Position numbers and translations under genes: made by a program
In this document: positions 1-54,360 of the stretch, one piece after another
Layout of the letters: every line of letters begins with the position of its first letter
Numbering within the stretch: the first letter of the stretch is position 1
The notes under the pieces: model-generated
Databases searched by the model: none
What the model saw: the letters and a program-made list of their open reading frames with translations, nothing else
What the model was told of the DNA's origin: nothing
Virus genome (UHGV): UHGV-1841366
From: a virus
Length of the DNA stretch: 54,360 bases
Strand: one strand, 5' to 3'

Positions 1-20
1 TTAAGCAACCATTCTTCACA

Positions 21-48
21 ATGCCCGGCAACACGCTGGGCATTTTTA
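21..48 (+). terminator. rho-independent terminator-like hairpin
   Basis: 9-bp stem (ATGCCCGGC / GCTGGGCAT, one G-U) with 5-nt loop followed by TTTTTA; read directly from sequence. Confidence 0.55.
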
Positions 49-84
49 TATAGACACAATCCCTTCTGACTTTAACAAACCCTA

Positions 85-97
85 AAACAATTTGTTT
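85..97. promoter_or_regulatory. palindromic motif AAACAA-N-TTGTTT (copy 1)
   Basis: Perfect 6-1-6 inverted repeat; same motif recurs at 136-148, 2561-2573, 19186-19198, 46517-46529, 48549-48561 and degenerate copies elsewhere. Confidence 0.5.
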
Positions 98-135
98 TCT
101 GCCTTTTGTTAATTGAGATAATAAGCCACATAAGA

Positions 136-148
136 AAACAAATTGTTT
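136..148. promoter_or_regulatory. palindromic motif AAACAA-N-TTGTTT (copy 2)
   Basis: Perfect inverted repeat, immediately upstream of GGAG and the ATG at 162. Confidence 0.5.
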
Positions 149-161
149 CGGAGTGGTTGAA

Positions 162-461
162 ATGTTGAACATTACCCAAGCCTACCAGGTGGCATTGATC
201 AGTTCATCTCATACATCAGAGGAAGATGCTCGCCGATTCATGATCGCAAGCAATGAGCTGGATTGGGTTTCGCAAATTGACGGCGGTTGTATTGTCCACG
301 CCGGGTTACAGGATGATGTCTGGAAAGACGACTTGCGTCGATATGGTATATCCGAAGGCGCGATTGCTAACATTCAGAAAGTACTTGATGTAGGCTTTGA
401 CTCTGTACATTTTGATTGTGGTGCGCCGGTCGTTGAAGGGCTTGAGTGCTGGAACTGGTAA
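162..461 (+). CDS. hypothetical protein
   Basis: ORF-track frame 153..461; ATG at 162 lies 9 nt after GGAG. No recognisable domain. Confidence 0.5.
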   Translation: MLNITQAYQVALISSSHTSEEDARRFMIASNELDWVSQIDGGCIVHAGLQDDVWKDDLRRYGISEGAIANIQKVLDVGFDSVHFDCGAPVVEGLECWNW

Positions 462-589
462 ATCTGCAAACAGATTCAAACCGTTGATAATGGCGGTCAC
501 AATTTGATTCTTTTCTATAAGAATCCGTTGATCGCCACTACTCCCCTTCCATATCTGCAATCACATCCTTAAATATCAATAAGTTATAG

Positions 590-1330
590 TTGTTTATACA
601 AACCAGAAAACAACTGAATAACAGATCAATGAAACCTCAACACTTTCACCCGATTTGGTCTAAAAAATTGACGTTTTCACACATCACTTCTTATACCCGC
701 AATTCTACGCAGCAGACAGCGCCACAGCGTCCAATTTTCACCACAGACGACTCAACACACTACCAACAAAAACACACGCTCAAAATCGCTCCCGTTGCGT
801 TACACAACCATATAAACAACTTATTTTCAGGAATAACAAAACAACTAAATAACACATGCGCCATTCCCAAAAACAACCAACCTCTTTATGGCAGGCTACC
901 GAAAAGACCCACCTCTTCTTCCCAGGCTACCGGACAACCAACCTAACTTTCACAGGCAATACGAAAACATTCATGCGCGCGATACCCACGACACGCCATT
1001 CCCCAAACAGCGAAGAAACACCAGAATCACTGAAACCCCAACGAAGCCTGTTACCGCAAGGATTCTCTCAATCCCAAAAGACACGAAACATAACAATCAC
1101 GGGAAACGCCATTACCCAATACACGAATAACCACAAAAGCCTTTCACACACTCCAGACAAACAACTCAAACACAATAACGAAAGGAATCGCCCACCTGCC
1201 ATTACTCCATACACGGAGAAAAACAATCACCAAAACGACGAGAACACCCCATAGAAGAACCACCGCAAAACGAACGAAACCATTTACACCGACAGAGAGA
1301 ACAACACACCCAATTCACCAACAGAATTAG
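590..1330. other. A+C-rich (G- and T-poor on + strand) non-coding region
   Basis: Hand counts on 60-nt lines give about 68-77 percent A+C. The three overlapping + strand ORFs here are explained by stop-codon depletion in AC-rich sequence. Confidence 0.6.
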
Positions 1331-1454
1331 TCGCCGTATAGAACGTTCTGGAAGGAGTGAGCATTAACGTCCATAGAGAGGTTGAGACAGATAAAACACG
1401 AAGAAAACACAACATGTATAGCGAAGAAGCCAGGTATGTATAAGTGGGGAGGGA

Positions 1455-1478
1455 AGGAGGGGTGTCGCCTCCTTTTTC
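1455..1478 (+). terminator. rho-independent terminator-like hairpin
   Basis: Stem AGGAGG / CCTCCT with 7-nt loop followed by TTTT; lies just after the A+C-rich region. Confidence 0.5.
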
Positions 1479-1545
1479 GTATTTATTCAACTCCTGATTT
1501 TATCCCCCGTAACACCCCTACGGTCAGCCTTCGGTCCATACAGGG

Positions 1546-1675
1546 GAAAGGCTGCATCCCGCTACAGAAACGGCTGGATTGCCTTCGGGGAACGGCTGGA
1601 GGCTTTCAGGGAGACGGTCGAGTTGCCTTTGTGGGTTTCGGGAAAAGGCTCGATGCCGGTTCAGGAACGGCGGCG
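1546..1675. repeat. iteron-like array, six imperfect GRAAMGGCYG repeats
   Basis: Copies start near 1546, 1567, 1589, 1610, 1642 and 1664; spacing 21-22 bp with one 32-bp step. Confidence 0.6.
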
Positions 1676-2039
1676 TACAGGTATAGCGAGAGGGAGAGTT
1701 GCGGCTACCCACCTGTAATGTGCGGGAAGAAGAGAGACGCTCACGTGCAGGTGAACTTACTTACCGCTGGATTCCCTCTGAATGCCCAGCTACAGCGTAA
1801 TTGTGCCAGACAGTCAGCGGGTCACAATCGATTTCAGTAGGTTTTCGGGGAGAGGATTATTCTGTCCACCAGCCACCTTCGGCCACTAAATCAGAATAAT
1901 GTAAAAAGTGTACTCGGTACTGAACCTGAAAAATCACTGCCAAAACCACATTCACCGGAATAAAATCCTTTTTCGCCTTTGCGTTATTGCGATAATAACA
2001 CCAACAAGAAAACAACGTGTTTAGGCAAAGGAGAAATAC

Positions 2040-2216
2040 ATGTACAGGCATCTGAATGTCAGTATCACCCTCGATGACGTTATCCACTCTCAGGATGTAG
2101 CTGGTCGCGTGGTGACGCTCATCTCTGAAGGATACAGAGAAGGGATGTTTGATTTCCATATCGAGGACAACCCAATGTCCGTCGCGTGGAACTGCACGAC
2201 GTCAGAAACAAAGTGA
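2040..2216 (+). CDS. hypothetical small protein (58 aa)
   Basis: Not in the ORF track (under 60 aa). ATG at 2040 is 6 nt after AAAGGAG; translated by hand to a TGA stop at 2214-2216; a degenerate palindromic motif lies upstream at 2010-2022. Confidence 0.4.
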   Translation: MYRHLNVSITLDDVIHSQDVAGRVVTLISEGYREGMFDFHIEDNPMSVAWNCTTSETK

Positions 2217-2226
2217 GGGTGAATAG

Positions 2227-2445
2227 ATGATTAAGATGCCTGTGATGGTTGAGGTGTGGAACGTGGATTCCCTGGCCGAGTGCCTGGATGCAGTGGGGCC
2301 GGAGCTGTATCGCAAATTGTGGTCGTTCGTCCCGGCTGAAGGGGAATCACCCAAAGGGAAGGAGATCTGGCACCTGCTCAGTGAAGATGAACAGCGGGAG
2401 CTGGTGGACGCGGTACACATTGAGTTCCCGGACGACGAAGATTAA
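2227..2445 (+). CDS. hypothetical acidic protein
   Basis: ORF track; GAGGGTG precedes the ATG; acidic C-terminus (FPDDED). Confidence 0.45.
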   Translation: MIKMPVMVEVWNVDSLAECLDAVGPELYRKLWSFVPAEGESPKGKEIWHLLSEDEQRELVDAVHIEFPDDED

Positions 2446-2560
2446 GAGTGAGGCCACCAGCACGGTGGCTTTTTGCTGTTTGCAACCTCCGGGGCAGCGC
2501 AGCGCCGTAACGCTATGCTTTGTAGCCTTTTTCTTACTGGTATTATTTACGCCATTGAGA

Positions 2561-2573
2561 AAACAAGTTGTTT
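2561..2573. promoter_or_regulatory. palindromic motif AAACAA-N-TTGTTT (copy 3)
   Basis: Perfect inverted repeat followed by ACGGAG and the ATG at 2585. Confidence 0.5.
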
Positions 2574-2584
2574 ACGGAGTTGTG

Positions 2585-2899
2585 ATGAAAAAATCATTGG
2601 TTCTTGGTCTGGACAAAGACCAGAAGAGAAAAGAGAAGCCTGCACTGGTTGCTCAATTAACTTTGCTGGACATCGTTGCCAATGGAACCTCTATTCGTCT
2701 GTTCCGTGAAACAGCGGTGTCTTTCGATAAAAACACCTTTACTCGTTATGTAATGAATGTTCGTCGCCAGCGTGGAAAAGGCTGGGTGGCATTTCAAAGA
2801 ATGTGGCCTGCACATCAGCTCGAGCTGGCTTTGATGGAAGTAAACCGCGTGGCCCAGCAAGAAATTCAGAGAGCATCAGTGATGGCAACAGCCTGGTAA
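2585..2899 (+). CDS. hypothetical protein
   Basis: In-frame internal start of ORF 2249..2899 (begins MKKSLVLGL); chosen because motif plus GGAG sit directly upstream and the longer N-terminus overlaps gene 2227..2445. Terminator follows. Confidence 0.55.
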   Translation: MKKSLVLGLDKDQKRKEKPALVAQLTLLDIVANGTSIRLFRETAVSFDKNTFTRYVMNVRRQRGKGWVAFQRMWPAHQLELALMEVNRVAQQEIQRASVMATAW

Positions 2900-2931
2900 T
2901 GTGCAAGTGGTAATTAGTCGACAGTACGACA

Positions 2932-2958
2932 GCCCCGACGTCCTTACGGGGCTTTTTT
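2932..2958 (+). terminator. rho-independent terminator
   Basis: GCCCCG / CGGGGC stem with 9-nt loop followed by TTTTTT. Confidence 0.7.
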
Positions 2959-3022
2959 GTATTGTAAGCACATACCTACGATCATAGAATAGAAAAATAA
3001 CTAATACACTACGGAGAGTGAA

Positions 3023-3418
3023 ATGACCGTTAAACGCGAAAAACTGACAGTTGATGTTTACTATGCCTCTGAAACCGCCGAAGGTAAGAATGTGGCAAAA
3101 ATTACCGTTGTTACGTACAACACCGAAACTGGTGCCGAAGTACAGGCCAGTACGATCGTGCGTAAAGGTGATGCCTCCGGCGGCGAGTACGCGACTCAAT
3201 ACCAGTCCATTCTCGATGCAACTGACCCGCTGCTGCTGAAAATCGAGAACTACTTCCGCCAGGTTGATGAAGAGGTGTTTGAAACCATGATGAATATGGT
3301 TAATTCCGTATTCACCTCCAGCCTGAACACCCGCACTACCTGGATTGGTCAGTACGGTCTGCGTATTACCTCCGGCATTCCTGCTGACACCTTAATCCCT
3401 GAAAGCGTATTCGCTTAA
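3023..3418 (+). CDS. hypothetical protein
   Basis: ORF track; ACGGAGAG upstream of the ATG; terminator downstream. Confidence 0.55.
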   Translation: MTVKREKLTVDVYYASETAEGKNVAKITVVTYNTETGAEVQASTIVRKGDASGGEYATQYQSILDATDPLLLKIENYFRQVDEEVFETMMNMVNSVFTSSLNTRTTWIGQYGLRITSGIPADTLIPESVFA

Positions 3419-3427
3419 TCCTCTTTA

Positions 3428-3455
3428 AATGGCGCGTAAACCTCGCCATTTTCTT
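3428..3455 (+). terminator. rho-independent terminator-like hairpin
   Basis: AATGGCG / CGCCATT stem followed by a T-rich run. Confidence 0.55.
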
Positions 3456-3535
3456 ATACCCGATAATAATTTGTTTTCTACCTTATCTGATTTGTGAAAA
3501 TGATTTCACTGAAGCAACTTAATAAGGAAAAAATC

Positions 3536-3910
3536 ATGGGACTTGATATCTACATCGAGACGCAGCCAAAAAACGATCTGAATAACGATACATCCAGATG
3601 GCAGGTTGGCTACTTCCGCAAGTTCAATGCGCTTGTATCGTGGGTGGAGAATAACGTTGGTATGGTTGAGAACTGTGAACTTGTGGAGCTTAACCGTGAG
3701 CATTTGCTGAAGCTGAAAGCAGACCTGGATTGTCTCAATAAAGAAAATTGCAGTGAAATAATGCCCACAATGGAAGGATTCTTTTTCGGCAGTCAGGAGT
3801 ACGACGACTTCTACTGGAGAGACGTGGATGAACTGAGAGAACTCACGGAACAGCTGATAGAGAATCACGATTTCGACAATAACAGACTGACGTTCTGCGC
3901 CTGGTGGTAA
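3536..3910 (+). CDS. hypothetical protein
   Basis: In-frame ATG (MGLDIYIE) of ORF 3494..3910 preceded by AAGGAAAAAA; the start at 3494 has no ribosome-binding site. Confidence 0.5.
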   Translation: MGLDIYIETQPKNDLNNDTSRWQVGYFRKFNALVSWVENNVGMVENCELVELNREHLLKLKADLDCLNKENCSEIMPTMEGFFFGSQEYDDFYWRDVDELRELTEQLIENHDFDNNRLTFCAWW

Positions 3911-3912
3911 AT

Positions 3913-4056
3913 ATGGGCGATTTCAAGAAAACCCTGAAGGAAAGAACCGAAATGGTCAGAAAGCAAAACGCCTCTTCTGTCATCAGATACGCAAGGCAGT
4001 TCAGCAAAAACAACAGACAGATTGAAGAGCAAATCAAATCAGTCATAGTCAGATAA
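3913..4056 (+). CDS. hypothetical small protein (47 aa)
   Basis: Not in the ORF track; ATG 3 nt after the previous stop, hand-translated to TAA at 4054-4056, followed by a strong terminator. Confidence 0.4.
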   Translation: MGDFKKTLKERTEMVRKQNASSVIRYARQFSKNNRQIEEQIKSVIVR

Positions 4057-4061
4057 GAAAC

Positions 4062-4104
4062 AGCGCCAGAAAAGCCAACGGGAGCGATTCTGGCGCTTTT
4101 TTTG
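4062..4104 (+). terminator. rho-independent terminator
   Basis: 9-bp stem AGCGCCAGA / TCTGGCGCT followed by TTTTTTT. Confidence 0.7.
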
Positions 4105-4221
4105 TTCTGGTGACAGGATTACTCCTGTCAGGGCTGTTTCTTTTGTTACAGACGCTATCATGAAGACAAAAAGAGAAGGAAGATCACTGATAGGTCTGGG
4201 AGTTACTTCAGTTTTAAAAAT

Positions 4222-4278
4222 GCCTGCTTCCGTATATATAAATAATAAGTAACTTAATAAATATATACGGAAGCAGGC
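4222..4278. repeat. long AT-rich-loop hairpin, copy A of three
   Basis: GCCTGCTTCCGTATATAT ... ATATATACGGAAGCAGGC; near-identical copies at 19067-19122 and 47623-47669. Confidence 0.7.
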
Positions 4279-4530
4279 ACTGTTAAGACTCCAGAAGTGA
4301 GCAAAAATCAACCTAAAAAGACACTGAACTCACCAGAATAAACTTAACCAGCCAGTACAGGCGCTGAAGTCTTCCGTAGCAGGCATCAAAGGGAATTTCG
4401 TTAAGGTACTTCAGCATAGGGTGGATGGATATCAAACCGTATGTGTATTGCCTCTCGTTTGATGCCTCCTGAAGCACCTTTAAAAGTTTTTTAAAAGCGC
4501 TACAATGACTATCAGATAAGAGGAGGTTTT

Positions 4531-4782
4531 ATGAGCTATCAAATTCTGACGACGACAGCAGCCAGCATTACTGAGCTGAAAAGAAACCCTATGGGCACTG
4601 TAGCTGAAGGTGAGGGGGAGGCCGTCGCAATCCTGAACCGGAATGAACCCGCGTTTTACTGTGTCCCACCAGAACTTTATGCCTACTATCGGGAACTCGC
4701 CGAGGACGCTGAACTTAACGCGATTGCAGATGAAAGAATGAAAGAACCGGACATTGTGAAGGTTAACCTGAATGACCTATGA
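4531..4782 (+). CDS. type II antitoxin, RelB/StbD-like
   Basis: 83 aa; overlaps the downstream RelE-like gene by 11 nt; C-terminus (DAEL...VKVNLNDL) resembles the RelB C-terminus as I remember it; GAGGAGG ribosome-binding site. Confidence 0.6.
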   Translation: MSYQILTTTAASITELKRNPMGTVAEGEGEAVAILNRNEPAFYCVPPELYAYYRELAEDAELNAIADERMKEPDIVKVNLNDL

Positions 4783-5053
4783 GCTGGCATTTGAACGCAG
4801 GGCACTGAAAGAATGGCAGAAGCTCGGCCACACTGTTCGTGAACAATTCAAAAAGAAGCTGTCAGAGCGCCTGAAAAATCCACATGTCCCCGCAGCCAGG
4901 CTATATGGTCATACTGACCGTTACAAAATTAAGCTTCGCGCATCCGGTTACAGGCTCGTTTATCAGGTAATTGATGAGAAGGTTGTTTTGCTTGTCATTG
5001 CTGTAGGAAAAAGGGAAAGCAGCGAAGTCTATCACACGGCTGATACTCGTTAG
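4772..5053 (+). CDS. relE: type II toxin, RelE/ParE superfamily
   Basis: 93 aa; the stretch YKIKLRASGYRLVYQVIDEKVVLLVIAVGKRESSEVY closely matches the E. coli RelE sequence as I recall it (not database-checked). Confidence 0.7.
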   Translation: MTYELAFERRALKEWQKLGHTVREQFKKKLSERLKNPHVPAARLYGHTDRYKIKLRASGYRLVYQVIDEKVVLLVIAVGKRESSEVYHTADTR

Positions 5054-5100
5054 CAAAGTGCGCCTTATATCCTCGCCTGTTGACTAAATCTCATAATAAC

Positions 5101-5314
5101 CTGAGGTCAATTTCTTCTGTTTGTGACCTCAGGTTAATTTCCTTTATTTATAACCTTAACTTATTAGGCTGCATTTTATTCCGCGTCATCGCTTCATTAT
5201 TTATGTATATGGCGACCTTATTTAATTACGCCCACCTGAACTTACTTCTTTTCCGCCTGTTTCATTCAGCGATAATTAACGCATCGAAACGAAACTAAAC
5301 GAAAGGAGTTAAAA
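5101..5314 (+). promoter_or_regulatory. leader region duplicated upstream of 6217 (copy 1)
   Basis: Perfect inverted repeat CCTGAGGTCA/TGACCTCAGG at 5101-5134, then a block about 85 percent identical to 6143-6216 ending in the ribosome-binding site and ATG. Confidence 0.55.
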
Positions 5315-6034
5315 ATGAGTGCGCGTCTTAAGAAGCTTATCAAAAAGCGTAAATCTCTTAAAGAACATGCAGAATTGATAAATTTAATTGAAAAACGTTT
5401 TCCAGTCATTTCGGATATTGAGGACTTCTATTGGGTGGAGAAATGTAAAGTTTGGGATGGCATTGATGATGTAAAAGATGTGGATGATTTTGTCAGCAAG
5501 TACAACCCAGACATTAACTACAAACTAGCTGATGATTTTGCTGGCTCGTCTAAAGATGATCCGCTTCCTGATTGGTTTAACATTGATGATTATCCTAGTT
5601 GCATGTGTACCACCTACACCAACAAAGATTTTAGTAAAGCGTGGTTTGCTATTGCTTATGGCTGTTATTTCAATAAGTCCGACGGAAGCAAAAGACCATA
5701 TTTTCTCGCTGAAATAGACTTAACCAGCGGAGAGATTACAGTACACGAAAACCACAGGAATCTAATGAAGCTTGTTGATAGCGTTCGCGTACTGGATACA
5801 GACGCCCAGCAATTAACGAACAATGCATGGTTCGGACTTGATGGAGTAAAAGGGGGTATCGAACTGATAATGGGTCATCTTTTAAATGAATACTCGGACT
5901 GGTATCATCCGCCACACAATCCGCTTGAGTCATTTGACGATCCGCTTGAGCCATTTGACGATCCGCTGAAGGACTACATCGATGAACCAATATATATGAT
6001 GGAATCTTTTCAATTAGATATGATTCCAGCATGA
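5315..6034 (+). CDS. hypothetical acidic protein, paralog of 8730..9377
   Basis: 239 aa, very D/E-rich; shares the block AWF..(16-18 aa)..LAEIDL(T/L)SG(E/K)ITV and a C-terminal LEPLESF/PLESFDD motif with the minus-strand protein at 8730..9377. Confidence 0.55.
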   Translation: MSARLKKLIKKRKSLKEHAELINLIEKRFPVISDIEDFYWVEKCKVWDGIDDVKDVDDFVSKYNPDINYKLADDFAGSSKDDPLPDWFNIDDYPSCMCTTYTNKDFSKAWFAIAYGCYFNKSDGSKRPYFLAEIDLTSGEITVHENHRNLMKLVDSVRVLDTDAQQLTNNAWFGLDGVKGGIELIMGHLLNEYSDWYHPPHNPLESFDDPLEPFDDPLKDYIDEPIYMMESFQLDMIPA

Positions 6035-6039
6035 CAAAC

Positions 6040-6070
6040 GCCACCAGTTAACGCTGGTGGCTTCAAGTTT
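6040..6070 (+). terminator. hairpin containing a Chi octamer
   Basis: GCCACCAG / CTGGTGGC stem, then TTCAAGTTTT; GCTGGTGG at 6053-6060. Confidence 0.45.
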
Positions 6071-6077
6071 TGCTCTC

Positions 6078-6216
6078 ATCACCTCAGGTCAAATTTCCTC
6101 GTTTGCAACCTCAGGTCAATTTAAGAATGATATCACCTGTATCCCTGAACTTACTTCTTTTCTGCCTGTTTCATTCAGCGATGATTATTACATCGAAAAC
6201 AAACGAGGAATTAAAA
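6078..6216 (+). promoter_or_regulatory. leader region duplicated upstream of 5315 (copy 2)
   Basis: Direct repeats ACCTCAGGTCAA at 6081-6092 and 6107-6118; block homologous to 5236-5314. Confidence 0.55.
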
Positions 6217-7143
6217 ATGAAACCAGTATTTTTGGGGCGAATTGATATTAGTGAATTGTTTTCAGTTAGAGATGGGTTCCAATATGACTGTGATTGCCTT
6301 GAACTTAATGGTCTTGAACGTGAATACAGATTGGCTATTGTGAATGATGGTAAGAAGACATTTTCTGTCGAATGTTTTGAAAATACTTACTTTAAGCAGG
6401 TGTTGAGAATAAGACAGCATGTGGAGATGTCAATTCGGGAAAACATCAAAAATAAATGTGAGTTTCTTGTGGTTAAAAATGAAGCAGATGAAATAAACTT
6501 TGTTACGTTCACTGATAGTGGTCGATTGGCTATGCTGGAGCTATTTCAGCTGATCGTTTCTAATAACAGTATAACAGAAGCCTTGAACAGTCTTTCAACT
6601 ATAGTATCAAGAGAAAGAGAAAACACTGGCGCTTTAATTGTAGAGGAGCTAGATGGAATACTCGAGAAGATCAAGAATAAAGAGCTGATTATAGAATATG
6701 GCAAGGAAAGTAGGAAAAATAATTTACATTCAGCTTTTCACTCCCCATATGTTGAGCGTTTGAATGGTTTGGCTGCTTTTGTTAATTTGGACTTTAATAG
6801 ATTTTTTAGTTCTTTTTTTACAGAGTGTGGGCTTGTTATTGTTGAGGTAAATAATGAGAACGATGTCCCCAAAATTATAGTACATTCGATGCCTGATATA
6901 TCTCTCAATGAAATTGGGGACAAACTGGAGAATTTATACGATGTAAAAAGCATGGAAGAACTCATAGAGTATCTGGCCATAAATGCGGTAGCCATGGCTG
7001 ATAATGATGTGTTTGGGGTTGGTGCACTGCATGAAGGTTTTCTTGACGCCCTTGAGCTTTACGGGACTGCTCGCTGGTTTCTGTCAGGATTAGTGGATGA
7101 TGCACCTTTACTCATCAATACAGATTATTTTTATTCCAGTTGA
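6217..7143 (+). CDS. hypothetical protein
   Basis: In-frame ATG (MKPVFLGRI) of ORF 6070..7143 preceded by GAGGAATTAAAA; the upstream part of the ORF lies in the duplicated leader. AT-rich. Confidence 0.5.
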   Translation: MKPVFLGRIDISELFSVRDGFQYDCDCLELNGLEREYRLAIVNDGKKTFSVECFENTYFKQVLRIRQHVEMSIRENIKNKCEFLVVKNEADEINFVTFTDSGRLAMLELFQLIVSNNSITEALNSLSTIVSRERENTGALIVEELDGILEKIKNKELIIEYGKESRKNNLHSAFHSPYVERLNGLAAFVNLDFNRFFSSFFTECGLVIVEVNNENDVPKIIVHSMPDISLNEIGDKLENLYDVKSMEELIEYLAINAVAMADNDVFGVGALHEGFLDALELYGTARWFLSGLVDDAPLLINTDYFYSS

Positions 7144-7346
7144 AAACAAGGCCACCACTGCTGGTGGCCTTAAATGACCATCCTGTCTCCCGCAGGCTAA
7201 AAACACCAACCTCTTACCTCCAGGCAACCGACAAACCCACCTGTTCCCGTCCGGCTACCGCAACTTTCCACTTTGACGCCTTATTCGTACAACCATAATT
7301 AACACCAACAAGAGAACAATTTGTTATTTAGAATAAGGAATCAATC

Positions 7347-7829
7347 ATGAATTTTATCGCTACTGTAAACGCACCCGCACATGGCAATATCGCTGTAACG
7401 TTCTCTGACACTGAAAAACGAGTACTTGGTGCATGGCGCGACAATGAGACGGTAGAACTGTCAGCACAAGAAAAATGCATTATTGCACGCGACATCATTG
7501 GCAATCGTCGTTACTCGCGGGTATTTGAGAAAGCGTATGTGGTAAATTCTGGGTTCGGAACGTTCGTCTTTCCGGTGCGCTCCGGGCGATTCTGCCAGTC
7601 CAAGCTGATTGAGTTCGCTACGCAGATTTCTGTCTGGATTAAAACTCAATCGTCGTTCAAATTTTCCGACGATGAAGCAGTATCGCAGGGGATGCGGATC
7701 GCCAACAATGCAATTAAATGCAAAAACATTACGTATACCGCTGGCGTTGACACATGGAGACTGTTTTGCGCTAACTTTATGCTGAATGTATACGCAAGCA
7801 ACCGCATCCACATCCTTGATGGCGTGTAA
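7347..7829 (+). CDS. hypothetical protein
   Basis: ORF track; AAGGAA ribosome-binding site; variant palindromic motif at 7314-7326 upstream; terminator downstream. Confidence 0.55.
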   Translation: MNFIATVNAPAHGNIAVTFSDTEKRVLGAWRDNETVELSAQEKCIIARDIIGNRRYSRVFEKAYVVNSGFGTFVFPVRSGRFCQSKLIEFATQISVWIKTQSSFKFSDDEAVSQGMRIANNAIKCKNITYTAGVDTWRLFCANFMLNVYASNRIHILDGV

Positions 7830-7838
7830 CTGAGAAGA

Positions 7839-7860
7839 GGGCCAGAAACGGCCCTTTCTC
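7839..7860 (+). terminator. rho-independent terminator
   Basis: GGGCC / GGCCC stem with AGAAAC loop followed by TTTCTCT. Confidence 0.6.
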
Positions 7861-7955
7861 TATAGCCACCAGCTGCCGCAGGGAAATTTTCAGAAACGGC
7901 TAGGAACGCATTCATGAGCCGACGGGAAACGGCCAGGATTTTTTCGGGAAACGGC
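7845..7955. repeat. cluster of four GAAACGGC repeats
   Basis: GAAACGGC at 7845, 7893, 7926 and 7948 (last two 22 bp apart), flanked by a 9-bp inverted repeat CCACCAGCT (7866-7874) / AGCTGGTGG (7989-7997). Confidence 0.5.
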
Positions 7956-8365
7956 TACATTTGCCTTTATGTAGAAAAAACATCGGGAAGCTGGTGGAAT
8001 CCAATCAGCGGTTGTCGGACAGGTGAGCGGGGAAAATCATTATGACTCTCGTCACCTGAGACATCCAGATTTCTTTCATAGCGTAATCACATACGTGATT
8101 AAGTGGTGTGATTATGTGAAAAATCACGCGCACATAATACGCGAGCGGATACGGAACAAAACAAAATGCAGATTCGCGCCGACAAATAAACGCGGATCAT
8201 AAAGCAAGACTAAAAGCCAATGATTAACTATGCGCTATAGCGCAATATAACGCATTTTAAGCGCGTTAATGTGTTAAGTAATGGGTATGTACTGGCAAGG
8301 ATATAAAAGCGCGTCCATGGCGTTATTTTGGCGCTTATTTTTATGTTGTTGGAGTGAGTTAAAGA

Positions 8366-8391
8366 CAATAAAAAAGCGCCATCATTGGCGC
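8366..8391 (-). terminator. rho-independent terminator (minus strand)
   Basis: GCGCCA / TGGCGC stem with 4-nt loop; on the minus strand it is followed by a T-run (complement of AAAAA at 8371-8375). Confidence 0.55.
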
Positions 8392-8414
8392 GTTATGGTG
8401 GGAGTATTGGAAAC

Positions 8415-8439
8415 GAAAAAAGCGCCCATAGTGGGCGCT
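8415..8439 (-). terminator. rho-independent terminator (minus strand, possibly bidirectional)
   Basis: AGCGCCCA / TGGGCGCT stem; T-run on the minus strand; just downstream of the stop of the minus-strand gene 8445..8675. Confidence 0.6.
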
Positions 8440-8444
8440 CGATT

Positions 8445-8675
8445 TTATTTATGTAAACTGATTTCAAATCCCATTTCTACAAACGCTTTTAACATTAAAA
8501 ATATATCAGCGTCGTTCACGTCTGCTTTTTTCCGCTCCTGGTCGCTCAATAAGTCAATTTTGCGCGTCGTTTCGTCTATAAGCTCGACTGCGCGCCCAGC
8601 GTAACCAGCGATCCCAGCGATGCGATTAACATAATATTCATTATGGACGTTAACGCCAGCGATTAAAATAATCAT
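8445..8675 (-). CDS. hypothetical protein
   Basis: ORF track; AAGGAG about 10 nt upstream of the ATG on the minus strand. Confidence 0.5.
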   Translation of the reverse strand: MIILIAGVNVHNEYYVNRIAGIAGYAGRAVELIDETTRKIDLLSDQERKKADVNDADIFLMLKAFVEMGFEISLHK

Positions 8676-8696
8676 GCTTTAAAAACTCCTTTAAAT

Positions 8697-8714
8697 GCGC
8701 CCATATTTGGGCGC
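8697..8714. repeat. 18-bp palindrome GCGCCCATATTTGGGCGC (copy 1)
   Basis: Identical 18-mer at 9451-9468; each lies just downstream of a minus-strand gene stop. Confidence 0.6.
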
Positions 8715-8729
8715 ATGATTTATATGGTA

Positions 8730-9377
8730 TTATTCAAAATATGGAAATGCAGAATTTTCTTCATGATCTAATACGAAAGTTTTTTCATTAATATAATTTG
8801 GCGCATTATCGCCAAATGATTCTAGTGGTTCGAGATGATTGAAATCATCTTTTTTAATAAAGTAGGATATATAATAGATACCATCGTGTAAATCAGCCAA
8901 ACCACACCAAATATAATAGCCAATAGGATAACATGCAGGACCACGATTCACATAAACTGTAATTTTTCCGCTTAATAAATCCATCTCAGCAAAAAAAGCT
9001 AATCCGCTTTTTTCCTCTTCTCCTTCTTTTTCTCTGATTTTTCCGTTTAGAACGTCAGCACTTTGAATAAACCACGCTCTAGTAAAATCCGCGTTAACAT
9101 ATGTAGCAAATTCGCCAAAGTCGCAATTTTTGCGCAAGTTGGGTAAATCCTCGATTAAATCGAGATTGATATTTAATTGCGCTGTATTTTCAGCAATAAT
9201 TAGCTCTGCTTTCGTTAATTCCGTGTTATTAAATTCTGGCTTTTTTTCTGGTAATTTGTGCACTACTTCTTTGATTTTGTCAGCGAATTTAATTTTTGAT
9301 TTAATCAATGGAAGACGAGATTCAGCCATCTCTACGAAAGCAGAGATAAAAGATTCGCAAACAGTAAAAGTTTTCAT
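8730..9377 (-). CDS. hypothetical acidic protein, paralog of 5315..6034
   Basis: 215 aa; shared sequence blocks with 5315..6034 (see there); AT-rich. Confidence 0.55.
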   Translation of the reverse strand: MKTFTVCESFISAFVEMAESRLPLIKSKIKFADKIKEVVHKLPEKKPEFNNTELTKAELIIAENTAQLNINLDLIEDLPNLRKNCDFGEFATYVNADFTRAWFIQSADVLNGKIREKEGEEEKSGLAFFAEMDLLSGKITVYVNRGPACYPIGYYIWCGLADLHDGIYYISYFIKKDDFNHLEPLESFGDNAPNYINEKTFVLDHEENSAFPYFE

Positions 9378-9450
9378 ATTAAATTCCTCAATTAAAATCT
9401 GAACCAGATGAATAAAGCTAATATTAGCTTTATTCCGAGTTTTATCTCAT

Positions 9451-9468
9451 GCGCCCATATTTGGGCGC
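9451..9468. repeat. 18-bp palindrome GCGCCCATATTTGGGCGC (copy 2)
   Basis: Identical to 8697-8714; a 24-bp perfect palindrome AATAAAGCTAATATTAGCTTTATT lies next to it at 9409-9432. Confidence 0.6.
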
Positions 9469-9481
9469 TTGATTCCATTAA

Positions 9482-10132
9482 TTACGCTTTAAAAGCATCA
9501 GCTAGATAATTGTAGAAATCTTTTTTAATGAAGCGATATTGTTGAGTACCAGCTTTGGCGCTTCCCATTCCTTTGACTTTCTCAACAAGTCCGAGACGTT
9601 CGCAAAGATTGATTAGCTGGTTAGCTTGAGTATAGCCAGCGTCTAAGCGTAAATCATTTGCTCGCTTAACTTCATTCATTAAATCAAAAACAGCGCCATT
9701 AGTAAAAACTTCTACTTCGTCTTTGATCATGTGAACAAGTGCAAACACGCGTGATCCGCTCATATCGTCTTTGGAGTACTCGCATTTACCAGCTTTGATA
9801 GATTTAACCAGATAAACTAATTTTTCCAGTGAGTAACTGTTAGTCATCGCTTCGCGGAAAAACACTTCTGGTGCTTGTTTGCTTGCTTTAATCGCAAAGT
9901 AAAACACAGCAGACAATTTTTCGTCGTTAACAGCAGACAAAATGTTATTAGAGAAATATTTTAACTTTGTAGAAGCAGCGCGAAGATTATCTTTATCGTT
10001 TTTGGTCAGCGCGCCAGTGCTATTAAGAAGTTCATTCTTTTGCCCCAAGTCGTTAGCTTTTGCACCCAGCTCAGCAGCAACAATATTAGCAGCTTCAACG
10101 ATGTTTTTTTTAGATAATATAATGTTGGTCAT
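9482..10132 (-). CDS. hypothetical protein
   Basis: ORF track, 216 aa; no confident domain. Confidence 0.5.
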   Translation of the reverse strand: MTNIILSKKNIVEAANIVAAELGAKANDLGQKNELLNSTGALTKNDKDNLRAASTKLKYFSNNILSAVNDEKLSAVFYFAIKASKQAPEVFFREAMTNSYSLEKLVYLVKSIKAGKCEYSKDDMSGSRVFALVHMIKDEVEVFTNGAVFDLMNEVKRANDLRLDAGYTQANQLINLCERLGLVEKVKGMGSAKAGTQQYRFIKKDFYNYLADAFKA

Positions 10133-10423
10133 GATTTCAATCCTTAGATCAAATTAGAAAATTTATTTCGTTCTATCGTTAGCGTGTTCGCTTTCGACGA
10201 GTTCAATTATCGATACGCAAAAAAAGATTGCAAGTGTTTTTTCTTAGTTTTTTACAGGGACGAAAGTCCTAGAAATAAAAGCGAGATCGTCGAAGGTGTT
10301 CCCTAAATAAATAATCTACTCCGGCTTTTAACCTTATATATTTATACGGAGTGGAATAGGGGGTATTAAATGAATGGCGTGTAAAATAATAACCGGACTT
10401 AGCCGGTTATTACCCTTATAGAT

Positions 10424-10987
10424 TTAAAATGGAAGGATTCGGTCAACCCAATCGAAGAGAACAATCATTCTTGCATGTTCCCTGATTTTCATCGTCACCT
10501 GACAAGCATCAACGCCTAACGACACTCCCTCTATTTCACGGCCATCCGCCATGTAGACCCTTATAGATCTGCCGTTTTGATGAGCTTTGCGACATATCTT
10601 AAAAAAGTCACGACGTGATGGCTGGTTGTTCACGTAGTCAGGATGTACGGTAAGCCTGTCCGCAAAGTCCCCATCTACTTCTGGAGGTATAATCGTTTCT
10701 ATAGAGCTAACTTTCCCAAGAGGAAGACGAACTCGACGCTCTTTGCTTCTTGGAACGGGTGATAGATCAAGTTTGTTGCGTGATGGTAGTGTTCCCTGTA
10801 CATACATGTTGAATACCTGTCCATCTTCCATCGTGACTTTTACAGGAACAGAGTGTGCCCTCCAGAACATCAAGGTATGTTCCACATTAGAATAGTCTCG
10901 CGGCCATACTTCAGCCGGTATGCCGTATGTAATATCTTTCGTCGTCATATCATTATAAAGTGGTTGGCAATATGTCCATTGTACCAT
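10424..10987 (-). CDS. hypothetical protein
   Basis: ORF track, 187 aa; overlaps the upstream lipoprotein gene by 35 nt, so the true start may be the internal ATG at 10948; no clear ribosome-binding site for either. Confidence 0.4.
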   Translation of the reverse strand: MVQWTYCQPLYNDMTTKDITYGIPAEVWPRDYSNVEHTLMFWRAHSVPVKVTMEDGQVFNMYVQGTLPSRNKLDLSPVPRSKERRVRLPLGKVSSIETIIPPEVDGDFADRLTVHPDYVNNQPSRRDFFKICRKAHQNGRSIRVYMADGREIEGVSLGVDACQVTMKIREHARMIVLFDWVDRILPF

Positions 10988-11372
10988 CCCAGGTAGTGAA
11001 AACCCGATATGTTTTCGAGTCGCCCTGCTTTAGCTTTATTTCTCGTTCCATCCTGGAGGGGTTAAATGCGCAAAGACCTGAACTTTCAATTGATGTCCCA
11101 ACGATCCACTCTCCTTCGTTAAGGTAGAAAGTTGCTTTTTCACCAGGTTCTAGCTTTGCAACCGTTTCTCCATTGATGAAAATGGAAGCGTTACATGCAG
11201 AACCAACCAGCCCTTTGTCTCGAACTATTGTTAAACTAGACTCATGTGGTGTTTGATATTTAAATATTCTGCTTTGAGGTGCATCCTTTGCCTTTGAAAC
11301 AGATATAGACGAAGACGAACATCCAATTAGTGATGTGGTTAGTGTTAGAATAATTAGGTTTGTTACTTTCAT
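10953..11372 (-). CDS. putative lipoprotein
   Basis: N-terminus MKVTNLIILTLTTSLIGCSSSS: hydrophobic signal plus lipobox-like LIGC. Confidence 0.55.
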   Translation of the reverse strand: MKVTNLIILTLTTSLIGCSSSSISVSKAKDAPQSRIFKYQTPHESSLTIVRDKGLVGSACNASIFINGETVAKLEPGEKATFYLNEGEWIVGTSIESSGLCAFNPSRMEREIKLKQGDSKTYRVFTTWDGTMDILPTTL

Positions 11373-11388
11373 ATTTGTCTGACTATGA

Positions 11389-11940
11389 TTAATAGTTAAC
11401 TTGGGTTCTGTTGTAAATGTCTATTAAGAAATCGTCCTGCTTTATGTTTTTACAGGTTTTGTCGAAGGTTAATTCACCTGATAATATGCAGGCGTTGTAT
11501 TTTTCGATAAAAATATTTAATGCCTGCCAATTTTTGAAAAGAAAAGAGAAACCATATGACGACTCGCTGCCGTTTATCAACCCTCGTGCGCTGGGATATT
11601 TGTATAAATTTGAATGTAGCTCTAATTTACCAGGGGCAACGTCGCCACAGGAATTCATAATGACGAACATTTTGGATATATCAAAAGGATAAAAAACTAT
11701 GCCGCAATTTGTCCTGTTGCCTTTAATATCCTTCACGTAAATATAGTGCTCGTAACAATCTTTACGCGAGGCATTTAACCTGTATTGTATTAGTTTGTGC
11801 TCTCCTTTTTGAGAGGGTATTAGGTATCGTGTACGCTTGTCTAAGCAGGATTTCGTCTTTGTACGGTATTGCGACATACTGCTCTTTATTTCCGCTGCAC
11901 TTAGAAAGTTCTCATTAAAAGGCAAATGTCCCATTTGCAC
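11389..11940 (-). CDS. hypothetical protein, homologous to the N-terminal domain of the HNH protein
   Basis: 183 aa; SYGFSFLFKNWQALNIFIEKYNACILSGELT aligns with GYSFAFKNRLSIEMFLITLIDYIDSGKIS of 12186..13166, and GIVFYPFDISK with GICVTPQKIEK. Confidence 0.5.
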   Translation of the reverse strand: MQMGHLPFNENFLSAAEIKSSMSQYRTKTKSCLDKRTRYLIPSQKGEHKLIQYRLNASRKDCYEHYIYVKDIKGNRTNCGIVFYPFDISKMFVIMNSCGDVAPGKLELHSNLYKYPSARGLINGSESSYGFSFLFKNWQALNIFIEKYNACILSGELTFDKTCKNIKQDDFLIDIYNRTQVNY

Positions 11941-11978
11941 CTCCGGTTCTTAAGCATAGATAAGCCTACAAAATTAAT

Positions 11979-12045
11979 TCAGTCGATCAAGATCTTTTTT
12001 CAGCCGGAAGTTTATGTATCAAGAAGTGTGATCAAGTTCACATAC
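11979..12045. repeat. intergenic repeat R2 containing TGTGA-N6-TCACA
   Basis: About 80 percent identical to 13217-13285; palindrome TGTGATCAAGTTCACA at 12027-12042. Confidence 0.55.
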
Positions 12046-12185
12046 TGCTTTGCCAGAAGAATACCATATGCAAAACATTCTATTGCTGTTAAAATTTAAT
12101 CGTTCAGACATAAGGAAGCCCTATACCCTCGACAAATCTTTCTGGTATTGTCGAGGGCATGTTTCACATTTATAGGTAGATAGCG

Positions 12186-13166
12186 TTAATTGGTGTTTTT
12201 GTTCTTCTCTTTTTTGCTAATTTCATCACATGTAAGGTTCATTATGTCTATGTTTTCTTGCTTTTGAAGGTTGCCGACAATTTTTTTGCGCAATTCATAA
12301 AATCGCTCGCGTGGTATAGCTTCCTTGTTGCCGTTGATGTGAAGTATTGCGTGACAGCTAGGGCAGACGGCAATCAGATCTGTTTTTGGGTTCACGCTTC
12401 GTGCATCTTCGCCTTGTGAAAGTGGGACGATGTGGTGAGCGTGTAGCAGCGTTTTCGTTTCTTTGCCGTCAATTTCCTTGCCGTATATTTCCGACATCGT
12501 TCTGCAACATAATTGACACCTGTAGTCTGCGTTTGCCAGAACGTCATTCCTTAACCCGGATACGCGGCTACGATGTTGCGACTGGATTAATCTTGTTTCG
12601 CCCTCTATATATTCCTCAACTTCTTCTTTCTGGAGGTCGTAGCTGATTTCTTCTTGAGTCGGATGGACTTTTTTGTATAGAAGATCAAGATATTTAATGT
12701 CCTCTGTTATATATTTGGAATCCTCTAGCGAGGATATTTTTCCTGAGTCTATGTAGTCAATTAATGTAATAAGGAACATCTCTATCGATAGCCTGTTTTT
12801 AAAGGCAAACGAATATCCAAGATGTCTTCTATCTCCTGAATGAATTGGCGTCCAATGAGATTTCTCAATTTTTTGTGGTGTTACGCAGATACCTTTGCCG
12901 ATATTGTTTACATGTTCCAATAATTGATAAACAGAATTAATGCGGTAAGCATGTGTTACTAAAGAATTTATTTTTCTTGTGCCGACGGAGGATTTTGTCA
13001 TAACAACATGATGAGATATTTGTTTTTTTAAAATCAAATCATACGATGTAGCTTTTTGGTTTTCGCCTTTGTCGGTTTTTTTTATTAAATTTAGTTTTTT
13101 ATTAGAGGCTATTTTCTCTATTTCTTCTCTAACTTCTTTTATCGTCATGTAAGTTTCTTTTGTCAT
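12186..13166 (-). CDS. HNH endonuclease with N-terminal domain of unknown function
   Basis: 326 aa; C-terminal HNH-type motif (CQLCC ... HAHHIVPLSQGEDARSVNPKTDLIAVCPSCHAILH); AT-rich. Confidence 0.6.
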   Translation of the reverse strand: MTKETYMTIKEVREEIEKIASNKKLNLIKKTDKGENQKATSYDLILKKQISHHVVMTKSSVGTRKINSLVTHAYRINSVYQLLEHVNNIGKGICVTPQKIEKSHWTPIHSGDRRHLGYSFAFKNRLSIEMFLITLIDYIDSGKISSLEDSKYITEDIKYLDLLYKKVHPTQEEISYDLQKEEVEEYIEGETRLIQSQHRSRVSGLRNDVLANADYRCQLCCRTMSEIYGKEIDGKETKTLLHAHHIVPLSQGEDARSVNPKTDLIAVCPSCHAILHINGNKEAIPRERFYELRKKIVGNLQKQENIDIMNLTCDEISKKEKNKNTN

Positions 13167-13216
13167 TATAATTCGACCTACTGGAATATCTTGATTTAAG
13201 AGGCTACAAATATCGT

Positions 13217-13285
13217 TCAGCCAATCAAGAAATTTTTTCAGCCGGAGGTTTGTACTTCAAAAAATGTGATGAATGTCACATGCAG
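13217..13285. repeat. intergenic repeat R1 containing TGTGA-N6-TCACA
   Basis: Palindrome TGTGATGAATGTCACA at 13265-13280; adjacent 10-bp perfect inverted repeat CATGCAGGTG/CACCTGCATG at 13279-13306. Confidence 0.55.
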
Positions 13286-13313
13286 GTGCGCTCATACACC
13301 TGCATGTAGACTA

Positions 13314-13913
13314 TTAATCATTCAATAATCTATATTTGCTTTTGATTAAATCTTCACCTTTTCTGGTGAACACAAAACCAAATTGCGATTTTTTGTTCAG
13401 TCGAAGAACTCTGTTATCCAGTGCATCGGTTGACGGAATTAGTGTCTGATCATCTATCCAATTTAGTAGCGTAAGAAAGTTCAGCAACCTCAACGTTGTT
13501 GTGCGAAGCTCTTTCGATATATTTTCAATGCTGGCAATTCGTCTTTCTTTTTTCTTTGGCGTTTCGATTAACTTCGCTTGAGAGGTGGACAATGAATAGA
13601 TATTTTCATTGTCCTCATCAAACAACAGATGTTGGGTAAGTTTGCTAAAAAAACCTCGTGCGGATTCGCTTGATAACACTCCCTCTTTATTCATATCATT
13701 AGTTATTCTGTACAAGAGTGGACCGTACTTCATTTCAGGATAACGTTGATAAAAGTTAAGTAATTCAAAAGCAGCATTAGCACCAACAAGAAAATCAGAA
13801 GGATCGCTGACCTTCCAGAAAGAATGATTTTTCTTAGCGCCTGTGGTGTCAACAAATGATAATTCTTTTAAACAACTCATGATGTACTCCTTTCTAACAA
13901 GTGAGCACATCAT
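13314..13913 (-). CDS. hypothetical protein
   Basis: ORF track, 199 aa (an internal ATG at 13881 is an alternative start); no confident domain. Confidence 0.45.
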   Translation of the reverse strand: MMCSLVRKEYIMSCLKELSFVDTTGAKKNHSFWKVSDPSDFLVGANAAFELLNFYQRYPEMKYGPLLYRITNDMNKEGVLSSESARGFFSKLTQHLLFDEDNENIYSLSTSQAKLIETPKKKERRIASIENISKELRTTTLRLLNFLTLLNWIDDQTLIPSTDALDNRVLRLNKKSQFGFVFTRKGEDLIKSKYRLLND

Positions 13914-13945
13914 AGAATTGGTGGATAGGGGGTAAATATGGAACG

Positions 13946-14224
13946 TTACGGCAACCTGCTCAGTATTTCCTCCAGATCTTCTTTGGTCATATTAGAGTTC
14001 TCATAAATACGCATAATTTTCTCACGAGTCTTAGCAGAGACTCCAACGGCAGATGAAACTTTGTCAAATTCAGCCATTGTCATTGTCTCCAGAATGGCAT
14101 TGATAACTTCAGCCTTAGACATTTTGATATTTTTTTCTTTTAGTTTCACTTGAAACTTTCCAAGTTTGTCATTGGCCTTATCCGACAATGACACCTGACA
14201 ATAAGTTGTTTTCTTTTCGCTCAT
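13946..14224 (-). CDS. hypothetical small protein
   Basis: ORF track, 92 aa; stop-start tightly coupled to the helicase gene (2-nt gap). Confidence 0.45.
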   Translation of the reverse strand: MSEKKTTYCQVSLSDKANDKLGKFQVKLKEKNIKMSKAEVINAILETMTMAEFDKVSSAVGVSAKTREKIMRIYENSNMTKEDLEEILSRLP

Positions 14225-14226
14225 AA

Positions 14227-15786
14227 CTAATCTCGTTTCAGAACTCCAAAATCGAATGTGCCATCAATTGGCAATACACCTTCTGCAAAGCCAGGTGTGG
14301 TGTCGATGATGTGTTTTCGCTCATAAGAGTGAGACAACAGGTATTTGTTGCTAATGTCAATGAAATCAGTGATAAAACACACGTTTGCCTGATTTTTTTT
14401 TGCTCGTAAGCCACGACCGACACGCTGTCTCATTTCAACTTCTGCTTTCCCACCACCAGCAAGAATGACCGCGCCCACGCTTGGCACATCAACACCGACA
14501 TCCAGAATAGTCGAGCCTATTAAAACATCTATTTCGCCAGACGCTAAACTGTTCAGCTTTGCTTGCCTTGTCGTCTGGTTCGATTCCCCATAGATGAAGT
14601 CAACTCTAAGGCCGGACTCTTTCATCATCTCCATCAGGATTTGCCCGTGGCGTTTAAGACGAACCAGAGTCATGCAGTTGAGAGAATGTTGCTTATAGAG
14701 CAATGCTTCTCGTACTATGGCCTCGTTTCGTCCCAAATTATACACGATCCCCAACTGATAAGCTTTTTGGTAGGCAGTGCTCATACCTACCCTAAAATTG
14801 AGGTGTTTGTTGGCAAGTTCTGCCTTGATTCTGACCTCGTCTGGTTTGTAGGCAACTTTATGATAAAGGAAATATGGCTTTGCCAGAATACCTCTATCAA
14901 TCAGGTATTTTTCTGTAACTTTAATTTCAATTCGCCCGGCCACAGCCATCAGACGCATGTTGGCTTCTGTAGAAGCCTTCATGAACGGCGTTGCCGTAAG
15001 CGCCAGGCGATAGTCTGCGTTCGTACATAATCTGGCAATGTCATAGAAATTAGAGCCTGAAGACTCATGCGCCTCTTCCAGAATAAGAAGAGAGACACTT
15101 GAAAGGAAGCGCTTCACTAACTCCTGACGTTTGAGGTGGTAGCTCTTCTTATCTGGTGTTGCATCGCGTGGTGGTTCTTCGAGGAAACTTGCAATAGTTT
15201 GAACTGTAGCGACGTTGATATGTCGTGATACCTGAAACTCACCCGAGCCAATGATTCCAACCTTTTGGTCTTTTAACCACGGTTCGCCATTTTTGGCGCG
15301 GTAGTCGATGGATCTCTGGAAGTTTTCGGCCATCTGAAACATCAGAACAGATCGGGTTGTTAAAAATAATGTCATTCGACCGATACGTGCAGCTGCTTTG
15401 CAGGCAACGTTAGATTTCCCACCACCAGTAGCGATCTGCGCAATCATCATTCCCTCGCGAACCAGTGTTTCCACAGTCTGATCCTGATACGCATAATCAG
15501 GATTGTATGGGAATGGGTTAACCGCCGGATTTGGCTTTCCAAGCGCCGGGGCTTTGTCTTTGCGGATATGAACACATTTGATGCCCGCCTTGTTCAAGTT
15601 CGCCGCTACAGGCTTGGCAAAGCCAGCAGGGAACGAGTTTTTACTCCAGTGGAACATCGTGCTTGTGCCCTTCCAGTCGCCAGTGTCGACTTCGTAGCTC
15701 AACATCTGTTGCACCAGTTGCTTTACCTTGTCATCTGCGCCAGAAATAAGCGCATTTACTGCGTTAGATACAATCCGAACAGTCAT
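14227..15786 (-). CDS. SF2 DEAD/DEAH-type helicase
   Basis: 519 aa; Walker A ATGGGKS, motif II LEEAH, motif III LTATP, motif VI QRVGRGLR. Confidence 0.65.
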   Translation of the reverse strand: MTVRIVSNAVNALISGADDKVKQLVQQMLSYEVDTGDWKGTSTMFHWSKNSFPAGFAKPVAANLNKAGIKCVHIRKDKAPALGKPNPAVNPFPYNPDYAYQDQTVETLVREGMMIAQIATGGGKSNVACKAAARIGRMTLFLTTRSVLMFQMAENFQRSIDYRAKNGEPWLKDQKVGIIGSGEFQVSRHINVATVQTIASFLEEPPRDATPDKKSYHLKRQELVKRFLSSVSLLILEEAHESSGSNFYDIARLCTNADYRLALTATPFMKASTEANMRLMAVAGRIEIKVTEKYLIDRGILAKPYFLYHKVAYKPDEVRIKAELANKHLNFRVGMSTAYQKAYQLGIVYNLGRNEAIVREALLYKQHSLNCMTLVRLKRHGQILMEMMKESGLRVDFIYGESNQTTRQAKLNSLASGEIDVLIGSTILDVGVDVPSVGAVILAGGGKAEVEMRQRVGRGLRAKKNQANVCFITDFIDISNKYLLSHSYERKHIIDTTPGFAEGVLPIDGTFDFGVLKRD

Positions 15787-15868
15787 AAACCTCTTTCCTT
15801 AGTGCCTTTTGTATGTTATTTGGCTATTATAATAAGTAAGCAATTACTTAGTGGATTGTAGCAATAAA

Positions 15869-16549
15869 ATGGATGTAAAAATTACGATTTTGCAGGTTGA
15901 TGTTGCCAACCTTCGCCCGAATACCTGGAACACCAATTCGGTTGGTGCGCAGAATTTTGAAAAACTGAAAGGTTCTATCGAAAAATTAGGCTTTTTTAAA
16001 CCAATTTTGGCTCGTGAAATTGAAGATGGATTTTTTGAAATCCTCGGTGGCGAACATCGCTGGCGTGCCGCTATTGAGCAAGGAATTTCAACGGTTCCAG
16101 TGCTTTCTGTGGGCAAAATTAGCGATGTCGTAGCTAAACAGATGTCACTGGTGGACAACGAGCGATATGGTGAAGACGACCAAATCGCATTGCAACGCTT
16201 CATTGAAGAAATTCAGTCAGAACTTGACTATCAACTGTCTGAAATCGCCCCGTATGACGACGAAATCTCGATGGTTTTAGCAAAAGAGGCGGCAATCGAC
16301 CTTGAAGCACTGGAGGCGTTGTCTCGTGGTAGTGATGAGCCTGTCGATACCGACAAACGAGAGAAAACCGAACGTGTGGGGGCGGAACATCAGACCATGC
16401 GCTTCAAAGTAACTTTCGATGCGTCAGATCGTGTTGCAGAAACCATAAAAAACATCATCAAAGAGCAGGCTATTAACACCGGTAATGAAATGGAGAACGC
16501 TGGTGAGGCTCTGGTGTGGCTGGTCGACTACTACAAGGAGCGTATGTAA
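15869..16549 (+). CDS. ParB/Srx-like nuclease-domain protein 1
   Basis: GGEHRWRAA resembles the ParB GxxRxxA box; start taken at the first in-frame ATG (15851 is GTG); neither start has a strong ribosome-binding site. Confidence 0.55.
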   Translation: MDVKITILQVDVANLRPNTWNTNSVGAQNFEKLKGSIEKLGFFKPILAREIEDGFFEILGGEHRWRAAIEQGISTVPVLSVGKISDVVAKQMSLVDNERYGEDDQIALQRFIEEIQSELDYQLSEIAPYDDEISMVLAKEAAIDLEALEALSRGSDEPVDTDKREKTERVGAEHQTMRFKVTFDASDRVAETIKNIIKEQAINTGNEMENAGEALVWLVDYYKERM

Positions 16550-17217
16550 TGACCAAAAAGTTTGAAATCGTATATCGCGACCCGGCAGATCTTATTCCCT
16601 ATGAGATGAATGCCAAAAAGCATGATGAACAGCAGATCCGAGATCTGGCCGCAGCCATTAAAAAGCGCGGATTTGACCAGCCAATTACGGTCGATAAGAA
16701 CGACGTAATTATTACTGGCCACGGCCGCCGTGAGGCTGCAATTTTTGCTGGACTTGAGCGCGTACCGGTTATTGTTCGCGATGATCTCAGTGATGACGAG
16801 GTTCGTGCGAAGCGCCTTGAAGATAACCGACTTGCCAGCATTGATTACGATGCAATTAAGCTACAGAAAGAGCTTGAGTCGCTTGTTCTGGACGATATCG
16901 AGGTTTTCGGCTTTGAAGAGCGTGAGTTGAATGTTCTCGTTGGCAGCATGACAGAAGAAATGGACACCGACTCGCTAGTTATCGATCTGGGCGAAGAAAC
17001 TAAACGACAGAAGGATGAACACACCGAGATCAGTCGTGAAGTTGCAGCGGAAGAAGTACGTGTTGTCGACGTATTGGGCTTTAAAACGCTCCCTGCTGGC
17101 TCTGCCATTGTTGTTGGTGATTTGCTTGCCCACATGGAAGAAATGACGAGAGAAAGCGGGGTAGACGCATTTGTGGCATATGCGGAGAAGATCTCTTCCG
17201 GGGAGATGGCTGCATGA
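16550..17217 (+). CDS. ParB/Srx-like nuclease-domain protein 2
   Basis: ITGHGRREAA motif; ATG directly after the upstream TAA, with AGGAGCG ribosome-binding site. Confidence 0.55.
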
Positions 17218-17879
17218 GCAAATACATCATCAACGTATCGTTTCAGACACGCGTAAATAAAACCACGCGCACGTTGGAAATCGCTGAGTCGTTCGGGCTT
17301 GGCCTGGACGAAAAAGAGTGGACGCTTTACGACAATCTGGAGCTGGAAGTGAAGCAGGGCGATGTGGTGTACATCACCGGCCAATCCGGTTCAGGTAAAT
17401 CCGTTGTGTTGCGCGAGCTGCAACGCCAGATGAAGGATGAAGGGCTTTCTGTAGCTTCTATTGATGACTTTACCTTCGATAATGAGGTTAACGTCATTGA
17501 CCAACTGGGCAAAACTACCAGTGATGCGCTTGGGTTGTTATCTATGGCAGGTCTGAACGATGCATATCTGTTTGTTCGCAAGCCTTCTGAAATGTCAGAC
17601 GGTCAGAAATATCGTCTCAAGATTGCCAAACTGATTGAGTCAGGCGCTAAAGTGTGGGCTGCTGACGAGTTCGGTGCTGTTCTCGATCGTGTAACCGCTC
17701 AGGTTGTGGCATCTAACCTCCAGCGTGCCGCTCGAAAGGTTGGTGCGACGGTAATGGTGGCGACGACTCACGAAGACTTGAAGAACGCGCTGCGCCCGGA
17801 TATGCAGATCACCAAGCACTACAAAGAACGCGTGAAGGTGGAGTATCACAATGGTAGTCATGATGAGGCTCATTCATGA
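17214..17879 (+). CDS. small soluble ABC-type ATPase
   Basis: Walker A GQSGSGKS, signature-like SDGQKY, Walker B VWAADE, H-loop TTHED; ATGA overlap with the upstream gene. Confidence 0.55.
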   Translation: MSKYIINVSFQTRVNKTTRTLEIAESFGLGLDEKEWTLYDNLELEVKQGDVVYITGQSGSGKSVVLRELQRQMKDEGLSVASIDDFTFDNEVNVIDQLGKTTSDALGLLSMAGLNDAYLFVRKPSEMSDGQKYRLKIAKLIESGAKVWAADEFGAVLDRVTAQVVASNLQRAARKVGATVMVATTHEDLKNALRPDMQITKHYKERVKVEYHNGSHDEAHS

Positions 17880-18766
17880 CGGACATCATCATTAAACGCT
17901 ACCGCCCTGAAGAGTTTCCGCGTCATCTGGACTTTCTGGAGCGAATGACAGTCACAAAGGGAACTGTAGAGGACTGGCACGCTCTTAAGTCGCTTCACTA
18001 CAAAACAGACGGCAAACCTTTCGCGCCAACTTACTATCGCTGCGAACTTGACGACCGTCTGGTGGGCGTCGTGGTTATGGCTTACCCGAAACTACTGCTG
18101 GCACCTCGCCACCGCATGTTTCCTAAGTTGAAACCAACCACCAATACCACCGTGGCTAACCAGTACTGGGGTCGGTACGTGAATAACAACTTTGCGGTGA
18201 TCAGTCGCTCAGTTGTGGATACTCAGTATCGTGGCGTAGGCGTCTCTTATCGAATGATTAACCTGGTTAGCAGGATGCATGACCGGCCAATCATTGAGAT
18301 CCAGTCCTCGATGAGCAAATACAATCCCTTCGCCATGAAAGCAGGGTTTAAGTTCATCCGCCCTGAGCGACCGAAGAGCTATGAAAGTGCACTGCGTGTT
18401 TTCCAGCGTCATTTTCGCTCCGACCCGGGTGATAACGAGGCGATCGTCAAAGAGTTGTTCGCAATGAGCGAGTCACGTCGTCGCCGTGCACTGCGTGATA
18501 TGGTGGCGGACTACCACAAGAACAGTTCCCTGGCAAAAGCTGGGCGGAATCGTGGCACGACGATTCAGGACATTGCCGACAGTCTGGTGGACGAGGCCAG
18601 CATTGTGAAGCTGCTCAAGGACATTCACAACCTGAGCTTTACGTCTCCGCTGTATGGTGTGTACCGAAACCCTGACTTTGGTCGTCGACTGCCTGACACG
18701 CTGCCACTGCTGGCATTCGACAAACAACCTTTGGATAAACCGTTAGAAATTGCTTTACCGGCATAA
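17876..18766 (+). CDS. protein with N-terminal GNAT-like motif
   Basis: 296 aa; QYRGVG matches the GNAT Q/R-x-x-G-x-G/A acetyl-CoA motif preceded by a beta-strand-like stretch; ATGA overlap with the ATPase gene. Confidence 0.4.
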   Translation: MTDIIIKRYRPEEFPRHLDFLERMTVTKGTVEDWHALKSLHYKTDGKPFAPTYYRCELDDRLVGVVVMAYPKLLLAPRHRMFPKLKPTTNTTVANQYWGRYVNNNFAVISRSVVDTQYRGVGVSYRMINLVSRMHDRPIIEIQSSMSKYNPFAMKAGFKFIRPERPKSYESALRVFQRHFRSDPGDNEAIVKELFAMSESRRRRALRDMVADYHKNSSLAKAGRNRGTTIQDIADSLVDEASIVKLLKDIHNLSFTSPLYGVYRNPDFGRRLPDTLPLLAFDKQPLDKPLEIALPA

Positions 18767-18775
18767 GGATTTGCC

Positions 18776-19042
18776 ATGACGTTAACCGACAAACAAAAGG
18801 ACATAATCAAAACGCTCAATCTCGGTTATGAGCGAGGTCATCTACTTGATCTGGACGAATTGCTTGAAGTTTTGCCGTACAAGACAACCAAGCAAAGTAT
18901 CCAGTTCTCAATTCGCGCTCTGATAAAAAAGGGGCTGGTGGAGAAAGGGCATACGCGTCAACGCAGTGACAATCGCTATCACCGCCGGACTCTTGGGTTA
19001 ACCACTTTAGGTCGAGCCAAAGCGAAGTTACTGGTGATGTAA
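18776..19042 (+). CDS. small putative DNA-binding protein
   Basis: 88 aa, basic; carries a Chi octamer at 18934-18941; followed by hairpin repeat copy B. Confidence 0.35.
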   Translation: MTLTDKQKDIIKTLNLGYERGHLLDLDELLEVLPYKTTKQSIQFSIRALIKKGLVEKGHTRQRSDNRYHRRTLGLTTLGRAKAKLLVM

Positions 19043-19066
19043 TCGGTCTGGGAGCTTATTTAAAGA

Positions 19067-19122
19067 CCTGCTTCTGTATATATAAATAATAAGTAACTTA
19101 ATAAATATATACGGAAGCAGGC
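19067..19122. repeat. long AT-rich-loop hairpin, copy B
   Basis: CCTGCTTCTGTATATATAAATAATAAGTAACTTAATAAATATATACGGAAGCAGG; one stem mismatch relative to copy A. Confidence 0.7.
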
Positions 19123-19185
19123 TTAATAAGACATGCCCAGATTCAATTAAACACACCAGTAAACAAGTTGGTTAATAGATGCAGT

Positions 19186-19198
19186 AAACAAGTTGTTT
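19186..19198. promoter_or_regulatory. palindromic motif AAACAA-N-TTGTTT (copy upstream of terS)
   Basis: Perfect copy; variant copy at 19161-19173; followed by palindrome GAGCGC-ATGGAC-GCGCTC and the ATG at 19239. Confidence 0.5.
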
Positions 19199-19238
19199 TA
19201 GAGCGCATGGACGCGCTCTATGTGTTTTAGAGGGATCT

Positions 19239-19871
19239 ATGACTGTCGAAAAAGACGAGGTGAAAACTCGCCTGACACCAGCGGAGTGGGCCGAAGCTGA
19301 AGCCAAATGGACGTCAGGCGAATATACACTCTCAAAGCTGGAGGAAGAGTACGGCATTCGTCGTGAAACACTCTCCAGACATTTCAAAAAGCGAGGATTA
19401 GAGAAAGGCGCGGACTCTGTTGGGAAGATGGTTCGTGAGTCTCTTAAATCTGACGCAGAGCTTCGCGCTAAAGCCCGTGCGGAAAAGATAGAAGAACGTC
19501 GTACACGTTATGACGGCTGGGCGTATGCGTTGGGGCAGATGGTGATGGTCGAAGTCACTACGGCCAAGCGTGAGGGTAAGCCTTTAGGGGCGATTGAGGA
19601 TTCTCTCAAGAGCTTACAGAGAGCAAGTAATACCCTTGCAAAATGCTTTGAAGTTTCGTCCAAAGCATTGGGTATGGATCATGCGGAAAATGACGAGGAA
19701 GAAATTCCGAACCTGGTATTTGGTGAGCTTACGCCTTCCCAGGTGGCGAAATTACGTCAGGAAGACGACGAGCCTGAAATCATCGATGACGAATTGCTTG
19801 AGACGTTGGAAGAAGAAGCTCTAAGCGAATTTGATGCGACAGATGATGGAAGTGAAGGGGAGGACGAATAA
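19239..19871 (+). CDS. terminase small subunit (putative)
   Basis: 210 aa directly upstream of TerL with a 1-nt overlap; basic N-terminal region, very acidic C-terminus. Confidence 0.55.
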   Translation: MTVEKDEVKTRLTPAEWAEAEAKWTSGEYTLSKLEEEYGIRRETLSRHFKKRGLEKGADSVGKMVRESLKSDAELRAKARAEKIEERRTRYDGWAYALGQMVMVEVTTAKREGKPLGAIEDSLKSLQRASNTLAKCFEVSSKALGMDHAENDEEEIPNLVFGELTPSQVAKLRQEDDEPEIIDDELLETLEEEALSEFDATDDGSEGEDE

Positions 19872-21127
19872 TGGCAATCCCGTCCTCGCTCAGTCTTGTG
19901 CAACTGCATTCTGGACAGATGAAAGTCTTCCAGTCTCCGCATCGATTTAAAGTTGTTTGTGCTGGTCGACGCTGGGGAAAATCCCGGTTGTCGATCTCCA
20001 CTATTATTCGTGCGGCGGCAAAGGAAAAAAAGCAAAGGGTCTGGTATGTCGCTCCTACTTACCAGATGGCTCGCCAGATTTTGTGGGACGATCTACAGGA
20101 AATTCTGCCCCGTAAGTGGGTTAGGAAAAAGAACGACACCACGATGACAATCGTGTTGAAGAACGGTTCGGAGATCGCCCTCAAAGGTGCTGATAAGCCT
20201 GACACTCTGCGCGGCGTAGCGTTGCATTTTGTAGTGCTTGATGAATTTCAGGATATGAAGGCTGACACCTGGTACAAGGTGTTACGACCTACTCTTTCAT
20301 CGACACGCGGCGGTGCACTGATTATTGGTACGCCAAAAGGCTTCTCGGAATTTCACAAACTGTGGACTATAGGCCAGAACGTAGAGCTGCAAAGAAAGGG
20401 ACAGTGGAAGAGCTGGCAGTTTGTAACTGCTGATTCTCCGTTTGTGCCTACGGCGGAAATTGAAGCTGCTAAGAACGATATGGACCCTAAATCGTTCGCT
20501 CAGGAGTACCTGGCCAGCTTTGAAAATATGTCCGGGCGCGTTTACTACCCGTTCGATCGAAACGTGCATGTTAAACCGCTTCAGTTCAACCCTCGGTTGC
20601 CTATATGGGTAGGACAGGACTTTAACATTGACCCGATGTCTTCCGTAATTTTGCAACCTCAGCCAAATGGTGAGCTATGGGCAATTGATGAATTGGTGCT
20701 CTTTTCTTCTAACACGGCAGAAGTTTGTGATGAGCTTGAGAGGCGCTTCTGGCGCTGGAAATCACAGGTAACGGTATTTCCAGATCCGGCAGGTGCTTAT
20801 CGCCAACATGCTCGCGGGGAGTCTGACGTAGACATATTCAAAGAGAAGGGATTCTTACGTGTCGATTATTCGAAAAAGCACCCGCCAATTGCGGATCGTG
20901 TTAATGCTGTTAACCGAATGCTGATGACCGCATCTGGAGATATCCGGCTGTATATCGATCCGAAGTGCAAGCATTTGATTGATTCACTGGAAAAGGTCAT
21001 CTACAAGCCTGGAACACGAGATATGGATAAGACAGGTGGCATTGAGCATAGTGCAGACGCATTGGGCTATCCAGTACATCGTAGGTATCCAGTCAAAAAC
21101 CGTGTTATTCTTGGTGGTTCTCGATAG
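19871..21127 (+). CDS. terminase large subunit
   Basis: 418 aa; Walker A-like VVCAGRRWGKS near the N-terminus, acidic nuclease-like C-terminal half; position ahead of portal. Confidence 0.75.
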   Translation: MAIPSSLSLVQLHSGQMKVFQSPHRFKVVCAGRRWGKSRLSISTIIRAAAKEKKQRVWYVAPTYQMARQILWDDLQEILPRKWVRKKNDTTMTIVLKNGSEIALKGADKPDTLRGVALHFVVLDEFQDMKADTWYKVLRPTLSSTRGGALIIGTPKGFSEFHKLWTIGQNVELQRKGQWKSWQFVTADSPFVPTAEIEAAKNDMDPKSFAQEYLASFENMSGRVYYPFDRNVHVKPLQFNPRLPIWVGQDFNIDPMSSVILQPQPNGELWAIDELVLFSSNTAEVCDELERRFWRWKSQVTVFPDPAGAYRQHARGESDVDIFKEKGFLRVDYSKKHPPIADRVNAVNRMLMTASGDIRLYIDPKCKHLIDSLEKVIYKPGTRDMDKTGGIEHSADALGYPVHRRYPVKNRVILGGSR

Positions 21128-21144
21128 GTAAGTAATTATCTAGG
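21123..21144. promoter_or_regulatory. GATAGGTAAGTAATTATCTAGG motif
   Basis: Member of the TAGGTAA-N4-TTACCTA-like family; 10 nt upstream of the portal start. Confidence 0.45.
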
Positions 21145-21153
21145 GTTATTCAA

Positions 21154-22728
21154 ATGGAATTGAACGACAAACAAATTAAGGATCTGGTGGCGCGACGCCA
21201 CCCGGAATACGAAAAGAAAAAAGAACATTGGGACTTCCTCGCCAGCACTTACGCTGGCGGGCGTGGTTGGTTTACAGACAATATCTTTCGTTACTTTAAA
21301 GAGGGAGATCAGGAGTTTAAGGAGAGAGTTGAGCGTGCTTATCGCTTCAACCACACTCGTGAGGTGGTAAACCTCATCAACAAATATCTCTTTAAAGAAG
21401 ACATTCATAGAAATATCGAAGAGGCACCAGAGCAGATCCGCAATTTCTGGAAACGTGCGACTCGCCAGAATGCCTCTATTGACTCATTTATGGCCGCTAT
21501 TGATTTGCAGTCGTCTATTTACGGTCGCATATGGGTTGTTGTCGATAGCACGATGAGTGGTGATGTTGAGTCAGTAGCTGACGAGAAAAAGAAAGATGCT
21601 CGCGCCTACGCCTACTGGATTTCACCTCAGCAAATGCTGGATGTGGCATGGGACGACGACGGGAATATGTTGTGGGCGTTAATTGTGGAAGTCGCTCGTG
21701 ATGACGCAGATCCTTTTACTTCTACAGGTCAGGAATACCAACGTTATCGTCTGTGGACACAAAATACGTGGTATCTGTTCCGTGAGGAAGTGAAGAAGGG
21801 CGCTGGTGGAGCAGGTCGTCGTCAGGCAAAAGTTATTTTAGAGGATAGCGGTGCGCATAATCTCGGCGTAGTTCCGGTGTTTCCTGTTGATTGTATTGGA
21901 GAAAGTGAATCACCGTATTTCAGCCCATCGTTGATCGATGATATCGCTTATCTTGATCGTGCGGTTGCAAACTATCTGTCAAACCTTGATGCCATTATTC
22001 AGGATCAGACATTTAGCCAGTTGGCTATACCGGTACAGTCGCTTTTACCTGGTGATGAAAACCACACTAAAGTGCTTGAAATGGGCACAAAGCGAGTCTT
22101 CACCTACGATTCTGAAGGTGGAAACCAGCCGTTTTATCTGTCACCAGACCCGAAACAAGCTCAGATGATCATCACTACGATTAAGACGGTGATTAACGAA
22201 ATCTACCATTCAGTTGGTGTAGCTGGTGAGCGAACGAAGCAGGACAACGCACAGGGAATAGATAATTCATCTGGTGCCGCAAAAATGTATGACTTCCAGC
22301 GTGTAAATAGCTTACTCGTCACAAAAGCAGAACGTCTGGAAAGGGCTGAGCGTCAAATCATGCAACTGGTTGCGAAATGGATGGGGGTAGATCTGGACGA
22401 AGATCACTCATTAATTGCGTATCCAGAAAGTTTCGATATTCGTGGCCTTACTGATGAATTTTCTGTTGCCGAGAAACTGTCGTTACTTCAGGCACCGGAC
22501 TCTGTACGTCGTCACCAGATGGAAATGCTGATTGAGAAGATTTTCCCGAACATCACTGAGGCGATGAAGAAGGAATTTGATAAAGATCTCTTGAATTTTC
22601 CGCCAAAAAATGATCTAAATACCCTTGAAAATAAGTCAGCACTTACTTATGATCAAGGCGCAGCCCAAGAAAGCGGGCAAGATCAACCCCGAGGGAATGG
22701 GGACTCATCTACTCAAGAGAACGAGTGA
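21154..22728 (+). CDS. portal protein (putative)
   Basis: 524 aa immediately after TerL; size and position typical; no motif-level confirmation. Confidence 0.6.
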   Translation: MELNDKQIKDLVARRHPEYEKKKEHWDFLASTYAGGRGWFTDNIFRYFKEGDQEFKERVERAYRFNHTREVVNLINKYLFKEDIHRNIEEAPEQIRNFWKRATRQNASIDSFMAAIDLQSSIYGRIWVVVDSTMSGDVESVADEKKKDARAYAYWISPQQMLDVAWDDDGNMLWALIVEVARDDADPFTSTGQEYQRYRLWTQNTWYLFREEVKKGAGGAGRRQAKVILEDSGAHNLGVVPVFPVDCIGESESPYFSPSLIDDIAYLDRAVANYLSNLDAIIQDQTFSQLAIPVQSLLPGDENHTKVLEMGTKRVFTYDSEGGNQPFYLSPDPKQAQMIITTIKTVINEIYHSVGVAGERTKQDNAQGIDNSSGAAKMYDFQRVNSLLVTKAERLERAERQIMQLVAKWMGVDLDEDHSLIAYPESFDIRGLTDEFSVAEKLSLLQAPDSVRRHQMEMLIEKIFPNITEAMKKEFDKDLLNFPPKNDLNTLENKSALTYDQGAAQESGQDQPRGNGDSSTQENE

Positions 22729-22749
22729 TAAGTAACAAAGGGAATTTTT

Positions 22750-23637
22750 ATGAAACTGTGGCAAATGCTTTTGGCCCGTCGTGGTCTGATGGATGTTGCT
22801 GAAGCGCATGAGCGTGGAGGCGCTGGCGGTGTAGCTGCTGATAATGAGCAGAGTACACAAGATCCTGACAAACAGGGTGAACAAAAAGAGCAGCCGAAGG
22901 GTGATGACGAATACGCTGGCATGACTCATGAAGAGTTACTGGCCGAACTTCGTAAAACCAAGAAAGCTGGTGCTGAACTGCTGAAAGAGAACATGAAGCG
23001 CAAAGAGAAAGAGCGCACATTGGCCGATCAGCTTGCTCAGTACGGTGATATCGACCCGACGCGTGCTCGCCAGCTTTTAGAAGCTGAACAGGCCGCAGAA
23101 AATGCACGTCGTGAGGCGGAGCAAGCTGAACTGGAGCGTCGTGGTGAGTTCGATGCTGTAAAAAAACAGATGGTCGAAGCACACCAGGCAGAGCTGGCAC
23201 AGCGTGACGAACGTTATGTTGCTCTGGAAAGTGAAAACGCATCACTGAAATCTCAATTAGTCGAGATGACTGTGGGCGCTTCCTTCAGTAACTCTCTCTT
23301 CCTACGTGACAAAGTTCTGATGACTCCGGCAAAAGCCCGCGTGATCTACGGCTCTCATTTTGAAGTGGGTGAAGACGGTAGCGTAGTGGGTTATGACAAA
23401 CCGGCAGGTCATAAAGAACGAGCTGTTCTGGTTGACGGTGAAGGTAAGCCGTTGCCGTTTGAATCCGCGATTGAACGCATTGTGCGGGCAGATCCGGAAG
23501 CTGACGCATTGATGCGTAGCGAAGCCAAGCAGGGTGTAGGCTCACATTCCAAATCGACCTACACAATATCCCGACCGAAGAACAAGTCGACTATGGATAA
23601 GTTGGCCTCCGGTCTGGGGAAAATTGGACTTAAGTAA
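22750..23637 (+). CDS. scaffolding protein (putative)
   Basis: 295 aa, highly charged with coiled-coil-like E/A/R/Q-rich stretches; between portal and capsid genes. Confidence 0.5.
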   Translation: MKLWQMLLARRGLMDVAEAHERGGAGGVAADNEQSTQDPDKQGEQKEQPKGDDEYAGMTHEELLAELRKTKKAGAELLKENMKRKEKERTLADQLAQYGDIDPTRARQLLEAEQAAENARREAEQAELERRGEFDAVKKQMVEAHQAELAQRDERYVALESENASLKSQLVEMTVGASFSNSLFLRDKVLMTPAKARVIYGSHFEVGEDGSVVGYDKPAGHKERAVLVDGEGKPLPFESAIERIVRADPEADALMRSEAKQGVGSHSKSTYTISRPKNKSTMDKLASGLGKIGLK

Positions 23638-23662
23638 CATCTAAATCAAAGGGAATTGGTAG

Positions 23663-24544
23663 ATGCCATTACTGCGTGAAGAAGCTGAAAAGCTGTCTAA
23701 CAACGAACTCGAACAGGGTGTGATCGAAACTATCATCGATCGCGATGACCTGTTTGCCATCCTGCCGTTCATGAAGATTAACTCTAAGGCGTATCTGTAC
23801 AATCGCGAGGCTACCCTGAGTGAAGCAGAGTTTATTGACGTGAACGATACCATCACGGAAGGCGCAGCAACCTTCACAGAACATGTAGCGAAGCTGCGTA
23901 TTCTGGCTGGTGACGTAGACGTTGATAAATTCCTGGCAACCACGATGGCCGACACTAACAACCAGTTGGCCATTCAGGTTCGTCAGAAAGTTAAAGGTCT
24001 GGCTCGTGCATTCCGCCGTAATCTGATTTTGGGGGATTCCAGCACCAATGCTAAGGCTTTTGATGGTATTCCACGTCTGATGCATAACGACCAGAAGATC
24101 GATATCGCTAAAGCCTCTATGACTTTCTCTATGTTTGATGAGTTGGTGGATGCAGTGAAAGATCTGGGCGCGGACTGCATTATGATGCGTTCAGAACATC
24201 TTCGTGCTTACCGTGCGCTGCTGCGTACCGTCAACATCGGACCGTCAGAAATTATGATAGAGAATTTTGGGCGTCCTATGCTGTGTCACAACGGAATTCC
24301 GTTTATTGTTAATGACTTTATTCCGTTGACAACCGAAAAGGATGCAGCGGATATTTACTGTTTGCATTTATCGGAAGAGAACGGTTTGACTGGCCTGTAT
24401 GGCGGCGACAATGCTGGTATTGTCGTTGAAAACATTGGTACGGTTCAGAATAAAGATGCAACCCGTACTCGTGTAAAATGGTACTGCTCTCTAGCGAATA
24501 AGCACGATAAGGCTATCGCTGCACTGACTAATGTAAAAATTTAA
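23663..24544 (+). CDS. major capsid protein (putative)
   Basis: 293 aa after the scaffold; followed by a strong terminator, typical for an abundantly expressed capsid gene. Confidence 0.6.
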   Translation: MPLLREEAEKLSNNELEQGVIETIIDRDDLFAILPFMKINSKAYLYNREATLSEAEFIDVNDTITEGAATFTEHVAKLRILAGDVDVDKFLATTMADTNNQLAIQVRQKVKGLARAFRRNLILGDSSTNAKAFDGIPRLMHNDQKIDIAKASMTFSMFDELVDAVKDLGADCIMMRSEHLRAYRALLRTVNIGPSEIMIENFGRPMLCHNGIPFIVNDFIPLTTEKDAADIYCLHLSEENGLTGLYGGDNAGIVVENIGTVQNKDATRTRVKWYCSLANKHDKAIAALTNVKI

Positions 24545-24553
24545 TCAATGTGG

Positions 24554-24572
24554 TAGGTAAGTAATTACCTAT
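24554..24572. promoter_or_regulatory. near-palindrome TAGGTAA-GTAA-TTACCTA
   Basis: 7-bp perfectly inverted arms with 4-bp spacer, between the capsid stop and the terminator. Confidence 0.45.
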
Positions 24573-24576
24573 GTTA

Positions 24577-24606
24577 AAGGGTGGGCTATACGCCCACCCT
24601 TTTTGT
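24577..24606 (+). terminator. rho-independent terminator
   Basis: 8-bp stem GGGTGGGC / GCCCACCC with 5-nt loop followed by TTTTTGT. Confidence 0.75.
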
Positions 24607-24617
24607 AGGAATGAGAA

Positions 24618-25277
24618 ATGCCAGAACAAAAGATGATGATTACCGAAGAGGCCTTTTCGGATTTCACGGGGCATATGTGCCGTGTCGGATTTACCAATTC
24701 TATCTCCGATGAACCTTTAACCGAGCGACAACAAAGTCAGCTATCAGCTTGTTTGCAGGCGACTTCCTTCACCCAATCCGTAAACATAACCCCTGCTTCA
24801 GCGTCAGTTTTGGTGGGGAAAAGCGTTCAACTAAGTGCAGGTATCAGTATGGGTAAGAGTGCCGGTTTATTCACCTGGAATTCAGCCAATGATCAAACTG
24901 CAACCGTTAACAGCAATGGGTTAGTAACTGGCGTAGCCCCTGGCAAAGTAAAAATTACTGCAACTGATCAGGAAACCCAGCTTTCCGCGTCAGCTGAAGT
25001 GACTGTAAATCCGGTAGCTGTTCAATCTGTAACTATAACGCCAGACTCAACCTCTGTTGAGAAAGGGAAATCAGTCAATCTGAAAGCGAATATCCAGCCG
25101 TCAAATGCGACGAATAAAGCAGTTACCTGGTCTTCCAAAAATGAAGATAAGGCAACGGTAAACCAGAGCGGTAACGTTACTGGTGTTGCTGCTGGTACTG
25201 CCACGATTGAGGTAACTACTCATGATGGTAGCCACAAAGCAACAGCGATCGTAGAGGTTACTGGCGCACAGGAATAA
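24618..25277 (+). CDS. Ig-like (Big_2-type) domain protein, possible capsid decoration
   Basis: Two repeats of the bacterial Ig-like pattern (for example SVTITPDSTSVEKGKSVNLKANIQPSNATNKAVTWSSKNEDKATVNQSGNVTGVAAGTATIEV). Confidence 0.5.
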   Translation: MPEQKMMITEEAFSDFTGHMCRVGFTNSISDEPLTERQQSQLSACLQATSFTQSVNITPASASVLVGKSVQLSAGISMGKSAGLFTWNSANDQTATVNSNGLVTGVAPGKVKITATDQETQLSASAEVTVNPVAVQSVTITPDSTSVEKGKSVNLKANIQPSNATNKAVTWSSKNEDKATVNQSGNVTGVAAGTATIEVTTHDGSHKATAIVEVTGAQE

Positions 25278-25321
25278 TCAGTATTGGGCGGCGAAAGCTG
25301 CCCATGTAGAGAGAAAGCGTA

Positions 25322-25756
25322 ATGAAACCTGCAAAAATTGTTCTATTAGAACCACAATTTTCCAGTTATTCGGGAATGCTGTGCGGTGTTCAGTTCGAGA
25401 ATGGTGTGTCCATCGCAGAGTTGCCTTTTGTCGATCAGCAGAGAATTTGTGCCTCAATGCGAGCTTCAACAGTAGAGGGCAAAAATGTTTCTCCATCTGC
25501 CGCATACAGTGATCGTGGTGAATTGACCGCAGACCTGATTACAGAGCCAGTAGCGCCTGACATTGTACCAATGAAACGTGGGATGCCAGATGGACCGACC
25601 AAACAGATCCAGACTTTCACACGAGAAGAGCTGGAGTCAATTGCAGACAATGAAGGCATTGCCGGTCTACGTGTAATTGGGAATCAGATGGGTGTTAAAG
25701 CGAAAGGAATTGTCGAGATGATTGAAGGTATCCTGAAAGCACAAGGCGGTGAGTAA
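25322..25756 (+). CDS. hypothetical head/connector-region protein
   Basis: ORF track; GAGAGAAAG ribosome-binding site; position only. Confidence 0.45.
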   Translation: MKPAKIVLLEPQFSSYSGMLCGVQFENGVSIAELPFVDQQRICASMRASTVEGKNVSPSAAYSDRGELTADLITEPVAPDIVPMKRGMPDGPTKQIQTFTREELESIADNEGIAGLRVIGNQMGVKAKGIVEMIEGILKAQGGE

Positions 25757-26589
25757 TGGCGCAGATCGACTCGTATCGTAGCGGTGAAGCTGTTTCCCTT
25801 TCATTTGCCTTCAACGTGCTGGATATCGAATCTGCTACCTACACAGTAAAGGACAGCACCGGGGGTATTCTCGTTGATGGCGAACTGCTAGAAATTGCCA
25901 GCGGGCAAATGTCGATTCCGGTTGTTGTTCCGGCTGAATACAACCAGCTTTCTGAGAAAGAACGAGATCTGCGGTACGTCATTGTGAAAGCTGTTGCATC
26001 GGGTCTGACGCATGAAGAGCGGCAAATGTATGTTCTGCTGAATAGTTTTGAATTGTCGATACCGGAACAGTCGTTTGCAACTGTCGCTGATGCTCAAATG
26101 CAGGCGATCGATATGCTGAATGGGGACACTTTGCTGTCGGATGGTGAAGGCTTAATGCGCAAGCGTCTCATTGAGGCTACCAGACGAATTAAAACTTTAC
26201 CGTTCTCAATCCGCAAAATTCTACGTATCGACTTTGACCGATACGATCGCCCTCAAAATATGCTGAATGTGTATGACATTCCGTGGGGGGCAGATGGAGC
26301 GTACCGGCATGATTTAGTCGATTGGGAAAAGATGACGCAGGAGAAGTTTGAAGAGTTCCCTGACTATTTCAAAGAAGCGTTGATGCTTGCCGTTGTCAAC
26401 GAAGCGTGTGAGATCGCAAATGGCAATGATGTAGCCGCAGCACGAGAGGATGGCATTTTGTCAGAGTCCATCGGTGAAACAACCAACATGTACCGTACCG
26501 GTAAAGCTGCAAACGTGCATGTGGCTCGCAGTACCTGGCGCTTGCTGGTCAGTTACATCAACAACCGTATGATTGTTCGCCGTGCGTAA
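25756..26589 (+). CDS. hypothetical head/connector-region protein
   Basis: ORF track; start overlaps the previous stop (TAATG). Confidence 0.45.
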   Translation: MAQIDSYRSGEAVSLSFAFNVLDIESATYTVKDSTGGILVDGELLEIASGQMSIPVVVPAEYNQLSEKERDLRYVIVKAVASGLTHEERQMYVLLNSFELSIPEQSFATVADAQMQAIDMLNGDTLLSDGEGLMRKRLIEATRRIKTLPFSIRKILRIDFDRYDRPQNMLNVYDIPWGADGAYRHDLVDWEKMTQEKFEEFPDYFKEALMLAVVNEACEIANGNDVAAAREDGILSESIGETTNMYRTGKAANVHVARSTWRLLVSYINNRMIVRRA

Positions 26590-26668
26590 CGCCAGTCGCA
26601 TTATTTACTTTTGGTCGAAAGGGTTTTTGGCCAGTAATGAGAGCGACCGACAACAACAGGGAGAGTGC

Positions 26669-27013
26669 ATGAATATTTCATGGCAAACAGAAATTGCGAT
26701 CTACCGCTTTGGCGTAAAGAACGTTTACGGCGAGGCGCAATTGCAATTCGTCAGGAAGACGAATGTCGGCGTGGTTAAGTTCGAACAGAGTAATGAGAAA
26801 TCGTCAGTTCGTGCTGATAGCTCTGGTAGTCGTGGTAAGGCGAGTCTGGAGCTGTTTGATGCTGTGTTAATTGTCCCTTTGGAAGCGGCTGTACAACTTG
26901 ATGATGTGCTGATCCTTGAAGGTCAAAAATTAAAGGTGTCCAGTGTTCATCGCCGCTGGGGGCTACGAGGAAGACCAGGGCATCTTGAAGTGGGGGCGAA
27001 TATATGGGTCTGA
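26669..27013 (+). CDS. putative head-tail joining protein
   Basis: In-frame ATG (MNISWQTE) of ORF 26573..27013 preceded by GGGAGAG; position only. Confidence 0.4.
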   Translation: MNISWQTEIAIYRFGVKNVYGEAQLQFVRKTNVGVVKFEQSNEKSSVRADSSGSRGKASLELFDAVLIVPLEAAVQLDDVLILEGQKLKVSSVHRRWGLRGRPGHLEVGANIWV

Positions 27014-27477
27014 AATACGATGCGCATCAGTTCAAACGTGCGGGGAATAGACTCAACAACAGCCAGAAAGCATTTAAGCGATATCTTATTCGGGACATGG
27101 AAAAGCTGGCGCGTTTGGTTGAGCGTCTCAGCCGTGCAATGGATCCGCTGGAAACCGGATCTCTGGAGACAGCTATCTTTGCCAGGGTGATTAAAGAAGG
27201 TTATTCAGGGCTGCGCATTGAGCTTTCTGTGTCTGGAGCAAAACCACGTCAGGGGCATCCGGGCGTAGAAGTAGGTGACTATGCTAAGTACATGGAGCTG
27301 GGTAAATATCGACTCGGTTATCTTTCTCGAATGAAGAACGTGACAAACCCACCAATTGCCGGTGTTAAACCTCGTGTTGGGCCACACTTTCTGGAAAGAG
27401 CGGTGGAAATTAGCGAGAAGCAGTTCTCAGAAGCGATTCTTGAGGCTGCCAGAAAAGCCGGTTTTACGAGAGGTTAA
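27004..27477 (+). CDS. putative head-tail/tail completion protein
   Basis: 157 aa; position only. Confidence 0.4.
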   Translation: MGLKYDAHQFKRAGNRLNNSQKAFKRYLIRDMEKLARLVERLSRAMDPLETGSLETAIFARVIKEGYSGLRIELSVSGAKPRQGHPGVEVGDYAKYMELGKYRLGYLSRMKNVTNPPIAGVKPRVGPHFLERAVEISEKQFSEAILEAARKAGFTRG

Positions 27478-27478
27478 T

Positions 27479-27862
27479 GTGTTTATCGAAGCGTTTGCAA
27501 GTTTGATGCAGAAGGCAAAGATTGGCACGGTCGGGACTGACATTTTCTGTCACTACTTGCCTGCCAATGTGAAATCTGGCGTCCTGCTTATTAACCCAAA
27601 TACCGGCATCAGCATCGATCATGAGCTACAGGGCTTTTATCACGAATCATTCACAATCATTGTGCGTGGTTCATCAGTAACCACGACGGTTGATAAGGCC
27701 AATAAAATCATTGAGATGTTTCCAGTAGAGGAAACGGAATCTGGTGGTGTTTATTTTCGACTTGTACGACCGATGGCGATGCCAATCATTTATCCCAAAA
27801 ATGATGGGGCATTAATAGAAGCAGGCATTCCTGTTGAATTTGCTGGCTATTTATTGAATTAA
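27479..27862 (+). CDS. putative tail-associated protein
   Basis: GTG start directly after the upstream TAA, with GAGAGG ribosome-binding site; in frame with ORF 27356..27862. Confidence 0.4.
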   Translation: MFIEAFASLMQKAKIGTVGTDIFCHYLPANVKSGVLLINPNTGISIDHELQGFYHESFTIIVRGSSVTTTVDKANKIIEMFPVEETESGGVYFRLVRPMAMPIIYPKNDGALIEAGIPVEFAGYLLN

Positions 27863-27936
27863 GTCAATTGGTAAGTATATACTTACTGTTAGCGCAATAA
27901 ATGCGTAGAATTAAAGGAAAAAGGAGTTTTCCATCA

Positions 27937-28683
27937 ATGTCTAATACCCATGTAAAAAACATCAAACTTGGTGCCTGTAAGGTGTCGTTTGGTGGTGTGG
28001 ATTTGGGGTACACCAAAGGTGGTGTTCAGGTTGAAGTTGCCACTGAAACGCTGAAAGTCACCGTCGACCAGCACGGTCAGACAATTATGTCCGAGCTGGT
28101 GCAGGGTCGTAACATTACCATTACTGCGCCGCTGGCCGAGTCTGTATTGAAAAATATGGTCGATCTGATGCCGGGGTCTACTCTGAGCGAAGACGACAAC
28201 GCTGTGACCATTACTTCCGCACAGGGCGTCAATCTGATCGATGTGGCGAAGGAGCTGGTTCTGACTCCGCAGGACACCACCGACTATGTGTTGACCATCC
28301 CAAAAGCGGCAACCGCGGGCAACTTCACGATGACCTACCAGTCTGATGATATCCGTGTGTTCTCTGTTCAATTCAGCGCATACCCAGATGACGCGGGTGT
28401 GTTGGGGAAAATGGGAATGCACAAGCCTGTTGAGAGTATCGCGATTAATTCAGCTACCCAAACAGTCAAAGTGGGGGCAAAACTCCAGTTAAGTGCGGCT
28501 TTCACTCCAGCGGATGCAAGTAATAAATCTGGGGTATGGGAGTCTAATGCCCCAGATAAGGCTGTTGTAGATCAAAATGGGGTTGTTTCGGGCAAGGCGG
28601 TTGGCTCAGTCGAGATTACTTTCACCGCCGATGACAGCGGAAAAAAAGCAACTAAATCAATTTCGGTAACAGCAGCAGGCTAA
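27937..28683 (+). CDS. major tail protein with C-terminal Ig-like domain
   Basis: In-frame ATG (MSNTHVK) after AGGAG; C-terminal 80 aa show the Big_2-like pattern; gene order matches lambda V, whose product also carries a C-terminal Ig-like domain. Confidence 0.6.
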   Translation: MSNTHVKNIKLGACKVSFGGVDLGYTKGGVQVEVATETLKVTVDQHGQTIMSELVQGRNITITAPLAESVLKNMVDLMPGSTLSEDDNAVTITSAQGVNLIDVAKELVLTPQDTTDYVLTIPKAATAGNFTMTYQSDDIRVFSVQFSAYPDDAGVLGKMGMHKPVESIAINSATQTVKVGAKLQLSAAFTPADASNKSGVWESNAPDKAVVDQNGVVSGKAVGSVEITFTADDSGKKATKSISVTAAG

Positions 28684-28737
28684 ACGTCATACGAGGCTTA
28701 ATTAGGCCTCGTATCTTGTATAAAAGGATTTTAACAA

Positions 28738-29055
28738 ATGACCAAATTACTCGATCTCGATTCCATTCTGCCTCCGAAGAAAAGTATCAAATTTGGCGGT
28801 CAGGAATATCCCATCGTTGAAATGACGGTAGGTCTGTTCGTTTCCATCAAGCAGATGGAAGGTAAAGATCTCATGAACATGTCTCCTGTTGAGCAGGTGA
28901 CAGCTTATGCAGATCTGGTTCGTAAGGTTATCCCTTCTGTACCTGACGAAGTTCTTGAAAAACTGACTGTTCCGCAACTCCAGCAGATCTTCAACTTCGC
29001 TATGGAAGTGATTGATGAAGAAAACGAAAAAGCGGCTGGCGAAGGGGCAAAGTAA
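28738..29055 (+). CDS. tail assembly chaperone (lambda G-like)
   Basis: 105 aa between major tail and tape measure genes; acidic C-terminus. Confidence 0.55.
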   Translation: MTKLLDLDSILPPKKSIKFGGQEYPIVEMTVGLFVSIKQMEGKDLMNMSPVEQVTAYADLVRKVIPSVPDEVLEKLTVPQLQQIFNFAMEVIDEENEKAAGEGAK

Positions 29056-29135
29056 TTTCCCGCGATGAATCCGGGACAAGGACCGTCTCAATAGATCTCG
29101 GATTCTATTTCAGTCGTGTAGTTGCTCACTACGCC

Positions 29136-29405
29136 GTGTCGCCATTAGAGCTATTGAACATCCCTCTCACGATGTTCTGGATGCTCAGCCGTAATATAGA
29201 CCGTCTGCGTGCGGAAGAAGATGTCCGCAACTTACAAGTCGCTCGTGTATCCCAGGCGAATGGCGAGGCTGTAAAGGCGTTCATGGAGGGGTTGCAACTC
29301 AGGATTGGAAGACCAGTCGTTACAGATAAAGTCTACGATCCAAGCCAGGATAAGGCAGACCCTGACGCCAAAGAGCAACTGATGCAAATATTTGGCAGAG
29401 GATGA
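29136..29405 (+). CDS. tail assembly chaperone T-like segment (possible frameshift extension)
   Basis: The -1 frame relative to the G-like gene is open from 29019 to 29405, with no ATG until a GTG at 29136; arrangement mirrors lambda G/GT. Confidence 0.4.
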   Translation: MSPLELLNIPLTMFWMLSRNIDRLRAEEDVRNLQVARVSQANGEAVKAFMEGLQLRIGRPVVTDKVYDPSQDKADPDAKEQLMQIFGRG

Positions 29406-29412
29406 CAAGGGA

Positions 29413-32400
29413 ATGTCACAAAACGTAGAGTTTATCCTGTCGCTGGAAGACAAACAGTTTACAGCGACAATCGATCGTGCGGGGAAACTGCTTACTCGAT
29501 TTGGTGAGCAGGTAACAAAGCCTGCTCAAAAAATCCAAACCTTTGAACGCTCTTTGGGTTCGGTCGCCCGTATCATTGGCGTTCTGGAAAGCAAGCTCGA
29601 TTCTACGGCAGACAAACTACAGGATGTAGCTGCCGGTTTTGAGCTTGCTTCAGATGCTACGCGTAAAATGCGTGGCAACATCACCAGCCTCAATTCTGGT
29701 CTTAAAGCCCTGATTGAGCGCGTCGATACGACAACTTCTTCAGTAGATAAACTCACCGCGTCATTACGTAAAGTGCAATCAGAGCTAAATGATTTCTCTG
29801 ATTGGGCGACCTATGCAAGCAAAAGCGCAAGCCGCTTTGGTACGGAGGTAAAAGAAGCCTCTGCGTCCGTGAGTGGTATGAATACGCGCCTTAATACCAC
29901 GACGAAGCGACTCAGTAATTGGGGCGTCACAACGAGCCAGGCTGCCGAGGGGCTGAAAAAGGTTCGTGAGCAGATGGACGAAGTTATCGGACGTCAGCAA
30001 CTGATTAGCAAGCCGGTACGCGTTCGTACATCTGGAAATGGCGATGGTGGTAGCGGTAGCGGTAGCGGGCAGCGTAGCGGCGCTTCTGGCCATAGAGGTA
30101 AAAGTAACGAAGGAGGTATGTTCTCTGGTCTTCGTGGCAACATTTTCCTGCTTGGCGAGATCGGAGATGCAGCCAGAACGGTTACTGACATCATGTTTGG
30201 GTGGCAGAAACCTATTGTTGAAGCTGCGGCCGAAATGGAACGTATGCGGGTGATGCTTCGAGGGTTGAATAAGGAGAAGTCCAACCCTGGCCAGGCTGCT
30301 GCTGATGATATGAAGTACATCGTAGACATGGCTCAAAATGCGCCGTTCGCGATGCAGGCGTTAACAGACTCCTTCGTGAAGTTTCGTTCTGCTGGCTTAG
30401 ATCCAACCGATGGTTCTCTAAAGGCGCTGGTGGACTCCGTTGCTCGTTTTGGTGGGGATAGCGAACTTCTGAAGCGTGCATCCATTGCTATTCAGCAAAT
30501 GTCCGGTAAGGGCGTCGTGTCAATGGAAGAGCTACGTCAGCAATTAGGTGAGGCGATTCCGACAGCAATGAACGCAATGGCCAAGGCTGCTGGTCTGACA
30601 ATGGGCGAGTTAACTAAAGCTGTAGCATCTGGAACGGTAGAAGCCAAAAACGCACTGGCACTTATGTTCAAAGAGTTGAAGATGCAGAACGAGGGAGCTG
30701 CGTCCGAAATGATGAACACATTTACCGGTACGTTGGCGCAAATGAAGACAGCCTTTACGCTGTTCGCGGACAAAGTAGGCCAGACTGGTTATTTGTCTTC
30801 TTTAAGAGAGGGAATGAAAGAACTCACCTCCCTGATGAATAGCGCAGGGGGTACATCTTTTGCTCACTCGTTGGGAAGTGGATTGACAACGGCTGTGGAT
30901 GGCTTGCGTGACCTGGCGAAATGGCTGATTAAAAACCAGGAGCTTGTTGTCACTTTCGGCAAAGCCGTCGCTGTAACGATGGCCTTCAGACTCCTCAAAT
31001 CGGGGATTTCTGGTGTCATCGGCACTGCTAATAGCATGATCAGCACCTTTGCTACGGTATCCACCACAATACAGGGGACATTTGATCTTGCGACGACAGC
31101 CGTTAAACGCTTCAATCGAGCCTCGCGCATGGGACTATCTACCATCCCAGCATTGATTTTTGCTATTCGCAATGCATTTGCTGGCTTGACTGCGTTCATG
31201 GCTGCAAACCCTATAGGATTCTTCTTTACTGCTGCGGTAACGGCGGTTTCGACGCTGATCTGGCACATGAGCAGTCTGAGGAAGAAAGTCGAAGACGTTG
31301 TAAACAAAGTCAGAGAAATCCCTGAAGCGATGACGCAGGCAGATCGCGCGATACTGGAAAGCGAACTGAGCAAGAAAGATCGAGAGATCGCCAGACTGGA
31401 AAAAGAAGTCGAGACTGGCAAAACCTTGCATTTTTCAGCATACACGGGACCGTACGAAGTTGGTGTCGATGTTGACGACAGCAAAAAGAAACTGGAAAAA
31501 ACGCGAAAAGAAAGAGAGGAAGTCGCCAAAGCTCTTGATGGCGGCATAGCCGAAACCACCAAACAAAGCATTACTAAGAAATATAGAGAGGATATTGATG
31601 CGGTCAACCAGAAAGGGAATGCATTAATAGCCTCACTCGCCAAAGAGATAGAAAGACTCACCAAAAGCAATGAGAAAATTGCCGCGCGGTCGGACTTGTC
31701 CGACCACGAAAAAAGCAAATTAAGGGCAGAAAACAACGCAGAACTTGGACGTTTGTACGCCCAGGCCGACGAGCAAAAACTCAAAGGGTATAAAGCTCGT
31801 TATGAGAAGGGGCTTGGTGAACTCGCCACATACTCAGAGGCGCTCAAAAAGGCCCAAGAGTCGAACGATATGCAGGGGCAAAAAGAAGCCCAGACAAAGA
31901 TAGACTCCACCACCGAGGCTTTGAAGATTGTAAAAGAGGGGATGGAGAACCTTGAAATCAGTCTTAGCGTGAAAGCTGGGGACGGCTTGGTTTCTATTAA
32001 TGGCGGTAAAATTGGTGAGTTTTCAAGCACACCAGTTGATGCTAATTCCAAAACTATGACTGGTTTTTGGAAACAGCAGATGGACTCTAAAAGGTATCAA
32101 AGAGTCAATCTCGATGGTTCCGCATTATACGACTTACAAGGTCAACCTGTTGTTGGGCCTCGACAACTCAAGGAGCAATTAAGACAGAAGAAAATTTACG
32201 GTGATGTGAAATTAGAGCAGTTGTCAGAAAATGACCGCATCGCAGTAATTAAGACTCTGACAAAAGCTCGTGAACTTGATGCTGAAGCAGCGGATAAGGC
32301 AGCAAACCGTACCGCAAAAGCAGCCGAGAGAGCAGCCAAGAAAGAACAGGCAGCGCAACAGAAACTGGCAGCCGGATACCAGAAGGCTCTGGACAAAGCC

Positions 32401-33987
32401 GATCAGCTTATGGGGCAAATGGGGGAAAGCTCTAAGGCTACGGTATCGTTTGATCAGTCTCTTCGCGATACAACGAAATCGCTGACAGATTTGGCTAATG
32501 CGGTTCCTAACGAGTTCATCACTCAAGAGATGATCGACAAGGCGAAAAAACGTCTTGAAGACCTCAAAAATGCGACACCTGAATATCGCGAGATGTTTAA
32601 TCGCCGCAATGTTGAGCAGATGATCTCCACTTGGGCACCGGAGGCGGATTCCATTATTAGTGCTGGCTATACGCCGTCTCGTGAAGAGAAAGTTGCTGAT
32701 TTCGAAGACACCTACAACCGTAATCTTAAAGCATTGATTGATTTACGGAAAGCTGCGATTGAGTCAGGCACAGCATCACAAAGCCAGATTGAGTTGTTCG
32801 GTAAAAAGATCAATCAACTTATTGCTGCTGGCAATACCGCGCTTATTAAAGAGACGGGGACTGCGACGCAGAAGTTGGCACTGGAATACGAAAACCTGGC
32901 AGAGCAGATCGAAAGCACCTGGACGGATTTGTTTAGTGGCTTAACTGATGTCCTGACTGATTTCGTTATTAACGGGAAGATGAGCTTCTCCAGCCTGTCT
33001 CAGTCCATTTTGAAAGATATCACCAATATGGTCGTGAAGTCGCAGATCACGCTACCTCTGATGAACATGTTGGGGATGGGAACCACCGCAGCTGGTAGTT
33101 CGCAGAGTGGTAATTTGCTGACCGGGGTTGCTTCCGCCGTTGCCAATCAAGGGGTACGAATGGGCAACACTGTTAATGGTGACAAGTCGGTAGGAGAAGC
33201 CACGAAGGAGACGTCCAGTTCGGTAACTGGATTGGGGCAAACGACACAGCAGACCACCAGCGCAATTGGTACTGCAACAAATGCGATTGGTAGCTGGGTA
33301 TCAGGGCTATTTGATAGCACTGAAGCCAAAGATACCGAGACAAAAGCCGTGAAGGACTCCATCTTCTCGATGCAGAACCTCAGCTCTGTTACCGGAGCGC
33401 TATCTGCCGCTTTTGCAATGCTTGGGGCTAACGCTTCCGGCTCTGGTAATAAGTGGTTGAATTTTGGAGCAACGGTTGCAACTGGCCTTGTTTCCGTCTG
33501 GGCTGGTGGTGGTTTTGATAAACTACTGTCAAGCTCTTCGAGAACAACTTCCGGCTTTAATAATCTGACCGGCCCAGCTGCTGACGGCACGAATGGCATC
33601 CCTGCAATTCCGAAGTTCGCAAATGGTGGCATATTCGGAAAAGACGGTGTGATTCCGCTTCGAGCGTATCAGAAAGGTGGTATTGCCAACTCTCCCCAAT
33701 TGGCGTTGTTTGGAGAAGGTTCTATGAATGAGGCGTATGTTCCATTGCCTGATGGTCGAACGATCCCCGTAACGCTCAGTACCGATGGTATGAGTGGAAA
33801 CGGAAACGTTCTTTCTCCGGTATCAATTGAGATCAACGTCCATAGTGACGGCAGCACAACTGAATCCGGTGATAAAGAAAGCATATGGAACAATGCCGCT
33901 CAACGGGTGAAAGCTGTCGTGCTTGAGACTATCGCTCAAGAGAAACGCCCTGGCGGATCACTCAATCCAAACACTCAACGTAACTAA
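29413..33987 (+). CDS. tail tape measure protein
   Basis: About 1524 aa, alpha-helical/coiled-coil rich with a Gly-rich segment; ATG at 29413 chosen for the AGAGGA ribosome-binding site (ORF track starts at TTG 29392). Confidence 0.8.
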   Translation: MSQNVEFILSLEDKQFTATIDRAGKLLTRFGEQVTKPAQKIQTFERSLGSVARIIGVLESKLDSTADKLQDVAAGFELASDATRKMRGNITSLNSGLKALIERVDTTTSSVDKLTASLRKVQSELNDFSDWATYASKSASRFGTEVKEASASVSGMNTRLNTTTKRLSNWGVTTSQAAEGLKKVREQMDEVIGRQQLISKPVRVRTSGNGDGGSGSGSGQRSGASGHRGKSNEGGMFSGLRGNIFLLGEIGDAARTVTDIMFGWQKPIVEAAAEMERMRVMLRGLNKEKSNPGQAAADDMKYIVDMAQNAPFAMQALTDSFVKFRSAGLDPTDGSLKALVDSVARFGGDSELLKRASIAIQQMSGKGVVSMEELRQQLGEAIPTAMNAMAKAAGLTMGELTKAVASGTVEAKNALALMFKELKMQNEGAASEMMNTFTGTLAQMKTAFTLFADKVGQTGYLSSLREGMKELTSLMNSAGGTSFAHSLGSGLTTAVDGLRDLAKWLIKNQELVVTFGKAVAVTMAFRLLKSGISGVIGTANSMISTFATVSTTIQGTFDLATTAVKRFNRASRMGLSTIPALIFAIRNAFAGLTAFMAANPIGFFFTAAVTAVSTLIWHMSSLRKKVEDVVNKVREIPEAMTQADRAILESELSKKDREIARLEKEVETGKTLHFSAYTGPYEVGVDVDDSKKKLEKTRKEREEVAKALDGGIAETTKQSITKKYREDIDAVNQKGNALIASLAKEIERLTKSNEKIAARSDLSDHEKSKLRAENNAELGRLYAQADEQKLKGYKARYEKGLGELATYSEALKKAQESNDMQGQKEAQTKIDSTTEALKIVKEGMENLEISLSVKAGDGLVSINGGKIGEFSSTPVDANSKTMTGFWKQQMDSKRYQRVNLDGSALYDLQGQPVVGPRQLKEQLRQKKIYGDVKLEQLSENDRIAVIKTLTKARELDAEAADKAANRTAKAAERAAKKEQAAQQKLAAGYQKALDKADQLMGQMGESSKATVSFDQSLRDTTKSLTDLANAVPNEFITQEMIDKAKKRLEDLKNATPEYREMFNRRNVEQMISTWAPEADSIISAGYTPSREEKVADFEDTYNRNLKALIDLRKAAIESGTASQSQIELFGKKINQLIAAGNTALIKETGTATQKLALEYENLAEQIESTWTDLFSGLTDVLTDFVINGKMSFSSLSQSILKDITNMVVKSQITLPLMNMLGMGTTAAGSSQSGNLLTGVASAVANQGVRMGNTVNGDKSVGEATKETSSSVTGLGQTTQQTTSAIGTATNAIGSWVSGLFDSTEAKDTETKAVKDSIFSMQNLSSVTGALSAAFAMLGANASGSGNKWLNFGATVATGLVSVWAGGGFDKLLSSSSRTTSGFNNLTGPAADGTNGIPAIPKFANGGIFGKDGVIPLRAYQKGGIANSPQLALFGEGSMNEAYVPLPDGRTIPVTLSTDGMSGNGNVLSPVSIEINVHSDGSTTESGDKESIWNNAAQRVKAVVLETIAQEKRPGGSLNPNTQRN

Positions 33988-34029
33988 CTATCGACTGCCC
34001 CAGACGGGGCAGTCTCACAAGGATGTGAG

Positions 34030-34365
34030 ATGGAAAGACAAACGTTTAATTGGTATCCAGATTACGAATCTGAAAAAAGCGTAAAACCGAATGTAACGGT
34101 ACTTAATTTTGGTGATGACTACGAGCAGCGACAGGCTCAAGGTCTTAATCGTATTAAAGAAGAATGGTCGTTAACCTTTTCCAGACTATACAACGAAATT
34201 AATGCAATCGATGACTTCCTGACAGAGCGAGCAGGCGTTGAGTCGTTCTATTGGGTTAATCCAAGAGGCAAGCAGATTGTAGTTGCATGTGACAGTCATA
34301 CGATCAAGCGATATCGAGGGTACGCTGTATTAACAGCATCATTCAGACAAGTATTTGAGACTTAA
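34030..34365 (+). CDS. minor tail protein (lambda M-like)
   Basis: 111 aa first gene after tape measure; size and order match lambda M. Confidence 0.55.
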   Translation: MERQTFNWYPDYESEKSVKPNVTVLNFGDDYEQRQAQGLNRIKEEWSLTFSRLYNEINAIDDFLTERAGVESFYWVNPRGKQIVVACDSHTIKRYRGYAVLTASFRQVFET

Positions 34366-34447
34366 CTATCTGGATAAGTAAGTTCTAATTTACTATTATT
34401 ATGGCGCTGACAGGATGTTAGCGCCTACTTATTTCAAGGATGAAACA

Positions 34448-35146
34448 ATGGGAATTAAAGCTGATATTCAGAGCTTATCTCCCTCAGCACTCATTGAGTT
34501 GTTCGTACTGGATATGTCGAATACAACTTCAGGGGGGGAACTATTCTTCCACGCCGGAACAAACGAACTAATGCAACCGGTCGTCTGGCAAGGAGTGACA
34601 TATGAGCCGTGGCCAATCAAAGCATCAGGCTTTGACAAAACGGGCCAGGGAACGTTGCCACGTCCAAAAATTCAGGTATCGAACTTTGCCGGAACCGTCT
34701 CTGCGGAAGTTCAGGCAAACGACGATCTTGTTGGCTGCCGCGTTATTCGTAAGATGACGCTGGCTCGCTTCCTCGATGCCGTTAATTTTAAAGACGGCAA
34801 CCCAACAGCAGATCCAAACCAACATTTCCCGGATGAAATGTGGTTTATCGAACAGAAAACTCTCGAAACTCATCAGGTTGTCGAGTTTGAATTGTCCAGT
34901 GTGTTCGATTTGATGGGAGTGCAACTGCCGTATCGTCAGATCATTAAAAATACCTGCCCGTGGAAATACCGAGGAGCAGAATGCGGCTATACCGGTCCAT
35001 ATTTCGACAAAAATAACCAGCAGACGTCTATGGCTGGTGCGGATTACTGCACAAAACGTTATGACGCTTGTAATGCACGTCGGAATTATTTTGCCGACGG
35101 TGTGATCCATTTTGGCGGATTTATTGGAGCTACGCGGTATGGGTAA
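34448..35146 (+). CDS. minor tail protein (lambda L-like)
   Basis: In-frame ATG after AAGGA gives 232 aa; C-terminal cysteine cluster consistent with the Fe-S site known in lambda L. Confidence 0.6.
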   Translation: MGIKADIQSLSPSALIELFVLDMSNTTSGGELFFHAGTNELMQPVVWQGVTYEPWPIKASGFDKTGQGTLPRPKIQVSNFAGTVSAEVQANDDLVGCRVIRKMTLARFLDAVNFKDGNPTADPNQHFPDEMWFIEQKTLETHQVVEFELSSVFDLMGVQLPYRQIIKNTCPWKYRGAECGYTGPYFDKNNQQTSMAGADYCTKRYDACNARRNYFADGVIHFGGFIGATRYG

Positions 35147-35936
35147 TAAAGCAATCCCTGAGCTTGGCTCTGACGTTATGCAGCAAATCTATCTCTGTGC
35201 CATAAATCACTACCCTAATGAAGCGTGTGGCTTTCTGGTAAGAACTAATGGCGATAAATATCGCTTTATGGAAGCGCGAAATGTTTCGGAGAACCCGCAG
35301 AACACTTTTGTAATGCACGTTGACGACATTATGGCGGCAGAGGATGCAGGTGATGTTATCGCAATCTGGCATTCACATACTGATGAATCAGCAGAAGCAT
35401 CTGATGCCGATCGTGCAGGCTGCGAAGCAACGGAAGTTCCGTGGATGATTCTGGCTATTCGCAAGAATGTTGAGGGAGATGCGCCTTTCCATTTTAGCGA
35501 GATGAATGTGATCACACCTGATGGTTTCGAAATGCCATACCTGGGCAGACCTTATGTCTTTGGTGTGTTCGATTGCTGGATGTTGTGTCGGGACTATTTG
35601 AAGCGTGAGTTTGATATTGGGGTTAACTCCAATCCACATCTGCATATTCCATCGTGGTACACAGGCGATAACGATATTCTAGGCCAGAACTACCACAATG
35701 AGAGATTGGTGCGTCTGAAACCTGGAACGGAACCTCAGCGTGGAGACATTTTTCTCATTCAATACGGGAAAATGCCCGATCACTGTGTGGTTTATATTGG
35801 CGATGGGATGATTTTACATCACCAAATTGATCGCCTTAGTTGTCGTGCTTATTACGGCGGGATGTATCAGAAACATACGACGCATCACTTGCGTCACAGA
35901 GACTTGCTCAAGGGAGATGAGACGTGTCTGAGTTAG
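35139..35936 (+). CDS. tail assembly protein K-like (JAB/MPN plus NlpC/P60)
   Basis: JAMM-like HSHTDESAEASD motif and NlpC/P60-like Cys/His (FDCWMLCRDY); start overlaps the L-like gene. Confidence 0.6.
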   Translation: MGNKAIPELGSDVMQQIYLCAINHYPNEACGFLVRTNGDKYRFMEARNVSENPQNTFVMHVDDIMAAEDAGDVIAIWHSHTDESAEASDADRAGCEATEVPWMILAIRKNVEGDAPFHFSEMNVITPDGFEMPYLGRPYVFGVFDCWMLCRDYLKREFDIGVNSNPHLHIPSWYTGDNDILGQNYHNERLVRLKPGTEPQRGDIFLIQYGKMPDHCVVYIGDGMILHHQIDRLSCRAYYGGMYQKHTTHHLRHRDLLKGDETCLS

Positions 35937-36517
35937 TTCATGTGCAGCTTGGCGGCCCTATGGCCAAACATTTTGGCCGCCACTGGCATCTAAAGGTACG
36001 CAATACAAAACAGGCTCTGGATTTAATTGAGGCCAACAAGCCTGGGTTTAAGGCATGGATGAAGCGCAATATCAAAACCTATGACAGATACCACATCCAG
36101 ATCACCAATAAACAGGGCCACAAGTGGTCTGTGGACGAGAGTGAATATCAGATGATGGGGCAGTCTGACAACATTGCCAAAATCCGCATTACCCCTGTTC
36201 CGCGAGGAAGTGGTGGATCTGCCTTTGGGTGGTTTCAGACGATTGTGGGGGCCACTTTATTGGTGGCATCTTTTTTTGGCTTGCCCGCTCTTGCGCCTCT
36301 CGGTTTGTCACTGATGATGGGCGGTATAGCGCAAATCATATCTCCGCAAGCCACTAACGAAAGTGTGAGGCAGGCGGATAACTCGAACTCTTATTACTTC
36401 GATGGGCCTCAAAACACAACAAACCAGGGGAACCCTGTACAGCTTATCTATGGCGAGGAAATTTTAGTTGGCTCACAGGTCGTGAGTTCTTCTATCACCA
36501 TCGACCAGCTAATGTAA
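35924..36517 (+). CDS. tail assembly protein I-like
   Basis: GTG start after GGGAG; hydrophobic central segment; position between K-like and J-like genes. Confidence 0.5.
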   Translation: MSELVHVQLGGPMAKHFGRHWHLKVRNTKQALDLIEANKPGFKAWMKRNIKTYDRYHIQITNKQGHKWSVDESEYQMMGQSDNIAKIRITPVPRGSGGSAFGWFQTIVGATLLVASFFGLPALAPLGLSLMMGGIAQIISPQATNESVRQADNSNSYYFDGPQNTTNQGNPVQLIYGEEILVGSQVVSSSITIDQLM

Positions 36518-36534
36518 TCAAGGATTTTTTGGAC

Positions 36535-39500
36535 ATGGAACAGTTCAAGCAAAAAAAATTACCGCTTCTTATTGGCGGCGCTGGTGGTAAAAAAAGTAGC
36601 AAAAGCTCCAGCCGTACTCCGGTTGAAGCTGACGATACCGTGAATTCTCGTGCAATGGCCGCTATCCTCGATCTTCTTGGGGAAGGGGTAATTGGCGGCT
36701 TAGTAAATGGCGCAAGATCTATTTTTGTCGACGATTTACCGATTGTAAATGAAGACGGCTCCTCCAATTTTAGCGGAATTACTTGGGATTTTCGCGACGG
36801 TTCACAAGACCAGACTCCAATGTCCGGCTTTGATTTCGTTGAAACACCCAAATCCGTCAATATTCAATTAAAAAAAACACATTATGTAACGGTTTCAATC
36901 GATAACGATGAAGCTGATCGTGTTCGTGTCATCATGAAGTTTCCTTCTTTGCGAAGCGTAGATAAAAAAACTGGTGACACGAACGGCACGACTGTTGAGT
37001 ACAAGTTCCAGATAGCGAATGGCGACTCAACATTTGTAGATGTGGTTGCAGAAGGTGAAAAAAGCGTTGGCATTAAGCTAACTGCAAAGAAGACAGGTGT
37101 TTATTACCGTAGTTATGAACTGAAGTTACCTAAGCCTGGGCGCGCGTATAAGGTGCGTGTTGTCCGTATTACCGATGACAACAACAGTCAGTATCTCTAT
37201 AACGACACATGGGTAGACTCAATAGGTGAGATTGTTGATACACCGATGAACTACCCAAACTCTGTGCTGGTGGGGTTGAAGGTTAATTCTGAGCAGTTTG
37301 GCAACTCTATGCCATCTCGTTCGTATTTGGTGCGAGGATTAAAAATTCGTGTGCCGTCAAACTACAACGAATCCAGCAACACTTATGTGGGCGTATGGGA
37401 TGGCACTTTTAAGCTGCTGTCTTCTTCGAACCCTGCGTGGATTCTCTTTGATTTGCTTACCAATGCTCGATATGGTCTTGGGCAATTCGTGTCGGAATCC
37501 ATGATTGACCTTGGCCAACTGTACCAGATTGGTCGATATTGTGACGAAGAGGTCGATGATGGCTTTGGGGGTAAAGAGAAACGCTTTGCAATCAATACGC
37601 AGATCACCAGTCGACAGGACGCATACCGATTAATTCAGGATATTGCCGGTGCATTCCGCGGCATGGTGTTTTGGGCTGGTGGCATGGTTAACATCATGCA
37701 GGATAGCCCATCAGATCCGGTAATGATGTTTACTAACTCCAACGTCAAAGATGGATTGTTTTCCTATAAAGGTTCTGCACGTAAAGATCGTCCATCAGTT
37801 GCGCTCGTGACTTATAACAACAAGGAGGACGGTTATAAGCAAAATATCGAGTACGTCGAAGATCAGGAAGCAATGCGCCGTTATGGTGAGCGCAAAACAG
37901 AAGTCGTAGCATTTGGCTGTACAAGTCGAGGACAGGCTCACCGAGTTGGTTTGTGGCTTTTGTATACCGCCAGAATGGAGTCGGATGTAATTACATTTAC
38001 TGCCGGTTTAGACGCCTCATTTCTGATGCCTGGTGAAACCGTTCTGATTCAGAATAAATATCGCGCGGACAAACGTAACTCCGGTCGAATTATGGAGTTT
38101 ACCAAAAACAGCATCACTCTCGATGCGCCTGTGTCGTTAACTAAAAGCGGCAGCTTTATTCGGATACTGAATCAGGAAGGCAAAATCGTTGAACGCGATG
38201 TTCTTGAAACTGGCGAAAACATAACAAAGGTTACGTTTTCAAAAGCCCTGACGTCAGCGGAAACGCCTGTTTTGAGCGGTGTCTGGACAATTACAGAACC
38301 AGATCTCGAACCTATGCGCGTTCGCATCGTTAACATCGCGCAGGGGGAAACGCCGGGTAGCTTTGACATCACCGCTGTTGAGAACAATCCGACTAAATAT
38401 GAGGCGATCGACAATGGTGCAACGCTTATCCCGCAGAATACGACGGTATTGGACCCGACTTACTCGAAGCCGTCTAATTTGCAAATCACTGAAGGGACTT
38501 ATCTCTCAAGTCCGGGCAACCTGTCAGTAAAATTGACTGCAACATGGGAAGGAAAATCTCCAGAATATTGGATCAGCTGGCGACGTTCAGATGAAAGCAA
38601 TGTATCGAACTGGCAATCGGCGCGTGTAACCGAAGAGCAATACGAAATCGTTAATGTTGCGGAGAATGGACGCTACGACTTCCAGCTGTATGCGGTTTCA
38701 TTCAACGGTAAAAAAACAGAGATCATCAGCACCGTTTATCAGGTGCAGGGCACAATGACTCCACCTGATTCGCCAACGTCATTAACGGCAGTTGGGGACT
38801 ATCGAAATGTGATACTGAATTGGATTAATCCAGATTCGGTGGACCTTGATCATATTAATGTTTACGCATCCAAGGTTAACAATCTGGATACAGCGAAACT
38901 GATCGCAGAGTCTGCAAGCACCACCTTTACACATGCTGGTCTTGGGGATAACGAAACGTGGTATTACTGGGTGCGAGCATCGAACAAGCGCGGCATGTTA
39001 AGCCCTCCGAACTCAAACTTGGGTACAGAGGCGACAACTCGCGATGTATTGTCGTTCCTGACTGGCAAAATTACATCTTCCGAGCTTGGTCAGGCCTTGA
39101 CTGAGGAAATTAGCTCAAAAGCCTCTCAGGAGGCGGTGAACTCCATCTATGAACAGATTGATGAAAGCCTGAAGAACCTTGATGGCAAGTTTTCAGAGAC
39201 AGATCGGCGGCTTGAAGAAGCTCAAAACGATCTTAAAACGGAGGTTTCCAGCACCGTCAGCAAGGTAGAAGACGCTCTTAAAGAGGTTGAAGACTCTAAC
39301 GCTGCTTTAATTCAGCTACAGGAGACTGTCTCCGAGCAGGGCAAGGCTGTGGCTGGTGCAGTCGAAGCGGCCCATGCTGCGTTCGAAAATGCTTCTGCAT
39401 TGATTGCCGAAGAACGTGAGGCTCGAGTAGAAGGAGATATGGCTAACGCTAAACAGATTGAGACAATGAAATCTTCTGTTGACGATAGTGTTGCGGCAGT

Positions 39501-40695
39501 TGAAGAGATGAAGAAAACTGTGGCCGAAGTCGGGCGAGTCAGTGCTGAAACGACCACTAATATTGAAGCGTTGGCAAAAACTAATATTGATCTCGCATTA
39601 CGCCAGGATGAAGAACAACACAAGCAGTTAATGAATAACGCTAAGATAGCTACCACTCAGAAGACATTTGCTGATGATTTGTCAGCGATGGCGTCGAAAG
39701 TGGAAGAGATCCGTGCTGAAATTGGTGAAGATATTCGCGCCTCTATCACGGAGGAAACGACAGCTCGGGTTGAGGCTGATAAGGCTATTGCAACCCAAAT
39801 TGACAAGCTTGAAGCTCAGATTAACGACGATATTGCTGCGGCGATTGTGCTTGAACAAGAGGCTCGCGTCACAGCCGACGAATCATTGTCAAAACAAATT
39901 ACTACATTACAAGCCAAGGTTGAAGGCGACATCAGTGCGGCGTTGACCGAAGAGCAAATTGCCAGAGCGAGCGCTGATGAATCGTTGGCGCAACAAATCA
40001 CAACACTAAAGACCCAAACAGGTGTTGATATCAAGGCGGCTGTTGCGGAAGAAACGAAAGCCAGAACTGATGTTGACTCTGCGCTGGCTGGGCAGATCAC
40101 TAATTTGCAGGCTCAGACAGAAAAAGATATCAGCGCCGCAATTACGTCTGAATCTACCGCACGCGCAGAAGCTGATAAAGCACTAAGTGGTCGTATTGAT
40201 ACGATAAGGACTGAAGTAGAAGGCAACTCAGCAACTATCCAGCAGCAATCCCAAGCCATTGCCGACACCAACAAAAAAATCTCAACGGCGTGGACGTTGA
40301 AAATGGAGACTTCAACGAGTGGGGGGCAGAAGTATATTGCCGGTATTGCGCTTGGTATCGACACAACTGGTCTTTCTCAGTTTTTGGTGCAAGCGGACAG
40401 GTTTGGTTTGGTCAACTCTGTGAACGGGAAGATCACCACACCATTTGTTATCGAAAACAGCGTCGCCTATATGAATGGTGCGTATATCAAGGATGGCACA
40501 ATCACCAATGCAAAAGTTGGTGATCTGCAATCTACCGATTTTGTCTCCGGTAGATCTGGATGGCGATTCGGTAAAAATGGAACGCTTGAGATCAACGGTA
40601 ATAGCGGCGGCAATGGGCGATTGGTCATAAATGGTCAGCGGATTGATGTTTATGACGATAACAACGTCCTACGAGTAAGAATTGGCCTTCTGTGA
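36535..40695 (+). CDS. central tail fibre / host specificity protein (lambda J-like)
   Basis: About 1386 aa; N-terminal Gly/Lys-rich region resembles lambda J; five tandem ~33-aa repeats near the C-terminus (DNA 39745-40240). Confidence 0.75.
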   Translation: MEQFKQKKLPLLIGGAGGKKSSKSSSRTPVEADDTVNSRAMAAILDLLGEGVIGGLVNGARSIFVDDLPIVNEDGSSNFSGITWDFRDGSQDQTPMSGFDFVETPKSVNIQLKKTHYVTVSIDNDEADRVRVIMKFPSLRSVDKKTGDTNGTTVEYKFQIANGDSTFVDVVAEGEKSVGIKLTAKKTGVYYRSYELKLPKPGRAYKVRVVRITDDNNSQYLYNDTWVDSIGEIVDTPMNYPNSVLVGLKVNSEQFGNSMPSRSYLVRGLKIRVPSNYNESSNTYVGVWDGTFKLLSSSNPAWILFDLLTNARYGLGQFVSESMIDLGQLYQIGRYCDEEVDDGFGGKEKRFAINTQITSRQDAYRLIQDIAGAFRGMVFWAGGMVNIMQDSPSDPVMMFTNSNVKDGLFSYKGSARKDRPSVALVTYNNKEDGYKQNIEYVEDQEAMRRYGERKTEVVAFGCTSRGQAHRVGLWLLYTARMESDVITFTAGLDASFLMPGETVLIQNKYRADKRNSGRIMEFTKNSITLDAPVSLTKSGSFIRILNQEGKIVERDVLETGENITKVTFSKALTSAETPVLSGVWTITEPDLEPMRVRIVNIAQGETPGSFDITAVENNPTKYEAIDNGATLIPQNTTVLDPTYSKPSNLQITEGTYLSSPGNLSVKLTATWEGKSPEYWISWRRSDESNVSNWQSARVTEEQYEIVNVAENGRYDFQLYAVSFNGKKTEIISTVYQVQGTMTPPDSPTSLTAVGDYRNVILNWINPDSVDLDHINVYASKVNNLDTAKLIAESASTTFTHAGLGDNETWYYWVRASNKRGMLSPPNSNLGTEATTRDVLSFLTGKITSSELGQALTEEISSKASQEAVNSIYEQIDESLKNLDGKFSETDRRLEEAQNDLKTEVSSTVSKVEDALKEVEDSNAALIQLQETVSEQGKAVAGAVEAAHAAFENASALIAEEREARVEGDMANAKQIETMKSSVDDSVAAVEEMKKTVAEVGRVSAETTTNIEALAKTNIDLALRQDEEQHKQLMNNAKIATTQKTFADDLSAMASKVEEIRAEIGEDIRASITEETTARVEADKAIATQIDKLEAQINDDIAAAIVLEQEARVTADESLSKQITTLQAKVEGDISAALTEEQIARASADESLAQQITTLKTQTGVDIKAAVAEETKARTDVDSALAGQITNLQAQTEKDISAAITSESTARAEADKALSGRIDTIRTEVEGNSATIQQQSQAIADTNKKISTAWTLKMETSTSGGQKYIAGIALGIDTTGLSQFLVQADRFGLVNSVNGKITTPFVIENSVAYMNGAYIKDGTITNAKVGDLQSTDFVSGRSGWRFGKNGTLEINGNSGGNGRLVINGQRIDVYDDNNVLRVRIGLL

Positions 40696-40788
40696 TAGTA
40701 GAAAAAAAAATTTATATCGGTAAAAATAAGTAGGTATTTACTTTGTGGTGGGCAAGAATAGCCCACCAAAACAAGGAGCATATTCAAC

Positions 40789-43323
40789 ATGTGGTACAGG
40801 GAAGGTACTATCACATTTACACAGGGTAGCAATACTCTGGTTGGGGCAGGGACAGCCTGGAACGTAACCGCTAATGGTGTGTTGCCGGGTATGATCGTCG
40901 TTGGCCCCGATAATAAACTGTATGAGATCAAGCGCGTAACCAGTGACACGAATATTGTTCTCTCAGAACCTTATACCGGTGAAACTCAGTCTGAAGTTCC
41001 GTGCCGAATCATTACGACCTATGAGGGCGACTTAACGCAGTTTAGCGCACGCTTTACTGCACTAATGTCGCGTATGTCGGCTGATTCCAAGTCCATGCGT
41101 AGTTGGCTGACTGCCGTGGATGAAATCACAATTGAACGTGAAGATGGTACGGAATTAACCATAAAATCCCTTACTCAGATCGTTAATGAGCACAACAAAA
41201 ACGTAGAGTGGTATAAAAATAACACTGATGAAATTGATTCCGCTGGCACCTATGCGCGTGAGGCCGCGAGTAGCGCGACAACTGCTGCGCAAAACGCTGA
41301 GCGCGTTGAACAGATCGCGCAAAATATTGCTAACAGTATAAGTACGGCCCAGCAGGCTGCCACAGATGCTGCAAATAGTGCCGGTGCCGCGAAAACGTCA
41401 GAAACGAATGCGGCAGCGTCACAACAATCAGCAGCCACTTCTGCATCCACCGCGACCACGAAAGCGTCAGAAGCAGCCTCCTTAGCCAGGGATGCGTCGG
41501 CTTCAAAAGAGGCGGCAAAATCATCAGAAGCGAACGCGAAAGCGTCGGAAACCAGTGCCGAATCCTCAAAAACGGCAGCCGCATCGTCAGCCAGTTCGGC
41601 AGCGTCATCGGCATCGTCTGCGTCGGCTTCAAAAGATGAAGCGACTAAACAGGCGTCAGCCGCAAAAGATAGTGCTATGACTGCATCCTCGAAAGCAACA
41701 GAGGCGACAGGCAGTGCAACGGCTGCCTCTCAGAGCAAAACTGCTGCTGAATCCGCTGCGACCCGTGCGGAAGCTGCTGCTGCTCGTGCTGAAGAGATTG
41801 CCGGTGCAGTTGCGATGGAAGACGCAAGCCTTACAACTAAAGGTGTTGTGAAACTTAGCAGTGCGACCAACAGCACTTCAGAGTCACTGGCTGCAACCCC
41901 AAAAGCGGTAAAAGCTGCATATGACCTGGCTGACGGGAAATACACTGCGCAGGATGCAACGACAACCCAGAAAGGGATAATCCAGCTAAGTAGCGCCATC
42001 AATGACGAATCTGAAACGCTTGCTGCAACGCCAAAAGCGGTAAAAGTCGCCTATGACAATGCCGAAAACCGCCTGCAGAAAGATCAGAATGGCGCTGATA
42101 TCCCTGACAAGAACGCATTCAGGGAAAGTCTTGGGCTGGGGGATGCCGCCACCAAAAATATCGGTACTACAGCCGGCACCGTAGCGGCAGGAAACGACTC
42201 CAGACTGGTTAACGCACTGCAAAAATCCACTTCAGCCCTGGCCGTGGACCTGAATACACTGGGGAGTCTGGAAGTCCAGGGAACTTATTATCAGCCAGCG
42301 GATAAAGGGGCAACAGCTGCGCATCATTACCCGGTGCTCCGGTCCGGGACATTGCAGGTTCTGCCTGGTGTCTGGGGAGGCTGCCAACAGGAATATACGA
42401 GCTGGAATCCACCGAGAAAATTTGTGAGAACACTGACAGGCTATTTCAAAGGTAATGGCCCGTGGTCGCCGTGGGTGGAGGTGGCGTTTACCGACAGTAC
42501 AGTGGCTGTTGCGACCGCAGCGACAAAATTGCAGACGACCAGAAGAGTTGGTGGTGTGGATTTTGACGGGACATCAGATATCAGCCTCCCCGGAGTGGAT
42601 GCGCCAGGCGATCAGGATACGACAGGTAATGCGGCTACTGCGACCAAATTGCAGACGCCAGTGAATATTAACGGTACAGCGTTTGATGGTAGCCACGATA
42701 TCACGATCCGGGATGAAGGTGCATTTCAGAAGCCTGCGCTCTTTATACATTCCTCTGTAGATTTGAACACGCTAGGTGGTCCAGGTAGCGAAGGTTTTTA
42801 TTTTCAGAAATACGGGAGTGTGGCGACAGTTGATCATCATTACCCAACCAACAGACCAGGCACGCTGACTGTACTGCGTGGTGGATTTGACGGATGCCAG
42901 CAGGAATATTTTAGTGTTAATCCTCCAAGGAAATTTTTCAGGGCATTAACAGGAGCCTGGAACGGACAGGATGGCCCATGGTCAGACTGGTTTGAGATTC
43001 AGACTCTGGGAGGTGGAAGTGGAGGTACGCAGGTTTTTGGAACCGAATATCAAAATAAATCATCAGAACGCGGTCCGGGTGTTACATACACTAATAGTCG
43101 ATCGTATCCGATTATGGTGATCATTGATGGATACTACGGAGGTGGTGACGGTTTTCATCTTTTTATAAACGATGAAATATTGATATCCCCATCTACATCT
43201 TCAGGACAAAATGACGACCAATTTCAGTTTACTTTCATCGTTCCGGCAGGCGCAACGTACATGATCTTTGAAAAAACTTTCGGTACGAATTTCCGTATTC
43301 ACACCTGGTTGGAGTTTTGTTAA
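40789..43323 (+). CDS. side tail fibre protein
   Basis: 844 aa; phage tail-fibre repeat pattern (KGIIQLSSAINDESETLAATPKAVKVAYD, twice), long Ala/Ser-rich low-complexity region, internally duplicated C-terminal blocks. Confidence 0.7.
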   Translation: MWYREGTITFTQGSNTLVGAGTAWNVTANGVLPGMIVVGPDNKLYEIKRVTSDTNIVLSEPYTGETQSEVPCRIITTYEGDLTQFSARFTALMSRMSADSKSMRSWLTAVDEITIEREDGTELTIKSLTQIVNEHNKNVEWYKNNTDEIDSAGTYAREAASSATTAAQNAERVEQIAQNIANSISTAQQAATDAANSAGAAKTSETNAAASQQSAATSASTATTKASEAASLARDASASKEAAKSSEANAKASETSAESSKTAAASSASSAASSASSASASKDEATKQASAAKDSAMTASSKATEATGSATAASQSKTAAESAATRAEAAAARAEEIAGAVAMEDASLTTKGVVKLSSATNSTSESLAATPKAVKAAYDLADGKYTAQDATTTQKGIIQLSSAINDESETLAATPKAVKVAYDNAENRLQKDQNGADIPDKNAFRESLGLGDAATKNIGTTAGTVAAGNDSRLVNALQKSTSALAVDLNTLGSLEVQGTYYQPADKGATAAHHYPVLRSGTLQVLPGVWGGCQQEYTSWNPPRKFVRTLTGYFKGNGPWSPWVEVAFTDSTVAVATAATKLQTTRRVGGVDFDGTSDISLPGVDAPGDQDTTGNAATATKLQTPVNINGTAFDGSHDITIRDEGAFQKPALFIHSSVDLNTLGGPGSEGFYFQKYGSVATVDHHYPTNRPGTLTVLRGGFDGCQQEYFSVNPPRKFFRALTGAWNGQDGPWSDWFEIQTLGGGSGGTQVFGTEYQNKSSERGPGVTYTNSRSYPIMVIIDGYYGGGDGFHLFINDEILISPSTSSGQNDDQFQFTFIVPAGATYMIFEKTFGTNFRIHTWLEFC

Positions 43324-43325
43324 GA

Positions 43326-43691
43326 ATGAAATATTTTGTCGATGCGAAAGGTACTATTTATGCCTACGAGTCTGACGGTTCGCAGGATGAGTTCATTAAA
43401 GAGGGACTGACGCCAGTAACGGAAGCGGAGGTGAAAGAACGCCTGAAACCATCAGCAGAATGCTGGCAACGACGAGCGGAGAGCAAGAGAGAGTCGTTGA
43501 TATCTGAAGCTGGTCGCAATTTGTCCGTCAATCAGGTTCGATTGCTTTCGGGGCGTGTGTTATCAGAACGTGAGAGTCAGTCGCTGAATGCCTGGCTGGA
43601 TTACGTAGACGCACTGGAGGCGATGACGTTTGCTGCTGTTGTTGATGAGGAAAGCTATCTCAGCATCAAGTGGCCGGAAAAACCCGCGTGA
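43326..43691 (+). CDS. tail fibre assembly protein (putative)
   Basis: About 121 aa immediately after the fibre gene; ATG at 43326 (ORF track starts at TTG 43317). Confidence 0.5.
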   Translation: MKYFVDAKGTIYAYESDGSQDEFIKEGLTPVTEAEVKERLKPSAECWQRRAESKRESLISEAGRNLSVNQVRLLSGRVLSERESQSLNAWLDYVDALEAMTFAAVVDEESYLSIKWPEKPA

Positions 43692-43997
43692 TAAAAAGGC
43701 CCGCACACAAGGTGCGGGCAAATGATCGCGTAATATACTCAACAATTAGCTCTGTAATTATACAGATTCTTAATAGCGACAGAACTATTTAATGCGCTCG
43801 GATTCGTTTTTAGTTGAAGTAATATTAAACACCCTGAAATATCGTATAAGTTACTCGAAGGGGTTCATTAGAATCCATTCAATGCTTTCTCGGCAGTGCT
43901 TTGAAACGATAATGGATAAGTAAGCACATACCTACAATGAAAGTGTGATATGTGATATAAATCCGCCATCCCGATTTGACTTTTCATGGAGGAAAAC

Positions 43998-44321
43998 ATG
44001 TCGAACGAGATGGCGGGCGTTACAACAGATCAAGTTGAGCGTATTGCCGCAATCGTTGCTCGGGAGGTTGTTGGCAAATTGGGTAAAGAGCTACGTGAAG
44101 AAATTGGCCAGGAGGTCAACGATCAGCTGAAAACCTACTTTGGTGATATGACCCCGGCGCAACATAGTATTCAACACTCCAACCTGGACAAACTCCTTAA
44201 CCGGTTAGATTCCATCTCAAGTGGGTTCTTTGGCGGCATTGTTTCTAAAATAACGTCGTTCATTATTACCGCACTGCTTTTGGGGTTAGCCGCGTATGGC
44301 GTAAAAAACGGGCTGCAATAA
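43998..44321 (+). CDS. putative lysis-cassette membrane protein (holin candidate)
   Basis: ATG after GGAGG; single C-terminal hydrophobic helix (ITSFIITALLLGLAAYGV); first gene of the block ending in spanins. Topology is atypical for holins. Confidence 0.3.
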   Translation: MSNEMAGVTTDQVERIAAIVAREVVGKLGKELREEIGQEVNDQLKTYFGDMTPAQHSIQHSNLDKLLNRLDSISSGFFGGIVSKITSFIITALLLGLAAYGVKNGLQ

Positions 44322-44334
44322 CAGGAGATCAAGG

Positions 44335-45027
44335 ATGAAAACTCCGAGAGGCATTCGTAATAATAACCCCGGTAATCTTGATAAAGGATCACCGTGGCAA
44401 GGTCTGGTTGCGAATCCAGACGAACCGCGCTTTTGCACGTTTAAAGACCCTGTTTGGGGGATTCGTGCGCTGGCGGTGACTCTAATTACCTACCACGATA
44501 AACGTCGCGCAAAAGACGGCTCAAGTATCGATACCATTCGTGAAGTTATTGAACGCTGGGCACCGCCGAATGAAAACAATACTGACGCCTACATTAATGA
44601 GGTGTCTAAAGCCGTTGGTGTAACCGCAGACATGATCATCGATCTGCATGATTACGACATCCTTCGACCTTTGGTTGAGGCAATCATTCGCCACGAGAAT
44701 GGTCGAGGTCCACTCAAAACGCTGAACACCTGGTATGCGGCAGAAGTTATTGAGGAAGGTCTGCGTCGAGCTGGCGTCGTTAAGCCGGTGAAAACCGTGA
44801 AGGCTGTTCCTGTAACTAAAGAAACCGCAGGCGCAACTGTTACAGCAGGTATTGGTCTGGCGCAGCTGGCCGATGTTATGCCGCAGGTTTCCGCTGCTAT
44901 GGATAAGGCACAAGGTCATATCTCTAGCGGGGATACAGTACGCATCATCTTCGGTATTGCCACTATTGTTGTGGCAGGATTCATTGCCTGGTCGCAGGTA
45001 AGAAAACATCAGAAAGGGATGGTCTAA
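44335..45027 (+). CDS. putative endolysin-position protein with C-terminal membrane anchor
   Basis: 230 aa between holin candidate and spanins; C-terminal hydrophobic helix; I could not assign a hydrolase family. Confidence 0.3.
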   Translation: MKTPRGIRNNNPGNLDKGSPWQGLVANPDEPRFCTFKDPVWGIRALAVTLITYHDKRRAKDGSSIDTIREVIERWAPPNENNTDAYINEVSKAVGVTADMIIDLHDYDILRPLVEAIIRHENGRGPLKTLNTWYAAEVIEEGLRRAGVVKPVKTVKAVPVTKETAGATVTAGIGLAQLADVMPQVSAAMDKAQGHISSGDTVRIIFGIATIVVAGFIAWSQVRKHQKGMV

Positions 45028-45028
45028 T

Positions 45029-45280
45029 ATGCTAGGCAGCCTGATGACAAAGCTAAAAGTTGCTTTGATTACGCTGGCTGCCGTTCTTTTCGTTCTGGTC
45101 GGCGCTTACACGATGGGCGGAAATGCGGCGCGACGAGCAATGGAAGAGAAGGCAAAACAGGAAGACAGAAAACGACTTCAAAACACAGTGGAAGTGGTAA
45201 ATGAGACGAGCAATAAAATACGTCAGAAAGATGCTTCTGCCATTCATCGTGAGTTGTATGATAAGTGGGTGCGTCATTAA
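45029..45280 (+). CDS. i-spanin (Rz-like)
   Basis: 83 aa with N-terminal transmembrane helix followed by a charged helical region; o-spanin ORF embedded in another frame. Confidence 0.55.
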   Translation: MLGSLMTKLKVALITLAAVLFVLVGAYTMGGNAARRAMEEKAKQEDRKRLQNTVEVVNETSNKIRQKDASAIHRELYDKWVRH

Positions 45281-45416
45281 ACCACAAACCGCCAGCGTAT
45301 TGTTCTGCGATGGAGCTGAGCCTATCTATATCAGCAATAATGATGTAATGACCGAAGAAACCGAACGCCAAATCCTTTTTCACAATACGATGGGAGAGAG
45401 AGTTTGCGGTTGGTGA
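45201..45416 (+). CDS. o-spanin (Rz1-like lipoprotein)
   Basis: Overlaps the i-spanin in a different frame; signal-like segment with lipobox-like ISGC; true start may be the internal ATG at 45231. Confidence 0.5.
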   Translation: MRRAIKYVRKMLLPFIVSCMISGCVIKPQTASVLFCDGAEPIYISNNDVMTEETERQILFHNTMGERVCGW

Positions 45417-45424
45417 TACGAAGT

Positions 45425-45442
45425 TCCCCTCATTTGAGGGGA
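45425..45442. terminator. hairpin between convergent genes
   Basis: TCCCCTCA / TGAGGGGA stem between the + strand spanins and the minus-strand toxin gene. Confidence 0.45.
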
Positions 45443-45447
45443 GTACA

Positions 45448-45969
45448 TTATTCTTCGAACAATTTTTCGATAGATTTTGTTGGATAGAACAAAGATCGCT
45501 CGTTGTTTCCAATCAACTGGATAAAGCCCAGGCTTTTATAAAACGCCTTAGCCTTATCATTCAACGCCTCAACGAAGAGTCCATGAATACCAACAGCAAG
45601 AGAGGCGTTATACACAACACGCATAGCGTGTGTTACAAGCATTGAGCCAAACCCTTGACTTTGAAGAGGTTTGTCCAAAGCCAGTCTGCCCAAAGTAACA
45701 CTTGGCACATTCCGATAAGGCACCTTCTTTTGCTGGCTTCTTGAAGGTAAGGACTCCTTTTCAAAGCAGCTGCCTGACAAAGTGTAATACCCTAACACTT
45801 TGGGTCTGTCTTCTTTAGTGCAAAGCACATAAGCGCGAAGAATTTTTCCCTCATGCTGTCTTTTTAAGTGGTTGATTAAAAAGGAGTTTAGAGATTCTTC
45901 ACCGCAATCAAAGCCATTCAAATCATAATCTTTCTCTCCAGAGAAAATTTCTATCTTTATATTATCCAC
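45448..45969 (-). CDS. ataT: GNAT-family toxin of a type II toxin-antitoxin pair (AtaT/TacT/KacT-like)
   Basis: 173 aa; near-collinear match to the AtaT sequence as I recall it (DYDL..FDCGEE, VLGYYTL.GSCFE, IPSVTLGRLA, GIHGLFVEALN, FYKSLGF); 7-nt gap to the upstream antitoxin. Confidence 0.7.
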   Translation of the reverse strand: MDNIKIEIFSGEKDYDLNGFDCGEESLNSFLINHLKRQHEGKILRAYVLCTKEDRPKVLGYYTLSGSCFEKESLPSRSQQKKVPYRNVPSVTLGRLALDKPLQSQGFGSMLVTHAMRVVYNASLAVGIHGLFVEALNDKAKAFYKSLGFIQLIGNNERSLFYPTKSIEKLFEE

Positions 45970-45976
45970 GAGTAAA

Positions 45977-46246
45977 CTATTCCATGCTTTTCAGACGATC
46001 AGCAGCTCGTTTCAGCTTGTCGTTCGGTGCCGGAGGATTGCTTATAGCGTCCATAACCAGATTCCAGGATTCCTCATTCAGAACCAGTCTACGGTGTTGC
46101 TCTATAACTTTCACGGCACGTTCAGATGCACTGCTAACCATAAACTGAGTAATGCTCTGGTTAGACATTGCGGCAGCTTCCTCGATGATGCTTTTATCGT
46201 CATCGGTTAATCTCAAATCGATGCGCTGCTTTTTTAGTGCTGACAT
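45977..46246 (-). CDS. ataR: DUF1778-type antitoxin (AtaR/TacA-like)
   Basis: ATG at 46246 preceded by AGGAGG (ORF track begins upstream at 46285); MSALKKQRIDLRLTDDDKS...NEESW closely resembles AtaR as recalled. Confidence 0.7.
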   Translation of the reverse strand: MSALKKQRIDLRLTDDDKSIIEEAAAMSNQSITQFMVSSASERAVKVIEQHRRLVLNEESWNLVMDAISNPPAPNDKLKRAADRLKSME

Positions 46247-46434
46247 GTATTCCTCCTGATGGCCGTGATGTAGGAAGGCCATCAATCTCCTCTGTTCAAA
46301 CTGAGGTTTCGACTCAAAAATTACTTTAAAAGGCTATAGCCCATTACGTGTGCATTATCAAATTGTGTACGGCATATCACCGTACTTGTAATATAGAGGT
46401 CATTGTTACTTTTTTCAACAGACAAATACAAGCT

Positions 46435-46456
46435 GTGATTGCCAATTGTTAATCAC
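46435..46456. promoter_or_regulatory. operator-like inverted repeat GTGATT-N10-AATCAC
   Basis: In the 318-bp divergent region between ataR and parA; a second inverted repeat GTACGG-N8-CCGTAC lies at 46369-46390. Confidence 0.35.
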
Positions 46457-46516
46457 AACCTACCATTTAACCTTTACACCGCAGCCGTAGGCATTTAGGC
46501 TATATCACATATAAGA

Positions 46517-46529
46517 AAACAAGTTGTTT
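46517..46529. promoter_or_regulatory. palindromic motif AAACAA-N-TTGTTT (copy upstream of parA)
   Basis: Perfect copy 36 nt upstream of the parA start. Confidence 0.5.
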
Positions 46530-46564
46530 CAGACGATAATTATATACGCAAAGGGAACTCTCCA

Positions 46565-47233
46565 ATGACCAAGATCTTTGTGGTTGGCGGCACAAAGGGC
46601 GGGCCTGGCAAATCCACCGTTGCCCAGCAAATTGCCGTTTGCCTGAAAGTCAAAAAGAAGAAGAAGGTTTATATCACTGATATAGATATTCAGCGCACGA
46701 CAACAAGCTGGTGTGAAGACCGTCGACAGAACGAAGACCTTGAGCTGATTCCTTTTGCATACGTTCAGGATGACATCATTAAGCACCTAAAATCACTTCA
46801 GGGTAGAGCTGAGTTTGTAGTGGTAGATGCTGGTGGCTTTGACTCCGAAATTCAGCGACAAGCGATGCTGATGGCTGACGTTATCATTATCCCGCTTCGT
46901 CCTAAGCGTCGTGATTTGAAATCTCTGCGTGACATCGATCCTATTATCGACAATGTTCGTAATGTAAACGATAAAGTGAAGGTCCGCGCGGTCATGAACC
47001 AGTGCCCGGCTTTGCCATCACAAGTGTCTCGCATTCTGGCGGCTAAAGAGATTGTCGAGACGTTTGGCATCGAGTCTGCGCCTGTCAATCTATATAACCG
47101 CAACGTCTACGATGATGCGGAAGAGTCTGGTCGTTCTATCTTTGAAATGACCGGTAGCGAGCGCGACAAAAAGGCGGAAGCCGAGTTTGAAGAATTTGTA
47201 GATTATCTGTTGAGTCTGGAGGAAGAAGAATAA
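46565..47233 (+). CDS. parA: ParA-family partition ATPase (small, type Ib-like)
   Basis: 222 aa; deviant Walker A GGTKGGPGKST; no N-terminal DNA-binding extension. Confidence 0.75.
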   Translation: MTKIFVVGGTKGGPGKSTVAQQIAVCLKVKKKKKVYITDIDIQRTTTSWCEDRRQNEDLELIPFAYVQDDIIKHLKSLQGRAEFVVVDAGGFDSEIQRQAMLMADVIIIPLRPKRRDLKSLRDIDPIIDNVRNVNDKVKVRAVMNQCPALPSQVSRILAAKEIVETFGIESAPVNLYNRNVYDDAEESGRSIFEMTGSERDKKAEAEFEEFVDYLLSLEEEE

Positions 47234-47592
47234 TGTCCATGAAAATGGGTGACCTAGCAAAGCGCAAAGAGCCTGATGCACCGGCTAAGAACACAACTCC
47301 TTTGCGCCAACCAGTCAGACCACAGGGACGCCCGACTCGTGGCAAAGAGAAAATTAAAAGCCGCACAATGTCACTGGAAGACGAATACTTCGAACTGCTG
47401 GAGATGATGAAGTTCATCCCTCGTTTCGAGAAGTTCACCCGTTCTGACGTGATTCGAGCAGCTATTTTCCATCTGGCAGAGAAGTCACCGCAGGAAATCG
47501 AGGACATCGTGAAACTTAACGAGGCGATCACAGCTGCCGACGTTACTATGCGTACCGATGAAATCAAGCGAGAACTCATGAAAAAAGGCTGA
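47233..47592 (+). CDS. ParG-like small centromere-binding protein (putative)
   Basis: 119 aa translationally coupled to parA (TAATG); basic disordered N-terminus and short C-terminal helical region. Confidence 0.5.
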   Translation: MSMKMGDLAKRKEPDAPAKNTTPLRQPVRPQGRPTRGKEKIKSRTMSLEDEYFELLEMMKFIPRFEKFTRSDVIRAAIFHLAEKSPQEIEDIVKLNEAITAADVTMRTDEIKRELMKKG

Positions 47593-47622
47593 CAACTTCC
47601 GGTCTGGCAGCTTCAATCAGAA

Positions 47623-47669
47623 CCTGTTTCTGTATATAAATAATAAGTAACTTATTAAATATATATATA
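47623..47669. repeat. long AT-rich-loop hairpin, copy C
   Basis: CCTGTTTCTGTATATAAATAATAAGTAACTTATTAAATATATATATACGGAAGCAGG; shorter and more diverged than A and B. Confidence 0.65.
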
Positions 47670-47763
47670 CGGAAGCAGGTCTTTTAAAAGACACCCACCA
47701 GAACAACTCCCTTCCGTTTTCACTTCCAAAAACTGACACCAGTCGCTATCATCTGCTCATTGT

Positions 47764-47785
47764 GATAAGTAAGTAACTACCTACC
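47764..47785. promoter_or_regulatory. GATAAGTAAGTAACTACCTACC motif
   Basis: Member of the TAAGTAA/TACCTA motif family; 12 nt upstream of the ATG at 47797. Confidence 0.45.
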
Positions 47786-47796
47786 AGGTGAGCCAC

Positions 47797-48537
47797 ATGA
47801 GCCAAATCTTTTTCGACACAATCGACAACGACCAGTACGACTTCATGACAGAGTGGAATACCGCTGTTATGGACAAGTGGGTTGCTGAAAACATTGGTTT
47901 GTCGCGCTGCAAAGACGAGGCTGAACTCTTCTATACGAAGTGGTTTGATTACCGCGACATGCATCCTCTTATGGCTACCTGTCTGTTTACGGAGGCATAC
48001 AAACGTCAGTACTCAAATATCATGCTGACGCACGGTCGCGAACACTTTGAAACAGCTCCGTTTACCACCGGGTTAAAACGCCTGCCTTATCAGGAGTTGT
48101 CGACTGCCAATAAAACGTCGCTATGGAAAGCACGCCAGTTTGCTGACCGCTATTGCTGCTCATACGACTACTTTATCTCCACCGTGCTTTCCGCAGCTGC
48201 ACGACGTCTGTGGGACAAGCTGCCTCGCCCACAACATTTGTGGCAGCCAGAACTGATTGAGATATTTGAAGAGAAATTAGCCAGGCGCGCAACAACCCGT
48301 CTGGATGACTCTCTGGTTAGCTTTAAGCATATGGGAGACATGCAGTTCAACCCGATCCAGGAAAGCTATTTTGAGTGGATTCTGGAGCGTTTACGCACCA
48401 TCCCCCGCAGCAAGCGCATACGCGCAATTTTCTCCGCTATCTGGCTAATGGAAATCGTTCCAGAGCGCCTTATTTCCGCCCACTTTCCAGAAGAACTGGA
48501 AGAAGCACGGCGGTTTATTGATCCCCTATCTAATTAA
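47797..48537 (+). CDS. hypothetical protein (replication-module position)
   Basis: In-frame ATG after AGGTGAG; 246 aa; upstream of the helicase; no motif recognised. Confidence 0.5.
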   Translation: MSQIFFDTIDNDQYDFMTEWNTAVMDKWVAENIGLSRCKDEAELFYTKWFDYRDMHPLMATCLFTEAYKRQYSNIMLTHGREHFETAPFTTGLKRLPYQELSTANKTSLWKARQFADRYCCSYDYFISTVLSAAARRLWDKLPRPQHLWQPELIEIFEEKLARRATTRLDDSLVSFKHMGDMQFNPIQESYFEWILERLRTIPRSKRIRAIFSAIWLMEIVPERLISAHFPEELEEARRFIDPLSN

Positions 48538-48548
48538 CTAATACTAGA

Positions 48549-48561
48549 AAACAATTTGTTT
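48549..48561. promoter_or_regulatory. palindromic motif AAACAA-N-TTGTTT (copy upstream of helicase)
   Basis: Perfect copy 20 nt upstream of the ATG at 48581. Confidence 0.5.
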
Positions 48562-48580
48562 AAAAAACAAAGGAAAGCAC

Positions 48581-49921
48581 ATGACCGAACTTTGCCATAC
48601 AGGACGCGGGCTGTCCGAAGAGTTTGATGAAGATTTCCAGAACAGATTGACGGCATATTTTTGTCGTGATCACGAGTTTCTTACTCGTGCGGGAGATCTG
48701 GTTGTGCCTAGCCAATTTGCCAATGCGGCCAATGCCATATTGGTTAATATGGTTTCGGGCTATTACCGTATGTACAAGAGCGCGCCCTCTTCATCTGCGA
48801 TTCTGGATCTGCTTAAGCGTGCGAAACGCGATAAGACTATCCGTGAGGAACTATTCGCGGATGTTGTTGCTGCGTTTAAGCGCATCCTTGCAGAAAAATT
48901 GTCCGATACCTCGTACATGGTTGACCAGGTATCAACCTTCGCAAAAAGCGTAGCGTTTGATGATGCTCTGATTAAGGCTGCTGAACTTAAAGAGAAAGGC
49001 GACTTTCAGGGGGCGATGGCAATCATGGCCAAGGTTCAGCAGATTGGATCGAACGAAGCGGCCGGAATCTATGACTACTACACTTCCGCAAGTGAGCGAT
49101 TGAAAGCGCGTGAATATGAGGCTTCAGAGGAGTATGTGCCAAACAGCATTACAACTGGACTCCCTCTGCTCGATAGGTTGCTGTACCAAAAAGGCTGGGC
49201 GAAGCGTGAAATGGTGCTCTTCATGGGGTTCGCTAAATCCGGTAAATCGACCGCAATGGGTGAGTTTTCGGTAAACGCAACGCTTGCTGGCTACAATGTT
49301 CTGTATCTCTCGCTGGAGGTTCACACCACCATTTTATCCGACCGTTTTGATGCAAGATTGTCGGAGACGGAAATGTCCAGACTGGTGGAACGGCGCGATG
49401 AAGTTCATCGTAAGTTGGCAGAGTTGGGAGCCACTAAGGGGATTGGTAGTTTGTGGGTTGTTGAGCGTCCGTCAGGAAGTATGTCACCGGCAGATCTGGA
49501 CCGTATGCTTAACAGTATGAAAGCCAATGGCATGGTGCCTGACATGGTTGTTGTCGACTACGCAGATTTGATGCGTGCCAGTTATGACCTTCGTGATGAT
49601 CGCGCCAATATTCGTAGTATCTACACAGATTTACGTGCTCTTTATGACAAACATAACGTTGCTGGAATCACGGCATCGCAGACAAACCGTGAAGGTGGCG
49701 CGTCAGAAGTTGCCACAATGATGCACGCTGCCGACAACATCGAAAAAGTACGTATTGCTGACCTGGTAATAACGATCAACAAAACCGAAGAAGAAGAAGC
49801 GAAAGGAGAGGCTCGTCTCTACTTTGCTGGTTCACGTAACCAGCAAGGAGGGATCAGCATTCGTGTTAAACAAAACCTCGAACAAATGCGCTTCATTGAG
49901 CGGATCTTAGACGTTACCTAA
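48581..49921 (+). CDS. DnaB-like replicative helicase
   Basis: 446 aa; Walker A GFAKSGKST in a RecA-like C-terminal domain with long N-terminal helical domain. Confidence 0.65.
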   Translation: MTELCHTGRGLSEEFDEDFQNRLTAYFCRDHEFLTRAGDLVVPSQFANAANAILVNMVSGYYRMYKSAPSSSAILDLLKRAKRDKTIREELFADVVAAFKRILAEKLSDTSYMVDQVSTFAKSVAFDDALIKAAELKEKGDFQGAMAIMAKVQQIGSNEAAGIYDYYTSASERLKAREYEASEEYVPNSITTGLPLLDRLLYQKGWAKREMVLFMGFAKSGKSTAMGEFSVNATLAGYNVLYLSLEVHTTILSDRFDARLSETEMSRLVERRDEVHRKLAELGATKGIGSLWVVERPSGSMSPADLDRMLNSMKANGMVPDMVVVDYADLMRASYDLRDDRANIRSIYTDLRALYDKHNVAGITASQTNREGGASEVATMMHAADNIEKVRIADLVITINKTEEEEAKGEARLYFAGSRNQQGGISIRVKQNLEQMRFIERILDVT

Positions 49922-50002
49922 AAAATAAGCGTGGAGAACACCTCCACGCTTGATTCATTGGTGAAACAACTTTTCTTTTGCCAAACCACAAAAGAAAAAC
50001 AC

Positions 50003-51184
50003 ATGAACCTTTATGTTATATCAACATTTAGGTTGGTCACAATATTGCCTGTTAAAAGTGGAATTATCGTGAGCGAGCTGAAAGAGCTAATTACCGAATT
50101 AGATTTTGAACAATGGTTGGACACTGAAGGTATCGTTTATCGACGTGGAGGTGTGAGTACTCGCGGTCGTGAAGTGAATATCAAGGAGTGTCCGGTATGC
50201 GGCAGCTCCAACTGGAAGGTATATTTCAATCTGACCAGCGGCGTCGGTAAATGCTTCGCTGGTGATCATCCCGAAGAGATTCAGTTCAATAAGCTGGTCT
50301 TCCTCAAGCACTACAGCGGTAAATCACGACGACAGTTCGAGGAATATGTGCAGAACGCTCTTCTTTCCCAGGGGTGGGCACCAAAGAAAGAAGAGATAGT
50401 GCTTGCAAGCACAGTCGAGTTAGAGGGACCACTTGCACTCCCTCGTCATTACGAACTTCCTATAGATGGCCGTCTTCCAGACTATCTGGTTGAACGAAAC
50501 ATATCGCCTGAAATGGCAAAGTATTTTGACCTACGATACTGCGTCGAAGGTAAGCACGCCTATGTAGATCCGTATACAGATCAGGTTAAAGGACAGATAT
50601 TCGATATGCGAATACTGATACCGGTTTACGATCTGGATGGGGTAATGAAGACATTTCAGGGGCGAGACATTACCGGTACAGCTGAACGTCGCTACCTCTT
50701 TCCTATGCAGCTTCCAGCTTCAGGTAAGTTCCTCTACAACGGCCATAATGCAGTCGGCAAACAAACTGTTGTTGTCTGTGAGGGGGCGTTCGATGTTATG
50801 GGAGTCAAACGAGCTATTTTTGACGAAGAAACATTACGTGATTACGTGGAACCGATAGGAACGTTCGGGATGCATCTATCTGGTAACACTACTCAGGATG
50901 CAGAAGATCAGTTAGGCGCGTTCCTGACGCTCAAGGCGCGTGGATTACGTAATGTGATCATGATGTGGGATAGTGAAAAGCAAGCTATACGAAACACTAT
51001 GGCCGCAGCCAGGCGACTGACCAGTATCGGTCTTAATGTCAAAGTTGCGTGTTTGGGTGAGGAAGGACTCGACCCGGGCGGTGCAACGCCAGAACAAATT
51101 ATCAAAGCCTATTATCGGGCAAAACCGTATACCAAACAGTTGGAGTTGCAAAGCAAGGTTTTGGGCATTAAGGCTCTCTCATAA
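50003..51184 (+). CDS. DNA primase (zinc-binding plus TOPRIM)
   Basis: CPVCGSS...KCFAGDH zinc-finger-like segment and TOPRIM-like VVVCEGAFDVMG. Start uncertain: ORF track 49931, ATG 50003, or GTG 50069. Confidence 0.6.
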   Translation: MNLYVISTFRLVTILPVKSGIIVSELKELITELDFEQWLDTEGIVYRRGGVSTRGREVNIKECPVCGSSNWKVYFNLTSGVGKCFAGDHPEEIQFNKLVFLKHYSGKSRRQFEEYVQNALLSQGWAPKKEEIVLASTVELEGPLALPRHYELPIDGRLPDYLVERNISPEMAKYFDLRYCVEGKHAYVDPYTDQVKGQIFDMRILIPVYDLDGVMKTFQGRDITGTAERRYLFPMQLPASGKFLYNGHNAVGKQTVVVCEGAFDVMGVKRAIFDEETLRDYVEPIGTFGMHLSGNTTQDAEDQLGAFLTLKARGLRNVIMMWDSEKQAIRNTMAAARRLTSIGLNVKVACLGEEGLDPGGATPEQIIKAYYRAKPYTKQLELQSKVLGIKALS

Positions 51185-51260
51185 AATCGCACCTTTAAAA
51201 TAAGTAGATAGTCACTTATCTTTCTGTAAGAATAGTTTCATCTGTTAGCTAGGAGTTGGT

Positions 51261-52043
51261 ATGAAAGACGAAATTCAGAAATTAGCTTGCGACATCATTG
51301 ATAAAACTGGTTTAGAAATCAGCGAGAGTAACCGGCTAGACATTATTGAAAAAGCCGTCAATACAGCAATGGATCATATTGCCACTCGTTTAGTCGATAT
51401 CCCGCTACCAGGACTACCTTATCTGAAAGTTGAGTTACGCGTATGGGGCGAATCTTCTGATGCACGGCGTTCTGCATTGGTTGTTTTTATTAGCAAAGAA
51501 AACATACAAGCTCTAAAAGTGCAGGTTGGGGCATGGTTTGATGGTAGGGTTATCTACACTGATACTCTCATTTGTCCTTCAGGTGATGAGCATATTGAAG
51601 CCACTATTCGAGAATCAATTCGGGCTATGCGCAACTTGTCTTTGCTGAAAGACAAGCCTAACTATGAAAATTACTTGCTATCAACAAAATCTGAACCAGC
51701 ATTGTCGCTGAAAGCCGATTTTGTGACCCCGGCTAACTTGCTAGAAGTTTTGATCAATAAAGGGGCGAAGAATGCCGTAAATGTAATCAGAGAGAGTGAA
51801 TATGCATCTCTTTGCGACATGTGCAAAAGCCAGTTGGATCTGGTGCATATCGTTATTGATGCTGGGAAGGCATGTGATGGCGTAATGGCGGAATTTGCTG
51901 GGAAGATGGTCAGGATTGCTAACGAATTACCGATGATAGAGCAAGAGGCTAAATCATACGCCACCAATCATGTCACAGAGCTTCTTGTCCCCTATCGCTT
52001 AGAAAGCAATCAGCGCAAGATGATTAGCTGGGGAAGTTGGTAA
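51261..52043 (+). CDS. hypothetical protein
   Basis: ORF track, 260 aa; AGGAG ribosome-binding site. Confidence 0.5.
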   Translation: MKDEIQKLACDIIDKTGLEISESNRLDIIEKAVNTAMDHIATRLVDIPLPGLPYLKVELRVWGESSDARRSALVVFISKENIQALKVQVGAWFDGRVIYTDTLICPSGDEHIEATIRESIRAMRNLSLLKDKPNYENYLLSTKSEPALSLKADFVTPANLLEVLINKGAKNAVNVIRESEYASLCDMCKSQLDLVHIVIDAGKACDGVMAEFAGKMVRIANELPMIEQEAKSYATNHVTELLVPYRLESNQRKMISWGSW

Positions 52044-52100
52044 TCTCTCCGAGCGTCGTTTCTTTTACGCAAACAATGATAGGTAAGTACAAGGTTATTT

Positions 52101-52583
52101 ATGGCGATAGTTGTGAAAGCTGATTTGTCAAAAATCCCCTCTATTTCAGGAAATAATGGTTATTCACTTCGTTGTGAGGAAGTAAAGATAAACGGTGAGT
52201 CGGCATATTGCAGTTACTCCGTTTGCCAGCATACCATTCTTGCCTTCAAAGAAAACCGTCTTCCTCGAACTTCATTCCAGTCGTGCGCAACCGCTATCAA
52301 AGCAGGCAAATGCAAGGCGTTAAAAATGATGGTTGGAGAGATTCGTAAAGGAGAATCTCTGTATTTCGAAGATATGACCGCGCTCATTAAGGAGGTTGAA
52401 GAACGGAATAAACAAGCCAGAACTATAAAACGAAAACGTGACAGTGTAACGATTAATAGCATGGTTAAGAAGAGCACCACATCACAAACAGCGATCACTG
52501 ACGTGTATGCGGCGTTGCTTGAAGAAACAACAAAAGAAACACATGAGCAAATCGATCAACATATGGAGGCAAAACAACAATGA
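52101..52583 (+). CDS. hypothetical protein
   Basis: ORF track, 160 aa; four cysteines (C25, C37, C42, C62) could form a metal site. Confidence 0.45.
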   Translation: MAIVVKADLSKIPSISGNNGYSLRCEEVKINGESAYCSYSVCQHTILAFKENRLPRTSFQSCATAIKAGKCKALKMMVGEIRKGESLYFEDMTALIKEVEERNKQARTIKRKRDSVTINSMVKKSTTSQTAITDVYAALLEETTKETHEQIDQHMEAKQQ

Positions 52584-52756
52584 AAAAGTTGATCGCACTT
52601 AAGCATAAGCTGGACGAAATGAAAGCTATGGGAACCAATGCAAAAAAAGAGGCATTGGCCAACATGGATGACTTCGAGCAAAGCATGGTTTCATTGATGC
52701 TCAACCCTTTCATTCGTTTTGGGGTAAAGAAATACAAAGTGACCGGAGTTCCCTGA
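52580..52756 (+). CDS. hypothetical small protein (58 aa)
   Basis: Not in the ORF track; ATGA overlap with the upstream stop; hand-translated to TGA at 52754-52756. Confidence 0.35.
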   Translation: MKKLIALKHKLDEMKAMGTNAKKEALANMDDFEQSMVSLMLNPFIRFGVKKYKVTGVP

Positions 52757-52900
52757 GTACTGGAAGCCTAAAACGCGAGCTAAGTTAGAGCGTTTAGGGT
52801 TGGTTGCAAACGTTTCTGAAACGAAGTGTTCGGCCAACTACCAGTTAACTGATAAAGGGAAAGTATTGCTACAGCAATTAGTAGAATCAGGAGTGTTAAA

Positions 52901-53053
52901 ATGATTCCATACATCTCATTAGCTTTTATGGCGGGCTTCCTTATCGGCTTCGGCATCTGTCGTGACTTAATTAAGCAGGAACTTAAAACCAAAACACTGT
53001 GCATCGGAAAGCGTGTGTATCGAGTAGTTCATGAAACAAAGGTTAGAAAATGA
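52901..53053 (+). CDS. hypothetical small membrane protein (50 aa)
   Basis: Not in the ORF track; CAGGAGTG ribosome-binding site; hydrophobic N-terminus; stop overlaps the next start. Confidence 0.4.
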   Translation: MIPYISLAFMAGFLIGFGICRDLIKQELKTKTLCIGKRVYRVVHETKVRK

Positions 53054-53340
53054 GCAATTTAACTTCTTGGGAATGGTGGTTGGTCACCTATTTCTTAGCG
53101 GCCGGAGTCGCATTCGCCTTTTACGTAGGTCAGTTAGTCGTAAAACTGCTGCTGATGAAATTTGCCAGTCATAAACGTATCGATGATGGTCTGTGGCGTC
53201 TTGGCACCCTGGTGGAAACTCGCTACGGGCAACTTAAGGAGAACGAAACCATTACTATCCAAGCGAAACGATTCACTGCCACCATCACAAGAACACCTGA
53301 TCGTAGAGTGGCCTTGATCAAAAAAGTCACAACCGAATAA
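53050..53340 (+). CDS. hypothetical membrane protein
   Basis: ORF track, 96 aa; N-terminal hydrophobic helix (WWLVTYFLAAGVAFAFYVGQLVV). Confidence 0.45.
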   Translation: MSNLTSWEWWLVTYFLAAGVAFAFYVGQLVVKLLLMKFASHKRIDDGLWRLGTLVETRYGQLKENETITIQAKRFTATITRTPDRRVALIKKVTTE

Positions 53341-53349
53341 AAACACGAC

Positions 53350-53372
53350 GATAAGTATTTACTTACCTATCC
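53350..53372. promoter_or_regulatory. GATAAGTATTTACTTACCTATCC motif
   Basis: Member of the TAAGTA/TACCTA motif family at the start of the long non-coding stretch before the tRNAs. Confidence 0.4.
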
Positions 53373-53577
53373 TTTGTGTATAAGATGACTTTGTTTTCGT
53401 TGAGACGCGACTGTTTGAACTTAAATACAAGTGCAAACGAAGAAGTCTATCTGGCAGTAGCCTAATAAGCCAAACACCAGCGAGGTCAGTTTCCAGCCTC
53501 GTTACCGAAATGGAACACACTGAGCGAGTGTGATTGCAGAACGCAGGAGGGAACATGAGTGTTCCCTCCGATGAAGT

Positions 53578-53649
53578 AACAGGATGGGCGGTTGGTATTT
53601 CAACTCCATATGACTCCCGGATTCTTAGCCTCTGACCGCCCATCCTGTT
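53578..53649. repeat. 15-bp perfect inverted repeat enclosing a 42-nt spacer
   Basis: AACAGGATGGGCGGT (53578-53592) / ACCGCCCATCCTGTT (53635-53649), followed by a T-rich run; preceded by a 9-bp-stem hairpin at 53547-53570. Confidence 0.6.
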
Positions 53650-53727
53650 ACGTCATTTTGTTCAATTATGTCGTTTATACTGGGTTAAAAAGCGGCGACG
53701 TAGCCCGGCTGGTATGGTTAGCCAGCA

Positions 53728-53849
53728 CACAACGTTGAGGCCATTACATTTTTATCAATTCTAAGGTTCTGTTCACAGAGATACCGGCGAGCGTTGATAT
53801 GTAACATGTTGGGCAAACATTCAATCGGAGTAGTGGCCTCAACGTTGTG
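53728..53849. repeat. 16-bp perfect inverted repeat enclosing a ~90-nt spacer
   Basis: CACAACGTTGAGGCCA (53728-53743) / TGGCCTCAACGTTGTG (53834-53849). Confidence 0.6.
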
Positions 53850-54113
53850 AAGACAGGATAGTTGTGTAGGTTTAACCACTGTTGCCATTGGTGCCTGTTT
53901 TCACAACAAATGATTCCATACATCACATTGTATAAATTATAAAGTAGGTGCTGTCCTCAGAAACATCATCTACTTAAAGATTTAGCCTTCTATTGAGCGA
54001 AGTCGAAAGCGTCTGGCACTAACGTAAAGTGCAAGTAGCGGTGCGTTTCCTGGCAGAAACTAACACCGCCGCGATTGGCACTGTTGAGTAATAAATACTG
54101 TCAGTGCTGAATT

Positions 54114-54188
54114 GATGGTGTAGCTCAGCGGCAGAGCAGTTGGCTGTTAACCAACTGGTCGGTGGTTCGAATCCACCCACCATCGCCA
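54114..54188 (+). tRNA. tRNA-Asn (anticodon GTT)
   Basis: Hand-folded cloverleaf: acceptor GATGGTG/CACCATC, D-stem GCTC/GAGC, anticodon stem GTTGG/CCAAC with loop CTGTTAA, T-arm GGTGG-TTCGAAT-CCACC, discriminator G, encoded CCA; 75 nt. Confidence 0.8.
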
Positions 54189-54193
54189 ATTTA

Positions 54194-54280
54194 GGGGAGT
54201 TAGTCCGTAGGGGTAGCGGGGTAGACTGTAAATCTACTGTCATTGCGACTCGGGTGGTTCGACTCCATCACTCCCCACCA
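54194..54280 (+). tRNA. tRNA-Tyr (anticodon GTA), long variable arm
   Basis: Acceptor GGGGAGT/ACTCCCC, anticodon stem GTAGA/TCTAC with loop CTGTAAA, 15-nt variable arm, T-loop TTCGACT, encoded CCA; 87 nt. Confidence 0.75.
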
Positions 54281-54284
54281 AATT

Positions 54285-54360
54285 GCCGGTTTAGCTCAGT
54301 TGGTAGAGCAGTCGCTTTGTAAGCGAATGGCCAGCGGTTCAAGTCCGTTAACCGGCACCA
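54285..54360 (+). tRNA. tRNA-Thr (anticodon TGT)
   Basis: Acceptor GCCGGTT/AACCGGC, D-arm TAGCTCAGTTGGTAGAGC, anticodon loop TTTGTAA, T-loop TTCAAGT, encoded CCA; 76 nt fits standard numbering; ends exactly at the window edge. Confidence 0.7.

Follow-up and report, generated by a model that had tools for sequence, protein, structure and literature searches.

The window analysed here, a stretch of 54,360 nt, covers roughly half of an SSU5-like phage-plasmid from E. coli. These widespread and clinically relevant elements are among the commonest extrachromosomal elements in E. coli, Klebsiella, Salmonella and Yersinia. In the plasmid collection alone, more than 900 related records can be found, some of which carry CTX-M beta-lactamases, and pHCM2 (S. 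Typhi) and pMT1 (Y. pestis) belong to the SSU5 supergroup. In the literature searched, no repressor or operator was reported for SSU5-type phage-plasmids, and no description of the motif AAACAA-N-TTGTTT was found. As seen in Table 1, copies of this 13-bp palindrome lie ahead of early genes, terS, parA and a DnaB-like helicase gene.

Table 1. Palindromic sites, neighbouring promoter elements and candidate binder genes of the window
Feature	Position	Strand	Description
Perfect palindrome AAACAATTTGTTT	85..97	.	Upstream class (U); ends 19 nt before -10 hexamer 117-122
Extended -10 element TGaGATAAT	114..122	+	Between putative operators 85-97 and 136-148, 51 bp centre to centre
Perfect palindrome AAACAAATTGTTT	136..148	.	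Downstream class (D); starts 13 nt after -10 hexamer
One-mismatch copy AAACAACTTATTT	814..826	.	Perfect orthologues SSU5 90740, pJN2-26 25869
Promoter-operator module (putative)	1988..2022	+	TGcGATAAT (1988-1996), 13 nt, AAACAACGTGTTT (2010-2022, 1 mismatch), RBS, ATG 2040
Promoter-operator module (putative)	2538..2573	+	TGgTATTAT (2538-2546), 14 nt, perfect AAACAAGTTGTTT (2561-2573), GGAG, ATG 2585
Upstream-class module	3464..3501	+	TAATAATTTGTTT (3464-3476, 2 mismatches), 19 nt to hexamer, TGtGAAAAT (3493-3501)
Promoter-operator module (putative)	7294..7326	+	CATAAT (7294-7299), 14 nt, GAACAATTTGTTA (7314-7326, 2 mismatches), RBS, ATG 7347
FljA-family protein, candidate binder 2	10424..10987	-	Pfam Flag1_repress; phrog_1444 'transcriptional repressor'
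Tandem pair before terS	19161..19198	.	AAACAAGTTGGTT (19161-19173, 1 mismatch) and perfect AAACAAGTTGTTT (19186-19198), 25 bp centre to centre
GC hairpin TAGAGCGCatggacGCGCTCTA then TGTGTTTT	19199..19228	+	Directly 3' of putative terS operator, 5' of terS RBS; z = -2.2
Perfect palindrome	46517..46529	.	35 nt 5' of parA start (46565); preceded by ...ataAGA
Orphan 119-aa protein, candidate binder 1	47233..47592	+	Directly after small ParA (parA 46565-47233)
Perfect palindrome	48549..48561	.	19 nt 5' of DnaB-like helicase start (48581)

Number and background frequency of the copies

All six perfect copies of AAACAA-N-TTGTTT lie where the original prediction placed them, starting at 85, 136, 2561, 19186, 46517 and 48549. 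The number expected in the window is 0.00 from dinucleotide shuffles and 0.025 from a Markov-1 model. The enrichment is several hundred-fold. Complete relatives hold 9-11 perfect copies per genome compared to about 0.03 expected, and 17-20 copies with at most 1 mismatch compared to about 0.5 expected. The comparison with a background model, which had been proposed as a check, gave a motif frequency above expectation in the window as well as in whole genomes. Only the 1-nt spacer occurs, and AAACAA/TTGTTT pairs with a spacer of 0, 2 or 3 nt were not found in the window.

When up to 2 mismatches are allowed, the pattern by itself is hardly more frequent in the window than expected (15 found, 6.1 expected); therefore, mismatch copies need other support. 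For the four degenerate copies listed originally, at 2010, 3464, 7314 and 19161, this support is provided by geometry and by orthologues in Cyrano, SSU5 and pJN2-26, some of which are perfect. The orthologues of site 7314 are perfect at SSU5 94525 and pJN2-26 29082, and that of site 3464, at Cyrano 97190, has 1 mismatch. One further copy, 814-826, had been overlooked; its surroundings are A/C-rich and G-poor, without a clear promoter. All supported sites are intergenic and ahead of + strand genes. The hits with 2 mismatches at 12961, 14199, 49964 and 50759 are without promoter context and are probably due to chance.

Spacing to promoters and conservation among relatives

The sites keep a fixed relation to extended -10 promoters (TGnGATAAT) without a -35 box, and according to their position they can be divided into 2 classes; neither the promoter class nor the position classes had been noted in the original prediction. 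Sites of the downstream class start 13-14 nt after the hexamer, and those of the upstream class end exactly 19 nt before it. Where both are present, they are 51 bp apart, as at promoter 114-122, which drives gene 162-461 (DUF5983, Pfam) and was not called by a sigma-70 consensus scan because it has no -35 box. Counted from transcription starts inferred via the -10 elements, the centre of site 85-97 is at about -38, overlapping the -35 position, and that of site 136-148 is at about +14, with 13 nt from the end of the site to ATG 162. Orthologues of site 85-97 are located at Cyrano 93114, SSU5 88319 and pJN2-26 24759. The upstream-class module 3464-3501 drives gene 3536-3910. A terminator-like hairpin (2450-2472) can be seen just 5' of the module at 2538-2573.

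Measured over 485 non-redundant contexts, the extended -10 element is separated from a site behind it by 13 nt (132 contexts), 14 nt (54) or 12 nt (32), and a site ahead of the hexamer is separated from it by 19 nt (68) or 20 nt (15). The two gap classes contain 57 and 34 distinct spacer sequences, including those of a diverged subclade with unrelated spacers. Compared to this rigid spacing, the distance from site to ATG is loose (11-40 nt in the downstream class). The original prediction placed nearly all sites 10-50 bp ahead of a + strand start codon, and this applies to the downstream class; the upstream-class sites 85 and 3464, at 59-64 nt, fall outside it.

The promoter modules share a spacer consensus (aACaCCAACAAGA; TCTgCCTTTT), and part of the rigid spacing is therefore inherited via cassette duplication and not independent. 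The whole motif might even be part of a duplicated promoter/leader cassette with no dedicated binder, in which an A/C-rich and then U-rich unstructured leader would aid initiation or ribosome loading and would have spread with the early units. The spacer and -35-region consensus of many modules shows common ancestry, and the leaders are unstructured. However, sites are also present at unrelated promoters (parA, helicase, cobT, nrdB and terS) with otherwise dissimilar flanks, the upstream-class copies fall outside the leader, and conservation is far stronger in the palindrome than in the remaining cassette. Nor would it account for a symmetry that is perfectly two-fold while the centre base is free, and an origin of this kind is scarcely probable.

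Orthologous sites precede terS, parA, helicase, cobT, nrdB, tciA and early genes in Cyrano, SSU5 and Klebsiella pJN2-26. At these promoters the arms are kept, with the central base free (T, A or C at the helicase site among the window, SSU5 and pJN2-26) and the flanks diverged. The parA and helicase sites persist where the upstream regions are unrelated in sequence, and the parA site is retained in the elements L115 and L118 despite diverged upstream sequence. The tandem pair before terS is kept in Cyrano, SSU5, Kluyvera and Y. pestis; pJN2-26 has a single copy. The GC hairpin that follows this pair looks like a terminator or attenuator of the late-operon leader.

Outside this clade, a different distribution was found. 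The sister-clade Providencia plasmid (38% GC) is more AT-rich and has 0 copies of the palindrome, indicating that the enrichment is not compositional, and in Morganella and Xenorhabdus no palindrome was found before terS. This also bears on whether the element exploits the site of a host protein, IHF-like or another chromosomal regulator. A loose likeness to the IHF core is present on both strands (AAACAA-N4-TTT against WATCAA-N4-TTR, 2 of 9 positions differing). Nevertheless, a universal factor would serve the Providencia, Morganella and Xenorhabdus relatives too, yet these are without the motif, and G10 and C4 are strongly conserved though they lie in an unspecified part of the IHF site. We know of no enterobacterial regulator with an AAACAA-N-TTGTTT consensus, and a host binder is regarded as highly improbable.

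Proposed dispersed operators and candidate binders

The enrichment, the footprint, the clade restriction, the lock to the -10 element and the low expression in a lysogen make the binding site of a dimeric regulator over a gene set, as originally proposed, the best-supported reading. With a probability of about 0.65, the palindrome is a dispersed DNA operator of an element-encoded repressor; protein binding, repression and the identity of the binder are what we infer. Short early units and the parA, helicase, cobT, nrdB, tciA and terS/late operons would be driven by extended -10 promoters without a -35 box, and a symmetric protein encoded by the element would bind AAACAA-N-TTGTTT at either of the 2 positions. 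Bound at +8 to +20, it may block open-complex formation or promoter escape, and also read-through from the upstream unit; bound at -44 to -32, it would cover the -35 position. The tightest promoters would be those with both sites. At 51 bp (about five helical turns) these would be on the same face, and the bound proteins might then cooperate or form a loop. As long as the element is a plasmid prophage, about 15-20 promoters would be kept low, and loss of the protein would open them together. The results point to at least two separate dyad regulons in the element and so to a tiered transcription programme. What is gained is an operator consensus, a promoter class, a list of putatively controlled operons and a short list of candidate binders.

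In RNA-seq data from an LF82 lysogen, 13 of the 15 genes directly behind sites are at 5.7-12.9, with a background median of 9.8 (PMC9928086, S1 table), and the parA operon is at 50-89 despite its perfect site (PMC9928086). Since most prophage genes are silent in lysogens anyway, low expression fits the proposed repression but does not discriminate.

The 119-aa protein is tentatively put forward as the first candidate for the binder. Its gene lies directly 3' of a small Walker-type parA, with the palindrome at 46517 in the promoter of the operon, which matches the omega/ParG arrangement. Within the clade, conservation is 91-100% for this protein (98% for its C-terminal 96 residues) compared to 83-91% for ParA, and the 119-aa gene is expressed at 89 in the LF82 lysogen (PMC9928086). 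Slightly more doubtful as the binder is the FljA-like protein, whose match to Pfam PF03614 (E = 1.3e-70) is above the curated cut-off. Its gene was found in every palindrome-bearing genome examined and was undetected in Providencia and Morganella, and it is the only annotated repressor-family protein confined to the palindrome clade. The chance that the binder is some other protein is close to even. The 88-aa protein 18776-19042, offered in the original prediction as an example of a possible binder, proved a poor candidate, being kept in palindrome-free relatives and silent in the lysogen (7.8, where the background is 9.8). ParB1 and ParB2 are also unlikely binders, as they are present at 33-71% identity in palindrome-free relatives and silent in the lysogen (5.0 and 9.5).

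An operator at the RNA level must be weighed here, in which the FljA-like protein would read the motif with an A-rich 5' extension (AAGAAAACAA-N-UUGUUU) in the leader and repress translation or destabilise the mRNA, as FljA does on fliC. A one-base loop hairpin is sterically impossible, and in the predicted folds the two arms are never paired, with leader z-scores (-0.7 to +0.5) no better than those of shuffles. The downstream-class sites are at the 5' end of predicted leaders, 0-25 nt from the Shine-Dalgarno sequence, and the conserved AGA extension is on one side only, both of which would suit RNA recognition; however, such recognition does not need exact dyad symmetry, and the distance to the start codon varies. 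The upstream-class sites, with their rigid 19 nt to the -10 element, follow a terminator and precede the next promoter, a position in which a signal on the mRNA would be of little use. As to the protein itself, the distribution of its gene matches that of the palindrome, and its C-terminal half gives sub-threshold profile hits to Sm G, Hfq and SH3-like barrels (E 0.06-1.2); against this, it is just 58-78% identical among genomes with invariant sites, and its structure model is unusable (pLDDT 39). The window resembles the FljA system in encoding a strong family member, and the classical fliC 'operator' is between promoter and Shine-Dalgarno sequence. For the FljA family, post-transcriptional action on fliC mRNA is reported (PMC2652032), which speaks for an RNA operator and against a DNA operator. 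Neither AAACAA-N-TTGTTT nor anything similar is present in the fliC leader of E. coli K-12. Taken as a whole, an RNA operator is improbable.

The palindromes could also be centromere-like sites that primarily load partition machinery, either ParA with the 119-aa protein or ParB-like proteins, with a secondary effect on transcription. Scattered partition sites have precedents in the sopC-like repeats of N15 and the O_B sites of RK2. The perfect copy at the parA promoter, the position of the 119-aa gene after a small ParA, where a centromere-binding protein would be, and its conservation and expression in the lysogen are in line with this role, and the 6-N-6 13-bp format is that of KorB O_B. A lock to -10 elements at +14 or -38, however, suits transcription control and not partition, and the centromere could equally well be a 57-bp hairpin present in three copies, one of them immediately behind the par operon. 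Moreover, the O_B consensus is absent, and the ParB-like proteins are retained where the palindrome is missing and are silent in the lysogen. A primary role in partition is quite improbable.

It is unlikely that the 119-aa protein has two functions, binding the centromere for partition and acting as master lysogeny repressor throughout the SSU5 supergroup. If true, about 20 promoters would be held via the palindrome by this protein, and a single protein from a fold family not seen before would govern both plasmid segregation and phage immunity. The enterobacterial clade alone would then have acquired the ancestral par-locus site at early, replication and late promoters.

Comparison with known systems

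Dispersed operators of the proposed kind resemble those of P1 C1, where a phage living as a plasmid repeats one operator at many dispersed promoters, including the replicative-helicase gene and the gateway to late functions, and one protein holds the lytic programme. Unlike the 13-bp perfect dyad at +14 or -38 of extended -10 promoters found here, the P1 operators are 17-bp, asymmetric and monomer-bound, and the C1 consensus ATTGCTCTAATAAATTT is not enriched in the window (1 hit at 3 mismatches, 0.32 expected).

The KorB/O_B system of IncP-1 plasmids such as RK2 also has 6-N-6 13-bp sites with a variable centre, around a dozen per replicon, at replication, partition and other promoters. KorB is a ParB-family partition protein doubling as a global repressor. 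The O_B sequence is unrelated, however, and KorB also acts from a distance, unlike the promoter-locked sites of the window. The O_B sequence TTTAGCSGCTAAA occurs at chance level (2 hits at 2 mismatches, 1.5 expected), and among ParB1 and ParB2 of the element no ParB-family binder with a distribution matching the sites was found.

The stoperators of L5 gp71 in cluster A mycobacteriophages are again 13-bp sites, with about 20-30 genomic repeats in short intergenic gaps ahead of genes. They can stop transcription entering from upstream and also repress promoters. In contrast to the true palindrome fixed to a -10 element, they are asymmetric, orientation-dependent and mostly without a promoter.

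Omega of pSM19035 and ParG of TP228 are small ribbon-helix-helix centromere-binding proteins that repress several promoters. The 119-aa protein is like them a small protein with a basic flexible N-terminus, encoded beside a small ParA, and its predicted binding sequence would be found in the promoter of its own operon as well as in others. The centres of the half-sites are 7 bp apart, like the omega heptads.

Occurrence and distribution of the palindrome

The window is 92-94% identical in DNA to the Escherichia phages CMS-2020a, PhiR41_1 and Cyrano, ~84% to Salmonella phage SSU5 and ~79% to Klebsiella phage-plasmids, and its replication end is matched by >900 plasmid records. These matches indicate that it represents roughly half of an SSU5-type phage-plasmid. 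Apart from the early and accessory blocks (see the table), it carries UvsW, an operon of two ParB-like proteins, an ABC-ATPase and an 88-aa protein, the terS/terL, head, tail and lysis genes, parA with the gene of a 119-aa protein (p119), and helicase, primase and ligase genes.

The palindrome AAACAA-N-TTGTTT occurs in 6 perfect copies in the window, and the coordinates in the original prediction proved exact, all without mismatch. As it had supposed, the motif is more frequent than expected from background, since a first-order Markov model predicts 0.025 perfect copies and none was found in 100 dinucleotide-preserving shuffles. The hexamers AAACAA (n=42) and TTGTTT (n=26) pair 6 times with their starts 7 nt apart and never at a neighbouring spacing. 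With up to 2 mismatches, 15 copies were found versus 6.1 expected; this is little enrichment for the pattern alone, and degenerate copies therefore need to be judged by context. Context bore out the 4 degenerate copies already proposed and supports a fifth that had been overlooked; 4 further two-mismatch matches lack such support.

Three complete relatives, Cyrano, SSU5 and the Klebsiella element pJN2-26, were assembled and scanned. Perfect copies number 9, 11 and 11, respectively, and copies with at most 1 mismatch 18, 20 and 17, against expectations of ~0.03 and 0.5. Orthologous sites precede terS, parA, the DnaB-like helicase gene, cobT, nrdB, tciA, a DNA methylase gene and small early genes; between orthologues, the central base is free to change and the flanks have diverged. 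In other elements (L115-L118), the palindrome is kept at parA and the helicase gene though the upstream regions are otherwise unrelated to those of the window.

The limits of the motif were mapped with TerL-anchored relatives. It is present in Kluyvera and Yersinia pestis elements, absent before terS in Morganella and Xenorhabdus (TerL 82%), and found in 0 copies in a complete Providencia plasmid of the same sister clade with 38% GC. These absences show that its enrichment is neither compositional nor universal in the family. No recurring dyad takes its place in Providencia, half-sites in direct or everted order show no enrichment in Providencia, Cyrano or SSU5, and a viral scan returned only chance single matches outside SSU5-type contigs. 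Three SSU5-type contigs (L015, L019, L028) are filed in MAGs named Bacillota, Candidatus Fimivivens and Chloroflexi; these labels are probably binning errors and not true hosts, because the TerL proteins are 57-96% identical to those of enterobacterial elements.

Features of the window and their coordinates
Feature	Coordinates	Remark
Small early genes	1-8.6 kb	block
Accessory block	8.7-13.2 kb	low GC, minus strand, with FljA-like gene
Degenerate palindromes, proposed originally	2010, 3464, 7314, 19161	starts
Degenerate palindrome, overlooked	814	
Two-mismatch matches without supporting context	12961, 14199, 49964, 50759	
Second dyad AAGTA-N6-TACTT	15834-15849, 22633-22648, 40728-40743, 51202-51217	before ParB-like operon, head gene, tail-fibre gene, gene after primase
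~57-bp hairpin element	4222-4279, 19067-19123, 47622-47680	early region; just upstream of terS operators; directly after parA/119-aa operon
GC hairpin with T-run	19199-19228	between terS operator pair and terS ribosome-binding site
88-aa protein	18776-19042	
p119	47233-47592 (+)	after small ParA
Minus-strand block	8730-13166	GC 37-40%
FljA-like gene	10424-10987 (-)	in minus-strand block
HNH-domain protein	12186-13166	in minus-strand block
A/C-rich, G-poor stretch	~500-1250	dubious ORFs
tRNA cluster	54114-54360	window end; Asn-GTT, Tyr-GTA, Thr-TGT

Promoter geometry and nature of the signal

According to their position relative to the -10 hexamer, the sites can be divided into 2 classes. In class D, 13-14 nt, usually ending in AAGA, separate an extended -10 (TGn with GATAAT, TATTAT, GAAAAT or CACAAT) from the palindrome, behind which lie a Shine-Dalgarno sequence and then the start codon. 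In class U, the palindrome comes first, separated from the hexamer by exactly 19 nt (consensus TCTgCCTTTTnTTAnnTGn). If the hexamer is placed at -12 to -7, the sites are centred near +14 (D) and -38 (U). A tally of 485 non-redundant contexts from 100 loci gave D gaps of 13, 14 and 12 nt in 132, 54 and 32 contexts (57 distinct spacers at 13-14 nt) and U gaps of 19 and 20 nt in 68 and 15 (34 distinct spacers at 19 nt); these are not fully independent observations, because many modules share a spacer consensus and so descend from a duplicated cassette. A diverged subclade retains the 19- and 13-nt gaps with unrelated spacer sequences. The three promoter-proximal bases are also conserved, with AGA before 113 of 141 D sites and the complement TCT (or TAT) after 46 of 49 U sites, and the distal side is free. 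Double-site promoters, with their sites 51 bp apart, are seen in the window (85/136), in SSU5 (88319/88370) and twice in pJN2-26. Lacking a -35 box, these promoters were not picked up by a sigma-70 consensus scan; in extended -10 promoters the TG motif is known to allow function without that box, which would explain how they can work.

A hairpin element is excluded: a loop of one base is too small for the two arms to pair, and the structures predicted for five leaders show no pairing between the arms and no more stability than those of shuffled sequences. Recognition of the mRNA by a protein is possible for class D, where the site precedes the Shine-Dalgarno sequence, but is unlikely as an account of the whole set: the exact dyad is left unexplained, U sites fall outside the leaders, and the spacing is rigid to the -10 yet loose to the ribosome-binding site, with 11-40 nt from palindrome to start codon. 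These features favour a DNA operator, for which a probability of roughly two in three can be given.

The early region (1-8700) contains 21 terminator-like hairpins versus 8.3 expected, and this excess indicates a chain of short promoter-operator-gene-terminator units, in which the small early genes make up many separate transcription units. Several U sites are located between such a hairpin and the next promoter. Upstream of terS, two copies 25 bp apart are directly followed by a GC hairpin with a T-run. This conserved hairpin resembles a terminator or attenuator placed within the late-operon leader, which, if true, would imply antitermination control of the late operon. In Cyrano, the annotated start codons of CYRAN_105 and CYRAN_110 (45805 and 47903 of sequence L002) lie inside or upstream of the palindrome. 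These starts were probably mis-called, because starts with a proper ribosome-binding site are found 12-19 nt after it, at 95826 and 97972 of the Cyrano genome.

Per-gene RNA-seq of Cyrano in an LF82 lysogen has a background median of 9.8 (PMC9928086, S1 table). According to these values, 13 of 15 genes behind sites are at background (5.7-12.9), including terS (7.1), the double-operator gene CYRAN_101 (7.5), tciA (7.0), cobT (7.8), CYRAN_58 (5.7) and nrdB (12.9); exceptions are parA (50), helicase (21) and CYRAN_111 (25.5). The low expression fits repression in the plasmid state, but as evidence it is weak: for most phage genes, silence in a lysogen is the rule anyway. The A/C-rich stretch, in a region with a GC skew of -0.12 (1-2000), had no Rfam match; its Cyrano counterpart, 'CYRAN_102', is expressed at 57 in the lysogen against the background of 9.8, and the stretch could be a non-coding transcript.

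Candidate binders and known systems

For the 88-aa protein, offered originally as an example binder, no favourable evidence was found, and it was dismissed as the binder acting in the lysogen. It has no Pfam match, its gene is silent there (7.8), and it is conserved together with its operon down to alphaproteobacterial relatives without the motif; the whole UvsW-ParB-ParB-ABC-ATPase module also exists in palindrome-free relatives. The two ParB-like proteins are kin to KorB by ParB family, which speaks for them, but like the 88-aa protein they are conserved in motif-free relatives and silent in the lysogen. CYRAN_45, an HTH protein beside the integrase with a lysogen expression of 96, was taken for the master repressor in the LF82 study (PMC9928086). 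It was set aside, being absent from SSU5 (20 sites) and having a different palindrome of its own, GGTAAGTGCTTACC. This perfect palindrome lies at the start of the CYRAN_45 gene (Cyrano sequence L001, 42606-42619, outside the window), with additional GGTAAG/CTTACC half-sites nearby. It probably serves this putative repressor itself as operator and would thus be the third regulatory dyad of such elements.

The FljA-like gene exists in every motif-bearing genome examined, was not detected in Providencia or Morganella, and its product is labelled a repressor family. Against it stand a conservation of 58-78% and weak expression in LB (18). The FljA family is reported to act on fliC mRNA (PMC2652032), and the motif is absent from the fliC leader. 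All 80 of 80 IMG/VR loci are SSU5-type, with none in independent phage backgrounds, and a single-sequence structure model was unusable. The protein is 68% identical to that of Cyrano, versus >92% DNA identity of the surrounding backbone, and the minus-strand block around it is poorly conserved even with the closest relatives.

In p119, identity across the clade is 91-100%, and 98% over the last 96 residues, compared with 83-91% for ParA. Its invariant blocks are retained in 48-64% variants that still carry the palindrome, its own promoter holds a perfect site, and its lysogen expression is 89. Against its candidacy, the most conserved block, IKSRTVSMEDEY, is also present in a homologue (33% identical) from a palindrome-free Providencia genome, and p119 could instead target the 57-bp hairpin element that directly follows the operon. 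Neither Pfam nor the solved structures gave a match to p119. Its Cyrano counterpart, CYRAN_29, is annotated 'RelE/ParE putative toxin'; the gene is at the position expected of a centromere-binding protein, and the label looks wrong.

In its operation the set would resemble regulons under a global repressor, as known from plasmids and plasmid prophages (P1 C1, KorB, omega, ParG, L5 stoperators), but by sequence it is not a member of any of them. Operators are scattered over the genome as in P1, but the C1 consensus is at chance level in the window. KorB acts with twelve 13-bp O_B palindromes, and their consensus is likewise at chance level. An RHH fold, as in omega and ParG, is not supported for p119. 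Mycobacteriophage L5 stoperators are similar as a global-repressor regulon, not in sequence. The searchable literature on SSU5-type elements mentions no operator or repressor.

Other elements of the window

A second, unrelated dyad, AAGTA-N6-TACTT, which defines a regulon of its own, immediately follows a -10-like hexamer (TATAAT, GAAAAT or TAAAAT) ahead of four other operons in the window, where AAGT-N8-ACTT is found 5 times versus 1.05 expected. Orthologous copies exist in Cyrano, SSU5 and pJN2-26. Distant TerL relatives, ranging from Photobacterium to Methylocystis and all without AAACAA-N-TTGTTT, have 5-13 copies per 21 kb of the dyad core AAGT-N8-ACTT (AAGTCA-N4-TGACTT). This recurrence indicates that the second-dyad system is ancient in the family. 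AAACAA-N-TTGTTT was added later and is particular to the enterobacterial clade.

The Rfam search detected only tRNAs. At the position corresponding to the window's tRNA cluster, Cyrano has tRNAs for Asn, Thr and Ser, which shows that close relatives differ in their tRNA sets. Kluyvera, Y. pestis and pJN2-26 likewise carry the ~57-bp hairpin element, CCTGCTTC(C/T)GTATATAT - aaataaTAAGTAACTTAataa - ATATATACGGAAGCAGG, before terS; it may act as a centromere, as a pac-related site or as a bidirectional terminator.

What the first reader, a model, noticed from the sequence alone, without database searches (positions are those of the whole stretch)
590..1330. About 750 bp of strongly A+C-rich, G/T-poor sequence with no credible gene
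The + strand here is about 70-77 percent A+C, very unlike the rest of the window, and has no ribosome-binding sites. A rho-independent-type hairpin at 1455-1478 could terminate a transcript spanning it. C-rich, G-poor RNA is the known signature of Rho utilisation sites, so on the + strand this could be a long Rho-loading or regulatory region; alternatively it is a non-coding RNA or a DNA-level element. I cannot decide among these from sequence.
Basis: partly seen in the sequence, partly recalled or inferred. Interest (0 to 1): 0.55.

Follow-up and report, generated by a model that had tools for sequence, protein, structure and literature searches.

The report
Long non-coding C-rich transcription barrier
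A conserved, gene-free 750-base stretch made mostly of A and C sits between the cargo genes and the early lytic genes of SSU5-type phage-plasmids, and most likely gives an RNA that cannot fold or be translated and so lets the host terminator Rho stop read-through; its conserved repeats are still unexplained.

Summary
Window 590-1330 is 71% A+C, 6.7 SD above the window mean, and it is the longest C>G stretch on either strand. It is not a gene: substitutions show no codon phase, close relatives differ by 1-nt indels, and there is no SD-start pair.

The window is an SSU5/pHCM2-type phage-plasmid. The tract is part of a 1.2-1.5 kb non-coding locus found in 835 plasmids and about 60 viral contigs from at least seven enterobacterial genera. 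Both the sequence and the A+C bias are kept.

The locus contains a conserved promoter-like block, an operator palindrome shared with other phage promoters, four copies of a 30-nt motif, three copies of a 31-nt motif, a hairpin, and G-rich 22-nt repeats. The 31-nt motif recurs in one other place, which is the second-longest C>G intergenic stretch of the window.

In a Cyrano lysogen an upstream gene is expressed at FPKM 59-585, no intrinsic terminator follows it, and the start of the tract reads FPKM 0-2.

Best reading (about 0.4): a giant Rho-loading zone acting as a transcriptional firewall. Not excluded: a lytic origin or other DNA-level platform, or a lytic-phase decoy RNA. Rejected: CsrA or GcvB sponge, plasmid iterons, structured RNA, protein.

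The parts
478..540 (+). Left boundary block of the conserved locus. It has two CCGTTGAY direct repeats and an inverted repeat GGCGGTCA (492-499) / TGATCGCC (529-536). Variable cargo genes end just upstream of it in every clade.
   Evidence: Conservation is 0.85-0.94 over 26 representatives. The block is unique in the genome. RNAalifold pairs 492-499 with 529-536.
598..625 (+). Degenerate copy of the phage's early promoter/operator module (CAGAAAACAACTGAATAAC). Only a half-operator remains.
   Evidence: direct repeat with 821-857 (D5); conservation 0.92.
655..697 (+). Promoter-like block 'P2': an A-tract, then -35 TTGACG (668-673), an 18-nt spacer, then TATACC (692-697). It would start + strand transcripts near 704.
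   Evidence: This is the most conserved block (0.95). The hexamers are invariant while the fixed-length spacer varies. The same holds in loci that were fetched without using this block. The -10 lacks the final T, so the simple scanner does not list it.
584..1354 (+). The A+C-rich, C>G, untranslated and structure-free tract (the finding, 590-1330).
814..826 (.). Operator-type palindrome AAACAA-N-TTGTTT. It has one mismatch here and is perfect in the SSU5, Klebsiella and Cronobacter clades.
   Evidence: 9 sites in the window against 0.5 expected. The other sites lie just after the -10 of early and late promoters.
873..957 (+). Motif B: three tandem 30-31-nt units ACC(C/A)ACCTCTT-N5-CAGGCTACCG.
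   Evidence: (D4, D7). Copy number varies (extra unit in L034 and L035).
995..1226 (+). Motif A: GCCATTACyyMATAyrCGGAGAAsAAC at 995, 1108 and 1198, with a degenerate copy at 859. Each copy heads a 90-142-nt degenerate unit.
   Evidence: (D3). The motif is found only in this locus.
1444..1478 (+). Purine tract GGGGAGGGAAGGAGGGG and hairpin 1451-1478, followed by a T-run. It ends the tract.
   Evidence: The stem is kept in 38 variants, with many G-U pairs and one pair showing GC, GU and AU.
1545..1671 (+). Motif C: five G-rich units (GGAAACGGCTGGA...) spaced 22, 22, 31 and 22 nt. G reaches 37-41% here, so GC skew switches sign at about 1440.
   Evidence: (D1). There is no significant RNA fold.
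7173..7272 (+). Second motif-B locus (units at 7207-7230 and 7237-7260). It is C .42 and G .13, and lies between hairpin 7150-7172 and the promoter/operator of the conserved gene 7347-7829.
   Evidence: It is the second-longest + strand C>G run of the window (7127-7338).

Best explanation
The tract is the core of a conserved non-coding control locus (about 478-1720). The locus sits where the variable, lysogeny-expressed cargo genes of SSU5-type phage-plasmids meet the conserved, repressor-controlled early lytic genes.

Any + strand transcript that enters or starts in the tract is made almost only of A and C. It cannot fold, has no ribosome-binding site, and has 2.6 times more C than G over about 770 nt. 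That is the substrate host Rho loads on.

The tract therefore most likely acts as a very long Rho-utilisation zone, a transcriptional firewall. It would stop read-through from upstream cargo genes, which have no intrinsic terminator of their own. It would also attenuate transcripts from the internal promoter-like block P2 before they reach the hairpin at 1451-1478 and the early genes.

The 31-nt motif B would be a reusable module of such terminators, because it recurs in the only other long C>G intergenic stretch.

Shown: composition, non-coding status, lack of structure, conservation, architecture, absence of upstream intrinsic terminators, silence in a lysogen. Inferred: Rho as the agent, the firewall role, and the role of the motifs.
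For: 1. C>G run 584-1354 is the longest on either strand. The second-longest on the + strand (7127-7338) is the other motif-B locus, placed between a stop codon with a tail-less hairpin and the next promoter.

2. The + strand RNA of 700-1340 folds to only -72 kcal/mol for 641 nt, against -167 for the complement. There is no conserved structure.

3. The tract is untranslated.

4. A+C richness of .64-.74 is kept in all homologues at 58-70% identity, except one chance match to the search pattern (L047). Even the least conserved alignment columns are 62-64% A+C.

5. There is no intrinsic terminator between the upstream + strand gene and P2 in any of 7 clade representatives.

6. In LF82/Cyrano RNA-seq, CYRAN_102, directly upstream, reads FPKM about 59-585. 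CYRAN_103 (= window 590-946) reads FPKM 0-2 (PMC9928086).

7. Neighbouring genes run in the same direction as the C-rich strand.

8. The hairpin relies on G-U pairs, so it can only form on the + strand.

9. An IS1 sits inside the tract in a complete, maintained plasmid, so the tract is not needed for plasmid maintenance.
Against: - A rut site needs composition, not sequence. Yet 297 of 683 alignment columns are at least 95% conserved over 26 representatives from seven genera, and within the E. coli clade the tract varies 3 times less than its flanks.
- Motifs A and B keep their few G residues.
- 770 nt is about ten times the length Rho needs.
- YC dinucleotides are slightly fewer than composition predicts (86 against 97).
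- The locus has its own promoter-like block and an operator, which a passive barrier does not need.
- The early genes downstream have their own operator-controlled promoters.
- The RNA-seq drop could reflect fast decay rather than termination, and it is gene-level data from one strain.
- Rho dependence is untested.
Confidence: 0.4

Rival explanations
1. DNA-level nucleoprotein platform, for example the origin of lytic replication (oriLyt) or a replication/transcription enhancer. Repressor-controlled transcription from P2 would run through the tract into a G-cluster and a G-rich repeat region (1444-1720). There an R-loop or an initiator bound to the 22-bp repeats would open the DNA. Motifs A, B and C would be protein-binding sites.
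For: - Three families of same-orientation direct repeats have spacings near multiples of 10.5 bp: 22, 22, 31, 22 for motif C and 31, 30 for motif B.
- Most larger inter-clade indels (12, 12, 21, 15+8 and 31 nt) fall near such multiples; 9+6-nt and 9-nt deletions in single representatives and 3- and 1-nt indels do not.
- Sequence is strongly conserved beyond composition.
- GC skew switches sharply at about 1440, with a conserved G-cluster.
- An operator lies in the locus, as in the repressor-controlled P1 lytic replicon (my knowledge of P1).
- The phage has its own DnaE, helicase and primase, pHCM2 also has RNase HI, and no origin has been assigned.
- The locus is part of the phage core, whereas the plasmid rep type differs between clades.
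Against: - There is no AT-rich unwinding element. The tract is 56% A+T and shows no 10.5-bp A-tract phasing.
- Motif C copies are only 60-78% alike, whereas the element's real plasmid iterons are 75-90% alike.
- No initiator gene lies next to the locus.
- Motif B also occurs in an ordinary intergenic region upstream of a promoter.
- C-rich nascent RNA favours Rho, which removes R-loops.
- A+C bias in non-conserved columns is not explained by binding sites.
Confidence: 0.15
2. A trans-acting long non-coding RNA of about 770 nt, running from P2 to the hairpin at 1478 and made only after induction. Its naked A/C-rich body would soak up a host single-strand RNA-binding factor. One candidate is Rho itself, which would give genome-wide anti-termination. 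Others are Hfq, S1, or an ACA-cutting toxin such as MazF.
For: - There is a conserved promoter-like block and a conserved 3' hairpin on the same strand.
- The locus is silent in the lysogen and carries an operator, which fits a lytic-phase product.
- Sequence conservation and repeated motifs suit repeated binding sites.
- U-poor RNA should be a poor RNase E substrate (my knowledge).
Against: - There is no evidence for the transcript.
- GGA motifs are not enriched (6 against 4 expected), so it is not a CsrA sponge.
- Pairing with GcvB R1 is no better than for shuffles.
- No antisense targets were found in the phage genome.
- ACA is only mildly enriched (42 against 34).
- Rho translocates off RNA, so simple titration is inefficient.
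- The U-tail of the hairpin is missing in the SSU5 clade.
Confidence: 0.15
3. A recombination linker. In this reading the conserved non-coding stretch has a G+T-rich complementary strand that RecA prefers, and it serves mainly as a crossover point for swapping cargo and early-gene modules between phage-plasmid lineages.
For: - The locus sits exactly at the border between variable cargo and conserved genes.
- One plasmid (L004) is a recombinant with crossovers near 870 and 1700.
- RecA's preference for GT-rich DNA is from my knowledge (Tracy and Kowalczykowski 1996).
Against: - Any conserved block between divergent DNA will collect crossovers.
- Selection for evolvability is weak, and this reading explains neither the promoter, operator and hairpin nor the strand-specific orientation of all the elements.
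- There is no Chi site in the tract.
Confidence: 0.07
4. The ORFs (590-946, 856-1254 and others) encode low-complexity Thr/Pro/Gln/Asn-rich proteins.
For: Two phage records annotate CDSs here (Cyrano CYRAN_103 and 104; PhiR41_1).
Against: - Substitutions are spread evenly over the three codon positions.
- Relatives more than 90% identical have frameshifting 1-nt indels.
- Between clades there are indels of 1, 8, 10 and 31 nt.
- There is no RBS.
- Annotations disagree in strand and frame between records.
- FPKM is 0.
Confidence: 0.01

Closest known systems
Rho-utilisation (rut) sites of Rho-dependent terminators, e.g. lambda tR1 rutA/rutB and the Rho-dependent terminator timm in the untranslated leader of satellite phage-plasmid P4
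   Same: C-rich, G-poor, unstructured and untranslated RNA on the sense strand. It lies in a phage regulatory region between lysogenic and early lytic functions. A hairpin lies downstream, and upstream genes lack intrinsic terminators.
   Different: It is about ten times longer than a normal rut (770 nt against 60-90 nt). It is also A-rich. It is strongly conserved in sequence, with two repeat families. It carries an internal promoter-like block and an operator. No nut-like or boxA/boxB element was recognised. Rho dependence is untested.
Iteron-type plasmid or phage replication origins and incompatibility loci (P1 oriR/incA, R6K gamma, lambda ori)
   Same: Arrays of same-orientation direct repeats with 22-bp and 31-bp phasing, lying in a non-coding region.
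   Different: The repeats are poorly alike. There is no adjacent initiator gene and no AT-rich unwinding element. The element's real iterons (TATGCTGTCAGCGGT) flank the rep gene 34 kb away.
Protein-sponge RNAs (CsrB/RsmZ, CrcZ) and sRNA sponges (AgvB, SroC)
   Same: A non-coding RNA candidate with repeated short motifs. A/C-rich sequence is what GcvB targets look like.
   Different: There is no GGA enrichment and no hairpin-loop presentation. There is no specific complementarity to GcvB. It is far longer than known sponges, and it is silent in the lysogen.
Transcription-activated R-loop origins (ColE1 RNA II, T4 oriF/oriG, herpesvirus oriLyt)
   Same: A promoter is followed by an untranslated transcript that runs into a G-cluster and a G-rich repeat region. 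pHCM2, a relative, encodes RNase HI.
   Different: 700 nt of C-rich RNA, which disfavours R-loops, lies between the promoter and the G-rich part. There is no experimental origin mapping.

Membership tests
Rho-dependent terminator / rut region | At least about 70-80 nt of RNA with C well above G | tested here: met
   C .316 against G .121 over 741 nt. The run of 78-nt windows with C-G >= 10 points spans 584-1354.
Rho-dependent terminator / rut region | RNA free of stable secondary structure | tested here: met
   MFE is -72 kcal/mol for 641 nt with z = -1.3. RNAalifold energy is about 0 over 26 representatives.
Rho-dependent terminator / rut region | RNA not covered by ribosomes (untranslated) | tested here: met
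   No codon-phase signal, frameshifting indels in close relatives, and no SD-start pair.
Rho-dependent terminator / rut region | Lies in the path of transcription on that strand | tested here: met
   Upstream genes are on the same strand and have no intrinsic terminator in 7 clade representatives. A conserved promoter-like block lies at 668-697.
Rho-dependent terminator / rut region | Transcript level falls across it in vivo | tested here: inconclusive
   Published LF82/Cyrano RNA-seq gives FPKM about 59-585 for the upstream gene and 0-2 over 590-946. This is gene-level data from one strain, and decay is not separated from termination.
Rho-dependent terminator / rut region | 3' ends or read-through depend on Rho (bicyclomycin, rho or nusG mutants); RNA activates Rho ATPase | not testable with these tools
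   Needs experiment.
Intrinsic terminator (hairpin 1451-1478) | G+C-rich stem followed directly by a U-run | tested here: met
   Met in this window. The stem is kept in 38 variants. The U-run is good in the E. coli and Klebsiella clades and poor in the SSU5 clade.
Iteron origin / incompatibility locus of the plasmid replicon | Repeats match the iterons bound by the element's Rep and lie beside rep | tested here: not met
   Rep is 34 kb away, with at least 13 copies of TATGCTGTCAGCGGT that are unrelated to motifs A, B or C. The rep type differs between clades while the locus is conserved.
Phage lytic origin | AT-rich unwinding element next to the repeats; origin activity | tested here: inconclusive
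   No AT-rich element and no A-tract phasing. Repeat phasing fits DNA binding. Origin activity is not testable here.
Csr/Rsm-type sponge RNA | Many GGA motifs, mostly in hairpin loops | tested here: not met
   6 GGA in 631 nt against 4.0 expected, and there are no hairpins.
Type III toxin-antitoxin antitoxin RNA (ToxI-like) | Tandem RNA repeats, then a terminator, then a toxin gene | tested here: not met
   Tandem repeats and a hairpin exist, but the next ORF (1382-1840) has no coding signature and no toxin gene follows.
Any curated RNA family (Rfam 15) | Covariance-model match at or above the gathering score | tested here: not met
   Only three chance-level matches (E 0.6-0.9) in 1-3000, none inside the tract.
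Protein-coding gene | Reading frame kept, third-position excess of substitutions | tested here: not met

The most novel reading that the evidence does not exclude
The tract is not a passive barrier but an active lytic-phase device. There are two versions.

(a) Once the repressor is lost, P2 produces large amounts of a naked A/C-rich RNA whose repeated motifs capture Rho or another single-strand RNA-binding host factor. This would switch off the phage's own Rho-dependent terminators, such as the motif-B site at 7.2 kb. It would be an RNA-based anti-terminator switch.

(b) The same transcription fires a Rho-gated, R-loop-type lytic origin at the G-cluster and 22-bp repeats (1444-1700).

Either version would be a new mechanism for the lysogeny-to-lysis switch in a widespread family of clinical phage-plasmids.
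Probability: 0.12. Interest if true: 0.8.

Novelty: new variant of a known kind. Interest (0 to 1): 0.5.

Why it matters
SSU5/pHCM2-type phage-plasmids are common in clinical Escherichia, Klebsiella, Salmonella and Enterobacter, with 835 records in PLSDB alone. They carry cargo such as resistance genes, toxin-antitoxin systems and defence genes.

The locus marks the exact spot where that cargo is inserted, and it appears to shield the lytic genes from cargo transcription.

If the firewall reading is right, it explains how these elements can accept arbitrary expressed cargo without triggering lysis. It would also give a natural, portable, very strong factor-dependent insulator.

If one of the active readings is right, it identifies the missing lytic origin or a new RNA-based switch.

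Either way, the locus is a conserved, unannotated, easily testable element. I found no description of it in the searchable literature.

Tried and rejected
- **Rfam**: nothing in 1-3000.
- **Conserved RNA structure**: RNAalifold on nine sub-regions, both strands, was near zero everywhere except the hairpin and the 492/529 pair. Single-sequence z-scores were not significant.
- **Long-range pairing**: pairing of the tract with the G-rich tail was weaker than for shuffled tracts.
- **CsrA sponge**: GGA is not enriched.
- **GcvB sponge**: I fetched gcvB from MG1655. Its R1 region pairs with the tract no better than with shuffles or other segments.
- **Antisense targets in the phage genome**: only operator-type matches and one borderline 14-mer at 4076-4089.
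- **DNA curvature or coding periodicity**: no 10.5-nt or 3-nt signal.
- **Plasmid Rep iterons**: the real ones are elsewhere and unrelated.
- **Other tandem arrays that could mark an origin in the window**: none found.
- **Motif A as a dispersed promoter motif**: it is unique to the locus.
- **Composition-preserving substitution bias within clades**: the spectrum is normal and transition-dominated, with only a modest excess of A<->C.
- **Neighbouring proteins**: all are of unknown function in Pfam and PHROGs.
- **Literature**: nothing on this locus. One possibly relevant 2026 preprint on SSU5-type copy-number control could not be opened.
- **ops/RfaH site**: considered for GGCGGTCAC at 492-500 and rejected from the sequence, because positions 7-8 and the T11/G12 pause bases do not fit.
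- **KOPS, dif, pac and centromere roles**: considered and dropped for lack of any supporting feature.

Full report
**What the window is.** A megablast of 400-2100 finds Escherichia phage Cyrano (pLF82) at 96% identity, other E. coli phage-plasmids at 90-95%, and Salmonella phage SSU5 and Klebsiella phage-plasmids at lower identity. The window is therefore part of an SSU5/pHCM2-type phage-plasmid. In a 97%-identical annotated plasmid (pG749_2) almost all genes run in the direction of the window's + strand. The finding lies between a DNA-metabolism and cargo region upstream and a block of small early genes downstream. After those come the regulatory region and the structural genes. The plasmid initiator gene is 34 kb away.

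**Check of the observation.**
- Window 590-1330 is A .398, C .316, G .121, T .165, so A+C = .714. The mean of all 741-nt windows is .498 (sd .033) and the runner-up is .582, so the tract is 6.7 SD out.
- Single 100-nt windows reach .81.
- The run of 78-nt windows with C exceeding G by at least 10 points spans 584-1354 (771 nt). It is the longest on either strand. It is again unique in 100 kb of the relative.

**It is not a gene.**
- T-poor, G-poor sequence has few stop codons, so long ORFs are expected by chance.
- Variable sites in ORFs 590-946, 856-1254, 888-1130 and 1382-1840 are spread evenly over the three codon positions, both in close and in distant comparisons.
- Relatives more than 90% identical differ by single-base indels at seven places. 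Clades differ by indels of 1, 8, 10, 12, 21 and 31 nt.
- There is no Shine-Dalgarno plus start pair in the tract.
- No gene is listed under the match in nearly all of the plasmid records searched, though the PLSDB gene table is incomplete. The few submitter CDSs disagree in strand and frame.

**Conservation.**
- A blastn search finds the locus in 835 PLSDB plasmids: Klebsiella 427, Escherichia 224, Enterobacter 90, Salmonella 49, Citrobacter 25, Cronobacter 9 and others.
- Pattern scans bring in about 60 IMG/VR contigs and a Buttiauxella genome.
- All true homologues have .64-.74 A+C downstream of the conserved promoter-like block, although nucleotide identity to the window falls to 58-70%. 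One contig brought in by the pattern scan (L047.505) looks like a chance match.
- In an alignment of 26 non-redundant representatives, 297 of 683 columns of the tract are at least 95% conserved. Those columns are 75% A+C. The least conserved columns are still 62-64% A+C, against 50% for the genome.
- Both sequence and composition are therefore kept.
- The locus is better conserved than the coding sequence that follows it. Within the E. coli clade it varies 3 times less than its flanks.
- The substitution spectrum within clades is ordinary.

**Anatomy**.
1. 478-540 is the left boundary block. Variable cargo ends just before it in every clade: MetRS and small genes in E. coli, a 1.2-kb gene in Salmonella, a GIY-YIG nuclease in Enterobacter, and a DUF262 gene in Klebsiella.
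2. 598-625 is a degenerate copy of the phage's early promoter/operator module.
3. 655-697 is block 'P2': TTGACG, an 18-nt spacer, then TATACC, preceded by an A-tract. The hexamers are invariant and the fixed-length spacer varies, which is the signature of a promoter. This also holds in loci retrieved without using this block. The -10 is imperfect.
4. 814-826 is a palindrome AAACAA-N-TTGTTT. It occurs 9 times in the window against 0.5 expected. Elsewhere it follows the -10 of early promoters and precedes the terminase operon. It is presumably an operator of a phage regulator.
5. 873-957 holds three 30-31-nt units of motif B (CCACCTCTT-N5-CAGGCTACCG). Copy number varies between close relatives.
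6. There are four degenerate units of 90-142 nt, each headed by motif A (GCCATTAC...ATACACGGAGAA).
7. 1444-1478 is a purine tract and hairpin.
8. 1545-1671 holds five G-rich units spaced 22, 22, 31 and 22 nt, with G at 37-41%. GC skew therefore flips at about 1440.

**RNA properties.**
- The + strand RNA of the tract is close to unfoldable: -72 kcal/mol for 641 nt, against -167 for the complement. Neither strand differs from shuffles.
- RNAalifold finds no conserved structure in the tract or in the G-rich part.
- The tract does not pair with the G-rich tail.
- The hairpin is kept in 38 sequence variants. It has many G-U pairs and one position showing GC, GU and AU, so it can only work on the + strand. 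Its U-tail is good in the E. coli and Klebsiella clades and poor in the SSU5 clade.

**The second motif-B site.** Motif B occurs in only one other place, 7207-7260, and that site is conserved in pHCM2, SSU5 and Cronobacter. It lies in a 100-nt stretch with C .42 and G .13. That stretch follows the stop codon of the upstream gene and a hairpin without a U-tail, and it precedes the -35 of an operator-controlled promoter. It is the second-longest C>G run on the + strand of the window. So the two longest untranslated C>G stretches of this phage are exactly the two places that carry motif B. Other shorter C>G stretches lie at operon ends in the relative.

**In vivo hint.** The published LF82 RNA-seq table gives log2(FPKM+5) per Cyrano gene (PMC9928086). 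CYRAN_102, an expressed cargo gene inserted directly upstream of the locus, has FPKM of about 59 in LB and up to about 585 in macrophages. CYRAN_103, which is window 590-946, has FPKM 0 in LB and at most about 14 in one macrophage replicate, typically 0-5. No intrinsic terminator lies between them. None lies between the upstream + strand gene and P2 in any of seven clade representatives. Something factor-dependent, or very fast decay of an unprotected RNA, removes the transcript at the entrance of the tract. The locus is silent in the lysogen, and the early genes after it are low as well.

**Best explanation.** These points fit a very long Rho-loading zone that works as a firewall between expressed cargo and the repressor-controlled early lytic genes. 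It would also attenuate whatever starts at P2. The reading explains five things:
- the strand of the bias;
- the absence of G and U, which removes pairing, start codons and SD sequences;
- the position at the cargo border;
- the missing upstream terminators;
- the silence in lysogens.

An IS1 inserted at 1234-1242 in a complete plasmid shows the tract is not needed for plasmid maintenance. I put this reading at about 0.4. The agent (Rho) is inferred, not shown. A rut site also does not need the sequence conservation, the repeats, the internal promoter and operator, or 770 nt.

**Rivals.**
- *Lytic origin or other DNA-level platform (0.15).* For it: repeat spacings and most larger indel sizes fall near multiples of 10.5 bp, the skew switches at a G-cluster, and the phage has no assigned origin. 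Against it: there is no AT-rich element, the repeats are poorly alike, no initiator gene is adjacent, and motif B also occurs in an ordinary intergenic region.
- *Lytic-phase decoy RNA (0.15).* This remains possible, but the specific versions I could test failed: CsrA, GcvB and antisense targets.
- *Recombination linker (0.07).* The only support is one recombinant plasmid.
- *Protein coding.* Refuted.

**Comparison with known systems and novelty.** Functionally the tract looks like a rut region. It meets the four sequence-level criteria I could test. The in vivo criterion is only hinted at, and the biochemical one is untested. It differs from known rut sites in size, in sequence conservation and in its motif arrays. 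It is not a member of any Rfam family, of the Csr sponge class, of ToxI-like antitoxins, or of the plasmid's iteron system. I found nothing about this locus in the searchable literature. I rate it a new variant of a known kind, with interest 0.5. A 12% chance remains for an active anti-termination RNA or a Rho-gated origin, either of which would be considerably more interesting.

Noticed in passing
window 85-97, 136-148, 814-826, 2010-2022, 2561-2573, 19161-19173, 19186-19198, 46517-46529, 48549-48561 (and 7314-7326 with 2 mismatches): A 13-bp palindrome AAACAA-N-TTGTTT occurs 9 times against 0.5 expected. It usually lies 13-14 nt after a GATAAT-type (often extended) -10, in front of small early genes. 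A pair of sites lies in front of the terS-like/terminase operon. It looks like the operator set of one phage regulator, comparable to the many C1 operators of P1.
   Followed up: partly
[not shown]
   Followed up: yes
window 1545-1671: Five G-rich units (GGAAACGGCTGGA...) are spaced 22, 22, 31 and 22 nt. They are conserved in all clades and have no significant RNA fold. On the - strand this is a 215-nt C>G stretch facing the tract, and some clades have a - strand gene pointing into it. The locus could therefore be a two-way barrier.
   Followed up: partly
window 7160-7167 and whole window: Chi (GCTGGTGG) occurs 12 times on the + strand and 5 times on the - strand in 54 kb, against about 0.8 expected per strand. 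One copy forms part of the hairpin 7150-7172.
   Followed up: no
L004 (NZ_CP122497.1) against window 458-2040: This plasmid is a recombinant. It is window-like up to about 870, 90-97% SSU5-like from about 870 to 1700, and about 70% identical to both the window and Klebsiella types (46% to SSU5) after 1700. The crossovers fall inside the locus.
   Followed up: partly
L034, L035 at window 890-895: An extra 31-nt motif-B unit is present in two relatives, so the copy number of the repeat varies.
   Followed up: no
L119 (NZ_CP083480.1), window 1234-1242: An IS1 is inserted inside the tract, with a 9-bp target duplication, in a complete 111.6-kb plasmid from a blood isolate.
   Followed up: yes
L067 34135-35923 (pG749_2 84.1-85.9 kb): The plasmid replicon is a RepB-family initiator flanked by at least 13 iterons TATGCTGTCAGCGGT at 21-bp phase. 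The replicon type differs between clades (IncFIB, rep_cluster_488, rep_cluster_763).
   Followed up: partly
window 4531-5053: An antitoxin/RelE-like toxin pair (phrog_2268, phrog_1213) is inserted among the small early genes. It is absent at this place in pHCM2.
   Followed up: no
L013 (JAEWTL010000044.1): A contig labelled as a Bacillota MAG carries the SSU5-type locus, including the hairpin block. It is probably a mis-binned enterobacterial phage-plasmid contig.
   Followed up: no
L010, L024 (Klebsiella plasmids of 140-240 kb): Large plasmids that are not of phage size keep only the first 330-500 bp of the locus (boundary block, P2, motif B), next to a DUF262 gene. This looks like a recombination remnant.
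   Followed up: no

Follow-up and report, generated by a model that had tools for sequence, protein, structure and literature searches.

The window analysed here, a stretch of 54,360 nucleotides, is half of an E. coli phage-plasmid of the SSU5/pHCM2 type. It carries a UvsW-like helicase operon, a ParB-like/terminase operon, genes for portal, capsid and tail proteins, a lysis cassette, a helicase/primase cluster and a tRNA cluster, and copies of a palindromic sequence (Table 1). About 850 plasmid records matched SSU5/pHCM2-like phage-plasmids. Such elements are common in E. coli, Klebsiella, Salmonella, Enterobacter and Yersinia, and resistance genes are also carried by them.

The earlier note described an intergenic motif, GATAAGTAAGTA...TACCTA, with copies at ten positions. 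A copy is present at each of them and the motif is real, although its two parts cover the left arm and a portion of the right arm of a single 22-bp palindrome, in which RATARGTAAGT is directly followed by ACTTACYTATY. The near-palindromic character noted for the copy at 24554 is correct and extends to the whole family; several Klebsiella copies are perfectly palindromic, e.g. AATAGGTAAGTACTTACCTATT. Sites were called by a symmetric position matrix with a threshold of 14 bits, using 20 Markov shuffles of the window as a control. Twelve sites in the window score at least 14 bits and none does in any of the shuffles. Together with the weaker copy at 2960 the window total is 13, including three copies that had been overlooked (15831, 22630 and 51199). 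We found no paper mentioning the palindrome.

Allowing up to three mismatches, the 16-mer GTAAGCACATACCTAC has six matches in the window, compared with 0.19 expected. Two occurrences of this 16-mer 41 kb apart, at 2964–2979 and 43920–43935, are identical as reported, but they do not represent a separate duplication. Their flanks differ immediately beyond the 16-mer, and the column frequencies of the family predict 0.37 identical pairs for 13 sites; the pair is explained by the membership of both copies in the palindrome family.

Table 1. Palindrome copies in the window, their surroundings and associated promoter-like elements. Conservation refers to the window, Cyrano, SSU5 and pJN2-26 (four genomes).
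Position	Sequence	Surroundings	Promoter-like elements and conservation
2960–2981	TATTGTAAGCACATACCTACGA	Weak copy directly after a terminator hairpin; core and right arm well matched, with −35-like TTGTAA in place of the left outer arm	Overlaps promoter TTGTAA (2962)-17-TAGAAT (2990); core and −35/−10 spacing kept in Cyrano, SSU5 and pJN2-26
15831–15852	AATAAGTAAGCAATTACTTAGT	64-bp divergent region between the UvsW-like helicase operon (14227–15786, minus strand) and the ParB-like/terminase operon (plus strand)	−10-like TATTAT/TATAAT abuts the left edge
21123–21144	GATAGGTAAGTAATTATCTAGG	Includes the large-terminase stop codon; ends 9 nt before the portal start codon	
22630–22651	AATAAGTCAGCACTTACTTATG	Within the 3′ end of the portal gene	Occupies the spacer of TTGAAA-17-TATGAT (22625–22653); copy kept in all four genomes
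24552–24573	GGTAGGTAAGTAATTACCTATG	8 nt past the major capsid protein stop codon; just upstream of intrinsic terminator 24579–24603	Counterpart in pJN2-26 is a perfect palindrome
27866–27887	AATTGGTAAGTATATACTTACT		Centre supplies the −10 (TATACT) of TTGAAT-18-TATACT (27854–27883)
34373–34394	GATAAGTAAGTTCTAATTTACT	8 nt past the minor tail protein M stop codon, followed by GC-rich hairpin 34403–34425; right arm degenerate	
40725–40746	AATAAGTAGGTATTTACTTTGT	Follows the tail host-specificity (J-like) gene and precedes a hairpin and the tail-fibre gene	
43915–43936	GATAAGTAAGCACATACCTACA	Upstream of the lysis cassette	Extended −10 TGATATAAA (43953–43961) begins 17 nt downstream in all four genomes; TATAAA hexamer at +20
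47764–47785	GATAAGTAAGTAACTACCTACC	ATG of the first helicase/primase-cluster gene follows after 11 nt	Conserved TATCAT/TATGAT 15–20 nt upstream
51199–51220	AATAAGTAGATAGTCACTTATC		Followed by extended −10 TGTAAGAAT (51225–51233)
52078–52099	GATAGGTAAGTACAAGGTTATT	Ends 1 nt before start codon 52101; left arm good, right arm replaced	
53350–53371	GATAAGTATTTACTTACCTATC	Top-scoring copy in the window (28.6 bits); conserved leader and tRNA cluster downstream	−10-like TATAAG (53379–53384) downstream

Complete relatives, represented by E. coli, Salmonella and Klebsiella elements, contain 20–23 sites each, often at orthologous (syntenic) junctions. In Cyrano, 21 of the 22 sites are intergenic, though 87% of the genome is coding (P ~ 6e-18), and the accessory and maintenance regions at 38–52 kb and 85–105 kb contain none. 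The consensus is constant in all enterobacterial lineages and in one relative at 25–55% protein identity. At only ~50% protein identity, the relative L037 has a site at the terminase–portal junction (13979).

What is conserved at the sites is sequence rather than pairing. Watson–Crick pairs between the arms number 499, compared with 500.9 expected (shuffle P = 0.62), while the variable pair 5–18 shows 31 such pairs against 29.6 expected, and A–C mismatches are common. The arms therefore vary independently, which fits two double-stranded DNA half-sites for a symmetric protein and not selection for a hairpin; the covariation between arms that characterizes a hairpin or an intrinsic terminator was not detected. 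It is accordingly highly improbable that the sites act in RNA, as a hairpin involved in processing, stability, translational control or weak termination, although all of them are transcribed within polycistronic units between stop and start codons and T-rich sequence follows many of them. A possible reader of such a hairpin would be the FljA-like, putatively RNA-binding protein encoded at 10424–10987, a member of a family present in the core of these elements; Salmonella FljA acts on fliC mRNA. Complementary pairs are, however, no more frequent than independent arms predict, and some copies lie upstream of the −10 of their promoter, hence outside that transcript.

A promoter scan recovered the sigma-70-like arrangement that the earlier note had pointed out at 2962–2990. 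The remark that this arrangement is not repeated at other copies is also correct, but promoters that accompany other copies in different registers had gone unseen. In general, the sites either stand between cistrons or overlap conserved sigma-70-type promoters, with registers that vary. Promoter-like hexamers overlapping them fall into at least five different registers, and a sigma-70 promoter is not the repeated unit. The palindrome can be found over the −35 (2962–2990 and 51199), in the spacer (22625–22653), with its centre as the −10 (27854–27883, and TTTACA-17-TAGTAT at Cyrano 59398), 20 nt upstream of an extended −10 (43915), or downstream of a −10 (47764). Kept in all four genomes are the promoters at 2962–2990, 22625–22653 and 27854–27883, and the extended −10s after 43915 and 51199. 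Promoter overlap could in part be a by-product of very short intergenic spaces. Between a promoter and a factor-binding role, left undecided before, the second is supported by the dyad, the independence of its arms, intergenic synteny and the lack of a fixed −35/−10 register; the motif itself is not a promoter.

Variable position with respect to promoter elements is tolerated by repressors and generally not by activators. We consider it unlikely that the palindrome serves as the recognition sequence for a class of promoters that depend on an activator, comparable to T4 MotA-box promoters or to P1 late promoters, which combine an inverted repeat at −22 with a −10 and are activated by Lpa. The centre, AAGTACTT, resembles the annotated P1 −22 box AAGT(G/T)ACTT, but this box contains one more central base and stands at a constant distance from the −10. 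The P1-type combination of a 9-bp repeat located 4 nt from the −10 with an Lpa-like activator was not found, the centre here being 8 bp long and its distance variable. In 41 of 62 sites the right end forms a TAnnnT hexamer (TATCAT/TATCTT), and most sites of the family lack a good −35; the flanking AT/AT extension is symmetric, however, so TATCAT is probably part of the dyad. Cyrano transcripts jump directly past sites 9017, 57445 and 59398 (partial induction in macrophages), and expression in macrophages also rises at the site orthologous to 27866 from 5.98 (CYRAN_11) to 8.49 log2 (CYRAN_12). Against activation, the distance to −10 elements conserved across genomes is not fixed, and several sites lie across the −10 or the start of sigma-70 promoters that are otherwise good and have spacers of the optimal 17–18 bp. 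Others lie directly upstream of intrinsic terminators or 0–11 nt from a start codon, where there is no room for a promoter. Furthermore, early (replication) and late (structural) genes share the same element, and no Lpa homologue was found.

On balance, the palindrome family appears to be a multi-copy operator of the element's own XRE/CI-type repressor, which would keep lytic genes silent. The gene of this repressor is located outside the window, adjoining the integrase gene (CYRAN_45 in phage Cyrano); it is expressed in lysogens, and the repressor is present in about 865 related plasmids. Its promoter, TTTACA-16-TAATAT, is followed by the core GGTAAGYACTTACC at the predicted transcription start, an arrangement kept in five plasmid lineages and 78 viral contigs. 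Protein identity is only 56–66%, yet the recognition helix hardly varies. In an Acinetobacter relative, with 14 sites in 40 kb of which 13 are intergenic, the same architecture has a TCAG core replacing TAAG, and the recognition helix of the XRE homologue differs; operator core and recognition helix thus change together between lineages. Three sites are found in the 600 bp upstream of this homologue, and a fourth just past the divergent gene. Location and co-variation make the XRE protein the most likely binder, and we infer both its binding and the repression that would follow. Alternative element-encoded binders are possible, such as a 92-aa ribbon-helix-helix-like protein (13946–14224), highly expressed in lysogens, or small winged-helix-like proteins.

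In the plasmid-prophage state, the repressor would occupy about 22 sites across replication, recombination, nucleotide-metabolism, structural and lysis modules, acting as a symmetric oligomer that recognises the dyad in double-stranded form. Sites over the −35, spacer, −10 or start of a sigma-70 promoter would block RNA polymerase. Those between cistrons, which follow a stop codon or closely precede a start codon, would present a roadblock to read-through from interspersed plasmid-maintenance genes. Autoregulation may result from the weaker core copy, which lies where the repressor's own promoter is predicted to initiate transcription.

RNA-seq of LF82 lysogens places 20 of 22 genes that follow a site at background, and no strongly expressed gene follows a site. 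As an illustration, the leftward operon at the divergent junction of 15831 is expressed, with the rightward ParB gene at the detection floor, and at the 47764 junction the par operon reaches 55–89 counts and the next gene 6.2. The Cyrano gene at the orthologue of 51199, CYRAN_34, is leaky in lysogens (43.7 counts), and expression falls from 43.7 to 8.8 at the site orthologous to 52078. Because the site-preceded CYRAN_34 is expressed, and because expression drops also at junctions without a site, these data are consistent with repression but not discriminating. Some features speak against an operator. The copy at the repressor promoter comprises only the inner 14 bp, whereas conservation across the dispersed sites is highest at the outer T3/A4. 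The constancy of the consensus across lineages is unusual, as immunity operators normally diversify. In addition, a repressor leaves unexplained the near-identity to the site of the host protein SlmA, addressed below.

By analogy, the best reading seems to be that of dispersed operators akin to mycobacteriophage stoperators or the CIRs of Streptomyces phage phiC31. More than ten near-identical copies, their position in short intergenic gaps of lytic operons, and a copy at the repressor control region are all present. Stoperators of L5/Bxb1, the sites of the gp71 repressor, number 20–30 copies per genome; both early and late lytic operons contain them, in the narrow spaces between genes close to stop and start codons. 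The repressor-controlled promoter has a related site, and prophage silencing by blocking initiation and elongation has been proposed for them. The palindrome shares their copy number, intergenic placement, site at the repressor promoter and proposed silencing role. Stoperators are, however, asymmetric, orientation-dependent and 13–14 bp long, whereas the palindrome is a symmetric 22-bp sequence from an unrelated host and phage lineage, with a candidate binder. Orientation does not follow transcription as in strict stoperators, since the stronger arm lies on either side in complete genomes. The phiC31 CIR is an inverted repeat bound by the c repressor, found at the repressor control region and in many intergenic copies, of which many have no obvious tie to one promoter architecture. 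A conserved inverted repeat at the repressor gene with scattered intergenic copies is common to both systems, but the CIR is 17 bp long, the sequence and repressor family differ, and here only the inner part is present at the repressor gene. P1 is likewise a plasmid prophage, annotated with C1 repressor operators scattered upstream of lytic functions; these are asymmetric 17-mers of unrelated sequence, and 50 kb of P1 yielded no palindrome-family site.

The host nucleoid-occlusion factor SlmA belongs to the TetR family and antagonises FtsZ when DNA-bound. In its published 12-bp core, GTGAGTACTCAC, G, T, A and G are required at positions 1, 2, 4 and 5, position 3 accepts any purine (G to A: Kd ~60 vs 50 nM) and position 6 any pyrimidine. 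The 20-bp consensus is GTAAGTGAGC continued by GCTCACTTAC, with SBS17 and SBS12 among validated SlmA-binding sites (SBSs). Like SBSs, the palindrome is a dyad of 4-bp-offset GTRAGT half-sites, and its consensus matches 18/20 under the tolerance rule; the half-site ATARGTAAGT departs only at the outermost base, at position 4 and at the two tolerant positions. A rule built from the papers only retrieves six window sites at 16/20 or more (0.57 expected), three of them at 17/20 (0.03 expected). All six are members of the palindrome family, with scores equal to those of SBS17 (17) and SBS12 (16), and no site reaching 16/20 was found in 50 kb of phage P1. Scored in turn with the palindrome-family matrix, the SlmA consensus is outranked by only 14 positions of the window. 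The constancy of the motif in divergent elements would also be explained by a conserved host factor, and no TetR/SlmA homologue encoded by the element was found. An SBS inside a promoter represses a reporter, and extra plasmid-borne SBSs are toxic under SlmA overproduction. If bound by SlmA, ~22 sites per element would amount to roughly 110–120 per cell at ~5 copies, compared with 24–52 chromosomal ones; such sites could hold the division ring away from unsegregated plasmid copies, block division during lytic-cycle DNA amplification, or employ SlmA as a repressor that copy number can titrate.

It is nevertheless doubtful, judging from base preferences and distribution, that the sites are simply SlmA-binding sites. 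The strict rule, GTRAGY followed by RCTYAC in both halves, is fitted by the consensus, but by no site in the window, one in Cyrano, three in SSU5 and six in pJN2-26; in most sites one half is perfect and the other matches at 4–5 of 6 positions. Inner position 3 is A in 89% of cases and G in 1%, while SlmA takes G or any purine, and outer position 4 is A in 51% and G in 44%, while the known SlmA sites seen have A. The family thus departs from SlmA preferences (G/A at 3, A at 4), and selection appears to be by a protein other than SlmA. In the Acinetobacter relative the core is GTCAGT, a non-SBS core with a pyrimidine at position 3; as far as we know, Acinetobacter probably lacks SlmA. Most chromosomal SBSs lie within genes (2 of 24 are intergenic), in contrast to 95% intergenic sites here, which track lytic modules and are ~20–40 times denser than on the chromosome. 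SSU5 grows lytically with its full set of sites, so SlmA alone cannot be a strong repressor. Finally, a similar (TAAG)n palindrome is present in marine pelagiphage-like contigs, indicating that this type of sequence can arise independently. No report of SlmA binding or ChIP at phage-plasmid sites was found in the searchable literature.

Tentatively, the repressor operator may double as, or mimic, a high-affinity SlmA site. In that case, the DNA-activated SlmA loaded by the 108-kb plasmid prophage would exceed that of the chromosome several-fold, which would couple copy number or lytic amplification to host division, and SlmA and the repressor might compete for the same sites.

Lysis–lysogeny control in SSU5/pHCM2-like elements is essentially undescribed. 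With a putative operator, a candidate repressor and ~22 presumably controlled junctions mapped, its regulation would become directly testable, and immunity groups might be predicted, e.g. TAAG-type as opposed to TCAG-type. Should the likeness to SlmA sites be functional, this would be, to our knowledge, the first natural case of a mobile element with an array of nucleoid-occlusion sites, and dual use of the operator would mean plasmid-borne nucleoid occlusion, or a DNA-encoded division block in lytic growth.

The 54-kb window covers about half of a phage-plasmid from E. coli that belongs to the SSU5/pHCM2 group. Along most of the window, identity is 92-94% to phage Cyrano, the plasmid carried by E. 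coli LF82, as well as to PhiR41_1, CMS-2020a and many E. coli plasmids of ~110 kb; identity is about 80% to SSU5, a Salmonella phage, and to elements of Klebsiella such as pJN2-26. Modules present in the window are an accessory region, a leftward UvsW-helicase operon, ParB-like, terminase, head, tail and lysis genes, par genes, a helicase-primase cluster, and a tRNA cluster. The gene for an ATP-dependent DNA ligase, which in Cyrano, SSU5 and pJN2-26 follows the orthologue of the 52101-52583 gene, is absent from the window. There are 17 occurrences of Chi, GCTGGTGG, compared to ~1.1 expected, and 12 of them are on the plus strand. Features other than the palindromic sites discussed below are listed in the table.

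All ten copies of the intergenic motif listed in the earlier note are present where it had placed them, and three more, at 15831, 22630 and 51199, were disclosed by pattern and matrix scans. The observation is thus confirmed and extended. The motif pieces described previously are real, but alignment of copies, including those of SSU5 and pJN2-26, shows both to be parts of a single 22-bp palindrome, RATARGTAAGT/ACTTACYTATY (the slash marks the centre), which is perfect in some Klebsiella copies, e.g. AATAGGTAAGTACTTACCTATT. With a symmetrised matrix and a threshold of 14 bits, the window gave 12 sites, and 20 first-order Markov shuffles gave none. The copy at 2960 falls below this threshold because its left outer arm is replaced by a -35-like TTGTAA. 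The 16-mer reported as duplicated is indeed identical at 2964 and 43920, and six matches with up to three mismatches exist, against 0.19 expected. Since 0.37 identical 16-mer pairs are expected among 13 sites from the column frequencies of the family, and flanks of the two copies differ at once, the pair needs no separate explanation. Enrichment of GATAAGGC was discarded as a motif, because it represents in-frame Asp-Lys-Ala codons.

Exact matches to the core in unrelated viral contigs come from marine pelagiphage-like phages and lie outside the present system. In these contigs (L012, L014, L049, L057, L072, L080 and L083 among the compared sequences; 41% GC), AGTAAGTAAGTACTTACTTACT occupies a conserved position beside other TAAG-rich repeats, and they appear to use the same type of palindrome independently. 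No description of the palindrome was found in the literature on SSU5-like elements, as far as it could be searched.

Complete relatives carry 20-23 sites each. In Cyrano, 21 of 22 are outside coding sequences in a genome that is 87% coding (binomial P~6e-18); about half start no more than 17 nt past the stop codon of the preceding gene, and for several the distance from their end to the next start codon is 0-16 nt. Sites are found in structural, lysis, replication, recombination and nucleotide-metabolism modules, and scanning of complete relatives revealed none in accessory and maintenance regions. For most sites of the window, Cyrano, SSU5 and pJN2-26 have an orthologous copy at the corresponding junction, despite divergence of the surrounding intergenic sequence. 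Even a distant relative, whose terminase, portal and capsid proteins show only 25-55% identity, shares this core, both between the terminase and portal genes and at other places.

We have also addressed the question of whether the palindrome acts as DNA or as an RNA hairpin. Complementary pairs at mirror positions were counted in 65 sites from three genomes and compared with the expectation for independent arms. Observed and expected numbers were 499 and 500.9 (shuffle P=0.62); the variable pair 5-18 gave 31 Watson-Crick pairs against 29.6 expected, together with many A-C mismatches. Both arms are therefore held near one consensus without selection for pairing, as in a double-stranded site for a symmetric protein, and the hairpin reading is rejected. 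An Rfam search detected tRNAs only. GC-rich hairpins, located directly 3' of several palindromes, maintain pairing while their sequence changes between E. coli, Salmonella and Klebsiella elements, which points to genuine terminators or RNA stabilisers there. In addition, all four compared genomes (the window, Cyrano, SSU5 and pJN2-26) share a conserved ~30-nt block, TTGTTTTCGTTGAGACGCGACTGTTTGAAC, 3' of the 53350 site; it may be a leader or a small RNA, and three tRNA genes follow ~700 nt past it.

The arrangement of promoter elements at 2962-2990 was said not to be repeated at other copies, and the register of promoter elements relative to the sites does vary. The -35 and spacer of TTGTAA-17-TAGAAT are covered by the site at 2962-2990, an overlap kept in all four genomes with a differing spacer sequence, and at 22625-22653, as at Cyrano 57445, the site fills the spacer of TTGAAA-17-TATGAT. 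The site centre coincides with the -10 of TTGAAT-18-TATACT at 27854-27883 and of TTTACA-17-TAGTAT at Cyrano 59398. The -10 is 6-8 nt downstream of the sites at 51199 and 53350; downstream of the 43915 site, a conserved extended -10 (TGATATAAA) is present in every genome, with a TATAAA hexamer 20 nt past the site, and a conserved TATCAT precedes the 47764 site. The stop codon of terminase falls inside the 21123 copy, which ends 9 nt short of the start of portal, and terminator hairpins directly follow the copies at 24552 and 34373, so that these three cannot function as promoters. Because placement over core promoter elements varies and some copies are purely intercistronic, a repressor that occludes and roadblocks fits better than an activator. 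The choice left by the earlier note between a promoter and a factor-binding role is resolved in favour of a putative factor-binding site, one that overlaps promoters. Matches to the sigma-70 consensus across lytic modules (20001-54360) are rarer than in shuffles (16 vs 24.5; 9 vs 20.3).

Published LF82 transcriptomes (supplementary table of PMC9928086) were used to follow expression around sites. In lysogens, 20 of 22 genes following a site are at background, and none of the strongly expressed plasmid genes is preceded by one. Transitions from expressed to silent coincide with sites: from the par operon (55-89 counts) to the next gene (6.2), from CYRAN_34 (43.7) to CYRAN_35 (8.8), from CYRAN_64 (31.5) to CYRAN_65 (7.5), and between UvsW (46) on one strand and ParB, at the floor, on the other. 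In macrophages, where induction is partial, expression jumps directly past three sites. Comparable drops also occur at site-free junctions; the drop across sites was hence rejected as proof of a roadblock, and the RNA-seq data are supportive only.

The most likely candidate binder, at moderate confidence, is the XRE/CI-type repressor CYRAN_45, whose gene adjoins that of the integrase, outside the window. It is expressed in lysogens and is the master repressor in the view of the LF82 authors (PMC9928086). The XRE repressor is present in ~865 related plasmids, including NZ_CP126951.1, a close relative of the window. Its upstream region has a conserved promoter, TTTACA-16-TAATAT, directly followed, at the predicted transcription start, by the core of the palindrome, GGTAAG(C/T)ACTTACC. 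Promoter and core together are kept in 78 viral contigs and in five lineages of plasmids (E. coli, Enterobacter, Yersinia pMT1, Klebsiella), and the recognition helix GYKNANNLSLIKSGK is almost invariant, though the proteins are only 56-66% identical. The strongest, if indirect, support comes from the Acinetobacter baumannii relative NZ_CP156934.1, an element of the same kind with a changed core, AATCAGTCAGT/ACTGACTGATT. Within 40 kb it carries 14 sites, of which all but one are intergenic (13); three are within 600 bp 5' of the XRE homologue and a fourth just past the divergent gene, and the recognition helix of this homologue differs as well (GFKRPNVLSMIKSGE). SSU5, a lytic isolate, lacks the integrase/XRE-repressor module (sequences L004-L006), and its retention of sites was taken as an argument against the XRE repressor. 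This argument was withdrawn, because contigs 96-97% identical to SSU5 (L161, L163) carry the gene, making the loss recent and uninformative about the sites. Deletion of the module may account for the virulent behaviour of SSU5.

Other candidates were considered. For the ParB-like pair, considered because it might bind in the manner of KorB, detection was limited to the N-terminal domain of ParB, and the pair is silent in lysogens. The likely operator of the ParG-like protein is a different palindrome, TGTGATTGCCAATTGTTAATCACA. The FljA-like protein is encoded by a core gene of these elements, including those of non-flagellated Klebsiella, has homologues that were found solely on ~100-110-kb plasmids, and is probably RNA-binding, as by eye it looks like two tandem Sm/Hfq-like repeats; its own gene has no site. 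A 92-aa core protein is a candidate only: its gene belongs to the operon starting at the 15831 site and its orthologue CYRAN_117 is among the highest-expressed plasmid genes in lysogens (114 counts, background 9.8), with an AlphaFold model of unusably low quality (pLDDT 53) and a weak CopG comparison (E~0.01). No homologue of P1 Lpa was found.

Positions of additional features in the window and in compared sequences
Feature	Position	Strand	Remark
~55-bp palindrome	4224-4278		after accessory cluster
~55-bp palindrome	19068-19124		5' of small terminase gene
~55-bp palindrome	47624-47680		after par operon
FljA-family protein, full-length	10424-10987	minus	'repressor of phase-1 flagellin', PF03614, E=1e-70
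92-aa core protein	13946-14224	minus	N-terminal ribbon-helix-helix pattern like CopG/Arc/Mnt
ParB-like pair	15869-17217		families also known fused to methyltransferases
Palindrome TGTGATTGCCAATTGTTAATCACA	46434-46457		overlaps predicted promoter TTGCCA-16-TACCAT just 5' of parA; likely par operator or centromere-like site, distinct from 22-bp family
ParG-like protein	47233-47592		partner of ParA
GC-rich hairpins	24579-24603, 27890-27905, 34403-34425, 40747-40768		pairing kept across elements
TTGTTTTCGTTGAGACGCGACTGTTTGAAC block	within 53386-53420		
tRNA genes	54114-54360		Asn, Tyr, Thr
Ligase gene absence	52583-53050		compared with 36108-37430 of sequence L001
Chi, examples	2400, 6053, 18934, 21802, 36580, 37266, 37675		among 17 positions
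179-aa protein	L170 (Acinetobacter SSU5-like plasmid) 31399-31938		annotated 'RNA chaperone Hfq'; adjoins DnaB-like helicase gene

The palindrome also resembles the binding site of SlmA, the host cell-division regulator, which could itself be the agent of selection on the sites. The SlmA core has G, T, A and G at positions 1, 2, 4 and 5, a purine at 3 and a pyrimidine at 6, and tolerates G to A at position 3 with a Kd still ~60 nM (PMC3020112); the palindrome centre GTAAGTACTTAC follows all these rules, and the outer arms match the later 20-bp consensus GTAAGTGAGC/GCTCACTTAC (PMC4423959). A rule derived solely from these two papers recovered the family, with six window sites scoring at least 16/20 (0.57 expected) and three at 17/20 (0.03 expected). 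SBS17 and SBS12, which are validated sites on the chromosome, have scores of 17 and 16, and nothing in 50 kb of phage P1 reaches 16. Reporter expression is repressed by SlmA bound within a promoter, and additional sites on a plasmid are toxic under SlmA overproduction (PMC3573117). Against selection by SlmA, inner position 3 of the family is A in 89% and G in only 1%, G is tolerated at outer position 4, and no window site follows the strict core rule in both halves. Moreover, the family is intergenic whereas chromosomal SlmA sites are mostly intragenic, and the Acinetobacter core has a pyrimidine at position 3. In our reading, the sites would have evolved under an element-encoded protein, and better copies may still bind SlmA; dual use, in which the element's own operator also serves as a SlmA site, seems possible but rather unlikely. 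No report of SlmA sites on phages or plasmids was found in the searchable literature.

A ~55-bp near-perfect palindrome, CCTGCTTC(C/T)GTATATATAAATAATAAGTAACTTAATAAATATATACGGAAGCAGG, is present in three copies in the window and is probably the 'first' motif family of the earlier reader. Its centre, AAGTAACTT, is built like a P1 late-promoter -22 box, and it has the ATAAGT half-site in common with the 22-bp family. Functional parallels to the 22-bp family are the stoperators of mycobacteriophages, the CIRs of phiC31 and the C1 operators scattered over P1. Members of the family are not strict stoperators, because they are symmetric and without orientation, nor P1-type late promoters, because the distance to the -10 is not fixed and no Lpa homologue was found. 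The palindrome system would be a further instance of the dispersed-operator kind already known, with a potentially important likeness to the host SlmA site.

Follow-up and report, generated by a model that had tools for sequence, protein, structure and literature searches.

In phage T7, RNase III sites lie between genes as shorter, two-part stems within a single long transcript, and E. coli RNase III needs a duplex of roughly 20 bp. T4-type phages have promoter-early stem-loop (PeSL) cassettes, in which a promoter is joined to a stem-loop, and lambdoid phages have boundary or linker sequences; both are regulatory stem-loops at the edges of variable blocks, where they serve as homology for shuffling. 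In the phage-plasmid N15, dispersed palindromes act as centromere or silencing sites for a ParB-type protein. Rho-independent terminators, for their part, are recognized by a stable GC-rich stem-loop and a U-tract, that is, about 5 or more U in the 8 nt directly 3' of it.

We analysed a hairpin repeat present in three copies (A, B and C) in the 54,360-nucleotide virus genome UHGV-1841366 (the window), which sequence matches identify as an E. coli SSU5-like phage-plasmid. The element resembles enterobacterial and phage Rho-independent terminators in its GC-rich stem base, in the U-tract found at copy C and at another family site that follows an adenine methyltransferase gene, in its position just past a stop codon in sense orientation, and in the expression drop across C in a relative. 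Its A-rich 5' and U-rich 3' flanks pair, as in bidirectional terminators. It differs from known Rho-independent terminators in a far longer stem (17–27 pairs, about 45 with the flanks) with an A/U-only top, in being repeated 3–4 times per genome and near-invariant across genera, and in copies A and B without U-tract. With the T7 RNase III sites it shares related intergenic sense hairpins that separate gene blocks and have a long duplex with internal loops, but the T7 stems are shorter, two sites here have terminator U-tracts, and cleavage is putative. As with PeSL cassettes and lambdoid linkers, repeated stem-loops border variable blocks and provide homology for module shuffling; unlike PeSL, the element has 3–4 copies at core-module borders and is not spread throughout a hyperplastic region. 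The stem-loop and the variable left flank of PeSL are present, and a promoter scan found no promoter-like site within the element on the + strand. The N15 centromere palindromes are likewise few and scattered on a phage-plasmid, close to where lytic blocks start, and ParA/ParB-type genes are found in both cases; here, however, the copies are candidate sites only, and the conserved extended pairing together with the U-tract speaks for an RNA role. Finally, the element is like ERIC and REP sequences a transcribed, intergenic, imperfect palindrome of about 100–130 nt, but it has few copies at fixed orthologous positions. Most likely it is a family-specific terminator/insulator hairpin.

Structure and position of the three copies

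The inner palindrome of copy A lies at 4222..4278 on the + strand, where GCCTGCTTCCGTATATAT, an A/T-only centre and ATATATACGGAAGCAGGC follow each other and the arms are perfect. Copy B (19067..19122, +) has the left arm CCTGCTTCTG and one G.U pair in the sense RNA, and copy C (47623..47679, +) the left arm CCTGTTTCTG and two G.U pairs. All three are near-perfect palindromes of 55–58 bp in the same orientation. A first, sequence-only reading had reported three hairpin copies in intergenic DNA after + strand genes, and both the sequence and an arm search confirm this: allowing at most 3 mismatches, the arm TATATACGGAAGCAGG gave six matches, which are the three arm pairs (0.29 expected from shuffles). 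The coordinates given for A and B were right, but C had been ended at 47669, 10 bases short. The bases described as an "AT-rich loop" are nearly self-complementary, so that the whole 55–58 nt is palindromic with a tip of 3–5 nt. The loop motif AATAATAAGTAACTTA is found on the + strand in all three copies.

Flanking inverted repeats (TCTGGGAG ... CTCCCAGA) lengthen the stems into rod-like hairpins of about 100 nt. The full hairpin of copy A extends over 4193..4295 (+), with an outer stem GGTCTGGGAG/CTCCAGA and a middle stem, that of copy B over 19045..19143 (+; outer stem GGTCTGGG/CCCAGATT), and the full element of copy C over 47601..47702 (+; outer motifs GGTCTGGCAG/CCAGA). Secondary-structure prediction bore out the hairpins, as all three fold strongly into a stable GC-rich stem-loop (z from −4.5 to −8.3): the RNA folding energies are −45.0 kcal/mol for A (z −7.5), −41.8 kcal/mol for B (z −8.3) and −31.4 kcal/mol for C (z −4.5), and the DNA fold of A reaches −24.9 kcal/mol (z −7.4). 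The predicted duplex has 17–19 perfect pairs; with the added A-U pairs and flank pairing it grows to about 27 pairs and finally to about 45, with interruptions.

The next gene block starts 85–250 nt downstream of each copy, and the earlier description of these neighbours (toxin-antitoxin, terS and replication blocks) was correct. Copy A is followed by a Phd/ParE-type toxin-antitoxin block. Copy B lies 117 nt upstream of a terS-like DNA-binding gene, which the terminase follows, and copy C 108 nt upstream of a replication module with a 249-aa gene, a DnaB-like helicase and a primase. With its outer stem included, copy B begins 3 nt past the stop of an 88-aa gene (18776–19042); at B and C, the distance from the upstream stop codon to the start of the element is 3–8 nt. 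Two ParB-family genes are located upstream of B and a ParA-like gene upstream of C. Two terminator-like hairpins already precede copy A, after which a third terminator looks redundant; this is a point contrary to a terminator function.

Distribution and conservation

The hairpin repeat is specific to SSU5-like phage-plasmids. Among 5426 E. coli genomes, 240 carry it, at 849 places of which 845 are plasmid-borne (almost all on SSU5-like phage-plasmids) and four chromosomal; a genome has 3–4 copies, with a median of 4, and the relatives are circular plasmids. The family sites are B before the terS-like gene, C before the lytic replication module, a site after the adenine methyltransferase gene, which is outside the window, and A in the cargo region. 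A search of related genomes, the check that the earlier reading had proposed, finds the element there: site B is kept in 49/49 distinct orthologous regions, site C in 80/80 orthologous loci, and the methyltransferase site in all close relatives. SSU5 and most E. coli relatives lack the cargo region that carries copy A; this copy also occurs in E. albertii, on plasmid p2014C-4015-1, where its left arm differs by a single C-to-T change.

Several known classes could be set aside. An ERIC-, REP- or MITE-type dispersed repeat was rejected given the plasmid location, the median of four copies per genome and the constant occupation of B and C. An integron attC site, with R''/R' core sites (RYYYAAC ... 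GTTRRRY), extrahelical bases and a partner integrase, was rejected as well, since the sequence shows no such core sites, Rfam gave no match at threshold and no copy has an integron integrase as its neighbour. A telomere-resolution site of the N15 telRL type would be a single palindrome that a protelomerase cuts, on a linear plasmid prophage with hairpin ends; it was rejected too, the plasmids being circular, with 3–4 copies per genome and no protelomerase annotated. With Rfam 15 at the gathering score, only tRNAs were matched in the window, and permissive scans returned only generic microRNA-precursor hairpins far below threshold.

The arms are nearly invariant across E. coli, Salmonella, Klebsiella pneumoniae, Yersinia and Kluyvera, whereas the neighbouring intergenic DNA diverges. 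The GC-rich stem base CCUGCUUCCG/CGGAAGCAGG is conserved in relatives and the top of the hairpin is A/U-only. By contrast, the sequence-only reading's TAAGTAA did not hold as a conserved loop motif: relatives show AAGTGAC, AAATAAC, AAGTACT, ACATATT and flipped versions, and because of this variation TAAGTAA is not a signal of its own.

Pairing is maintained through compensatory change. In the alignment of copy B, pair 41:82 runs from C-G through U.G to U-A and pair 28:93 alternates between A-U and G-C; a second compensatory path, at another arm position, is seen in relative L288. Compared with shuffled flanks, the real ones lengthen the helix further in every lineage (z from −1.5 to −6.9; −3.9 for copy B). 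A Xenorhabdus-type relative has the arms GCCTTGCTCCCATA/TATGGGAGCAAGGC and the outer stem CCGCAGTG/CACTGCGG, that is, a different sequence with the same architecture, folding at −51.1 kcal/mol (z −9.7). Because the architecture persists in distant relatives although the arm and outer-stem sequences differ and compensate each other, base pairing is what selection preserves. In these genomes, ordinary compensatory change is seen in a small terminator-like hairpin at a distance of 80 nt; the sequence conservation of the arms exceeds what structure alone needs, which is a point against a terminator/insulator function. Moreover, the new arm TATGGGAGCAAGGC and the outer motif CACTGCGG of the Xenorhabdus lineage are common to two different sites, a pattern suggestive of gene conversion or of a co-evolving factor.

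We also looked at the strand on which the structure is kept. In the 10 basal pairs, G.U outnumbers C.A by 9:1 at B and by 30:3 at C, and the sense fold is more stable than the antisense fold in 20 of 27 lineages. This sense-strand bias is not universal, because the count at the methyltransferase site is 9:8 and flipped copies exist (L215 and L250).

U-tracts and expression across copy C

Immediately 3' of its GC-rich stem base, copy C has the U-tract TCTTTTAA (TCTTTT; 47680..47687, +), and it thus reaches the 5 or so U in 8 nt of a terminator, whereas A and B, with 3 T in the 8 bases 3' of the stem, do not. On the + strand the 3' flank of A is CACTGTTA, which is U-poor, and that of B is CTTAATAA; on the − strand the stem of A is followed by CATTTTTAAAA. 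Of the 46 distinct C-site variants, 40 show 5 T or more within the first 8 bases, and none has fewer than 4. For the methyltransferase site in relatives, 26 of 33 variants reach this level of 5 T in 8. Site B of L484, a relative from the Klebsiella oxytoca group, has a T8 run, and in a diverged clade, whose methyltransferase is 68–73% identical, the methyltransferase site consists of half an element and then a separate canonical terminator. A simple terminator scan called none of the three copies in the window. The earlier statement that the hairpins lack a downstream U-tract and so are not classical terminators therefore stands for the U-tracts of A and B and fails at C. Judged by sequence, site C and the methyltransferase site, where a conserved U-tract directly follows the stem, are classical intrinsic terminators.

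Published gene-level RNA-seq values of a lysogen of the related phage Cyrano bear on site C, where the hairpin is located between CYRAN_30 and CYRAN_31. The upstream genes reach 49.8 (ParA), 89.1 (CYRAN_29) and 54.6 (CYRAN_30), compared with 6.2, near the floor of the scale, for CYRAN_31, directly past the hairpin (PMC9928086, S1 table). Expression thus falls about 9-fold or more across copy C in the lysogen, a result that covers gene-level values in one relative at site C. In the other conditions the drop is 3 to 7.8 log2 units (PMC9928086). Cyrano site B and its methyltransferase site are flanked by silent genes.

Discussion

The repeat is real and restricted to the family, its fixed sites are always occupied, its pairing is compensated, and a U-tract is present at site C and the methyltransferase site. 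The interpretation that we favour, with moderate confidence, is that the repeat family acts in the sense-strand RNA as a transcript end or insulator at the 5' border of gene modules. Transcription that arrives from the block upstream would meet a rod of about 100 nt, with a GC-rich base, an A/U-only top and a lower stem built by the flanks. At copy C, and at the methyltransferase site in relatives, the stem and U-tract together would form a Rho-independent terminator, and we infer that transcripts end there. Termination at C would shield the repressed lytic replication module from transcription of the plasmid-maintenance and cargo genes. A and B, with their weak U-tract, probably terminate transcription in part; as their stem is a 17–27 bp duplex, it would then be expected to protect the 3' end or to be cleaved in the manner of an RNase III site, uncoupling upstream from downstream messages. 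The same 55 bp, present at several borders and in many relatives, would also be homology for recombination, and since the repeats offer such homology, this may be how unrelated cargo genes came to be joined at the left edge of copy C.

A role in transcript processing or stability, put forward by the sequence-only reading, fits part of this evidence. Taken further, the hairpins might be mainly RNase III processing sites in long transcripts that leave stable 3' stems and do not stop the polymerase. The predicted duplex is well above the 20 bp or so of E. coli RNase III, all copies are intergenic and in sense orientation, and A and B have no U-tract; processing alone, however, needs no U-tract, and one is conserved at two family sites and appears as the T8 run at site B of L484. 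Processing is also compatible with termination, and as the main function we consider it distinctly unlikely. A symmetric palindrome could also be the sequence-specific site of a protein encoded by the phage-plasmid, the arms being its recognition sequence and co-evolving with it; a regulator, an RNA-hairpin-binding antitermination or processing factor and a ParB-type protein acting on centromere or silencing sites are candidate partners. This would account for the near-constancy of the arms across genera, in contrast to the diverging DNA that separates them from the outer stems, for an inner palindrome that flips without loss, and for TATGGGAGCAAGGC and CACTGCGG at both Xenorhabdus-lineage sites, and the two ParB-family genes upstream of B and the ParA-like gene upstream of C would suit it. 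Yet a double-stranded DNA site needs no complementary flanks, and pairing is kept in every lineage; nor does a protein site need a conserved U-tract on the sense strand, and gene conversion among 55-bp repeats in a freely recombining family can explain shared arms without any factor. A protein site is therefore, in our view, unlikely, though not strikingly so. We give a lower probability to its more specific form, in which the hairpins, far from being passive terminators, are cis-sites of a dedicated factor that co-evolves with the lineage. This factor would be an RNA-binding protein for antitermination or processing, or else a DNA-binding protein like ParB, and it would open or close the borders between the plasmid-maintenance genes and the lytic modules (late operon, replication module). 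If it were true, a few identical palindromes would jointly govern whether the phage-plasmid lives as a plasmid or as a phage.

Two further explanations place the function in the DNA. The repeats could be recombination linkers or small mobile elements (MITE- or attC-like) that move cargo, with secondary effects on transcripts. More than 12 unrelated left flanks meet copy C at its left arm or close to it, whereas its right flank is constant, the left part of the full C element is swapped for unrelated cargo ends in many relatives, and copy A is in a cargo region lacking from SSU5 and most E. coli relatives; the earlier suggestion of a recombination site agrees with this part of the data. But B and C are occupied in every relative, the element itself showed no polymorphism by insertion or excision, there are 3–4 copies per genome and almost none on chromosomes, and attC core sites, an Rfam match and a dedicated recombinase adjoining the copies are all lacking. 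Active site-specific recombination between direct copies would, besides, delete essential blocks, and we regard this explanation as very improbable. Hardly probable at all is a DNA-level signal, be it a pac/cos packaging site at copy B or a site for lytic replication, the latter with an AT-rich unwinding centre at copy C between inverted initiator sites. The spacing of B and C before the terS-like gene and the replication module, the A/T-only centre between GC-rich inverted repeats, and the SSU5 GenBank record, which opened inside copy B, would suit such signals. However, the element is found at 3–4 unrelated borders, the GC skew is unchanged at the copies, no extra arm-motif repeats occur near copy C, and covarying flanks with a sense-strand U-tract are unexpected for packaging or replication sites. 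The break in SSU5 is most simply an assembly break, as other contigs also end within the repeat. The packaging signal that the sequence-only reading had suggested at B had its position as its one support, and with the element at 2–3 other places per genome we give it little weight.

Returning to the transcript-end or insulator function, the repeat is most likely a useful but fairly ordinary regulatory element. SSU5-type phage-plasmids include Salmonella Typhi pHCM2 and relatives of the Yersinia pestis plasmid pMT1; they are found in about 4% of complete E. coli genomes and carry resistance and defence cargo. The 55-bp repeat is a compact marker for this family, and it also breaks short-read assemblies and sets the arbitrary start of the SSU5 reference record. 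A conserved insulator right at the late-operon and replication-module borders would go some way to explaining how the lytic genes stay silent beside transcribed maintenance and cargo genes, and why cargo builds up at one particular border.

Sequence, fold and surroundings of the three hairpin copies

Sequence identity marks the window as an SSU5-type phage-plasmid of E. coli. Many plasmids of ~109 kb match it at 96-99% identity, as do the phages CMS-2020a, PhiR41_1 and Cyrano; Salmonella phage SSU5 itself is about 80% identical and is collinear with it over SSU5 90.4-103.3 kb and 1-42.6 kb. Three inner palindromes could be read directly from the window's sequence, all on the + strand: copy A at 4222-4278, copy B at 19067-19122 and copy C at 47623-47679. 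The sequence-only reading had correctly claimed three copies and placed A and B exactly; its end for C (47669) fell 10 bases short. In all copies the arms, CCTGCTTCCGTATATA and TATATACGGAAGCAGG, enclose an A/T-only centre, and a search of the window with up to 3 mismatches returned exactly six arms, compared with 0.29 expected. The loop motif lies on the + strand in each copy, and the loop is nearly self-complementary (AATAAGT-A-ACTTATT), so that the entire 55-58 nt form a palindrome. We rejected TAAGTAAC as a wider motif: its additional matches are stop-codon contexts and are not conserved in relatives.

Alignment of the three copies, together with folding, placed GGTCTGG(G/C)AG upstream and C(T)CCAGA downstream of each palindrome (the outer motifs), and in the folds the stretches between these motifs and the palindrome pair too, giving rods of about 100 nt. 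Structure prediction with free energies, which had been proposed as a check, gave strong RNA folds for the full rods of copy A (4193-4295, -45.0 kcal/mol, z -7.5), copy B (19045-19143, -41.8 kcal/mol, z -8.3) and copy C (47601-47702, -31.4 kcal/mol, z -4.5).

Copy B is located between an 88-aa gene, the last of a block with two ParB-family and two ABC-type ATPase genes, and the terS-like DNA-binding gene with the terminase. Copy C has a ParA-like gene and a 119-aa gene on its left side and, on its right side, a block composed of a 249-aa gene, a DnaB-like helicase and a primase. Copy A is followed by a Phd/ParE-type toxin-antitoxin pair; its region is variable cargo, missing from SSU5 and most E. 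coli relatives, and the copy is common to the window and an E. albertii plasmid. The sequence TCTTCCGTAGCAGGCA (4370-4385), which lies some 100 nt 3' of copy A and is also conserved in the E. albertii plasmid, resembles a fusion of the left arm's inner end with the right arm's outer end.

Other elements in the window

A 13-bp palindrome, AAACAAnTTGTTT, occurs 9 times in the window (0.5 expected), at 85-97, 136-148, 814-826, 2010-2022, 2561-2573, 19161-19173, 19186-19198, 46517-46529 and 48549-48561. Most copies are 14-40 nt upstream of start codons, among them those of the terS-like, ParA-like and DnaB-like genes, and the palindrome looks like an operator of a phage-plasmid regulator. Directly before the terS-like ribosome-binding site, at 19199-19230, there is a small GC-rich hairpin (TAGAGCGC...GCGCTCTA) with a T-run; it shows a compensatory change in relatives (GAGCGC/GCGCTC to GAGCAC/GTGCTC) and possibly serves as an attenuator in the leader of the late operon. 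The window also contains an inverted repeat (22-nt, 95% complementary, 42-nt spacer) at 53571-53656, and three tRNA genes at its end (54114-54357).

The hairpin is kept throughout the family

An exact-arm scan of viral contigs gave 120 loci, and all those that could be placed were SSU5-like. In complete E. coli genomes the element was found at 849 places, 845 of them on plasmids with sizes around 100-120 kb; it was present in 240 of 5426 genomes, the median number of places per genome being 4. In SSU5 and plasmid pEC881_2, sites B and C are occupied and a third copy stands just 3' of an N6-adenine methyltransferase gene, outside the window (the methyltransferase site).

To avoid selection on the hairpin itself, orthologous loci were collected via neighbouring proteins. 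Upstream of the terS-like gene the hairpin was kept in 49/49 distinct regions, a set that takes in Yersinia pestis, Kluyvera and Klebsiella-type relatives; upstream of the 249-aa gene it was kept in 80/80 loci, with two contigs terminating inside it, and at the methyltransferase site in all close relatives. The search of related genomes that the sequence-only reading had suggested has therefore found the element present at both B and C, and the finding is real and family-wide. Close relatives have nearly invariant arms, and their outer stems and inter-arm DNA vary by lineage. No Rfam family matched the element, no description of it was found in the searchable literature, and a literature search on hairpins, packaging ends and terminators of SSU5, pHCM2 and pMT1 gave nothing relevant.

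Base pairing is under selection

Four lines of comparative evidence indicate that the base pairing of the hairpin is under selection. Among the aligned B sequences, 15 have C-G, 13 U.G and 3 U-A at one arm pair, and 11 show a switch between A-U and G-C at the pair beside the arm base. A second arm position takes the same path at site C of one relative, L288 (CCTGTTTCTG with CGGAAACAGG), and the Cyrano copy has changes in both arms (CTTCTG/CAGAAG). When only the flanks were shuffled, the real flanks added far more pairing than chance in every lineage (z -1.5 to -6.9); full rods across lineages fold at -37 to -56 kcal/mol.

We find the strongest evidence in relatives with a methyltransferase of only 59-63% identity, in which the architecture is the same and the sequence different. 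A Xenorhabdus-type relative has arms GCCTTGCTCCCATA/TATGGGAGCAAGGC, which are the common arms with three mirrored changes, and an outer stem CCGCAGTG/CACTGCGG (-51.1 kcal/mol, z -9.7); a second such relative has GCCGTGTTCCCATA/TATCGGAGCACGGC (-43.5 kcal/mol, z -5.6). The Moellerella-type version is GTTCCCAT/ATGGGAAC; the lineage-specific versions come from the distant loci L352, L354, L482, L483, L484 and L343-L350. Scanned against viral contigs, the Xenorhabdus-lineage arm pattern (14 bases) gave chance matches only, its two-arm pattern was found as a single copy in the Xenorhabdus-lineage contig, and distant loci used as queries against the plasmid database had no matches.

The arm sequence is conserved beyond the needs of pairing alone. 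In the Xenorhabdus type, moreover, TATGGGAGCAAGGC and the outer CACTGCGG are identical at two different sites, and the same new arm and outer motif at both points to gene conversion or to a factor that reads the sequence. The hairpin may have a sequence-specific partner.

Strand bias, terminator features and expression across copy C

In the ten basal pairs of the sense strand, G.U outnumbered C.A, by 9:1 at site B and by 30:3 at site C, and the sense fold was stabler than the antisense fold in 20 of 27 lineages. This would fit a hairpin acting in the sense RNA, and we took it as supportive only since the events are few and phylogenetically linked; the bias is not universal (9:8 at the methyltransferase site), and the centre or the arm differences are flipped in relatives L215 and L250 and in the SSU5 copy.

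The hairpins had been said to lack a downstream U-tract. This is correct for copy A, with 3 T in the first 8 bases after the stem, and for the B variants, with 2-4 T, but not for copy C, whose stem is followed by TCTTTTAAAAG. At least 5 T were counted in these 8 bases in 40 of 46 variants of the C site and in 26 of 33 of the methyltransferase site, both from unbiased sets. Copy B is a full rod without a U-tract in E. coli and Salmonella; at the same site a Klebsiella oxytoca-group relative (L484) has a hairpin GAGCC...GGCTC followed by T8. A diverged clade (methyltransferase 68-73% identical) has half an element at the methyltransferase site and then a separate canonical terminator. These last two cases suggest that termination is the property kept at these sites under sequence change. 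For copy B, the most natural reading would be RNase III-type cleavage or a stem that protects the 3' end, since a perfect duplex of such length would be a substrate for the former. Copy A has a good U-tract on its - strand side (CATTTTTAAAA). Just upstream of it, two terminator-like hairpins stand in tandem at 4050-4109 (GCGCCAGAA...TTCTGGCGC, then T7) and 4112-4147 (GACAGGA...TCCTGTC, then a T-rich run), and copy A is therefore not needed as a simple + strand terminator. A simple promoter/terminator scan called none of the three hairpins, their loops being over the scanner limit or their T count too low.

Per-gene RNA-seq values for a lysogen of the phage-plasmid Cyrano were taken from the supplementary table of an LF82 prophage study (PMC9928086). 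ParA, the homologue of the 119-aa gene and a cargo gene are expressed, at 49.8, 89.1 and 54.6 respectively (PMC9928086). The Cyrano hairpin lies in the 193-nt gap right after them. The gene beyond the gap, the 249-aa gene homologue, is at 6.2, near the scale floor of 4.99 (PMC9928086). In other conditions the difference across the hairpin was 3 to 7.8 log2 units (PMC9928086). A terminator at C predicts such a drop, seen here at gene level and in a relative. None of the genes flanking B or the methyltransferase site is expressed in the lysogen, which makes them uninformative for those sites (PMC9928086). In the S1 table of the same study, the - strand hypothetical gene CYRAN_43 is about 700-fold above background in the lysogen, and several toxin-antitoxin pairs are also high (genes listed CYRAN_26/27 and CYRAN_50/51).

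A cargo border at copy C and the possible roles of the repeat

Site C has a constant right flank, and its left flank has been swapped for more than 12 unrelated sequences, with the break point at the left arm or a few bases before it. The inner hairpin thus always stays with the replication module, and a cargo hot spot lies on its left side, between the ParA-like/119-aa pair and hairpin C (window 47593-47622 and the orthologous places in loci L209-L288). In pEC881_2, 12 nt separate the end of a gene for a 564-aa P-loop protein from the arm, and the outer-left motif is lost; in SSU5, three extra genes are inserted and the motif is retained. The simplest cause of the hot spot is the 55-bp homology at several borders of many plasmids, and in our view cargo joining results from the repeat but is not what the repeat is selected for.

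Assemblies, too, seem to break at the repeat. The SSU5 reference record (NC_018843; position 1 of L001 and the end of L003) opened inside hairpin B, between loop and right arm, the Cyrano record has its start at the equivalent point, and two IMG/VR contigs (L212, L225) begin inside hairpin C. A packaging signal had drawn its support from position and from the opening of the SSU5 record inside copy B; as other contigs break inside the repeat too, that opening points to assembly, and we consider this role unlikely. An origin found no support from skew or from extra motifs: the SSU5 GC-skew profile, inspected for origin-like shifts at the copies, was uniformly positive and tracked gene direction, which makes it uninformative, and the arm core GCTTCCGTA, considered as an initiator repeat, was not enriched outside the hairpins. 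The defining features of an attC site are absent, and a paper on phage attC sites mentions SSU5 in passing only; those of a telomere-resolution site are absent too. A chromosomal repeat of the ERIC, REP or MITE kind is ruled out by the plasmid distribution and by the lack of empty sites. Altogether, the best reading, and the one to which we lean, is that these phage-plasmids carry a repeated terminator or insulator hairpin at the borders of their modules.
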